A stretch of DNA of 36,702 nt from the IMG/VR virus record IMGVR_UViG_3300037787_000010, positions 1 to 36,702 of that record; one strand, given 5' to 3'. Below, one piece after another: positions 1-36,702 of this stretch. This DNA comes from a virus (taxonomy: Duplodnaviria; Caudoviricetes). The position numbers were made by a program, and so were the translations under genes. How positions within the stretch are numbered: position 1 is the stretch's first letter; every line of letters begins with the position of its first letter. Below the pieces are notes generated by a model. It searched no databases. It was not told the origin of the DNA and saw only the letters and a list, made by a program, of their open reading frames with translations.

Positions 1-257
1 TATCGTAGGTAGATTGCCCTTTCATTGCGAACTTACCATTGATAGCGGAGTTGTCGCTCATTTCGTCAATATCCTCTTTTCGGAAGATAAAACCGTTCCT
101 TGCAAGTCCTACCATTTCACGACAGAACCCCCTTGAGTTCTCAGATATATTCCCTGAGTATCTGTATCTCAACTTATAAAGCCCTTTATCACCCCACTTC
201 GAGCGTTCACCTGGATTTGCATAATCTGCGATAGATAGGTTAACTCTACCTATCAAG
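1..257. repeat. Terminal overlap, copy 1 (circular genome signature)
   Basis: 1-257 matches 36446-36702 except at positions 128, 170 and 176; it lies inside the portal ORF. Confidence 0.97.
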
Positions 258-1690
258 TCATCAAGGGTGATATTTTCTTCGTCTTCATGTCCCCCCGCTT
301 TCTCTACACCTACAAGCTCCCATCCGTCCTCTTCCATCTCTTCGATGGTGTGACCGTACTCTGAAAGCCCTTTAGCAAGTGCATCGCCCCAGTCGTCCGT
401 TAGTTCCGGTACTTTTTTTTTATCGGAAAGCTGTACTTTGTCAGGGAACAACTCTTCCGCTGCTACCTCGTCAAATCCAAGCATTGAAACGGCAAGTGAA
501 CGGGCTTGCTTAGGGTCTAACAGCCCTGCGTTATATTGCTCCATCCACATGGTTGCCATTTCCATCTGTCCTTTGTCGTATGAAAGTTCCTTGTCCGTTT
601 CAGCCTCTTCCCCTGCGATTTGCCATTCAGGTACAATGCCCTTCGATTGCAATAGAGGTAAAAGCCCTTTAAGTAGTTGCCTACGCTCAGGGAAGATAAC
701 GTCCTCTTCTATCTGACGTTTACTCTCAGCCATTTCATTAGCGTTATTACCAAGCCCACCACCATCACGAATACCGAACAAGATAGGGTTTGTGATTCTG
801 TGTCCTCTGAGTATCTTATCGGTGCATTCCTTACTTAGAAACTCGTATTGCTTATCAGCATCTGTAAGTGGAAAAGCCTCGAATAATGGGTAAGTTTCAG
901 CACCCGGATTGCTGAACGTAGCCATAAACTTCCCTGCGTTCTTAGAACCTCCTACCTTGTTCTCTATCTGACGTACAATAGCGTTCTGCGCTTCTGTATC
1001 TTCAAGCTCTCCGTTCCTAAAGTTCACAATAAACGAAGGGAAAAGCCCGTTCAAAAGCTGATTGTTATGGTAGATGCCTATCTGTATTTCAGCCTCGATG
1101 TAGTTGATACTACCCTCGTAAGATGGTGAGGGGTAGTACATACTTCCCGGTGTGGTCTTAAAAATGACGAGTACACTCCTTTTCTCCGAGCCTTGAGGGT
1201 CATAAAGCGGCACAGGCTTAGGCTCGTACTTCGCTTTTCTGTACTGCTCCCAATCGCTCGAATACCAAATACCTGTAACCTCTCCGCTATCTTCGTCTGC
1301 AATTCCTAGTCTGCAATTCTCAAAAGGCAAATGTTCAACGGAAACGACCTCATTTCCACTCTTTGCCCTTATCACTTCAAGGTAACAACCCCCTTGTGTG
1401 TAATAATCAAATACGAGCTTATCTAATTGCTCGTTCAGGTCTATTGACCTTAGAGCCTCGCTACCGTTGGCAACGTTGCTCTGAATACCTTTACCAATAA
1501 TCATCTGCACCATCTTGTCGATGACTGCATGATTCGTTGGCGATTCCTTGTAAAGCGATAGCAAGTAGTCAGGATAGTTATTCTTATCCCCGTAGTCTAC
1601 CCACTTACCGTTTGAATTTTCCTTTTCAATCTTAATAGTAGGTTGGTACTCCGCAAGTTGAATAGATGAAATAGCGTTCTTATCCTGCAT
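1..1690 (-). CDS. Portal protein, 5' part; join(1690..1,36445..36204) gives 643 aa
   Basis: Missing from the ORF track because it runs off the end. Manual translation from ATG 1690 is open and in frame with ORF 36204..36701: MQDKNAISSIQLAEY...WVDYGDKNNYPDYLLSLYKESPT...YYPSPSYEG...NGLFPSF...GSKNAGK...GHRITNPILFGIR..GLGNNA, motifs typical of Bacteroidota phage portals. Confidence 0.9.
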   Translation of the reverse strand, partial: MQDKNAISSIQLAEYQPTIKIEKENSNGKWVDYGDKNNYPDYLLSLYKESPTNHAVIDKMVQMIIGKGIQSNVANGSEALRSIDLNEQLDKLVFDYYTQGGCYLEVIRAKSGNEVVSVEHLPFENCRLGIADEDSGEVTGIWYSSDWEQYRKAKYEPKPVPLYDPQGSEKRSVLVIFKTTPGSMYYPSPSYEGSINYIEAEIQIGIYHNNQLLNGLFPSFIVNFRNGELEDTEAQNAIVRQIENKVGGSKNAGKFMATFSNPGAETYPLFEAFPLTDADKQYEFLSKECTDKILRGHRITNPILFGIRDGGGLGNNANEMAESKRQIEEDVIFPERRQLLKGLLPLLQSKGIVPEWQIAGEEAETDKELSYDKGQMEMATMWMEQYNAGLLDPKQARSLAVSMLGFDEVAAEELFPDKVQLSDKKKVPELTDDWGDALAKGLSEYGHTIEEMEEDGWELVGVEKAGGHEDEENITLDDLIGRVNLSIADYANPGERSKWGDKGLYKLRYRYSGNISENSRGFCREMVGLARNGFIFRKEDIDEMSDNSAINGKFAMKGQSTYD

Positions 1691-2093
1691 AACTTTGAAT
1701 TGTCGGAGTTGGTGTATTTCCGTTGTTTATTAGTGAGGCTGTATCTGTAAAGCGAAGATAACCCCTTTCGACCTCGCCCACTACACTGCTATCCATCGGG
1801 TCTAAATTAGTATCTGAATTCTGTCCGTAGATAATATACGTGAAAAAGCCCTCGATGTTAGATGGTACTAATATATTCCCGTTTGTAGGGTCATCGTCAT
1901 CCGTATCAATAAGGAACGATGAGTATCTGTAATTATCCTCTTCTACATTAGCGATAAAAGCATAGTCCACATCTCCGAAGTTTTGGTAAAACACAACAAG
2001 GTAGTCTGTAAAGGATTCATCCAATAACATTCTACCCTCATACGCTGTTACACGTATCTTCTGTGATGCGGTGTTAGCTGCTAAGTATATCAT
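1680..2093 (-). CDS. Putative virion structural protein (137 aa)
   Basis: Acidic, beta-rich ORF between tail tube and portal; its 3' end overlaps the portal start. Confidence 0.6.
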   Translation of the reverse strand: MIYLAANTASQKIRVTAYEGRMLLDESFTDYLVVFYQNFGDVDYAFIANVEEDNYRYSSFLIDTDDDDPTNGNILVPSNIEGFFTYIIYGQNSDTNLDPMDSSVVGEVERGYLRFTDTASLINNGNTPTPTIQSYAG

Positions 2094-2097
2094 AGGA

Positions 2098-2125
2098 AAT
2101 AAAGGGGGCTATTACACCCCCTTTT
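2098..2125 (-). terminator. Intrinsic terminator after tail tube gene
   Basis: Minus strand AAAGGGGG-TGTAATAG-CCCCCTTT followed by ATTT. Confidence 0.7.
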
Positions 2126-2126
2126 A

Positions 2127-2696
2127 TTAAGTTGCGTAAGCTGGGTCTACGGTAACTGTACCGAAGTTGTCAAAAGGATTCGTGGTGTATGCTTCAAGGA
2201 ATGGAGCAGATTCCGGTTCATCACCTGTGAAAGTGATGGTATAACCGCTCATGTCTCCAAGTGCCGTACCCGATCCCGACTCTCCGTTAGTGATGTCAAG
2301 ACCGTTCTGAAGTCCAAGGGCGATAAGCTGATTTGAACCACCGTTAACGCTCTCGTTTCTACGTACAAACATTACTACTCTGTTGCGTCCTACGGCTTCA
2401 AAGATTTCCTTACGCTTCGCAGAGGTAAGGTTCTTTATTACTATGTTAGCCGTCTGCACAAAGTGAACGCTTCCCGCATCTTCATAAGTAAGAACGTCTG
2501 TATAAGACGAAAGGTTCTTATCAAGCTCATAACGGTAAACCGTCATAGTAGGGAGCGCATCTATTTCGAGAGTAGTTCCATCGTAAGTAACATCACCCGG
2601 TATAACGTCAGAAAGAGGCACAAGGAAAATCTCCTTTAACCCTCCTGAATCAGTCTTACACCCTAACTCAAAGCCTGTTGTTAAATTACATGCCAT
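2127..2696 (-). CDS. Major tail (tube) protein, 189 aa; start re-called to MACNLTTG
   Basis: MAC.L..G...C....GG N-terminus and G...GD.SGY..TF.G.E C-terminus; directly after the capsid gene. The track start (2720) lies inside a terminator hairpin. Confidence 0.7.
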   Translation of the reverse strand: MACNLTTGFELGCKTDSGGLKEIFLVPLSDVIPGDVTYDGTTLEIDALPTMTVYRYELDKNLSSYTDVLTYEDAGSVHFVQTANIVIKNLTSAKRKEIFEAVGRNRVVMFVRRNESVNGGSNQLIALGLQNGLDITNGESGSGTALGDMSGYTITFTGDEPESAPFLEAYTTNPFDNFGTVTVDPAYAT

Positions 2697-2709
2697 ATTA
2701 TTGAGTATT

Positions 2710-2729
2710 AAAGGGGGCAAAAGCCCCCG
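2710..2729 (-). terminator. Terminator/attenuator hairpin after capsid gene
   Basis: Minus strand GGGGGC-TTTT-GCCCCC-TTT. Confidence 0.65.
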
Positions 2730-2735
2730 TTATTA

Positions 2736-3665
2736 TTACGATTCGATGTTCTCTCCTGCGAGTACAATCTGACTTTCATTAGTCACCTGTGTACCGCCTG
2801 AATAACCTGCTGCGATTCTAACGTTGTTATCGCCCAAAGTCTGAGCAGTATCAACAATTTGCAAGTAAGTTTCATCACTTACTAGGTTAGTACCGAAGTG
2901 AAGGTTATCACGCTGAGCAGCTACAATGAAGTTATCAGGAATACCAGTTGCGACTGTTACCTTATAACCGTCAAATCTAAGCTCAGGAGTGTTACCGTAC
3001 TCAAATCCGTTGAAGTCGTTAGAAACATAAGTTCTATACAGTGCCAGAGTCTTAGGGTTCACGAAGAACTCAACTTCATCGTAAAGACCGATAAGTTCAG
3101 CAGGAAGTTTATCCCTAACCTTACCCATCTCAGTGCCTACATTAGAAGCTGTGAGAGTGTCAATATTCTGCTTAAGCGTTCCCGCAAGACCATCAAGAAC
3201 AGTCAATAGACCGTTAAAGCTAGTGTAGCTTGATGTGAATGAACCTGTATCAAGGTTTCCCTGCCATAGGTTAAGCTCGATAATTTTAGAAATTTGACCT
3301 CCCGCTTGTTCTTGGAAAGCCATCCACCAATCGTTAGGGATTTGCGCATCTCTATAATTACCACTACCCGTTTGGTCTTCTAGCCAAGTTGAGAAGAAAG
3401 TCTCCTTGCAGATAGTCATGTTAGTCATCAGCCTAGTAGGTGTGATTACACGCTCTACTGTTGCTGACGTTCCTGCATTGTTGTAGTCACAAGCATAAGC
3501 CTGAACGATGTCCTCATCTACTGTGAGAATTGGAATGTTCTTCTTATACCTTACACCCTCATGGATGTTAATAAGCCCATTTCTAAGGGTTGGTGCAGCT
3601 AGAAGTGTAGGCTTCATTATCTCGCCCGGCTTCCCTGCATAATTTGATGTCCAAGTTGTTGCCAT
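2736..3665 (-). CDS. Major capsid protein (309 aa)
   Basis: Size, position after the scaffold gene, motifs IELNLWQG, FNGLL, NLHFGT.L.SD. Confidence 0.85.
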   Translation of the reverse strand: MATTWTSNYAGKPGEIMKPTLLAAPTLRNGLINIHEGVRYKKNIPILTVDEDIVQAYACDYNNAGTSATVERVITPTRLMTNMTICKETFFSTWLEDQTGSGNYRDAQIPNDWWMAFQEQAGGQISKIIELNLWQGNLDTGSFTSSYTSFNGLLTVLDGLAGTLKQNIDTLTASNVGTEMGKVRDKLPAELIGLYDEVEFFVNPKTLALYRTYVSNDFNGFEYGNTPELRFDGYKVTVATGIPDNFIVAAQRDNLHFGTNLVSDETYLQIVDTAQTLGDNNVRIAAGYSGGTQVTNESQIVLAGENIES

Positions 3666-3671
3666 TTCTTT

Positions 3672-4325
3672 TTACTTTGATTTTGGAAGTAACTCAGGAT
3701 ATTCTCTAGTGAGCCTGATGTAATCCTTTGTTGGCATATTGGCAATTTCCTCAGCCGACAGAGTTACGGGTTCTTTTTTAACTGTTTCTTTTTTCACGGA
3801 TTTAACCGCAGGTGTAGCCTCTAACTCCGCTTCGAGTTCGGCACTTTTCGCCTTCTCAGCAGATAACTCCGCTTCGAGTGCTTCTGCTTTTTCAGTAGAG
3901 AGTTTACTCTCCTTTGAAACCTCAGACAAGCCTTCTTGAAGGATGGATAGGATTTCACCAAAGTCTTTTTTGAGTTCTGCAAATTCAGATCGGGTAACGG
4001 GCGCATCTTCATCGCTCATTTCCTCTTCTTCTACTTCTGCTTCTTGGATGGATTCTACAGCACCTTCGGACACGACTACCACTGTGCCGTCCTCAAGTTT
4101 GTGTTCACCATCAGGAGCGGGTAAGATTTCTTCCCCCTCTTTTACGAATACAGAAGCACCGACTGCAAACTCGTCAGCATCGGTATAGACTACCGTGCCA
4201 TCTTCCTTGACTGCTTCCGCAGCAAGTTTAACAGGTTCAACTTCTTTTTCCTTACCTAGAAAAGTGTTAATCTTCTCAGCAAGGGTTGAAAGTGTCACCT
4301 TTAAGTCTGTTTTTTTCTCTTCCAT
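3672..4325 (-). CDS. Capsid scaffolding protein (217 aa)
   Basis: Very acidic coiled coil with PAPDGEHKLEDG motif; immediately upstream of the capsid gene. Confidence 0.75.
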   Translation of the reverse strand: MEEKKTDLKVTLSTLAEKINTFLGKEKEVEPVKLAAEAVKEDGTVVYTDADEFAVGASVFVKEGEEILPAPDGEHKLEDGTVVVVSEGAVESIQEAEVEEEEMSDEDAPVTRSEFAELKKDFGEILSILQEGLSEVSKESKLSTEKAEALEAELSAEKAKSAELEAELEATPAVKSVKKETVKKEPVTLSAEEIANMPTKDYIRLTREYPELLPKSK

Positions 4326-4398
4326 TATTAAGGTGTTTCTTTATAAGTGGATTTTTTCGCTCGGAATTTGGTAAAGTGGATAACTTTTTTTTACTTGC

Positions 4399-5316
4399 AT
4401 GAAAATTAAACGAGTAACTATGACGATAGAACAAGCAAAACAGCACTTCGAGAACATTGGGATTAAAGAGGGCGATGAATTGAGATGCGCTTTTGTAGAT
4501 TCGGATAAAGCAGTTTTTGGTAGTTGGGAATGGTCTGAATTAGAGGTTGTGGATGATGGTTCTGTACTTACAAAGAATTGTGTTGCGAAATACGATGAAG
4601 ATTTTGGGTATTACAGTAATCATTTATGGCTCTACCATGCTAGAACAAATAAATTTGCAACACCTGTAAACCAAGAGAGCGAACTAGATTTCCTTTTAAA
4701 CAATTTCCAAACGCAAGGCACAGAGGACTGGCACGGCGTTAGAGTGGGAAAATTCACCTCATCAGTTATTTACAAGCTACTGACCTCATCACGTAAGAAA
4801 GATGAAGTGTTCGGTGATACGTCAAAGTCCTACATTTACGAAAAGGCAGCGGAACGGCTTAGCGGTGTTTCATGCGATAACTTTGATGGGAATGATGCGA
4901 CTAGATGGGGCGAAGAACACGAGGACGAGGCAGCAAAGGAGTTCGAGCGTGTAACAGGCTTAAAAACTGCCTTAGCGTCGTTTATATCCTCAACACCTTA
5001 TTCAGGTGGTAGTATTGATAGATGGGTAGGCAAGGATAAGAAAGCCATTGCAGAGATTAAATGTCCTTACAACTCAGCTAACTTCATGAAAGTGGTTGAC
5101 GGTTACGTAGACCCTAAGTATTACGCTCAGATGCAACACAACATGTTAGTCACTAAGACGGACAAGTGTTACTACATCAACTATGACCCGCGTATGCCTG
5201 AAGGTAAGCGACTGACTTACAAGATTATCGAAAGGGATGCGGAATTTATTGCTAACTTAGAGGAGCGAATTAAGTTGGCTAATAAGGAAGTTGATAGGAT
5301 ATTGGGGTTGGTGTAA
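4399..5316 (+). CDS. YqaJ/lambda-exonuclease family protein with an extra N-terminal domain of about 95 aa
   Basis: QGTEDW..R.G.FTSS, RWG..HE..A, GSID, EIKCP, YYAQMQ..M, YDPR motifs; start may be 4420 (MTIEQ). Confidence 0.88.
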   Translation: MKIKRVTMTIEQAKQHFENIGIKEGDELRCAFVDSDKAVFGSWEWSELEVVDDGSVLTKNCVAKYDEDFGYYSNHLWLYHARTNKFATPVNQESELDFLLNNFQTQGTEDWHGVRVGKFTSSVIYKLLTSSRKKDEVFGDTSKSYIYEKAAERLSGVSCDNFDGNDATRWGEEHEDEAAKEFERVTGLKTALASFISSTPYSGGSIDRWVGKDKKAIAEIKCPYNSANFMKVVDGYVDPKYYAQMQHNMLVTKTDKCYYINYDPRMPEGKRLTYKIIERDAEFIANLEERIKLANKEVDRILGLV

Positions 5317-5411
5317 CGGCCAAGTATAAAAATTGGCCGCCACTACAAGCGCTGAAATTATGCACTGGCTTTTCAGCGGCTTGTTTTTATACATTGTTGT
5401 AGCTAGTGCCT
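5314..5411. mobile_element. attC-like hairpin, cassette 1
   Basis: TAAC-ggccaa-GTATAAAAA-ttgGCCGC...GCGGC-ttg-TTTTTATAC-att-GTTG, then TAGCTAGTGCCT. Confidence 0.75.
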
Positions 5412-5428
5412 TAAACGAAAATTTAATT

Positions 5429-5728
5429 ATGAAAACTGGAATTGAATTGATTGCCGAAGAAAGGCAGCGACAAATTGAAAAAGAAGGATGGACTGCCGAA
5501 CACGATGCAGAACATAAAGAAGGTGAACTTGCTAATGCAGCAGCTTATTACGCAATGACCGAAGATACCATTGATTTTATAGACAATGAATGGGGTAATG
5601 ATATGCACTTACATATATGGCCTTTTGAACTTAAATGGCTAAAACGAACGCCTGAAAATCGTGTGCGAGAACTTCAAAAAGCTGGTGCATTGATAGCTGC
5701 CGAAATTGATAGACTGAACTCTCTTTAG
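5429..5728 (+). CDS. Cassette 1 cargo: widespread phage alpha-helical protein (99 aa)
   Basis: ERQRQ..EGW..EHD..H..GELA.AA..YA...WP....R.R.L.KA.ALI.AEI.R pattern; ATG 5429 follows an A-rich leader, whereas the track start 5333 is inside the hairpin. Confidence 0.85.
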   Translation: MKTGIELIAEERQRQIEKEGWTAEHDAEHKEGELANAAAYYAMTEDTIDFIDNEWGNDMHLHIWPFELKWLKRTPENRVRELQKAGALIAAEIDRLNSL

Positions 5729-5739
5729 GCATTGGCTAC

Positions 5740-5819
5740 AACTAGGGTATATACGCTATAAATATGCTTATAACAAACACCATCATAAATGTTATACGAG
5801 AGAAACAATACTCTTTATG
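5740..5819. repeat. 80-bp attI-like element, copy 1
   Basis: AACTAGGGTATATACGCTATAAATATGCTTATAACAAACACCATCATAAATGTTATACGAGAGAAACAATACTCTTTATG; 75/80 identical to copy 3 and 62/80 to copy 2 (hand alignment). Confidence 0.9.
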
Positions 5820-6023
5820 AAACCACTAACAATAATATCCCTCTGCGCTTTTTCCGTATATTGCGGTCATGAGTTCACTCATCGTAAAACAGTTAAGCAG
5901 ATTCAGAAGCTCGAAAAAGAATACCAGGAGCGCATTGAAAAGGCTGAAGGTAAACACGCAACATTGCAAGGTCTGCACCGTGAACACATCGACAAGTGCA
6001 GGTTCAATCACTACAATAAATAA
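5817..6023 (+). CDS. Small protein with N-terminal hydrophobic segment and coiled coil (68 aa)
   Basis: ATG is supplied by the 80-bp element. Confidence 0.65.
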   Translation: MKPLTIISLCAFSVYCGHEFTHRKTVKQIQKLEKEYQERIEKAEGKHATLQGLHREHIDKCRFNHYNK

Positions 6024-6026
6024 CCT

Positions 6027-6917
6027 ATGCTAATAAAAGCAAAGAGGCACGGAAAGAACGTGCATGAGTTCAGAGTATTCAAAGAGCATGAGTTCTTCCT
6101 TATCTCTGACGTCCATTGGGATAACCCCAAGTGTGACCGTAAGCTACTTAAAAAGCATTTAGACGAAGCGGTAAAGCGTAACGCAACTATCCTTATCAAT
6201 GGCGACCTGTTTTGCCTTATGCAAGGTAAAGGCGATAAGCGAGGTAGTAAAGACGACATTCGACCTGAGCATAACAACGGCAAGTATTTTGACAGTATTG
6301 TTGAAACTGCCGTTGATTGGTTTGCACCTTACGCTCATCACATTGGAATGATCGGGTACGGTAATCACGAAACAGGGATAATAAAATACGGTGAAACCGA
6401 TGTACTTCAAAGGTTCGTTGACCTACTGAACTACAAGGAAAAGAGCGAAGTGCAAGTAGGTGGTTACGGCGGGTTTATATCTATCCCGGTATCACGTAGG
6501 AAAAACGGTAAGTCACCAAGGCTTTTCAATATCCACTATTATCACGGTACAGGAGGCGGTGGAGTAGTGACTAAAGGAGTTATTCAGAACAACCGCGTTG
6601 CCACATTCATCAGAGGCGTGGACATGATATGGCAAGGTCACGTACATGAATACTACCATCACGTTGATATGGTAAGTAGATTAGACACTAAAGGGGGTAC
6701 AGGCTGTTATTCAATAAGACAAGAGAAACTACACCACCTTAGAACACCATGTTACAAGGAAGAGTACAAGGACGGTAGTAAGGGATGGCACGTGATGAGA
6801 GGCGCACCACCAAAGCCGTTAGGAGGTGCTTGGCTGAAAGTCAAGTTTAAGATTAGAACTGAGGACGGAAGAGATATTGAATTTGTAGAAACTGAAATAA
6901 GGTCTGAACTATCATAA
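6027..6917 (+). CDS. Calcineurin-like metallophosphoesterase (296 aa)
   Basis: SDVH, NGD, GNHE, HG and GHVH motifs in canonical order. Confidence 0.9.
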   Translation: MLIKAKRHGKNVHEFRVFKEHEFFLISDVHWDNPKCDRKLLKKHLDEAVKRNATILINGDLFCLMQGKGDKRGSKDDIRPEHNNGKYFDSIVETAVDWFAPYAHHIGMIGYGNHETGIIKYGETDVLQRFVDLLNYKEKSEVQVGGYGGFISIPVSRRKNGKSPRLFNIHYYHGTGGGGVVTKGVIQNNRVATFIRGVDMIWQGHVHEYYHHVDMVSRLDTKGGTGCYSIRQEKLHHLRTPCYKEEYKDGSKGWHVMRGAPPKPLGGAWLKVKFKIRTEDGRDIEFVETEIRSELS

Positions 6918-6927
6918 AACAACGAAA

Positions 6928-7524
6928 ATGAAAAGATACACCACCCTTTTAATGCTTATCCTATCGCTAAACGGATTCAGTCAGATAGGAATACTCGACA
7001 TCTTAGAGTTAAACGCCAATTTCGGACAACCTATTCCCGATGTTCAGCCCGATTTCTTTGGGTATTATCAGGACATCACGGGAGGCTTTGACAGCTTTAC
7101 TAACGAATCAAACGTGCAAGGGGTAGATATTACCCCGGATGATACGCAATACACCTTTATATGGCGGTTAAAAGCGTGTGAGGACTGCGAACCTTATGCT
7201 GAATACTTTGGTTATGAGATACCTTTTAATGAAATGTTTGCTCAAAAAGGCATTTGTGAGGGCGGTTTTTGGGTTACGTTAGTCTGTCAGCACGAAGATG
7301 GGGCGCAATTTGAGAACACTAAACCCGTTTGGGCGTTTTGGGGAGGCGTTGACTACCTTGATTGTGAGTTCGGAGTAGGTCTATTCGACCATTTTAACTA
7401 CCCTTTACGTCCGAAATACTCTGCTTACCAGTACCAAACCTCTTACAGCTATTGGGATTTCAACCAAAATAACGTTAGAGATACAGCGGATTTAATAAAA
7501 CTTTTGGAATTGTACGGTCAATAG
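6928..7524 (+). CDS. Secreted protein with C-terminal dockerin/EF-hand-like motif (198 aa)
   Basis: Signal peptide MKRYTTLLMLILSLNGFS-Q; C-terminus DFNQNNVRDTADLIKLLELYG. Confidence 0.65.
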   Translation: MKRYTTLLMLILSLNGFSQIGILDILELNANFGQPIPDVQPDFFGYYQDITGGFDSFTNESNVQGVDITPDDTQYTFIWRLKACEDCEPYAEYFGYEIPFNEMFAQKGICEGGFWVTLVCQHEDGAQFENTKPVWAFWGGVDYLDCEFGVGLFDHFNYPLRPKYSAYQYQTSYSYWDFNQNNVRDTADLIKLLELYGQ

Positions 7525-7555
7525 TTGCGTAAGTCATTCCTAATTGTTAGATTTG
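7525..7555 (+). promoter_or_regulatory. Bacteroidota sigma70-type promoter
   Basis: TTG-N20-TAGATTTG. Confidence 0.75.
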
Positions 7556-7578
7556 CTTAAACGTTAAAAACAGAACAA

Positions 7579-7890
7579 ATGATTGAAATTGTAAAAGGAG
7601 TAGAGCCGAAAAAAGTTTTATCACTTAGTGAGGCGAATATTCAGAACGAGGATATTATCGGTTACATTAAAGACGGTAATAAGGGGATTTTTCAGACTAA
7701 AGGGTTTATTGGTAATTATTCACCTATTTGCGCTTATAATCATAGCTTTATCTACCAAAACGGATACAATTCTTATGAAAGAAAAAGCCTTTATGAAAGT
7801 GTGGCAGATTTCTTAAACGGAATGGGTGGCGAACTTAAAATATACAAATTCGACAATATCAAAGAATTATTTGCATGGTTAGCTGAATAA
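7579..7890 (+). CDS. Hypothetical protein (103 aa)
   Basis: ORF with A-rich leader downstream of a promoter. Confidence 0.75.
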   Translation: MIEIVKGVEPKKVLSLSEANIQNEDIIGYIKDGNKGIFQTKGFIGNYSPICAYNHSFIYQNGYNSYERKSLYESVADFLNGMGGELKIYKFDNIKELFAWLAE

Positions 7891-7901
7891 CCATATATTT
7901 G
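7870..7901 (+). promoter_or_regulatory. Bacteroidota sigma70-type promoter
   Basis: TTTG-N20-TATATTTG. Confidence 0.75.
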
Positions 7902-7906
7902 ATGTG

Positions 7907-7979
7907 TGGAAACGTTCACGCTTGGTAATAGTTAATTGTTTTGGTTTAATCCCTCGTTAGAAATAGCGGGGGATTTTTT
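7907..7979 (+). ncRNA. Candidate small RNA of about 70 nt
   Basis: Consensus promoter immediately followed by an ORF-less U-rich tract and a terminator. Confidence 0.45.
7948..7979 (+). terminator. Intrinsic terminator
   Basis: AATCCCTCGTTA-GAAA-TAGCGGGGGATT-TTTT. Confidence 0.8.
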
Positions 7980-7990
7980 ATATTAGTCGC

Positions 7991-8242
7991 ATGAAGAATG
8001 TAATAGTAATACACGAAAAAGACCTTAGTGATGGTGAGGAAATTGTTATCGGTGTTTGTAGCTCTATTGAGGGTGCGGATAGGTTGATAAAGGAATATTA
8101 CGGAGATTTTACAGAAATTTCATTTACCGACATTAGAGATAGTGATTTGGAGTACAGCAAGGTTATCCAAGCATATTCATACGATGATACAATTAATAGA
8201 TTTGAAATTCTATTACAATTGTTTACAATAGATAGTTTGTAA
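7991..8242 (+). CDS. Hypothetical acidic protein (83 aa)
   Basis: ORF; TAATG coupling to the next gene. Confidence 0.7.
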   Translation: MKNVIVIHEKDLSDGEEIVIGVCSSIEGADRLIKEYYGDFTEISFTDIRDSDLEYSKVIQAYSYDDTINRFEILLQLFTIDSL

Positions 8243-8454
8243 TGGAGTTAACGATCAAGCCAAAGTTCAGAAGAGGACAGACCGTCTACATAAAGACAGA
8301 CCCTGAGCAGTACCCTAGAATGGTCACGGCTTATGTATTAAGGCAAGGCACGGTAATACAGTACGAGGTCACGCTATGCTCTGACGTAACGTATCACAGT
8401 CATTATGAGCTTTCGACGGAGAAGAGTTTTAACTGGTCAGGTGAGATGAATTAA
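8242..8454 (+). CDS. Hypothetical small beta-rich protein (70 aa)
   Basis: KF..GQTVY.KTDPEQ..R.VT pattern; coupled start. Confidence 0.75.
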   Translation: MELTIKPKFRRGQTVYIKTDPEQYPRMVTAYVLRQGTVIQYEVTLCSDVTYHSHYELSTEKSFNWSGEMN

Positions 8455-8486
8455 TTTGCATATGTCGTTTTTTATTCTCACCTTTG
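8455..8486 (+). promoter_or_regulatory. Probable promoter
   Basis: TTTG-N20-CACCTTTG; spacer shares TATGTCGTTTTTT with 22823-22854. Confidence 0.55.
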
Positions 8487-8508
8487 ATTAAACATTAAAA
8501 CAAACGGT

Positions 8509-8754
8509 ATGAAAAGTATTTATTACATTTCAATTGTCCTTTTACTATACTCATGCAGTGAACCTGGATGGAAGGGTAAAAAGGAAATTAAGCAAGTAAA
8601 AGAAACAAGCGTAACAAAAACAGACTTTCCGCTCAGTAGCGTAAGCATAATGAAAGTTGGTGAGTGTGAGTATGTTTTTTGGGAGAATAGTTACGGTAGT
8701 GATATGGAACACTACGAGGGATGTTCAAATCCTAAACACGATAAATCACATTAA
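8509..8754 (+). CDS. Small lipoprotein (81 aa)
   Basis: MKSIYYISIVLLLYS-C lipobox. Confidence 0.75.
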   Translation: MKSIYYISIVLLLYSCSEPGWKGKKEIKQVKETSVTKTDFPLSSVSIMKVGECEYVFWENSYGSDMEHYEGCSNPKHDKSH

Positions 8755-8756
8755 TA

Positions 8757-8780
8757 AGAGGGGCGAAAGCCCCTTATTTT
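8757..8780. terminator. Terminator between convergent genes
   Basis: AGGGGC-GAAA-GCCCCT-TATTTT. Confidence 0.8.
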
Positions 8781-9348
8781 ATCCCAGCAACTTCACAGCC
8801 TCTTGCATAGCCTTTAACAGCTCTTGCATTTCCAAGTCCGCAGAGATACTCTCAGAGTAAAGTCCTTCAATAGAAAAGCCTTTAACCTCACCTAGCTTTA
8901 CCTTTCCCCACAGTTCATCGCTTTCTACGTAACCGCCTACTATCCACGTACCGATCGGAACGTCTATTCCCAGGTGAACGCTCTTATCATTGTCACTCTC
9001 TTTAATCCAACTCTCTACAAAGTGAACACCCTCAACGTCTGACTCATGCTCTAAGGTCGCATTGTTATTGTGGTTCTTCTCAAAGAATCTGTAAGCCGTC
9101 TTACGGATAACTTCTTCAGAGAAGCGAATATAATACTCTTCACCATCAGGGCGCACACGGTAAATAGGCTTATTCGGAATAAGCGCAGCACCGTAGACCA
9201 TCCTGCGTTCTTCGTTCACGCTTTGCAGTTTCACCTCTTCAGAGTTAAGGTACACCCACTCAGATTCGATTGCAGGTTTCTCGACGAAGGAAATAGCGTG
9301 AACACCTAGCTTTCCTTCTTCGTCAATTTGTAGGTCAATTATTTTCAT
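8779..9348 (-). CDS. Prohead protease, XkdF-like (189 aa)
   Basis: AISFVE.PAIE, G.ALIP.K.IYR, TLEH, ESW, GTW, VK.GEVKGFSIEG. Confidence 0.88.
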   Translation of the reverse strand: MKIIDLQIDEEGKLGVHAISFVEKPAIESEWVYLNSEEVKLQSVNEERRMVYGAALIPNKPIYRVRPDGEEYYIRFSEEVIRKTAYRFFEKNHNNNATLEHESDVEGVHFVESWIKESDNDKSVHLGIDVPIGTWIVGGYVESDELWGKVKLGEVKGFSIEGLYSESISADLEMQELLKAMQEAVKLLG

Positions 9349-9390
9349 TTGTTATTTTATTTTCGTTACTTGCAGTAAAATTAAAACGTT

Positions 9391-9573
9391 ATGTCTAATA
9401 CAACTTCATCTAGCACAGGTATCGGAGTGCCAATGGTACTTACTCTTATTTTCACAACTCTAAAGCTAATTGGCTCTATTGATTGGTCATGGTGGTGGAT
9501 ATTATCCCCATTATGGATTTCGGTAATTTTGGCTCTTATTTTTTTGGTAATTATTTTTGTTATTCAAAAGTAA
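9391..9573 (+). CDS. Small two-helix membrane protein (60 aa), moron
   Basis: GIG...L.LIF..LKL.G.IDWSWWW.LSPLW, a widespread phage membrane peptide motif. Confidence 0.8.
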   Translation: MSNTTSSSTGIGVPMVLTLIFTTLKLIGSIDWSWWWILSPLWISVILALIFLVIIFVIQK

Positions 9574-9585
9574 GTGTTATATTTG
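9556..9585 (+). promoter_or_regulatory. Promoter-like element with no downstream ORF
   Basis: TTTG-N18-TATATTTG. Confidence 0.45.
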
Positions 9586-9610
9586 TGTCTGCATTATATA
9601 CGGACTATAA

Positions 9611-9652
9611 CAAAAGCTCCCAACCTATATAGGTACTGAGGGGCTTTTGTTT
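9611..9652. terminator. Terminator between convergent genes
   Basis: CAAAAGCTCC...GGGGCTTTTG-TTT. Confidence 0.6.
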
Positions 9653-11547
9653 TACAACGTAGTCAAGTCCTTAACCCTCATAGACGCTTCCTGTTGATTC
9701 ATCGCTTGTCCTTCTAATACATAAGCCGGTATAGCCTGTTGGTTGTTCTGCTGATTCAAGAACCCAAAGTCAATCGCTGCTGTCGGCTGTGGTGCTGATG
9801 CTGTTGCAGAGCCTCCAACTGAAGGACGAGAACCACCACCCCCGCCTGAAGTAGAAGAGCTGAACTTAGTTGATGCAATCTTAGCTACATTCGCAATTCC
9901 TGTTGTTATCGTTGCTGCCATCGCTGCAAATCTAGCGGGGCCAGGAGTAGGCCAATCAGCTAATACTTTATTGGCAGCCCTAAAAGTATCTACAAGCGCA
10001 CCCGCAATACCTACCGCTTTATTTACTGCGAATATCTTTCTTGCGCTTGACTCACTACTCCCAGCAAGAAGCTCTCCAATTCCTATTAAGCTGTTAGCCG
10101 TCTGCATAGCAAAATCTACCTTAGCCTTTTGCGTTCTCTTATAATCAGCTAATTCTTCATCTCTCTTCTTTCTAGCTTCTTCATCTTGCTTTATTAAAGC
10201 GTCTTCTTGTAGTTTACCAAGCTCATAGTTTTGCTGTATTTGAAGTTCCTTTAAAAGCTCTAATTCACCGTTAGCTTGTTCCCTTAGTCGTTCATACTTT
10301 GCGTTTATCTGTTCCTCCTCTGTCTGAATACGCTTAGACTCTAAGAAATCACGTACTGACTCTACATCTTTAAGTATCTTCTTTTGCTCCTCAGCTAAAG
10401 CCTTGTCTCTCTCTATCTGTTGAGATGTAAATTCTTCGTTTAGCTTATTCCTTTCGTCAATATTTTTCTTTATCGTATTCTGATATTCTTGCGATCTTTG
10501 TTGTCTGAGTGTGTTTAGTTTATTCTGAAGTGTGGTCTGTAATTCATAGGACTCTTCTCGTATTCTGTAAAGCTCTATTTCTGCCTCTGCCTCTGCGTCG
10601 AGGTCTTTATCCATGCTATTAGATAAAGCATTTCTTTCTTTTATTATTCTTAGATTCTCTTCAGCAGCGGCAACTCTCTGAGACATTAAGTCTTGCTCTA
10701 ATTCCCCCGCTTTCCTTGCCGCTTCTTCCCTTTCTTTATAACTCTTAGTTGTGTCTTCTGCGTCCTTGTTTAGTTTTTTAATCTCAGACCTTCTCTTTGC
10801 AGTTTCTATATTTAACTCTCTAGTTAAATCCCTTAACTCTTGCTCAGCCTTGGTTAAAGCAATTGCCTTTCTCGCTGCCTCGTCCATCTCAGAAGCCACT
10901 CCTGCAATAGACTTAGCAAGTGCATCCTGCTGTTCTTTGTCTAATCCTGTGGCAACCTGTACTAATGATCGCGCGTAGTCTTCAGCACCTTGCTTTACGC
11001 CCTCCCAATCAAGCGAAAAGGCAGACTCTAATATCTTACCAAATGCAATAACTTGGTTTTTCAGTCCCTCAAATCTATTGACTATGTTAGTCTTAACAGC
11101 TTCCCATAAGTCTTTAACCGCTTTCTGTGGATTCTGAAAAGCATTAACTAAAGACTCTCCAATACTGGACGCTAAATCTACAAGAACAGAAAAAACAGCA
11201 CTTAAACCTGAAGTGGCTCTCTCTAAAAGCTCCGCTCCTTTTTTTGTTTGAGTAAAATAAGCTACCAATGAACCTAAAGCCACCACAAGCGCACCAATAC
11301 CCGTTGATATAATCGCAGCCCTTAGTGTCTTAAAACCACTAGCAAGCCCTGTTATACTCCCTGTAACGCCTCTTACGGCAGCAGCAGCACGGGGCGAAGC
11401 CTTTTCAAGAAAACTGAATCCAGCCTTCCCCTCTTTACCCATTTTTTGGGTTTCCTTGTTCAGCCCTTTAAGTTCGCTCTCGACCTTGTTAATGCCTTGA
11501 ACCGCCCCTTTTTCGTCTACATCTATTTCGAGTATGTACTTTGCCAT
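9652..11547 (-). CDS. Tail tape measure protein (631 aa)
   Basis: Ala-rich helical/coiled coil with FKTLRAAIISTGIGALVVALGSLVAYF motif and a G/S-rich C-terminal linker. Confidence 0.88.
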   Translation of the reverse strand: MAKYILEIDVDEKGAVQGINKVESELKGLNKETQKMGKEGKAGFSFLEKASPRAAAAVRGVTGSITGLASGFKTLRAAIISTGIGALVVALGSLVAYFTQTKKGAELLERATSGLSAVFSVLVDLASSIGESLVNAFQNPQKAVKDLWEAVKTNIVNRFEGLKNQVIAFGKILESAFSLDWEGVKQGAEDYARSLVQVATGLDKEQQDALAKSIAGVASEMDEAARKAIALTKAEQELRDLTRELNIETAKRRSEIKKLNKDAEDTTKSYKEREEAARKAGELEQDLMSQRVAAAEENLRIIKERNALSNSMDKDLDAEAEAEIELYRIREESYELQTTLQNKLNTLRQQRSQEYQNTIKKNIDERNKLNEEFTSQQIERDKALAEEQKKILKDVESVRDFLESKRIQTEEEQINAKYERLREQANGELELLKELQIQQNYELGKLQEDALIKQDEEARKKRDEELADYKRTQKAKVDFAMQTANSLIGIGELLAGSSESSARKIFAVNKAVGIAGALVDTFRAANKVLADWPTPGPARFAAMAATITTGIANVAKIASTKFSSSTSGGGGGSRPSVGGSATASAPQPTAAIDFGFLNQQNNQQAIPAYVLEGQAMNQQEASMRVKDLTTL

Positions 11548-11753
11548 TATGCTACTATCTTAAATACTACCCATGCTGCTGCGCCAATGTATGCAGTAAG
11601 GTAAATTGCCGTTAATAAATAATCCACACCTTTAAGCACGTTAGGGTACTTCAGTAGGTTGCATCCCCTTGCGAACTTATCTTCCTTCGTACCTATCTCA
11701 TCGCTTTCCATAAGCTGCTCAATGACTTCTGATATTTTAGGAAACTGCTGCAT
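11547..11753 (-). CDS. Small protein with C-terminal TM helix (68 aa)
   Basis: Overlaps both neighbouring genes; hydrophobic C-terminus. Confidence 0.7.
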   Translation of the reverse strand: MQQFPKISEVIEQLMESDEIGTKEDKFARGCNLLKYPNVLKGVDYLLTAIYLTAYIGAAAWVVFKIVA

Positions 11754-14700
11754 ACGCTCTAACTTGTGTTATTTCTAATGTCGCTGATATTTGCAAGTCA
11801 CTTGCCGGAAGTCCTGCCGATGCCACCGCCTCAATTCTCATCCTATGCTGTGCCGTGTTTGTTGTTACGTCGAAGTCTAGTTCCAAGTGTGCCGTTAAGT
11901 TACCGTCCTCGTGATCGGGTGCGATTTGCTGTGTGGTAACTCCTGCCACTCCGTTAGCCTTGTGCATCTCAAAGAAGTACACTTGCTGCCCCCACTTATC
12001 TATCGCCGCCGTTGCCACGTTGTAGTGTGCATAGGAAACGCTTAACTGCGCAGCCCATACCGTTTCGTCAGGAATGGACAGTCTATCGTTTGCGTTCAGG
12101 AATATCTCTATCTGGTCGCCGTTATTAGTGAGCGTCCCTTCACCTTGAAAGGATAACCACCCGAACTGTGAACGCCCTAATATAGTGTCATCGCTGTCAG
12201 ACACTCCACCACCGAACCACAGCCCTCGGTAGTTTACTTGGGTGTTCTCACCAAAGGCTGCGAAAGCCCCTAAGTTATCGTCAGCCTCCATCGTCTTACC
12301 GTGCATGATAGAACCGATGTTACCCTGTCCACTTGTAAGGTTATCACCCCCATACTTCGCACCGAAGTTCCCGGCTTGTATATTGGAATTTGATACATAG
12401 GCGATACTATCACTCGGAAGTGGTGCAGAGTTCCCTGATCCTTGCCCGAAGTTAGTCAGTCCGCTTGTATTAGGTCGGAATCCTCCCTGTGGTATGTTCC
12501 AAAAACACGCAGAGCCTACCCAAGTATATCCGAAGTATTCACAACACTCTTGCGTCCCTGCTCCTGTTGCCCCTCCTTCATCTTCAAAGGTAATCGTGCC
12601 ACTTGCATTACTTTGGAACGGTGTCCACTCGCATCCCGTTTGTAGGGTAAGTATCTTAATCAGCTTCAGCTTCGTAGGCTCATTTGCTCCTACGTTGTAG
12701 CCTTGCACTTCAAGCACACGCCAATAACTATCCTTTATCCAAATGACATCGGAGAAGTCGAAGTTAAGGAAGTCGGAAATGGACAGCATAAAGTGTGCCT
12801 CCATTATCCGTGCGCTAGGGTCGTATATCTCTCTAATGTATTCCTGCCAATAACGGTAGAATAGATTGAGGTAAGGCGCACCAACGGTCTGCTGAAGATA
12901 TACCTCCTGCCCGAAGTTTAGGTCAAGCGTAGCCTCACCTGGTTCTCCATTCTCAATGTCGTAATTATCGAAGTGCGACAATACCCTGCACGTTGTATCA
13001 GTAACCGTCGCTGTATCGTCGTCGTACACTTGCACGTTGTCTACATCAAAAGCGTGGTAAAGTATGCGTGGCTTTACCTTAAATGTTTCCCCCTTGTCAT
13101 TGATAAACTTCGGGATAGGTACATTCGTGCCAATGATGTTATTACACGGGGTGGGTGCGAACTTCAGTTCCACTGAGTTAGTGCCACTTGCAAAGTCGCT
13201 TCTGAGGTTCGTAAGTATCGGGCTATCCTCCGTATCAAGTTGCCCGAAGATTCTATCGCCCTCGTCTGTGTATATCTTATTGAGTGCATCGCCATCCTCA
13301 CGGTAGGTATAAAGCAAATCCCTCGACTGTATAGAATTGGTAGACTTAGTAAGCACGTCATGATTCAAGTCTAACTTCCCCGTCCAATCCAAAGTTTCCC
13401 CACTCTGCAAGTATTGATTCATGGATTCAATACGCACCTTGTTAGGCACGTTCTTATCGGGAACGATGATAAGGTTGTGCATCCTTGCAATCGAGGTAAT
13501 AAAATCGTATTGCCTCATCTCAGGAGCATTAAGAGCCATGTCAACGGTATAGTCTGCAACTTGCGCCACCACCTCAAACATCTCCATTCCCGTACCTTCA
13601 GATGGCGAATAACCCGCAGTGCCTTCAACGTCTATATCCCATCCGCCATTAGAGATGTAATAAACAGATAGCTTAACAGTATCACCGCTGTTTATGAACA
13701 GGTCTACATACTCAACGAAGTTAACGCCAAATTCTGAAACCACAGCGTTTGGTGATGAGTTTAGTATTTCGTCATCCCCATCATCACGAAGCATTAACTG
13801 AACCTGCGGGGAACTACCACCCATACCTGAGCGATTAAACGTTCCCCAATACCTAAACCTAAATATCCCTGTAAATGGTGCTGTGAATACGTTTGCAGAA
13901 ACGTTCCCACCGTTGTCATAACTCTCGGTTAGCTCGGTGGAGAAATCAAAGAACCCTGTACCTGCGCTTATCGTAAACTCATCTGCGGTAAGCAAGTTCA
14001 ATCTGAAGTTCTGACCGTTTGGCGGTTCTGTGCTTATAGGGGCTATTGTACCGTTATACCAAGGAATCCAATATGAATCTAATGTATCGGGAAAGTCAGA
14101 AGGTGAATCAATAGTAAACCCTGCATCGCTCCAAATGTTATCCCAAATCCAACGAGCTTTAACGGCAGGTGTAAGGTCAGACGGATAGAGTGGATTAGAT
14201 GCAGCAGCAGGAGCGAATACAGGTCTTGTGCCTACCTCACCACCTTGTGAGAAGTTCTGTCCTTTGTCAATAAGGAAATACTTTACATTCCCACTCTGCA
14301 AGTTGTCGTTAGTAACCGCATCATAGTCTAAGTCATGTTCTAAGTCTGTGGATAGCTGAGTAAGTTCCGATAACTTTAAGTCACCTATTTCAGCTTTAAT
14401 GTCAGGAGTTTCCCCAAAGTACCGAAGCGTTGCCTCGTAACCTACTTTAGTCTTTATGATGTCTGTGATTTCAACATGACCTTGTGAATAAGGGATAGTA
14501 TCAACCGTAACGTAAGCGGGTATCTTCTCCTTTGGATTGTACCACCCTACGTAGTTAACGTCGTATATCGCTCCTATGAAATCCTGGAACTCTTCATTTA
14601 TAGGAGAGCGGAAAGTGTCAGAATAAGCCCCTGTCGGTCTAAAGTTCTGTAAGTCCGTGAACGACAAGTTAAGCGAAACATTATATCCGTCGAATGTAGG

Positions 14701-14757
14701 CACAATGAACCTATCTCCATCGGGGTTTTCAAGGTATAATATAATTTCTCCGCTCAT
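11737..14757 (-). CDS. Large tail tip/hub protein (about 1006 aa)
   Basis: Position, size and beta-rich composition; Cys motif CCEYFGYTW; start at TAATG overlap (MSGEIILY). Confidence 0.8.
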   Translation of the reverse strand: MSGEIILYLENPDGDRFIVPTFDGYNVSLNLSFTDLQNFRPTGAYSDTFRSPINEEFQDFIGAIYDVNYVGWYNPKEKIPAYVTVDTIPYSQGHVEITDIIKTKVGYEATLRYFGETPDIKAEIGDLKLSELTQLSTDLEHDLDYDAVTNDNLQSGNVKYFLIDKGQNFSQGGEVGTRPVFAPAAASNPLYPSDLTPAVKARWIWDNIWSDAGFTIDSPSDFPDTLDSYWIPWYNGTIAPISTEPPNGQNFRLNLLTADEFTISAGTGFFDFSTELTESYDNGGNVSANVFTAPFTGIFRFRYWGTFNRSGMGGSSPQVQLMLRDDGDDEILNSSPNAVVSEFGVNFVEYVDLFINSGDTVKLSVYYISNGGWDIDVEGTAGYSPSEGTGMEMFEVVAQVADYTVDMALNAPEMRQYDFITSIARMHNLIIVPDKNVPNKVRIESMNQYLQSGETLDWTGKLDLNHDVLTKSTNSIQSRDLLYTYREDGDALNKIYTDEGDRIFGQLDTEDSPILTNLRSDFASGTNSVELKFAPTPCNNIIGTNVPIPKFINDKGETFKVKPRILYHAFDVDNVQVYDDDTATVTDTTCRVLSHFDNYDIENGEPGEATLDLNFGQEVYLQQTVGAPYLNLFYRYWQEYIREIYDPSARIMEAHFMLSISDFLNFDFSDVIWIKDSYWRVLEVQGYNVGANEPTKLKLIKILTLQTGCEWTPFQSNASGTITFEDEGGATGAGTQECCEYFGYTWVGSACFWNIPQGGFRPNTSGLTNFGQGSGNSAPLPSDSIAYVSNSNIQAGNFGAKYGGDNLTSGQGNIGSIMHGKTMEADDNLGAFAAFGENTQVNYRGLWFGGGVSDSDDTILGRSQFGWLSFQGEGTLTNNGDQIEIFLNANDRLSIPDETVWAAQLSVSYAHYNVATAAIDKWGQQVYFFEMHKANGVAGVTTQQIAPDHEDGNLTAHLELDFDVTTNTAQHRMRIEAVASAGLPASDLQISATLEITQVRAYAAVS

Positions 14758-16058
14758 TACCACATATCATTTGAGTAGCGGAATCTTAGAGTTATCTCTT
14801 TGTATTCCGCTCTTTTTAATTGTTCTTCTGCCCACTCCCTATTCTCCAATACTAAGCCCTCAATAACGGGGCTGTCATCAGGCGGGATAATCTGTATATC
14901 CGTACTCTTCACAAGGTAAGTCAATAGCTCGTAATCCGCAGTGGTAAGGTTGCCTTTACTCACTTCGATATAACGCTCTGTGTTCACACCGAAGTCAGTC
15001 ATCCCCCTATCCCAACTATCATGGTCGTATGTCGATGAGAAGTTACCAAGTACTTTCTTGTACCTCTTACGCTCCACCTGTATCGACGGTGTGCGCTTCT
15101 TATCGAAGTCAAAGTAATCCCAGCCCCCCATGCCGTTTTCAAATGCTATCCGGGTGTTATCGTATCGGCACTCTTCAACCTTGTAGAATACATACTTCTT
15201 ACTTACCGAAGCATTGGACAATAAGAATTCACAAGTATAGTAAGCCCAATCCGTTGAACTGTCAGGAGTGTCTATCGTCATGCCAAACACCCAATTCGAT
15301 AATGACTTCGGGTAGATAGGCAGGAATGAAATCTTAGTCGCCACACTTCCCCCTGTCGGTAGGGTGAAATCGTATGTATCAAGCTGTGTACCTGAAGCAT
15401 CGAATATCGTGTACCTCAGTTCATCGGTTATAGTATTGTCTGCAATGTAAGACATCACACCCCAGTCATCCTGATAAACAGGTATTGCCGTAGCATCTTC
15501 TAAGCCGTAATTCCCTGCGAATTTCCAATTGTTATCGTTCCTTCGAGTAAGGACGTACACATCATTGCCCGAGTAAAGGTAGGTTGACAGAGCGGGTTTA
15601 TATCCCTGCCAAGGTTGAAACGAACCTGCAAAGGCGGTTAGGTTTTGTGCCATTATTGCTGAACTCGATCCCGTCGGGCTATCTTCTAAAACTCCATCCA
15701 CTAGCCATGCCTCCTGAACGGAATACTCAACATCCACAGCGGAGTAGTCGCCATTGAAGTAAAAAGCACTTGGTGAGTATGTGTGCACCGTCTGAGAACT
15801 CACTCCGTTAGGTAGTGTATCTACATAACAGAACTTGTCTACCACAGTCTGCAAGTCTATAATCCCATAGCCATTAGGATTAGGCTGCACGTAGAAATTG
15901 AACGTCTCCGAGTCAGCACCGAAAGTAATGGTAAATGTCATCTTATAACGAAACCCTGTATTCTGACGAATAGGTAGAGAATCTTCATAAGCTGTAAATA
16001 TCAGCCTTTGCTTCTTCGGTGTTAACGCGAAGGGTTCTTGTGACCAATCTAGTGCCAT
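14757..16058 (-). CDS. Minor tail/distal tail protein (433 aa)
   Basis: Tail module position; F.N..GGWDYF.F motif. Confidence 0.7.
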   Translation of the reverse strand: MALDWSQEPFALTPKKQRLIFTAYEDSLPIRQNTGFRYKMTFTITFGADSETFNFYVQPNPNGYGIIDLQTVVDKFCYVDTLPNGVSSQTVHTYSPSAFYFNGDYSAVDVEYSVQEAWLVDGVLEDSPTGSSSAIMAQNLTAFAGSFQPWQGYKPALSTYLYSGNDVYVLTRRNDNNWKFAGNYGLEDATAIPVYQDDWGVMSYIADNTITDELRYTIFDASGTQLDTYDFTLPTGGSVATKISFLPIYPKSLSNWVFGMTIDTPDSSTDWAYYTCEFLLSNASVSKKYVFYKVEECRYDNTRIAFENGMGGWDYFDFDKKRTPSIQVERKRYKKVLGNFSSTYDHDSWDRGMTDFGVNTERYIEVSKGNLTTADYELLTYLVKSTDIQIIPPDDSPVIEGLVLENREWAEEQLKRAEYKEITLRFRYSNDMW

Positions 16059-16655
16059 CTATGTAAGTTTTTCTTCAATGTCCATTTTCAATGCCTCTTC
16101 AAATCGTGTCTTCCAGTCCGGTATAGCATCCTCCACAGCATCGCCCATATAGTTAAGCGGTGCAAAGCCGTACTTTGCGATAGACCTACCGATAAGGAAC
16201 GCTGCCTGTGGAAGTCTATCAACTTCTTTCCCTTTATTCTTTCCCCTTGTCGGTGTGTAGTATCTCTTCTTAAACCCTCCGAGCTTTCCGTTCTTAAACT
16301 CCCTTAAACGGATAGGCTTTCGCTTCATCCAGTCAAGTATAGCCTTTTGGTTGATATTCTTACCCTTAAAGCTGAACGGACTGCCGTGCTTCTTCTTCGT
16401 TCCGTTCACACCCTCTTCCACGAACGCTGCGTAATCACTTGCCTTGCCCCTTGCGATGAATTGCACTTTAGTACCTCCACTACTTACCTTTATGCTGTAC
16501 CCTAAAGACTCCCTTAGTGTACCTGAACTATCAGCCCTGCGTTTCTTCTTACGCCCTCGCCTGTCGGTAACGGTACGGTAAGCACCTAGGTTACGTTGCG
16601 CTCGTTCGACAACGTCCTGAGAGAAATCTTCTATGGCTTTACTCAGGTTGCTCAT
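16059..16655 (-). CDS. Neck/tail-completion protein, HK97 gp10-like (198 aa)
   Basis: Basic; SG.L..S, YA.FVE.G, I.RSI...G..P..Y motifs. Confidence 0.65.
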   Translation of the reverse strand: MSNLSKAIEDFSQDVVERAQRNLGAYRTVTDRRGRKKKRRADSSGTLRESLGYSIKVSSGGTKVQFIARGKASDYAAFVEEGVNGTKKKHGSPFSFKGKNINQKAILDWMKRKPIRLREFKNGKLGGFKKRYYTPTRGKNKGKEVDRLPQAAFLIGRSIAKYGFAPLNYMGDAVEDAIPDWKTRFEEALKMDIEEKLT

Positions 16656-16710
16656 TTGGTTAATTCAGATTAAATGCTTTTCTTTGTGGTGTACTTAAAA
16701 ACATATCAAA

Positions 16711-16932
16711 ATGAAAGTTACTATTCAAAAAAGCAAAAAGAAAGAAGTAGAGCGCACTTACCCTTACTTTGGGGAAGGGTATAATACAGGAAAGATTATT
16801 TTCTTTTATAGTAAGAACGCTGGAATTGTGATTGACCCCGGTGATTCCGCCCTTAATGCTGGTGAAATTGGGAGTTGTTTTCATGAAGGTCAGTACACCC
16901 CTGTTACAGACCCAATTCTTATTGAACCTTAA
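16711..16932 (+). CDS. Hypothetical moron (73 aa) in the tail operon, opposite strand
   Basis: A-rich leader and own terminator. Confidence 0.7.
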   Translation: MKVTIQKSKKKEVERTYPYFGEGYNTGKIIFFYSKNAGIVIDPGDSALNAGEIGSCFHEGQYTPVTDPILIEP

Positions 16933-16933
16933 T

Positions 16934-16957
16934 AACGGGGCGAAAGCCCCTTTTTTT
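16934..16957. terminator. Intrinsic terminator
   Basis: GGGGC-GAAA-GCCCC followed by a T-run. Confidence 0.85.
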
Positions 16958-16973
16958 ATATCCTTACCTATCC

Positions 16974-18380
16974 TCATGGTGTGTAAGTAGCGTCAAAGTC
17001 CGAAACTGCATATACACTCATTAGTGCCGTGTTGGTCTTTCCATAGAGCGAAGTGTCTTGAGATACAGAAACTCTAAAGGCATTGCTTGTACTCGTTTCA
17101 CCTGTTCTACTTGACCATGTGTAGAAGTCGCTGTAACCCGATACAACGCCACGCCTGAATGGGTTGCCACCTTGATAGTAAAGGTTGTCACGATCGAGTA
17201 AGAAGTTCTCTATTTCGTTGTTCGATGGAATCCTCCATGCGTACCCTCCCGCAGCAAGTGAAGAACACGCTGTTATAGCATCCGCCCAATTCACGTTACC
17301 TAAGTTTGCCACGTAAAGCCTAAGACCTGTTAGATGGCATTCGATAACGTAGTCCGTTGCGTCTCCCGGATAGGTCGTAATGAAAGAAGAACCATCCCAA
17401 GCATTATCGCCATTATCAAAGGTAAAACGTGCCGTAGTGCCGTACTTGTTAAGCGTATCCGCATCTAGGGTGTAACTGTCAGCACCAAGCACACGGACAC
17501 GCCCTGTTAGATCTCCGTTCAGTCTATCGTAAACACCTGAATCGTATTGGTCTCCAAGGTCGCCCGTTGCGTAACTTGCCGTAGGAATAGTAGGGCGAAT
17601 GAAGCAAGGTATGATAGATGTCGTGCCACATAGAAGTGCAGATAGCTCATTTCTCAGGTCTGTACTCGCTGCGGTGTAAATGTCACTTGCTGTTGCATCT
17701 AAATTAGATAGTGAATTGAAACTTGTGATGAGGTCTTGCAAGGTTTCACCTGATACTCTACCTACAGCTGCAACACTAGTTATTGGTGCTGTCGCTGTTG
17801 CCCCTCCTGAGTTCTGTATGCTGTAGTTCCGAAGCGTAAAACTCACCCCGCTACCAATCTCTCTAAGCGTGTTCCCGTCTACATCTACAAGCGTGGCAGG
17901 TTGACAGTCCGATGCAGGTGGTGGAGTAACACTATCCGCAGGTAGGTTACACCAAGCAAATCCGTTCTGCTGAGTGATGGTGAAAGATACGTTCCACCCG
18001 GCGACAGTCTGTGTCTGTGAATCCCAAAAGGCATCCATTGAGTTGACTACCAATTCAGCTTGGTCACTCTCCCAATAGGTTTTATTATTCTGCGCAACAG
18101 CGATAAAGTCGAATACCACTTGAGCGAGGTCAGAGTGTATCTCTTGAGTGGGTAACACCTTACCGTCCTCAACTCTAGGGAGGTCAGATATAATAAGGTC
18201 AAAGGTAAACCCTACCATGTTACCCACAGAAGCCGATGCAGGTTGAATGTGAACGTGAGGATATACCATGTCCTTCGCAACTTGCGAGGTTTCATAGTCG
18301 CCCGACGTAACACGGTTCACGAAGTAGTGAGCCTCGAAGAACGCTTTGAACTTTGCTATGAGTTGATTGTATGTATACAT
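16974..18380 (-). CDS. Tail terminator-like N-domain fused to C-terminal DUF1566/Lcl (C-type lectin fold) domain (468 aa)
   Basis: N-terminal ~145 aa with YP.VHI.P, F...I.D, VAGW, C..P; C-terminal WADAITAC..L..GGY.WRIPS..E...WSS. Confidence 0.65.
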   Translation of the reverse strand: MYTYNQLIAKFKAFFEAHYFVNRVTSGDYETSQVAKDMVYPHVHIQPASASVGNMVGFTFDLIISDLPRVEDGKVLPTQEIHSDLAQVVFDFIAVAQNNKTYWESDQAELVVNSMDAFWDSQTQTVAGWNVSFTITQQNGFAWCNLPADSVTPPPASDCQPATLVDVDGNTLREIGSGVSFTLRNYSIQNSGGATATAPITSVAAVGRVSGETLQDLITSFNSLSNLDATASDIYTAASTDLRNELSALLCGTTSIIPCFIRPTIPTASYATGDLGDQYDSGVYDRLNGDLTGRVRVLGADSYTLDADTLNKYGTTARFTFDNGDNAWDGSSFITTYPGDATDYVIECHLTGLRLYVANLGNVNWADAITACSSLAAGGYAWRIPSNNEIENFLLDRDNLYYQGGNPFRRGVVSGYSDFYTWSSRTGETSTSNAFRVSVSQDTSLYGKTNTALMSVYAVSDFDATYTP

Positions 18381-18643
18381 TATCCCATTTTCTTATTTAA
18401 CTCTTCCACCCTCACATCTTCGTAGTAGTTGCAATGAACAAGGAACTGCGTGTAAGGCATTTGCCACAGCTTTTCCTCTTGCACCAAGTCACCACCTGCC
18501 CAGCTCTTTATTAAGTGGATGAATTTCCATTTCTTTGCTAAATGTGGAACTCTTCTTTCATCTCCTTCACTGCTTTCTTCAGTTCCTTCATCATCTTCAT
18601 CTCCAAATTGCTCATTAAGCCCTTTTGCAAAGACAAAAAAAAA
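18380..18643 (-). CDS. -1 frameshift extension of the tail assembly chaperone (gpGT-like; fusion about 247 aa)
   Basis: T9 run (GGT TTT TTT TTG) at 18643-18635; the -1 frame is open (FVFAKGLNEQFGDEDDE...KKWKFIHLIKSWAGGD...KKMG) to a TAA overlapping the next ATG. Confidence 0.85.
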   Translation of the reverse strand, partial: FFFVFAKGLNEQFGDEDDEGTEESSEGDERRVPHLAKKWKFIHLIKSWAGGDLVQEEKLWQMPYTQFLVHCNYYEDVRVEELNKKMG

Positions 18644-19122
18644 CCTAGCACTCCGAGGGCTTGACTCATCTTGTAGTCTAAGAACAGGTCTGCATTATCC
18701 ATACTGTCCCCTGTGTACTTCTCAATACGGTACTTCACATTGTTAACTCCCCACCTTTGCGTGATAGGACGGTAGAGGATAGCGAGTATCTGATGTAGAC
18801 GTTCATCCCTTCCTAAGTCCTCTAAGTGAGCGATGTCAGCCCATGCGCCTGTTGACAGCTTCGATAGGTTAGGCTCGAATCCGTATTCCGTACCGTCAAG
18901 CTCCACAATCTTAGGGAAGTCTAATTCCTGAATGTCAGATATAAGCTCCCTGAATGTTTCATTGGTATGCTTGACCACAGACAAAGGTAGTTCCTTCACT
19001 TCGTCCTCACTCATTCCTGTGGCGACTACACACTTATTTATCTCGCCCCTAGTCTTATGGAACTCGATAAACTGCCCTACTGTAATGTCATTAGGTATCG
19101 GTAGTTCAATCTTGTGTTTCAT
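18538..19122 (-). CDS. Tail assembly chaperone (gpG-like, 194 aa)
   Basis: YGF.PNL...S.G...D and LAILYRPI motifs; slippery GFFL site near the end. Confidence 0.8.
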   Translation of the reverse strand: MKHKIELPIPNDITVGQFIEFHKTRGEINKCVVATGMSEDEVKELPLSVVKHTNETFRELISDIQELDFPKIVELDGTEYGFEPNLSKLSTGAWADIAHLEDLGRDERLHQILAILYRPITQRWGVNNVKYRIEKYTGDSMDNADLFLDYKMSQALGVLGFFLSLQKGLMSNLEMKMMKELKKAVKEMKEEFHI

Positions 19123-19478
19123 ATTAATCTCCTAATTTTATTCTCCCATGAGTTATTGCCCCAAACGGATATACCTATACCCTTATTTGAGTTTATCTTA
19201 TTAATCTCTTGGTTGTCGTCATCTAAGTGAACTTTAATACCTATCTTATCAAAGTAATGAAACTTCCAAGACCCATTAGTGAAGTACACCTCTGTTATAC
19301 CTAGACTATTACACACGTCCCAAAGATCGTTATTCCACTCTTTTGTAGGTGCTTCTGTATCTGACAACCTCGAGGTGAGTACACAAACCCTGTTACCCTT
19401 AGAAATAAGCTGTGAAGCAAACTTCTGAACATCGCTTCTTGTAAGAGTACCATCAAAGTCAAATGATATTGCTTTCAT
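19119..19478 (-). CDS. HAD-superfamily phosphatase-like protein (119 aa)
   Basis: SFDFDGTL, TSR, K, HLDD motifs; TATATTTG lies 4 nt upstream of the ATG, so possibly leaderless. Confidence 0.8.
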   Translation of the reverse strand: MKAISFDFDGTLTRSDVQKFASQLISKGNRVCVLTSRLSDTEAPTKEWNNDLWDVCNSLGITEVYFTNGSWKFHYFDKIGIKVHLDDDNQEINKINSNKGIGISVWGNNSWENKIRRLI

Positions 19479-19496
19479 ACCTCAAATATAAAAAGA

Positions 19497-19523
19497 AAGC
19501 CCCTGCGGTGAACAGAGGCTTAA
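19497..19523 (-). terminator. Probable terminator
   Basis: Minus strand AAGCCTCTG-TTCACCG-CAGGGGCTT-TCTTTTT. Confidence 0.65.
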
Positions 19524-19544
19524 AATTAGAGTGGGAGGGGGTTA

Positions 19545-20192
19545 TTATAGCATCTCGTAGATTTCATCCCAATAGTTTCCGCCTTGTAATGATTCATCCC
19601 ACTTAAATGAATTACCACTTTTATACCAAAGCAACTCATTTCCATAACAAGTACTCATCTTCACCCTATCCAAATTACCTAAATCCATTTGCATGATAAA
19701 CCGAATAGCCTCCAATGCCTTTCGCTCGTCTTTCGGGTAAATCTTTTCAATGATACCCTTAGCGATGAAGTCACGGGAGGATAGGGGTTGGTCTGCTTTA
19801 ACCTCATGCGGTTGGCTTACGTGGTTAGGGTTGACTTGTTCTATGCAAGACTCTTCAGCTTCCTTACCTGTGTATGTTAACCTAAACGGACTACTCAACT
19901 CCTTCACTTTCGCCTCCAACTCTTCAACTCGCTTTTCGATGTCGCTTGATTCTTTATTAACTTCCGTTAATGGAACAGCCCACTTATCCTTTTTAGCGTC
20001 GTAAAGCCAAGCGTGAAAAATTCCAAACTCTACTATACTTGAAATATCATCACTTACGTCAATCTCAAAATCATTCCAAGTCCAATTACGATTAACGTCC
20101 TTATTATGATAAGCACACCTAAACGGCACACCCTCGTAAAGTCCTCGTTTCTCCGCTTCCTTGCGGAACTGTTTCATGTTCTTGAATTTCAT
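19545..20192 (-). CDS. Hypothetical protein (215 aa); N-domain paralogous to the exonuclease N-extension
   Basis: Shared G..EG..RCA, W.W, H.WLY.A...K.A.P pattern. Confidence 0.75.
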   Translation of the reverse strand: MKFKNMKQFRKEAEKRGLYEGVPFRCAYHNKDVNRNWTWNDFEIDVSDDISSIVEFGIFHAWLYDAKKDKWAVPLTEVNKESSDIEKRVEELEAKVKELSSPFRLTYTGKEAEESCIEQVNPNHVSQPHEVKADQPLSSRDFIAKGIIEKIYPKDERKALEAIRFIMQMDLGNLDRVKMSTCYGNELLWYKSGNSFKWDESLQGGNYWDEIYEML

Positions 20193-20202
20193 AGCGTTTT
20201 GT

Positions 20203-20415
20203 TTATATCTGTTCTGCTAATATTTCGTAATCCTCGCCTATCAAGAATTCCTTAATTCCTTCTCTTTGATTTTGTAGTGCCTTCTTAACTTCATGCTCAG
20301 CGTATTCCTCTATAAGACCATATAGGCTCGTGAGGTCATTCATAGAAATTACCGATTCAATATGGGCTGACCCATACTCACTTTCAAAATAGTTTTTTGC
20401 TTTTTCTAGTGTCAT
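20203..20415 (-). CDS. Hypothetical protein (70 aa)
   Basis: Shares the leader AAACAAAACGCT-ATG with the next gene; promoter upstream. Confidence 0.75.
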   Translation of the reverse strand: MTLEKAKNYFESEYGSAHIESVISMNDLTSLYGLIEEYAEHEVKKALQNQREGIKEFLIGEDYEILAEQI

Positions 20416-20431
20416 AGCGTTTTGTTTTCCT

Positions 20432-20462
20432 CAAAGCTAAGGATTAAAAATAACCTGTGCAA
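20432..20462 (-). promoter_or_regulatory. Bacteroidota sigma70-type promoter
   Basis: TTG-N20-TAGCTTTG. Confidence 0.75.
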
Positions 20463-20633
20463 CTATTTCCTGAAAAACCCGGTAGCAAATCCATCAGCTA
20501 TGAAGATGCCCGTGAAGAAGATAGGCACTACGACACGAAGCCATGTAGGGTCGTTGCTCTTAATCGCATAAGCTATTGAGCCCACGAATAGAACGAAGGT
20601 TAAAGCTAGGTGAATGTAAGATGCGTTACGCAT
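20463..20633 (-). CDS. Small two-TM protein (56 aa; start re-called to MRNASY)
   Basis: Two hydrophobic segments; 8-nt overlap with the upstream gene. Confidence 0.6.
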   Translation of the reverse strand: MRNASYIHLALTFVLFVGSIAYAIKSNDPTWLRVVVPIFFTGIFIADGFATGFFRK

Positions 20634-20985
20634 AGTAAAAGAATATAGAGCATCCCCAAAACAGGAATGCAAATGAATAGTAAGCCGTTGCCCCGATCTT
20701 CTCATCTATAAACCCGTCAGTATGTCCTTCCCCTAGGTGGAAGACAGGAAAGCCCCTGAACACGTTTAAAGCAATCGGAAACACGAAAGCCCTTGTAGTG
20801 AGAATAACCACCGCCGTGATAACGTCGGGCATCATGAACAGGATAAGAAACCACATTGCAGCGAAAGCATAGTGCCAAGCATTGTTGTCGTCTTTATCCT
20901 GACCGCAGACTGTAAGTCCTTCGATTATCTTGTAATGTGCGAAAGCCTCAGCGATGAACGCAAGGAAGATTAGTACTGGTGTCAT
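20626..20985 (-). CDS. Membrane protein (119 aa)
   Basis: Several hydrophobic helices; ATGA coupling. Confidence 0.7.
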   Translation of the reverse strand: MTPVLIFLAFIAEAFAHYKIIEGLTVCGQDKDDNNAWHYAFAAMWFLILFMMPDVITAVVILTTRAFVFPIALNVFRGFPVFHLGEGHTDGFIDEKIGATAYYSFAFLFWGCSIFFYYA

Positions 20986-21158
20986 TCTTTTGGTGGTTCA
21001 GGTAGTGGCATCCAGTGGGTAACGTTTTTTATATTTCTCTCGCCGTGAAAATCGCGCCAAAAACCTTTATGGAAATAACCAACTTGCGTATCACCGTTAA
21101 AAACTAAAACATCTATCGGTGTTTTAGGAAACCTATCCTTAACTGAAATCCATTCCAT
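20982..21158 (-). CDS. DUF551-like protein (58 aa; start re-called to MEWISV)
   Basis: WISVKDR.P...VTHWMPLPEPP. Confidence 0.85.
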   Translation of the reverse strand: MEWISVKDRFPKTPIDVLVFNGDTQVGYFHKGFWRDFHGERNIKNVTHWMPLPEPPKE

Positions 21159-21162
21159 AACT

Positions 21163-21441
21163 TTATATCTTCGGGTCAACAATAATCTGTATCGGCTCTG
21201 CACCTTCCTCACCTACGTGAGCAACTCTACTCTGCTTAGGTATCACGTACTCAGCTAAGTTCGTCCACAGCTTTACCGCTGCTTCAGGGTCTTGCTCTGC
21301 GACTTCTTGCCACAGTACGATTACTTGTCCTGACGTGCCGTTAATGAAATCGGCAATAGCCTTCTTCGCTGTCACCGTTGACTTATTCGCCGCCCCTTTT
21401 GGTCTACCGGCAGGGTTACCGCTCTCTCCGGGTTTAAACAT
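21163..21441 (-). CDS. DUF5681-type protein, probable terminase small subunit (92 aa)
   Basis: FKPGESGNPAGRPKG motif. Confidence 0.7.
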   Translation of the reverse strand: MFKPGESGNPAGRPKGAANKSTVTAKKAIADFINGTSGQVIVLWQEVAEQDPEAAVKLWTNLAEYVIPKQSRVAHVGEEGAEPIQIIVDPKI

Positions 21442-21446
21442 TGTTC

Positions 21447-21686
21447 CTAATTGTTGTTATCAAGTTTTTTGAATAGCTTTATTAAGAGCCGAGAAATTAA
21501 AACCAATGGACTAAATAATAAAACCATAGGGTAAAAAAATGAAAGAGTTACCAAAAGCACAAACTCTACCTCGTCAGGATTTTCTTCATAAAAGAAATAA
21601 TACCCAATAGCAAAAATAACACAAGCCCAAAACAAATACAACCCTAAGTAAATCCATTCCATATCTAGCGTTTTAACATTTATCAA
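21447..21686 (-). CDS. AT-rich small membrane protein
   Basis: Two hydrophobic segments. Confidence 0.55.
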   Translation of the reverse strand: MINVKTLDMEWIYLGLYLFWACVIFAIGYYFFYEENPDEVEFVLLVTLSFFYPMVLLFSPLVLISRLLIKLFKKLDNNN

Positions 21687-22140
21687 CCTTCTTCAAGTAC
21701 AACCTAATCTCTTCAAGCCTATTCCTCCTACAATCTCCGCATCCTGTCCCTCTAGGGTTTATATGCCGTCCAGCATCTCCCATTAATTCCTTATAGACTT
21801 CATACACTTTAATAAGGTTCGCTTTAGTAGGTTCACCTTCATATCGCTCATACACTTCCCTCACCTTGTCCACGTGCTGTTCTCCCCATCCTTCGTATGC
21901 ACCCCACTTCCCGGCAGGACATGAAGCGAAAGCCCATTGCGTTTTCTCGTTCATAAAGCAACCGCAGAGTGTAATGTTCTTATTTTGGTATTTCACTTTC
22001 TCGTTGATCGTGCCACACCTTCCCGCTTCTGTATAGAACTTACACCGCTTACACTTAGCCATACGTTCTTTAATGACTTCACGCATACCTTCGTCTTTAC
22101 GAAAGCGTTTGAATACTTGTTGTATTAGTCCCATGTTCAC
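21673..22140 (-). CDS. Cys-rich putative Zn-binding protein (155 aa)
   Basis: R...C..C, CGC...K......CP.GKW, C..C. Confidence 0.75.
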   Translation of the reverse strand: MNMGLIQQVFKRFRKDEGMREVIKERMAKCKRCKFYTEAGRCGTINEKVKYQNKNITLCGCFMNEKTQWAFASCPAGKWGAYEGWGEQHVDKVREVYERYEGEPTKANLIKVYEVYKELMGDAGRHINPRGTGCGDCRRNRLEEIRLYLKKVDKC

Positions 22141-22144
22141 AAAA

Positions 22145-22642
22145 TTAGTAATCTTTTACTTTATCTGCAAGTAAATCCATTGTTTCTTTGATTATCCGGT
22201 AAACCGTGTCGTATGGTATCTCAAGCAGTTTCGCTATTTCAGGAGTAGAGTAACCGCTTATCCGCATTATCATGAACGTGCGCTCGACATAGTGAAAGTC
22301 ATTCAGTAGGTGTTCAGCGATGAGTTGCATGAGTGCTTTATCGTCTATCCCGTTAACCGCCCGAAGTGAGTACGTTTGCAGCTCATCTTCAATCCGTGAT
22401 GGGCTTATCCATGTACGGTGAAAAGTAGCGTTAGGCATACAGAGTTCGTAGTTCATCTTACACTTAATCCACGCAACGGGGTCTTTGATTTTCTTTTTAT
22501 CTTTGTGTGATAGGTAGGAATGTATAACGTCGTGCAGTAGATCCTGGTGAATGTCCACCCTATTATACTGCCCTGTTTTCTTAAAGGCAAAGTCCTTTAG
22601 TTCCTTGTAATGCTTCCCAAAAATTTCAGTATCTAAACTCAC
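22145..22642 (-). CDS. ECF-sigma-like/HTH transcription factor (165 aa), probable late activator
   Basis: DLLHDV region-2-like segment; GYS..EIA..L.I...TV region-4 HTH; heads the late strand. Confidence 0.7.
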   Translation of the reverse strand: MSLDTEIFGKHYKELKDFAFKKTGQYNRVDIHQDLLHDVIHSYLSHKDKKKIKDPVAWIKCKMNYELCMPNATFHRTWISPSRIEDELQTYSLRAVNGIDDKALMQLIAEHLLNDFHYVERTFMIMRISGYSTPEIAKLLEIPYDTVYRIIKETMDLLADKVKDY

Positions 22643-22649
22643 TATTTAG

Positions 22650-22817
22650 TTATTTACTAGATATTGATGTAATGTTTTTTCTTGTTTCATACTTTCTTAT
22701 TATCGCTAAATCTCTTTGATTTTGCTCATTAAAAAAAGACTGAATAGAACTTGGTATAAAAATTTCACCTCTTGCAGCTATCCTTAATTTAGCTCCTAAA
22801 TATTCATCTATATACAT
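22650..22817 (-). CDS. Small hypothetical ORF (55 aa, MYIDEYLG...)
   Basis: Manual translation; fills the gap upstream of the sigma-like gene. Confidence 0.4.
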   Translation of the reverse strand: MYIDEYLGAKLRIAARGEIFIPSSIQSFFNEQNQRDLAIIRKYETRKNITSISSK

Positions 22818-22822
22818 CTTAT

Positions 22823-22854
22823 TTTGTGTATGTCGTTTTTTTTATGCTTCTTTG
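22823..22854 (+). promoter_or_regulatory. Probable promoter of the replication operon (divergent region)
   Basis: TTTG...CTTCTTTG, resembling 8455-8486. Confidence 0.45.
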
Positions 22855-22878
22855 CTCTCGCAATATAAATAAAATCTT

Positions 22879-22989
22879 ATGGCACAGATACAGAAAACCA
22901 TTGAACCTGACAAGCGATTAAGTTTTAACGCATGGCACAGGTACTTGAGAAGGGAGTTGAACAAGAAATACAAAATAAAGAACAGATGA
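22879..22989 (+). CDS. Small protein, 36 aa (MAQIQKTIEPDKRLSFNAWHRYLRRELNKKYKIKNR)
   Basis: A-rich leader; ATGA coupling to 22986; below the ORF-track cutoff. Confidence 0.6.
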   Translation: MAQIQKTIEPDKRLSFNAWHRYLRRELNKKYKIKNR

Positions 22990-23507
22990 ACAACATGGAC
23001 ATACGCAAGGAAATCAAGGACTGTATTTGCACAACCCTTGTGATTGGTAATAAGGAGAGTATTGAATTGGCTTTAGATAAGATAATAAAGTGTCTCTACA
23101 AACATGAGAACTCGCTTGACTTGAGTAATCCAATAGACAAGATGGAGTTTTGTCTTGAGAAGGCTATCAAGGCTTCAAAAGAAGTGAACGTTGGCTATAA
23201 GCCTAATGCTTTAGGAGTAAATATATTTAACCCGGACTTTGGTATTGAGGACATGAAGGGAGATGTACGTTACTTGCCTTATGCAGATGCTCGGCACATT
23301 TTCTTTTATTACGCAAAAAGAGTTCTGAATGTTAAGACAATGGCTTCTATTGGTGGTTATCTGAACAGAGACCACAGTACAGCATTGCACGGGATTAGAA
23401 AAGTAAAAGGACGTATTAATGTTGATAAGGATTATAGGGAGGTTATAGACAGGATTGAAAAGGAGATAGTTTTTTATCTGCAAAATTACGGAAACGCAAT
23501 CGACTAA
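22986..23507 (+). CDS. Protein with DnaA domain IV (C-terminal HTH), 173 aa
   Basis: AR.I..Y.......SIG..L.RDHST.LH..RK; no AAA+ domain; start re-called from the ATGA overlap. Confidence 0.85.
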   Translation: MNNMDIRKEIKDCICTTLVIGNKESIELALDKIIKCLYKHENSLDLSNPIDKMEFCLEKAIKASKEVNVGYKPNALGVNIFNPDFGIEDMKGDVRYLPYADARHIFFYYAKRVLNVKTMASIGGYLNRDHSTALHGIRKVKGRINVDKDYREVIDRIEKEIVFYLQNYGNAID

Positions 23508-23525
23508 GCAGAACGTAACGCATTA

Positions 23526-23572
23526 TGTACCCACAAGTGTACCCACAAGTGTACCCACAAGTGTACCCACAA
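23526..23572. repeat. Four tandem 12-bp repeats TGTACCCACAAG (iteron/DnaA-box-like)
   Basis: 3 perfect copies plus an 11/12 copy; intergenic. Confidence 0.95.
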
Positions 23573-23588
23573 ATTTTTGGAAGGCTAA

Positions 23589-24251
23589 ATGAAGTTTAGA
23601 GAAAAAAAAAGCACGGAAGAAGCTCTTACAGAATTGCAGGAAATGACTGGTATTACTAACCGTTCAGAGCTTGTGGAGCGTTCTATCCTGATGGCTGTTA
23701 TTCTTGGAAAGCTAGATGAAGAAAATTTCAAAAAAAATCTACTGTATAGTAGTTTGTATAGGAATAATACTCTTGTAGAGGTATTAACTAGCATAGGTAT
23801 ATACCCTACTAAGGACTATACTAAGTATAGCTCTACTAAGTATAGTAGTAAAAAACATGAAGAATTTTCTGTAATTCCAAATAAAACAGAAGAAAGTTAT
23901 CAACAAATTACATTAAGCGATAAGGTAAAGACCGCAATGCCTTTCGGTGAACAGTTCGCTGAGGCTTGGCTAGGGTGGAGAAGACACGTGAAGCACAGGA
24001 CTAGAACGCACTTAACACCTGACCAGGAACTTGCACAATTCAAAAGGATTACCGATAATTGCAAGACCGAAGAAGAAGCGGTAAACATCATTAACACATC
24101 AATAGCACAGAACTATGCAGGACTCATTATCCCCACAAGACAAGCTAATCATTCAGGAAAAGGAAAAGGCTTTACAGGTATTGACCCAGAAGATTTCCGA
24201 GCTGAAGCAGAAAGACTACGGAATGATCTCAAGCAGAGACGCTCATCTTAA
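23589..24251 (+). CDS. Putative replication initiator (220 aa)
   Basis: C-terminal F.EAW..W......Q...I...EA..II..SI..NY.GL domain; low-complexity linker with internal DNA repeats. Confidence 0.65.
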   Translation: MKFREKKSTEEALTELQEMTGITNRSELVERSILMAVILGKLDEENFKKNLLYSSLYRNNTLVEVLTSIGIYPTKDYTKYSSTKYSSKKHEEFSVIPNKTEESYQQITLSDKVKTAMPFGEQFAEAWLGWRRHVKHRTRTHLTPDQELAQFKRITDNCKTEEEAVNIINTSIAQNYAGLIIPTRQANHSGKGKGFTGIDPEDFRAEAERLRNDLKQRRSS

Positions 24252-24741
24252 CGGCAGTCAGGTAACGATAATCTATGAAGACGACTCCAATACCCTTCTC
24301 ACGCAATTACAGGGGGCAATTTTAGACGTTTACATGGAATTGGATAAACAACCCTTGAAAGCATCTCGGACGGCTTCTGAGGTACTTAAAATGCTTCTAC
24401 GGGATTATTACTACATGAAGTACGAAGAGTTCATGTTAGTTTTCCGAATGATGAAGGAGGGTAAGTTCGGTTCGTTCTATGGTAAGTTAGGGCTTGCAGA
24501 GTTTCAACGTAGCTTCAAAGAATACGACACATCGGAGGAACGCAGTTTGATGTGGGAAAATTTGCACAAGTCAAAAAAGATAGATACATTGCCGGAGATT
24601 ACCGCAGAGATGTACGACGAGGCGATAGAGCGCATGAAGCAAGAGGCGAATGAAAAGGTAAGTTCAGAAGATGCTAATGCGCTTTACAAGAAATTGAAAG
24701 CAGAGTATTCAAATGTAAAATCGGATAAAAACCCGATATAG
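24223..24741 (+). CDS. Putative helicase loader/replication accessory protein
   Basis: Follows the initiator; Y...K.EE...F.....G.FG..Y pattern; start uncertain (24115 or 24223). Confidence 0.5.
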   Translation: MISSRDAHLNGSQVTIIYEDDSNTLLTQLQGAILDVYMELDKQPLKASRTASEVLKMLLRDYYYMKYEEFMLVFRMMKEGKFGSFYGKLGLAEFQRSFKEYDTSEERSLMWENLHKSKKIDTLPEITAEMYDEAIERMKQEANEKVSSEDANALYKKLKAEYSNVKSDKNPI

Positions 24742-24778
24742 ACGATTATCGGATAAAAAGCCTATAAAACAAGATATT

Positions 24779-25057
24779 ATGTCAAACAAGAATCATAAAA
24801 TAACAATTCCGTACTCGGATTATGAAAAGTATTTAGAGGTGATGGAATTTTATGAAGCATTAAAAAATGGAGATAAATCTATTGAGGCTCGCACTGTTAA
24901 CGCTTGGTTCGATTATGGTGATACCGTATATAGTTTTATTGACACTGAGGTCATCAATAAAGAATTGCTCAAATCCTTGGAATACCTTAAAAAAGAAAAT
25001 AAAAGACTTATAAGAACCATAGAAAAGCCAAAACAAAAAAAATGGTGGAAAACATGA
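24779..25057 (+). CDS. Hypothetical protein (92 aa)
   Basis: ORF with A-rich leader. Confidence 0.7.
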   Translation: MSNKNHKITIPYSDYEKYLEVMEFYEALKNGDKSIEARTVNAWFDYGDTVYSFIDTEVINKELLKSLEYLKKENKRLIRTIEKPKQKKWWKT

Positions 25058-25134
25058 AACACTTAACAGAATGCAACGAAGTCCTCGTTCTATGGGAGGA
25101 CGGGGAGTATAGACCTGAAAACATACTAGCATGA
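25054..25134 (+). CDS. Micro-ORF, 26 aa (MKHLTECNEVLVLWEDGEYRPENILA)
   Basis: ATGA overlaps at both ends. Confidence 0.45.
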   Translation: MKHLTECNEVLVLWEDGEYRPENILA

Positions 25135-25952
25135 TTAAAGTAATAACCTGCCACCACCACAGGCACAAGATAGCAGAACTGTTCTACTTAGGTATAGATC
25201 GACTTAAAACAGGGATGTATAACGTTCAAGTGTACGCAGCGATAACGAAAGGCGATGAGGGTAGTATAGCACTTGCTGAGAAGTACGGAGCGAAGTATGT
25301 GCTTACTGAGAATAATCCGTTAGGGAAGAAGTGGAATAGTGCTTATCAGTTGGCTTGTAGTTCCGGTAATAAGTCGGACGACATAATCATTTTAGGGGAG
25401 GATAATGTTTTGAGCGTGCAGTATATCGACTACGTTTATAATTTTGGAGAGTCTTTAACTGTATTCGGTCTTAAAACCTGCGGGATAGTAGACCTACAAT
25501 CAAAGACCGTTAAGCGATGGACGTACAAGGATGACTTGCAACTTATCGGGGCAGCTCGTATATTTTGGCAGCCAAAGCCTTTTGTAGTAGGTAAGCCAGT
25601 GCGACCTATCCGAATAGGTAACTACGCTTTAGATGTGAACAGGGATATTCCTTTGCATCCCGGTACGCTTAACAACAACGGGAGGAATATAGTCAAGGCT
25701 AAAGAGATATACGCCCTTTGGGATGATAAACTTAACTCAGGACTTGACAGGTCGAGCGAGGCGAACCTTGCGCTGTTAGGTTACGACTCAGTGCAGTTCG
25801 ATGACGGCAGGATTCACGTATTGGACTTTAAGAGCAATGCGAACATACATAAGTTCTCAGAGTTCAAAGGCTGTGAGGAAACGGATGAGGATTGGAAGTG
25901 GTTTCTGAGCGATGAGGAAAAGGAGTATTTGAAAGTTAATTTTGGATTGTAA
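25131..25952 (+). CDS. Glycosyltransferase-like protein, GT-A fold (273 aa)
   Basis: N.PLG.KWN, ILGED, IGAAR, GLD motifs. Confidence 0.6.
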   Translation: MIKVITCHHHRHKIAELFYLGIDRLKTGMYNVQVYAAITKGDEGSIALAEKYGAKYVLTENNPLGKKWNSAYQLACSSGNKSDDIIILGEDNVLSVQYIDYVYNFGESLTVFGLKTCGIVDLQSKTVKRWTYKDDLQLIGAARIFWQPKPFVVGKPVRPIRIGNYALDVNRDIPLHPGTLNNNGRNIVKAKEIYALWDDKLNSGLDRSSEANLALLGYDSVQFDDGRIHVLDFKSNANIHKFSEFKGCEETDEDWKWFLSDEEKEYLKVNFGL

Positions 25953-26019
25953 CGGTTTGGCTATGATTAAGCGAAGCGACCCGATAGGGTTAATTATAGC
26001 CTTTGTTACCTGCTGTGGC
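25950..26019. mobile_element. attC-like hairpin, cassette 2
   Basis: TAAC-ggtttg-GCTATGATTAA-[GCGAAGC, CCCgataGGG]-TTAATTATAGC-cttt-GTTA, then CCTGCTGTGGC. Confidence 0.8.
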
Positions 26020-26059
26020 GGGATTTTGAAAACGAATTTTAATTTAAAACAGAATAATT

Positions 26060-26368
26060 ATGGACTTAGAATGCCCTTATTGCGAAACAGAACTTGAAGT
26101 TTGTCATGATGATGGATTTGGCTATGAAGAAGGGGTTAAGCATCAAATGGAATGTAGCAATTGTGAAAAATCATTTGTGTTTGAAACTTCAATTTCATTC
26201 TACTATGAGCCTGAGAAAGCTGATTGCTTAAATGACGGAAAGCACAAATGGAAACCGCAAACTTCCTACCCGAAAGAGTTTACAAAGATGGAGTGCCAAA
26301 GCTGTGGCGATACGAGAAACCCAACGGAGGATGAAATGAAAGAAATACTATCTGAAACGGTATCGTAG
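26060..26368 (+). CDS. Cassette 2 cargo: multi-CxxC zinc-ribbon protein (102 aa)
   Basis: CPYC, CSNC, C.....H, CQSC. Confidence 0.85.
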   Translation: MDLECPYCETELEVCHDDGFGYEEGVKHQMECSNCEKSFVFETSISFYYEPEKADCLNDGKHKWKPQTSYPKEFTKMECQSCGDTRNPTEDEMKEILSETVS

Positions 26369-26379
26369 CCATTGCAGGT

Positions 26380-26459
26380 AACTAGGATATAAACGCTATA
26401 AATATGTCGATAACAACAACCATCATGTTTCTTATACGCAGAAATCAATACACCTTATG
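26380..26459. repeat. 80-bp attI-like element, copy 2
   Basis: AACTAGGATATAAACGCTATAAATATGTCGATAACAACAACCATCATGTTTCTTATACGCAGAAATCAATACACCTTATG; aligns without gaps to copies 1 and 3. Confidence 0.85.
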
Positions 26460-27050
26460 AACCTATCAATAATAATCCCTTTCAACAAGGATAGAGGATG
26501 GCTAAGCAAAGCCATTGAGTCGGTAGAAAAGCAGACCGAACCTTGTGAGCTTATTCTATCGAAGTCAGACAATACTTGCGCTGTGAACCTTGCGAGAGGT
26601 TTAGATCAAGTCAAGACAGAGTATTACGCTGTACTTGCAGAGGATGACTATTTACACCCTCACTTTGCCGAAAGGATGCTGAAGGGTATTGGCGACGCTG
26701 CAATGTCTTTCTCCGATGCTTGGAGGATAGACCCGAAAGGGAATACTAAGCTGTGGCGGTCAGCTTATCACGGTCACAATGACTTGTTAGGAGGAACTTT
26801 AATTCATGGTGGTGCTGTGATGTACCACACGGAAACGGTCAGAAGGCTCGGAGGTTACGATGAAACGCTAACCACAGCAGAAGAATACGACTTACACTTG
26901 CGTATGTCGTTTAATGGTTGTAAATTCGCTTACGTAGGTTATCCGCTTTACTATTACAGGCTTCACGGGGATAACAAAAGTAAGATTACAAGAGCAAACA
27001 GATCCGAGCGTAAGACTTACATTAACCAAATTAGAGATAGATACAGATGA
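26457..27050 (+). CDS. GT2-family glycosyltransferase (197 aa)
   Basis: SIIIP.N, AI.SV..Q, L.EDD, GGYDE.L..AEEYDL.LR, YYYR.H. Confidence 0.9.
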   Translation: MNLSIIIPFNKDRGWLSKAIESVEKQTEPCELILSKSDNTCAVNLARGLDQVKTEYYAVLAEDDYLHPHFAERMLKGIGDAAMSFSDAWRIDPKGNTKLWRSAYHGHNDLLGGTLIHGGAVMYHTETVRRLGGYDETLTTAEEYDLHLRMSFNGCKFAYVGYPLYYYRLHGDNKSKITRANRSERKTYINQIRDRYR

Positions 27051-27706
27051 AAATACTTAATCTATATGCATGTTTAGGAGGCAACCGTTATAAGTGGGAC
27101 GAGGTGACAGATGTGGATGTTACAGCGGTAGAGCTTGACCCTGAACTAGCAAGACTTTATCAAGAGAGGTTTCCTAATGACGCGGTTATCGTTGCAGACG
27201 CTCACCAATATTTGCTTGACCATTACAAAGAGTTTGATTTTATTTGGAGTTCACCGCCTTGTCCTACGCATAGCAGGGCTAGGTTCTGGGGAATTGGAGC
27301 AAACGGAAAAGACCCCGTCTATCCAGATATGAAACTTTACCAGGAGATTATATTTTTAGAACATCACTTTAAAGGTAAATACGTAGTTGAAAACGTAATA
27401 CCATATTATACCCCGATGCTTCACTGTCAAAAAAGAGACAGGCATTTATACTGGACTAACTTTAAACTACCTAATGAGTTATCTAAAAGAGAAGGTAATT
27501 CAGGATTAGTTAGCAACAGAAAGGATGAGGTGAGTTTATTAAGTGATTTCCACGACTACGACTTTAGAAAGTATAAAGGCAGTCAAAGGACTGATAAAAT
27601 TGCCCGTAACCTGGTAGACTACGAAGCAGGTAGAACAATACTTGAAGCTGCTTTAGGAGTGATAAGAAAAGAGAATGAGAATCAACTAGAAATGTTTGAA
27701 GAATGA
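27047..27706 (+). CDS. DNA cytosine-5 methyltransferase-like protein (219 aa)
   Basis: LYACLGG (motif I), SPPC (IV), ENV (VI), RH. Confidence 0.85.
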   Translation: MKILNLYACLGGNRYKWDEVTDVDVTAVELDPELARLYQERFPNDAVIVADAHQYLLDHYKEFDFIWSSPPCPTHSRARFWGIGANGKDPVYPDMKLYQEIIFLEHHFKGKYVVENVIPYYTPMLHCQKRDRHLYWTNFKLPNELSKREGNSGLVSNRKDEVSLLSDFHDYDFRKYKGSQRTDKIARNLVDYEAGRTILEAALGVIRKENENQLEMFEE

Positions 27707-28452
27707 GAGTAGCGAGTATAGCAACATACGTAGATAGATTAGGCGTTTTACCGGATGCGGTTAGGTCACTTGCCCCGCAGGTGGATGTGGTTCAGATTTA
27801 TTATAATGGTGAGCCCGATGATGCCGGATACTTTATTGCGCTCAATTCTTTAATTAAGGTCGCAGCAAAGTATGACACAGAAATGTACTTAACTCCAGTT
27901 AAAGACCTCGCAGACCTTTCAAAGTTTCGTGCCATTTGGGACTATCCCGATGCAACGATATTCACCTGCGATGACGATTTAATCTATGACCCTGAATATA
28001 TCTACAAGCTCTCTAAGAACCTTTACCATGACCCACTGATAACAGCGGACGTTGTATCGTTAGGTGGTAAGGTAGTAAAGGAGGGAAAGCCGTTTGAAAG
28101 GGCGAAGAAGTGGAAAGACCTATTCCTAAGCCGTGTAACGTGCTTTAGCAAGAACAACCTATGGATGCAGACTACCACGCTGGACATTCCTTTAAGCGGT
28201 GTTTCTGTATTCAAGGCAAAGGATTTTCAGGATTGCAAGATAGACGAGAAGTATAAATACGCTGCGGACATTCAACTCGGTAAGTGGTGCAAGGACAAAG
28301 GTCTTATCGTGAAGAACGCATGGAATAGACCACGGTCACTTGTGAAGTACAATCCGAAGATGAACGGTAAGGAAACAATATTCGATAAGCACACGTCAAA
28401 AGACAACCGAATAGTGAGTTTAGTCAAAGAAATTTGGAAAAGTGATTTATAA
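27703..28452 (+). CDS. Glycosyltransferase-like protein, GT-A fold (249 aa)
   Basis: SIAT...R...L...V.SL..QVD and TCDDDLIY. Confidence 0.75.
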   Translation: MRVASIATYVDRLGVLPDAVRSLAPQVDVVQIYYNGEPDDAGYFIALNSLIKVAAKYDTEMYLTPVKDLADLSKFRAIWDYPDATIFTCDDDLIYDPEYIYKLSKNLYHDPLITADVVSLGGKVVKEGKPFERAKKWKDLFLSRVTCFSKNNLWMQTTTLDIPLSGVSVFKAKDFQDCKIDEKYKYAADIQLGKWCKDKGLIVKNAWNRPRSLVKYNPKMNGKETIFDKHTSKDNRIVSLVKEIWKSDL

Positions 28453-28486
28453 TACTTTCCTTTGTGTAAACAATAAACAAAAAGTT

Positions 28487-28867
28487 ATGTACGATTTTCA
28501 CTACAAAACAACACAATTCACAGGTAAGGTCACTCAAGTAGACTACGACTCTGAGCCTGAACACGAAACCTACGAACTACCGCACGACATTTGCGTGGAG
28601 GTGGTTAAGCATAACGGTAGCTTTCTCCCTGTGGTATGGGACAGGCAGTCTAACGTGGACGAAAAGTTTATGAATGACATGAGTGAAAAGCTCGAAGAGT
28701 GGCTTATTAAAGACCTTATACCGTGGGGCGGTGACTTGCACTACGTAGAGCTTGATAACGGTATTTGCGTTTACGACGACGCACACAATAGAGGTCGCCA
28801 TATTGGATGGGCTGTTATTCAGGCTTGGATTATTGACGAACTAAACGATTACACCCATGAAGATTGA
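28487..28867 (+). CDS. Hypothetical protein (126 aa; start re-called to MYDFHY)
   Basis: A-rich leader; promoter-like TTTG...TTCCTTTG at 28433-28464. Confidence 0.7.
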   Translation: MYDFHYKTTQFTGKVTQVDYDSEPEHETYELPHDICVEVVKHNGSFLPVVWDRQSNVDEKFMNDMSEKLEEWLIKDLIPWGGDLHYVELDNGICVYDDAHNRGRHIGWAVIQAWIIDELNDYTHED

Positions 28868-29126
28868 CACAACATTAAAGGTTAATAGAGTTACTGATTT
28901 TCCTTGCCTTGCTAAATTTGAAGAGGATGGGGATATAAAGGTTAATATATTCTTTGACTACTCTACCTCTATATGTGTGAAAAACACTTTTAATGATGGT
29001 ACTGTTTTAGGGGAACTTAAGAAGTACGGAGACGAGGGAGGATGGTACTCTTTAGATACATTTGAGAGGATAGAAGGTTCTACCGAAATCCACTTTAAAC
29101 TTAGAGAACCATTATTAAGTGAGTAA
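28857..29126 (+). CDS. Hypothetical protein (89 aa)
   Basis: Overlapping start. Confidence 0.7.
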   Translation: MKIDTTLKVNRVTDFPCLAKFEEDGDIKVNIFFDYSTSICVKNTFNDGTVLGELKKYGDEGGWYSLDTFERIEGSTEIHFKLREPLLSE

Positions 29127-29161
29127 ACCAACCTTTACAAAACAAGCGAAAAAACGATAAA

Positions 29162-29743
29162 ATGTCAGAGATAATTTACACACCAGCAATGGCGAAAGCC
29201 CTTGCGACTTTTCAAGGAAAAGAAATTGAAATTGACCTAGATGCCGACGTTAAGATAAAGTTGAAGACAGGCGGTGAAGTGAAGTTTAAGTATGCTACCT
29301 TAGGCAACATAGTGAAGAAGATACGCCCCGTGTTAAAGGAGGCGGGGCTATCTTTCTCTCAGCTTATAGATGCTGAACACGGCAGACTACTCACACGCAT
29401 TATCTGCGTGGAAGATGGTAGTTACTTTGAGAGCGCAATGCCTATGACCTTAACGGGCGATCCGAAGAACGTCGGTGGGAATATAACCTACTTCAAACGT
29501 TACAGCCTATGCGCTGCACTAGGTATTGTCGCAGAGGATGATAAAGACCATGAAGGAACGGAGTCCACTACGAAGCCTGTATGTACTCAGAAGTTCCTTG
29601 ACGACATTCTAACCCGTACAAGAAATGGTGAGGAAGGTCTACTTGAGAAGTATATCGCTACCTTTGTAGTGGACGTACATCAAATCAGAGAAATACATAA
29701 CGCAGAAATAGAAGCACAGAATGGAACTAACGGGAACGATTAA
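29162..29743 (+). CDS. ERF-family ssDNA annealing protein (193 aa)
   Basis: KYATL..I.....P.L...GL...Q and G..ITY.KRYSL.A.LGI..EDD.D. Confidence 0.9.
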   Translation: MSEIIYTPAMAKALATFQGKEIEIDLDADVKIKLKTGGEVKFKYATLGNIVKKIRPVLKEAGLSFSQLIDAEHGRLLTRIICVEDGSYFESAMPMTLTGDPKNVGGNITYFKRYSLCAALGIVAEDDKDHEGTESTTKPVCTQKFLDDILTRTRNGEEGLLEKYIATFVVDVHQIREIHNAEIEAQNGTNGND

Positions 29744-30065
29744 ATTAGTAAAGGATATACAGACTTTTGACAGCGGATTCCAAAAGCGTGAGTTCGTACT
29801 CACTACCACAGGCGAATATCCGCAAGACATTAAGTTTGAACTCCTGAAGGATAACGTGGATAAGCTGAATAAGAGCCACGAAAACCTACCCTTTGAAGTA
29901 CACTTCGATATACGAGGGAGGGAGTACAACGGAAACTACTACAACAACCTGGTATGTTGGAAGGTGAAAGCACTGTATGAGAACAACGCAGACGGAAGCC
30001 ACACGCCACACGGAAAGGTAAATGACGCTTTCGACGGAACAGGAGATGAAGACCCACCGTTTTGA
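29721..30065 (+). CDS. DUF3127-family OB-fold SSB-like protein (114 aa)
   Basis: FQKREFV....YPQ.I.FE, F.IRGRE, YN.L..W, acidic tail ending DPPF. Confidence 0.85.
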   Translation: MELTGTIKLVKDIQTFDSGFQKREFVLTTTGEYPQDIKFELLKDNVDKLNKSHENLPFEVHFDIRGREYNGNYYNNLVCWKVKALYENNADGSHTPHGKVNDAFDGTGDEDPPF

Positions 30066-31378
30066 TAATCGACAGCAACGAAATATTCTTTGAAAAGCAG
30101 AGGGCGGCATTAGCTGCCCTTGCTAATGATACACCCCACACAGAAGTCCTTTATGGGGGCGGTGTAGGCGGTGGTAAGTCCGTAGTCGGTGTAGGATGGC
30201 AGATAATGCGTAGGCTTAAATACAAAGGTAGTAGAGGGCTTATAGGACGTAGTAAGCTATCGGCACTAAAGAACACTACTTTAAGGTCATTCTTTGAAAC
30301 AGCAAAGCGAGATTTCAAGATGGAAGCCGGGAAGCATTACAGTGTGAATAACCAGAGTAACATCATTACGTTTTTCAATGGCTCTGAGATATTCCTTAAA
30401 GACCTATTTCTGTACCCATCCGACCCTGACTTTGACAGCTTAGGTTCGCTTGAGATAACAGATGCTTTTATAGACGAGGTTACACAGATAACCCCGAAAG
30501 CATGGAGCGTTGTGAAGTCACGTATGAGGTACATGGTAAGCGATGAAATCAAGGGCGTGATACTTGGCACTTGTAACCCGGCAAAAGGATGGGTGTATAA
30601 CAACTTCTATAAGCCATATACAGACGGCACACTACCTGAGTACCGTTGCTTTATACAAAGCCTTATAACGGATAATCCTCATCTCCCTAAGTCTTACATC
30701 GAAAGTCTAAAGACACTACCTGAACAGCAACGTAAAAGGCTTTTAGAGGGTAATTGGGACTATGACGATAGCATTGATAGGCTGTTCAATTACGATGACC
30801 TTACCTCAATGTTCAGGAATGACAACACGGGCGATAAGAAGTACATCACAGCGGACATCGCAAGGTTCGGAAAGGACAGCACGGTTATAGGTGTATGGAA
30901 AGGCTTTACCCTCATCGAGATTGAGGAAATGAAAACAAGCTCGGTAGATGAATCGGTAAGGTCGATTAAAACGCTTATGCAGAAGCACAGCGTGAACCTT
31001 TCTAATGTGGTAGTTGATGGTGATGGTATTGGTGGGGGCGTGGTAGACTACCTGAAGTGCCGTGAGTTTGTCGGTGGTTCATCGCCACTCAACAACAAAA
31101 ATTGCAAAAACCTGAGAGCAGAAGGGTATTTCAAACTCGCAGAATTTGTAGAGTCAAGAAAAATTGCTATACTTGTTGATAGCAAGAAGGAAGATATAAT
31201 TCGGGAGCTTGATAGCACAAGAAGAAAGAACCCTGAGTTGGACGGTAAGCTGCAAGTAATAGGTAAAGACCAAATCAAAGCGATGAACGCCGGGCAATCT
31301 CCAGACTACGCTGACATGATAATGATGAGAATGTATTTTGAATTACGCCCGAACTACGGGGTGTATGCTATTGGGTAA
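30062..31378 (+). CDS. terL: Terminase large subunit (438 aa)
   Basis: Walker A YGGGVGGGKS, Walker B AFIDE, TCNP, nuclease motifs ADIARFG.D and SPD.AD. Confidence 0.93.
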   Translation: MIIDSNEIFFEKQRAALAALANDTPHTEVLYGGGVGGGKSVVGVGWQIMRRLKYKGSRGLIGRSKLSALKNTTLRSFFETAKRDFKMEAGKHYSVNNQSNIITFFNGSEIFLKDLFLYPSDPDFDSLGSLEITDAFIDEVTQITPKAWSVVKSRMRYMVSDEIKGVILGTCNPAKGWVYNNFYKPYTDGTLPEYRCFIQSLITDNPHLPKSYIESLKTLPEQQRKRLLEGNWDYDDSIDRLFNYDDLTSMFRNDNTGDKKYITADIARFGKDSTVIGVWKGFTLIEIEEMKTSSVDESVRSIKTLMQKHSVNLSNVVVDGDGIGGGVVDYLKCREFVGGSSPLNNKNCKNLRAEGYFKLAEFVESRKIAILVDSKKEDIIRELDSTRRKNPELDGKLQVIGKDQIKAMNAGQSPDYADMIMMRMYFELRPNYGVYAIG

Positions 31379-31447
31379 CGGTTTGGCTATGAAGCGTTGT
31401 GTAGTGCAACGGAACAATGATTTATAGGTGTTGTTATGCACCGTTAA
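31376..31447. mobile_element. attC-like hairpin, cassette 3
   Basis: TAAC-ggtttgg-CTATGAAGCGTTGT...ACAATGATTTATAG-gtgtt-GTTA, then TGCACCGTTAA; first 17 nt identical to cassette 2. Confidence 0.8.
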
Positions 31448-31463
31448 TTTTAAAATAATAAAG

Positions 31464-31673
31464 ATGAAAAGTTTAATAGAAGTATTTAGAATGACAGAAG
31501 TTAGCAACAAGGTAAGAGCTAACATAATAGTAAAACTTGGTAGAGCAATAAACCACGAGTACGGTATGAATATAACCGAACCTCTTGTTGCGGAATTAGT
31601 TTACCAACTTGACGCTGAACACGAAATATTTAAAAATGAAATGTATTTGAAGCACGTGAACGGCACTGCTTAA
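31464..31673 (+). CDS. Cassette 3 cargo: hypothetical protein (69 aa, MKSLIEVF...)
   Basis: ATG after an A-rich leader; track start 31428 is inside the hairpin. Confidence 0.7.
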   Translation: MKSLIEVFRMTEVSNKVRANIIVKLGRAINHEYGMNITEPLVAELVYQLDAEHEIFKNEMYLKHVNGTA

Positions 31674-31681
31674 TGGTGCAT

Positions 31682-31761
31682 AACTAGTGGATAAACGCTA
31701 TAAATATGCTTATAACAAACACCATCATGAATGTTATACGAGAGAAACAACACTCTTTATG
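31682..31761. repeat. 80-bp attI-like element, copy 3
   Basis: AACTAGTGGATAAACGCTATAAATATGCTTATAACAAACACCATCATGAATGTTATACGAGAGAAACAACACTCTTTATG. Confidence 0.9.
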
Positions 31762-32175
31762 AAAACACTTACAACACTACTCCTACTCATAACCCTTTCC
31801 GCTTCGGCTCAACTCGAAGCGTACCACCTTTATAAAGTGTACTATCCTGATACTGAAGTCACGGTAGTAAACGGCACAGGTTCGGCACACGCTTACCTGT
31901 TAGCGAATTGGGGGACTACGAACGAAGTCGCAGACTTGAACGGTGATGGAGTGGTGAGTGCTTCGGATAACAATATCTTACTCGGTAGTTGGGGGCAAGT
32001 GCTTTGGAACGAGGCACAATATAACTGCGGTGGTAAGTTCACGCAGTACCAATGCTTTTCCTTGTTCATTCAAGACCAAAAAATGTTTGTCGCAGGCTGG
32101 TATCAATACGCTTCAGATGTCGTGAGAGTAACCACATTTAACCCCGTTGCAGAATGGTACTTCGTACAATTATAA
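31759..32175 (+). CDS. Secreted protein with dockerin-like motif (138 aa; start re-called to MKTLTT)
   Basis: Signal peptide ...LSASA-Q; LLANWG...ADLNGDGVVSASDNNILLGSWG. Confidence 0.75.
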   Translation: MKTLTTLLLLITLSASAQLEAYHLYKVYYPDTEVTVVNGTGSAHAYLLANWGTTNEVADLNGDGVVSASDNNILLGSWGQVLWNEAQYNCGGKFTQYQCFSLFIQDQKMFVAGWYQYASDVVRVTTFNPVAEWYFVQL

Positions 32176-32612
32176 TCCTATCCGTACTCCTTTCCTCATG
32201 CTCTGCTGATTGGCACATTAAAAGAGCATTAAAGAAAGACCCTAGCATCTACAAGTCTGCTATCGTTAAAACGCATTTAGACAGCTTTACAGTCATTACA
32301 GGCGGTGTTAAGGTAGATACTATCTTTAAGTACGAGAACTTACCACAGGACACCTTTATAATGGAGCGTGATAAGTTTAAGACGGTGGTCATCACAGACA
32401 CGCTTTTTAAGACGTTATTCGTTGAAACGGAATGTTACCCGGACACGATTGAAGTAGTCCGTGAAATCCCTGTAACAGTCTTACAGCCGATAGTAGACGA
32501 ACGCACATGGTGGGAAAAGAAAATGGAAGGACTAGGGAAATTCCTCTTCCCAATTTTGCTAGTGTTAATTGTTCTTCTTATATTGCGGTTTGTAATTAAA
32601 AACGCTAAGTGA
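32154..32612 (+). CDS. Lipoprotein with C-terminal TM helix; candidate unimolecular spanin (152 aa)
   Basis: LLSS-C lipobox, beta-rich middle, TM FLFPILLVLIVLLIL followed by a basic tail. Confidence 0.6.
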   Translation: MVLRTIIILSVLLSSCSADWHIKRALKKDPSIYKSAIVKTHLDSFTVITGGVKVDTIFKYENLPQDTFIMERDKFKTVVITDTLFKTLFVETECYPDTIEVVREIPVTVLQPIVDERTWWEKKMEGLGKFLFPILLVLIVLLILRFVIKNAK

Positions 32613-33010
32613 TGGAAATAAAAGGTATAATAGAATTAGGCGACAACATAGACTTAACTTGTTGCACATCCTTAGAAGACCTAAAAATTGGTGGGGTTTC
32701 TTTATATTCTTTACTTGGTAATTTCTTCAACCAAAGTGAAGCAGAATATTGGGAGGATTACAAGAAAGAATCTCCTAAATATTCAATGAGATATGTTATC
32801 TTAGACGAAGAGCCTAAAGAGATGATTTCATTTGAAAGCCTATCCGCAAAAGTTGTGACAGAAATGTTGTACTGTGACCATATAAGTGGTTGTTATTCAG
32901 AGTGGACTTGTGGGTATGGGGGTTTTGATTACGTTACAGGAGATGATGGACACTCTATATTTACAGAGTTAAAGTCTTATTTAGGAAAGTATGTATATTT
33001 GAAATTGTAA
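32609..33010 (+). CDS. Hypothetical acidic protein
   Basis: AT-rich ORF; promoter-like TTTG...TATATTGC at 32555-32586. Confidence 0.7.
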   Translation: MMEIKGIIELGDNIDLTCCTSLEDLKIGGVSLYSLLGNFFNQSEAEYWEDYKKESPKYSMRYVILDEEPKEMISFESLSAKVVTEMLYCDHISGCYSEWTCGYGGFDYVTGDDGHSIFTELKSYLGKYVYLKL

Positions 33011-33011
33011 A

Positions 33012-33308
33012 ATGCCATACCCTAAAGTAGACAAGAACCAGCCCGAAATAGTCTCAGCACTCCGTCAAATGGGTGCTGAGGTATTCCACGTTCACATGGT
33101 TAAGAACTTCTTTGATATACTCGTAGCTTACAAAGGTAAACTGTACGCTGTGGAGATTAAAAACGGCACAAAGCCTGAGAGCGCAAGGAAGCTAACGGAA
33201 GGCGAGGAAAGGTGTAAGGTTAAGCTAGAAGGTGTAAACGTGCCTTATAACGTGGTTACAAGCGTTGAAGAGGCTATTGAATTGATAAGCAATGAACTAC
33301 CGAAGTAA
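33012..33308 (+). CDS. PD-(D/E)XK nuclease, VRR-NUC/resolvase-like (98 aa)
   Basis: KVD.NQ.EIV..LR..G, D.LV, VEIK, LT..E. Confidence 0.8.
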   Translation: MPYPKVDKNQPEIVSALRQMGAEVFHVHMVKNFFDILVAYKGKLYAVEIKNGTKPESARKLTEGEERCKVKLEGVNVPYNVVTSVEEAIELISNELPK

Positions 33309-33951
33309 CATAGAACTGTATAACTGCGACTGTATGGAGTACATGAAAGGCTGTGAAGATAATCAGTTCGACCTTGCTATCGTTGACCCACCTTATGGGA
33401 TAGGTATAAACAAACAGTCACAAGGAAAAGGTGGTGGAGTAGCTAAAAAGATTGACTACAAAAAAAAGGATTGGGATAATTCAATACCTTCAGAACGGTA
33501 TTTCCATGAACTTAAAAGAGTAAGTAAAAATCAGATTATATGGGGTGGTAATTATTTTATTGAGAGCCTAGAAAATAGTTCTTGTTGGGTTGTTTGGGAT
33601 AAAGATAACGGTGCGTCTGACTTTGCTGATTGTGAATTAGCATGGACTAATTTTAACACAAGCGTCAGGAAATTTAAATACAAATGGGCAGGTATGCTTC
33701 AGCAAGACATGAAAAATAAAGAGGTGAGAATCCACCCAACACAAAAGCCCGTACAACTATACAAGTGGCTTCTAACCAACTACGCTAAAGAAGGCGACAA
33801 GATACTCGATACTCACTTAGGAAGCGGAAGTATCGCAATAGCCTGTGACGAACTAGGATTCGACCTTGTGGGGTGTGAACTTGATAAAGACTACTTTGAG
33901 GCAGCTAAGAAAAGATTAGAGCCGTATAGAAGGCAACAAACACTGTTTTAA
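33292..33951 (+). CDS. DNA amino-methyltransferase (N6A/N4C, beta class; 219 aa)
   Basis: VDPPY, HPTQKP, D.HLGSGS. Confidence 0.92.
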   Translation: MNYRSNIELYNCDCMEYMKGCEDNQFDLAIVDPPYGIGINKQSQGKGGGVAKKIDYKKKDWDNSIPSERYFHELKRVSKNQIIWGGNYFIESLENSSCWVVWDKDNGASDFADCELAWTNFNTSVRKFKYKWAGMLQQDMKNKEVRIHPTQKPVQLYKWLLTNYAKEGDKILDTHLGSGSIAIACDELGFDLVGCELDKDYFEAAKKRLEPYRRQQTLF

Positions 33952-34481
33952 TCCCACCGACTCACCCGATAAATAACCGACTTATGCCTGTACTTCCTGA
34001 GAACACAGTCGCCCTCTCTACTTCCTTCCTCATTAGTATTCCCCTCGATAGTAGTGGCGTATTTCTTACCCCATTTCTCTATGAAGCCTACGTGTCCAAT
34101 ACGACCCTTTGAACGGTAGTAAATACCGAACACATCACCTTCTTTCGGGGCTTCTCCCTTACCTTTCTCCCATACGATATTCTGAGCAACAGCAGTAGGA
34201 CTCCAAGCGTTGATGTTATGATCTACTCCGCAGATGTCTAACGTCCACGCAACGAAAGCAGAACACCACGCATACCCACCGCCTAAGTTAACGGCTCTCA
34301 GATACTTCTCAACGTGGTAGCCTCTATTGTTACCACCTTCCTCACAGTTGCCTATTTGCGATTCTGCAACTGCAATTATACAACTGCTATCAGGGCAAGT
34401 GCGAACATTAGATGTAGTAAGAAGTAAAGCGCATAGAACTGCCAGAACTTTTCCGAAGTAGGGAATCCTTCTTTGTAACAT
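33948..34481 (-). CDS. CHAP-domain endolysin with N-terminal signal/anchor (177 aa)
   Basis: WCSAFV, GD, GHVG, IEGNT. Confidence 0.88.
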   Translation of the reverse strand: MLQRRIPYFGKVLAVLCALLLTTSNVRTCPDSSCIIAVAESQIGNCEEGGNNRGYHVEKYLRAVNLGGGYAWCSAFVAWTLDICGVDHNINAWSPTAVAQNIVWEKGKGEAPKEGDVFGIYYRSKGRIGHVGFIEKWGKKYATTIEGNTNEEGSREGDCVLRKYRHKSVIYRVSRWD

Positions 34482-34708
34482 TGATAGAGTGGTTTGAAGT
34501 TAAACTTAATACCCAGGAACACAAGTGGGTTCGCAATAAGCACGTAACAAATGGCAAGTACAAAGAATTGCAGAACGTCTGAACTTATCTCCCCTGCTGT
34601 CGGGTCAAAGAATCTAAGCACCATAGGGGCGAACCAAAAGACAAGTACAGCCGTAGGCAGTGCGACTATTTCCGGGAATTCTCTAAGTATTTGTATTACT
34701 CTTTTCAT
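34376..34708 (-). CDS. Holin-like three-TM protein (110 aa)
   Basis: Three hydrophobic helices; adjacent to the endolysin. Confidence 0.6.
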   Translation of the reverse strand: MKRVIQILREFPEIVALPTAVLVFWFAPMVLRFFDPTAGEISSDVLQFFVLAICYVLIANPLVFLGIKFNFKPLYQCYKEGFPTSEKFWQFYALYFLLHLMFALALIAVV

Positions 34709-34883
34709 TCTGCTTTTTTAGGTATCTCGTCTTCTGACGAATGTGGATGAATGACACTACCCCGACAGCAATACCGACAAGCAGGGAAACTACCCTCAGC
34801 CAATCGGATACGTCTGTAAGGCTTATTGTGAAGCCCAGTAAAGGGCTTGCCATTCCAATAACTTTTTCAATCTCTATGCTCAT
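34683..34883 (-). CDS. Small holin-like membrane protein (66 aa)
   Basis: TM helix with basic C-tail; lysis cluster. Confidence 0.6.
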   Translation of the reverse strand: MSIEIEKVIGMASPLLGFTISLTDVSDWLRVVSLLVGIAVGVVSFIHIRQKTRYLKKQNEKSNTNT

Positions 34884-34955
34884 CTTTCTCTGCTATCTTG
34901 TAAAGCACCCCCGCCACAACGCTAACAATGACAGGGGTTAACTTTACAAGGAGTA

Positions 34956-35306
34956 TTACCCATTCCGACCAATCTTGATATATTGAAAGCGATACAAAAG
35001 CCAAAAGACTGCCCCTATAAATAGTATAACCTCATTAACCTGTATCACATTCGGAGTGAAAAATAATTCATCAAGCACCTGCGAAAAGGCTAGTATAAGC
35101 CCGAACTCCGCAATGTACTGAGTAGGTTTATCTCGTGATGCAAATCGAAGGGCAGCGATAATAAAGAGCCATGAGAACGCTGACAAAGCCATGTAGACGT
35201 TAGTGTATTTTATCATACCTCCCTCCGTTGAAACGTCCATGAAGTAAATGAGCGCACCTGCCACAATAGACAGAAGAAAGCTAATCACTACCGCTGCCCG
35301 TTCCAT
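34956..35306 (-). CDS. Four-TM membrane protein (116 aa)
   Basis: Hydrophobic helices; TAATG coupling. Confidence 0.7.
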   Translation of the reverse strand: MERAAVVISFLLSIVAGALIYFMDVSTEGGMIKYTNVYMALSAFSWLFIIAALRFASRDKPTQYIAEFGLILAFSQVLDELFFTPNVIQVNEVILFIGAVFWLLYRFQYIKIGRNG

Positions 35307-35557
35307 TATCGCTTGACTATATTTGAAGGTCTTGCCCCGACGATAGAATTGAACACAGTGCCCGCACCGTCCTCGATAGTATCTGAAGTGTCAATAGGCA
35401 CTACGGTAGCGTCATCAGCCTTGCATAGTATTACCACAGGGTCAGGTGAGATAGTCTTTCCATTCTGCGAATAACGAGGCACACCGTCTTTAAGTGCGAT
35501 GTAGTCTTTACCTAGAAATTCCAAAATACAGCAGTTAGTTCCTTTTTTTAGTGTCAT
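35306..35557 (-). CDS. Hypothetical protein (83 aa)
   Basis: ORF in the late operon. Confidence 0.6.
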   Translation of the reverse strand: MTLKKGTNCCILEFLGKDYIALKDGVPRYSQNGKTISPDPVVILCKADDATVVPIDTSDTIEDGAGTVFNSIVGARPSNIVKR

Positions 35558-35639
35558 CTTTCTTTTGTTTTTGCTCTTTTAGTTTAATCCTTATTTGCTT
35601 TTCAAGGCGTTCCCTTGTCCAGTTCTTATCTCTACCCAT
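35535..35639 (-). CDS. Basic micro-ORF, 34 aa (MGRDKNWTRERLEKQIRIKLKEQKQKKDDTKKRN)
   Basis: TAATG coupling to the upstream gene; fills the gap. Confidence 0.45.
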   Translation of the reverse strand: MGRDKNWTRERLEKQIRIKLKEQKQKKDDTKKRN

Positions 35640-36202
35640 TACTTTACTATTCTAATTCCTAACGTGTCCTCTTTAGAATAGTTGCGCCTACCTGAAGAGA
35701 ACGTAAGCCCCGACTGATTGTAAATGTTGCCGTGTCGTGGGTTTCTCTCAGGTGGTGTATTGTCTAAGTATTCAGGCATTGAACTACCGTTATAACATAG
35801 CCATTCTTCCATGCGCTTCAGGTAGTGCTGCATATTCTCACGGTACGAGGCTAGATCCCGGTTAAGGTCAGTCTGTTCGATTTGGTTCGTTTCGTCCGAT
35901 ATACGTATCTGTGGCGCACCGTTGTCTTTCCTTACGTACAATTCAGGGAGCAGCTCTACCATTGTAGCCCATACCAAAGCCTTTCTAAGGTAGGTATTGA
36001 CTAGGGTAGCGTAAAGCCCCGATAACGTTCCGGCAGCGGCATCCGTTTTCAGCTTTTCCATAAGCGAATCGCCTGTTAACGGAGTGATGTACTTATCCTG
36101 AGCGAGTAACGCCATAGGCTGAATTAGGTCAGCATCCACAGTCGAAGTTAGCGTGGTGTAAACCTTTAAGTATTGCTCGTCTATAAATACGTAATCTGCC
36201 AT
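35639..36202 (-). CDS. Putative head-tail adaptor (187 aa)
   Basis: Directly after the portal; FI....LK..T.....VD.....P....AQD..I....G..L motif. Confidence 0.65.
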   Translation of the reverse strand: MADYVFIDEQYLKVYTTLTSTVDADLIQPMALLAQDKYITPLTGDSLMEKLKTDAAAGTLSGLYATLVNTYLRKALVWATMVELLPELYVRKDNGAPQIRISDETNQIEQTDLNRDLASYRENMQHYLKRMEEWLCYNGSSMPEYLDNTPPERNPRHGNIYNQSGLTFSSGRRNYSKEDTLGIRIVK

Positions 36203-36203
36203 G

Positions 36204-36702
36204 TTATCCTCGTTTTTTGCGTGTTACGAAACCTCCGTTTCTCATGTCGTTTGTCGGAATAGCCTCTTTCCCTTTCCTCGGTACAACAGGTGTATTCCCT
36301 ACCCTTTTATCATTCACCATGTCTTGCGCTGTCTTTGCGTCTTCAGGCGACTTAGGTAAGAACTCCCCTTTGTTGTTTCTCTTCCTAAAGAAGATAAGCC
36401 TTTCCCAATGGTGGTGACATAATGCACCCCCTTTATAGGTGAATATATCGTAGGTAGATTGCCCTTTCATTGCGAACTTACCATTGATAGCGGAGTTGTC
36501 GCTCATTTCGTCAATATCCTCTTTTCGGAAGATAAAACCGTTCCTTGCAAGTCCTACCATTTCACGACAGAAACCCCTTGAGTTCTCAGATATATTCCCT
36601 GAGTATCTGTATCTTAACTTGTAAAGCCCTTTATCACCCCACTTCGAGCGTTCACCTGGATTTGCATAATCTGCGATAGATAGGTTAACTCTACCTATCA
36701 AG
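36204..36702 (-). CDS. Portal protein, 3' part: MuF-like Cys/His domain
   Basis: In frame with 1690..1; RYRY, SR.FC..M, YKGG..CHH.W motifs. Confidence 0.85.
   Translation of the reverse strand, partial: LIGRVNLSIADYANPGERSKWGDKGLYKLRYRYSGNISENSRGFCREMVGLARNGFIFRKEDIDEMSDNSAINGKFAMKGQSTYDIFTYKGGALCHHHWERLIFFRKRNNKGEFLPKSPEDAKTAQDMVNDKRVGNTPVVPRKGKEAIPTNDMRNGGFVTRKKRG
36446..36702. repeat. Terminal overlap, copy 2
   Basis: 254/257 identical to 1-257. Confidence 0.97.

Follow-up and report, generated by a model that had tools for sequence, protein, structure and literature searches.

Integrons are taught as a single platform that carries its own integrase, IntI, with an attI site consisting of a degenerate left box, a 5-nt spacer and G|TT. 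How their cassettes are created is, to our knowledge, an open question. The G|TT crossover and the features of the recombining sites are described in the available text of PMC11641012 and PMC13323075, and the accessible part of PMC9024848 reports almost no complete integrons from Bacteroidota. attC sites of phages and clusters of them without an integrase are already published (Qi et al. 2023, PMC9892861). In the portions of that paper at hand, such clusters (CALIN) are defined by two attC within 3 kb and occur in virulent phages including Polaribacter phage P12002L, whose attC1 was the only one among six sites to fail in recombination with IntI1/attI1; neither repeated attI-like docks in virulent phages nor a systematic inversion of cargo is described in those portions. 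SALIN, as presented in the available text of Loot et al. (10.1101/2022.09.11.507474), are single attC sites with a gene far from the integrase and by definition have no att site nearby, while PeSL cassettes of T4-type phages (PMC2839356, available text) are dispersed gene-border repeats tied to the exchange of small genes, being promoter-terminator units that are swapped through recombination between copies. In the cultured Polaribacter phage Freya, hairpin-gene units with AAC junctions vary among isolates and a recombinase is encoded beside the site; its describers (Bartlau et al., PMC8776804) read this recombinase as a sign of a temperate lifestyle, and the available main text uses the words 'integron' and 'cassette' 0 times.

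The three loci analysed here share with classical integrons, including those of inverted-integrase layout, the predicted G|TT crossover, a folding hairpin between AAC and GTT borders, a single gene in every unit and, in hosts, a non-palindromic site beside a recombinase gene. They differ in that the phage has no intI gene and the candidate recombinase appears to lack the IntI insertion, in that the cargo faces the attI-like site instead of pointing away from attI and Pc, and in the presence of three separate docks. Unlike SALIN, the units abut a repeated, putatively attI-like site and, unlike in PeSL exchange, breakpoints fall at a 3-nt AAC and every gene is flanked by complementary arms of its own. 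Neither inverted cassettes in phages nor attI-like docks in several copies were found described in the literature by a search beyond whose reach many full texts and supplements lay, so that prior art may exist.

Anatomy and folding of the three loci

The window, the whole 36,702-nt stretch that was analysed, has ends overlapping by 257 nt with 3 mismatches and an estimated completeness of 100%. The same layout is found in it three times (Table 1): an AAC overlapping the stop codon of the gene upstream, a hairpin, a GTT arm, one small gene, the reverse arm ending in AAC and an 80-nt repeat ending in ATG. This layout, with AAC-to-AAC units of 425, 429 and 305 nt, had been proposed in the original prediction and was confirmed at all three loci. 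A scan of 1365 GTT sites for arm pairs (at least 13/16 matches, the 7-nt core being exact, at a distance of 200-450 nt) retained only 6, which are the three loci on both strands. Two weaker arm pairs (12/16), 12496-12619 and 18956-19263, fall within ORFs and have no 80-nt element after them, and a fourth cassette was looked for in the phage genome and rejected. The 7-mers are GTTGTAG, GTTACCT and GTTATGC on the repeat side and GTTACAC, GTTACAA and GTTACCC on the gene side; GTT plus a purine is present in 6/6 and the full GTTRRRY in 0/6, and the earlier caveat that only GTT+R of the consensus is kept was roughly right. PADLOC matched none of the cargo genes (0/3), and Rfam gave 0 matches over the window.

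Table 1. Features of the three loci and the Erf-like gene
Feature	Position	Strand	Remark
Locus 1 upstream gene, YqaJ/RecE-like exonuclease	4399..5316	+	TAA gives left AAC
attC-like hairpin 1	5315..5398	-	top-strand polarity on minus; left AAC at 5315, GTT at 5396
GTT arm, cassette 1	5396..5411	+	14/16 complementary to 5727-5742
Cargo 1, 99 aa	5429..5728	+	PHROG families without assigned function
attI-like site and leader, copy 1	5740..5819	-	crossover AAC 5740-5742; ends in ATG of 5817
Locus 2 upstream gene, 273 aa, no family match	25131..25952	+	TAA gives left AAC
attC-like hairpin 2	25951..26007	-	left AAC at 25951, GTT at 26005; phage loci L113 and L127 have near-identical copies under other arms
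GTT arm, cassette 2	26005..26020	+	13/16 complementary to 26367-26382
Cargo 2, 102 aa, Cys-rich	26060..26368	+	weak zinc-finger matches below cut-off
attI-like site and leader, copy 2	26380..26459	-	right AAC at 26380; ends in ATG of family-2 glycosyltransferase (26457)
Erf-like annealing protein	29162..29743	+	PHROGs
Locus 3 upstream gene, terminase large subunit	30062..31378	+	TAA gives left AAC
attC-like hairpin 3	31377..31435	-	left AAC at 31377, GTT at 31433; AAC through arm start identical to L115 hairpin
GTT arm, cassette 3	31433..31448	+	14/16 complementary to 31669-31684
Cargo 3, 69 aa	31464..31673	+	81 homologs, none functionally named
attI-like site and leader, copy 3	31682..31761	-	right AAC at 31682; ends in ATG of 31759

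The hairpins have the attributes of attC, namely an AAC...GTT imperfect palindrome, complementary R boxes (13-14 of 16) and a single strand that folds. Each locus has a single hairpin, the spacings being 5.4 to 20.6 kb, whereas CALIN are recognised by clusters of at least two attC in the absence of intI. Fold z-scores of the reconstituted circle junctions (loci 1, 2 and 3) were -5.0, -7.1 and -5.4 for the plus strand, predicted to be the bottom strand, and -4.9, -5.1 and -3.3 for the minus strand, the former folding equally well or better at 3/3 loci. The best fold of locus 1 is not a single clean stem and has competitors, and that of locus 2 has a G-T wobble instead of a clear extrahelical bulge. 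Hairpins of Bacteroidota follow a forward gene and read AAC-3 nt-stem...stem-5 to 7 nt-GTT; this polarity was recovered on the minus strand for phage hairpins 1 and 2 and is recognisable by eye for hairpin 3. Neither of the two hairpin detectors picked up locus 3; the cassette detector had 67 hits on the real sequence, compared with 14 when the sequence was reversed. The P12002L attC1 oligonucleotide also resembles these hairpins by eye.

Read on the minus strand, each locus would consist of an attI-like site, G|TT, an inverted cargo gene, an attC-like hairpin and a second G|TT. This one-cassette reading, made originally from the window alone, is supported by its fit to the polarity of Bacteroidota arrays, to the integrase-adjacent site, to the ends of phage arrays and to the AAC-to-AAC indels of Freya.

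The 80-nt repeat and a candidate recombinase

The window contains only three copies of the 80-nt element, which match one another at 62, 75 and 61 of 80 positions. No occurrence of the full 80 nt turned up outside the phage genome in viral and metagenome pattern searches, GenBank phages or fetched loci: the blastn matches in GenBank phages were all short (E 0.9 or worse), and a profile of the three copies, run with nhmmer over the fetched loci, recovered no relative at full length. Two viral matches to the core pattern, and 2 viral and 8 metagenome stretches matching exact mid-repeat patterns, look like chance.

A 21-nt pattern derived from the repeat had 16 matches in GTDB genomes, including 9 in Bacteroidota, 7 of which have a forward ORF 16-79 nt past the GTT; a strict arm test was passed by 4/7 of those with the ORF and, weakly, by 1 of the remaining 9. 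At 24/30 integrase loci the integrase stop is soon followed by a TATA-like box, a 5-nt gap and GTT. A matrix of these loci, for which sites were picked by a motif rule, ranks the three phage sites, copies that are not independent of each other, 2, 6 and 7 of 1364 GTT, a site within a gene ranking first; their scores (8.9, 5.7 and 5.1) lie below most leave-one-out scores, and the Freya site scores -8.9. In integrase-bearing phages the arm-AAC array end is followed by 36-87 nt to the integrase ATG at 19/25 distinct loci, as compared with 74 nt to ATG in the phage analysed. In sequence, then, the core of the repeat resembles both the site beside the Xer-like integrase of Bacteroidota and the site just 5' of the integrase in other phages. 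The suggested search of Bacteroidota for the 80-bp element next to an integrase recovered a core-like site, but not the element at full length.

As had been claimed, the closed genome contains no recognisable tyrosine recombinase: the PF00589 profile gave no match (0/1), neither did the serine recombinase profile PF00239 (0/1), and PHROGs assigned no integrase among 60 ORFs. The recombination genes annotated by PHROGs are a YqaJ-like exonuclease, Erf and SSB, and the Erf-like protein together with the exonuclease might have provided a means of copying the repeat. Among 14 near-complete virus records searched, 13 likewise have no PF00589 match. Because the virus encodes no recombinase, one is likely borrowed from the host or from another phage. 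The candidate Xer-like recombinase is present in 112/301 Bacteroidota genomes; such enzymes are encoded, for example, at L180:5210-6253 in Flavobacterium and at L215:1162-1968 in a phage. The host candidate aligns with 2A3V at 78-249/9-180 and 271-345/244-318, with 21 residues against 63 in between, and reaches 205 bits with TIGR02249 (cut-off 265); the phage candidate is 42% identical to it with no long gap. Judged by these alignments, the candidate enzyme lacks the IntI-specific insertion, which the available literature text treats as a defining feature of an integron integrase; it would therefore work in an integron-like manner and yet fall outside the integrons. Of the original idea of a borrowed host IntI-like enzyme, supply in trans is likely, but the enzyme appears to be Xer-like without the insertion, and its source may also be another phage.

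Variation in related phages and at the three slots

Hairpin-plus-gene units are gained and lost exactly from AAC to AAC among the Freya isolates. Freya_10 and Freya_9 are one 307-nt unit apart, the overlap being AAC alone, and Freya_1, 5 and 6 break at the identical AAC, Freya_6 with a different insert. Freya has an integrase of its own and therefore does not demonstrate action in trans. Array-end motifs are repeated four, three and two times in the complete integrase-less phages G315, G326 and G317, respectively; two of the G326 copies look empty, though only tentatively so, because the second hairpin detector missed the hairpin of a loaded G326 copy.

An empty slot in the analysed phage would read as the gene ending in TAAC, then the repeat, then the next ATG. 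Neither an empty nor a reloaded version of any of the three slots was found in the relatives or source-run contigs compared. Over 18000-36702 (loci 2 and 3) the source-run contigs, which drop rare variants, contain only repeat-collapse joints. Terminase relatives were compared at 75/80 loci (5 being cut by contig ends), and none of the 44 distinct gene ends is followed by a hairpin or the repeat. The sole syntenic relative, L011 (72% terminase identity), has neither cassette nor repeat at the locus and is therefore not an empty slot. Slots 1 and 2 are beyond comparison, because the locus 1 exonuclease has only two relatives (33-35% identity) and the locus 2 upstream gene has none that could be found. 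AAC-to-AAC variation is seen in Freya; at the three junctions of the analysed phage, the empty sites or other cargo expected from swapping of accessory genes did not appear in the relatives.

All three cargo genes face toward the attI-like site. The same inversion was scored at 31 of 37 phage sites (1 opposite, 5 unscored), while 16 bacterial sites gave 12 canonical, 0 inverted and 4 unscored; with 31/32 scorable phage sites against 0/12 bacterial ones, the inversion noticed at the outset recurs at nearly all of the phage sites scored. Cargo 1 has a copy with 94% identical DNA in the array of another phage (L287), the identity stopping at the right AAC; the arms are common to both and the hairpin body is not, contrary to what would be expected of a strict AAC-to-AAC unit. 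Conversely, hairpins 2 and 3 are common to other phages from the left AAC onward (96-100% identical), and the L115 copy of hairpin 3 heads a different sequence. L136 and L280 have the same gene under different arms, and only 2 of 69 distinct cargo-1 homologs lie inside cassette arms. Hairpin and gene form an AAC-bounded unit, as was supposed, but one whose parts are not always inherited together. Hairpins shared by different genes, and genes shared by different hairpins, bear on the creation of cassettes.

Possible origins of the loci

We consider it probable (about 0.7) that the loci are one-cassette units on attI-type landing sites of the integron-like system of Bacteroidota, inserted by an Xer-like recombinase that the host or another phage provided in trans. 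The folded plus strand of the hairpin would recombine with the double-stranded repeat at G|TT in an integron-like manner, the inversion would let transcription of the phage operon cover the cargo, and the slots might still take and lose cassettes. The least supported step is the arrival of the three repeat copies, most likely by crossover at the TAAC of the stop codon, combined with short-homology recombination close to the ATG at the opposite end.

It is unlikely, by comparison, that the loci are fossil blocks of hairpin, gene and attI-like end captured once from the array of another phage by the phage exonuclease and Erf, all swapping being over. The phage has the enzymes for such a capture, including SSB, the block is missing as a whole from L011, the source contigs do not vary at loci 2 and 3, weak similarity continues past the ATG (among 1275 gene-start pairs, those of the three loci rank 8, 14 and 81), and active docks in direct repeat would risk lethal deletions. 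Capture by homology does not sit well, however, with a left junction placed exactly at a stop-codon AAC three times, and the near-identity of cargo 1 and of hairpins 2 and 3 to copies elsewhere indicates recent site-specific traffic.

Still less credit is given to the 80-nt repeat being a regulatory linker similar to PeSL, with single cassettes landed at TAAC as secondary (attG) sites in the manner of SALIN. The repeat does end in a translation start, in T4-type phages the shuffling of modules is driven by PeSL repeats (PMC2839356, available text), and IntI inserts cassettes at GWT secondary sites (10.1101/2022.09.11.507474, available text); against this, all three cassettes lie at the first base of the repeat and not at other GTT sites, and the core matches integrase-adjacent sites. 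The repeat also lacks, on both strands, the TAnnTTTG box, which is a promoter-box consensus. A plus-strand reading, in which ordinary GTT arm-gene-AAC cassettes have lost their own attC and the left hairpin remains from a vanished earlier cassette, would explain why cargo 1 and L287 have GTT-to-AAC but not the hairpin body in common; it is very improbable, given that the hairpin asymmetry is reversed on that strand, that the Freya unit consists of the left hairpin plus the gene, and that the variable end and the integrase are at the right of phage arrays.

If trans-supplied insertion into attI-type sites is accepted, an integron-related system would be common in Bacteroidota chromosomes and phages, using a recombinase that lacks the domain considered necessary for recognising hairpins, and phages would reverse the genes and multiply the landing site. 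The odds seem about even that Bacteroidota phages maintain a lineage of inverted cassettes in which some phages have dropped the enzyme and multiplied the site across operons as a portable dock, served in trans by an insertion-less Xer-like recombinase acting on single-stranded hairpins, with hairpins and genes re-paired often enough for the birth of cassettes to be watched. In two Flavobacterium genomes, a dispersed site next to one common gene, taken to be prfA, is occupied by different first genes. With cultured Freya isolates that differ by single cassettes and a cultured host, Polaribacter HaHaR_3_91, the enzyme, the choice of strand and action in trans are directly testable.

The three loci and their counterparts in other genomes

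The window covers the complete genome of a tailed phage, about 36.4 kb long (completeness 100%); its ends overlap by 257 nt, and it encodes portal, terminase, tape measure and endolysin. Its host is probably a member of Bacteroidota, as suggested by the hairpin family, matches to Flavobacterium phages and a Dysgonomonas homolog of cargo 3. The three-locus system is real, was read correctly in the original prediction and is a form of integron-like capture: each locus consists of a left AAC, an attC-like hairpin, a GTT arm, one cargo gene, the reverse arm, a right AAC and an 80-nt repeat ending in ATG (see the table). At an arm complementarity of 13/16, none of the 1365 GTT sites of the window was singled out outside these loci. 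The three repeat copies compared agree at 62/80, 75/80 and 61/80 positions, and GC3 is 0.25-0.37 in the cargo versus 0.42-0.49 in six flanking genes. In agreement with the earlier note on tyrosine recombinases, the window gave zero matches for tyrosine or serine recombinases; it does encode an exonuclease, Erf and SSB. The first codons past the repeats (5817, 26457 and 31759) are somewhat similar (ranks 8, 14 and 81 of 1275 pairs), which may be a hint of short-homology copying.

Features of the window
Feature	Position	Strand	Remark
Locus 1	5314-5819		unit 425 nt, arms 14/16, cargo 99 aa
Locus 2	25950-26459		unit 429 nt, arms 13/16, cargo 102 aa
Locus 3	31376-31761		unit 305 nt, arms 14/16, cargo 69 aa
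Small genes within minus-strand structural region	7579-8782, 9391-9573, 16711-16965	+	
12-nt unit, four tandem copies	23526-23572		probable origin
Family-2 glycosyltransferase, two unassigned neighbours, two DNA methyltransferases	25131-28452, 33292-33951		possibly DNA modification

PF00589 was present in one of 31 virus records searched (27 picked by hairpin, 4 by terminase) and in one of 14 near-complete ones. Among 14 records read whole, three complete phages with no integrase match contain several copies of the array-end motif (G315 four, G326 three, G317 two); two G326 copies have no upstream arm and may be empty docks. In two Flavobacterium genomes, a dispersed site adjoins the same gene, and the first cassette differs between them. 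In a syntenic relative with a 72% terminase (L011), an unrelated gene comes a few bases past the terminase, and both cassette and repeat are absent. The contigs of a pond metagenome, the only run found to contain the window and a possible source of it, gave no variant joints for loci 2 and 3. That the slots in the window are still active seems slightly favoured.

Probable landing site, hairpins and orientation of the cargo

The core of the repeat very probably serves as the landing site. Its first 21 nt gave 16 matches in GTDB genomes, nine of them in Bacteroidota; seven precede a forward ORF, and four of these passed the strict arm test. Flavobacterium polysaccharolyticum has three dispersed, near-identical copies of the core site and a related site 110 nt behind an IntI-like recombinase gene. 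The recombinase gene is followed by a TATA-like box, 5 nt and GTT at 24 of the 30 loci fetched, and an arm rule applied independently agrees in 17 of these 24. A matrix built from recombinase-adjacent sites ranked the window sites 2, 6 and 7 of 1364 GTT, with modest scores, and missed the site of Freya, a cultured Polaribacter phage. Of 30 loci of integrase-bearing phages, 28 were examined and 3 dropped as duplicates; in 19 of the 25 distinct ones, arm-AAC closes the array and the integrase ATG comes 36-87 nt later. This geometry recurs in the window (74 nt to ATG), but non-integrase genes come next. Beyond the core, no relative of the rest of the repeat was detected. Flavobacterium chromosomes hold the landing-site region in 2-4 copies, either next to the recombinase gene or at a distance from it (L367-L384; G001, G016, G346, G366, G386).

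The 17-nt start common to hairpins 2 and 3 matched 49 IMG/VR stretches, many of which are rows of hairpin, GTT arm, gene, reverse arm and AAC. On Bacteroidota chromosomes, hairpins of this family sit after a forward gene (AAC, 3 nt, stem ... stem, 5-7 nt, GTT), and the minus strand of the window has this polarity, as proposed earlier (loci 1 and 2 detected, locus 3 by eye). The predicted inversion of the cargo was likewise borne out: of 37 distinct phage sites, 31 have a next ORF that points to the array end (one opposite, five unscored), and bacterial cargo is canonical at 12 of 16 sites and inverted at none (four unscored). The inversion thus appears to be a built-in property of phage cassettes, because phages and bacteria have the hairpin in equal polarity to the landing site and differ in the direction of the gene alone. 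Some hairpins are 180-250 nt long with an ORF in the loop, or the cargo ORF begins within the hairpin (L115, L117, L129; G315 7019-7323; L385 3791-4100).

Probable cassette traffic and the candidate recombinase

With a probability of about 0.9, the units are cassettes that crossed at AAC. GenBank contains ten isolates of Polaribacter phage Freya that encode the recombinase (MT732463-MT732472; L385-L393; lengths 43,978 to 48,920), and stretches of six were compared in the region before the integrase. The difference between Freya_10 and Freya_9 is one stretch of 307 nt, made up of a hairpin and a gene beside the integrase leader, with an overlap of AAC only; Freya_6 carries a different insert (472 nt by record lengths) where Freya_5 has none, and in Freya_1 a distant AAC is joined to the same site. 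Such cultured isolates, differing by whole cassettes at AAC junctions, are a ready test system; the words 'integron' and 'cassette' are absent from the main text of the paper describing them (PMC8776804). A cassette in the array of a 69-kb phage matches cargo 1 at 93.8% identity across 369 nt, the match stopping at the right AAC, and hairpins 2 and 3 are common to other phages from the left AAC onward. Two observations speak against a simple unit: cassette 1 and its counterpart in the 69-kb phage have different hairpin bodies, and other cassette pairs share a gene with different arms. Of 69 distinct homologs of cargo 1, just 2 have flanking arms; therefore, ordinary phage genes probably become wrapped into cassettes.

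A Xer-like/IntI-like recombinase was found in 112 of 301 Bacteroidota genomes, and some phages encode a version of 268 aa, 42% identical to the host enzyme. The host enzyme can be aligned with archaeal XerA with no interruption; it has 21 residues in place of the 63 of the 2A3V IntI, and its score lies below the integron-integrase cut-off. The additional domain, described as defining for IntI in 10.1101/2022.02.06.479319, is lacking in the candidate Bacteroidota/phage recombinase, which by these alignments is not IntI. Therefore, of the proposed one-cassette integron, the integron-like working stands, whereas membership among integrons fails. Most likely, a circular cassette would fold its own hairpin and a host or helper-phage recombinase would insert it at G|TT of the repeat; the inserted gene would point along the phage operon, and the cassette promoter Pc would not be needed. 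About 6 kb from the landing site in Algoriphagus pacificus (L179 5720-9016), a second recombinase gene and a gene resembling an IS91-type transposase come after a split IntI-like gene.

AttC sites and CALINs in phages are already known, among them those of Polaribacter phage P12002L (PMC9892861). No account of inverted cassettes, of the recombinase as cassette enzyme or of multi-copy docks was found in the literature searched (among it PMC9892861, 10.1101/2022.09.11.507474, PMC9024848, PMC13616975, PMC13323075, 10.1101/2022.02.06.479319, PMC8618304, PMC8776804, PMC11641012, PMC2839356); supplements or closed journals may hold a prior one.

Other features of the window

The tandem 12-nt units are flanked by a DnaA-C helix-turn-helix gene on one side and a gene likely to act in replication on the other. 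The small genes of the structural region share terminator-like (D5, D6) and promoter-like (D4) repeats; they are moron-like and distinct from the hairpin-cassette type.
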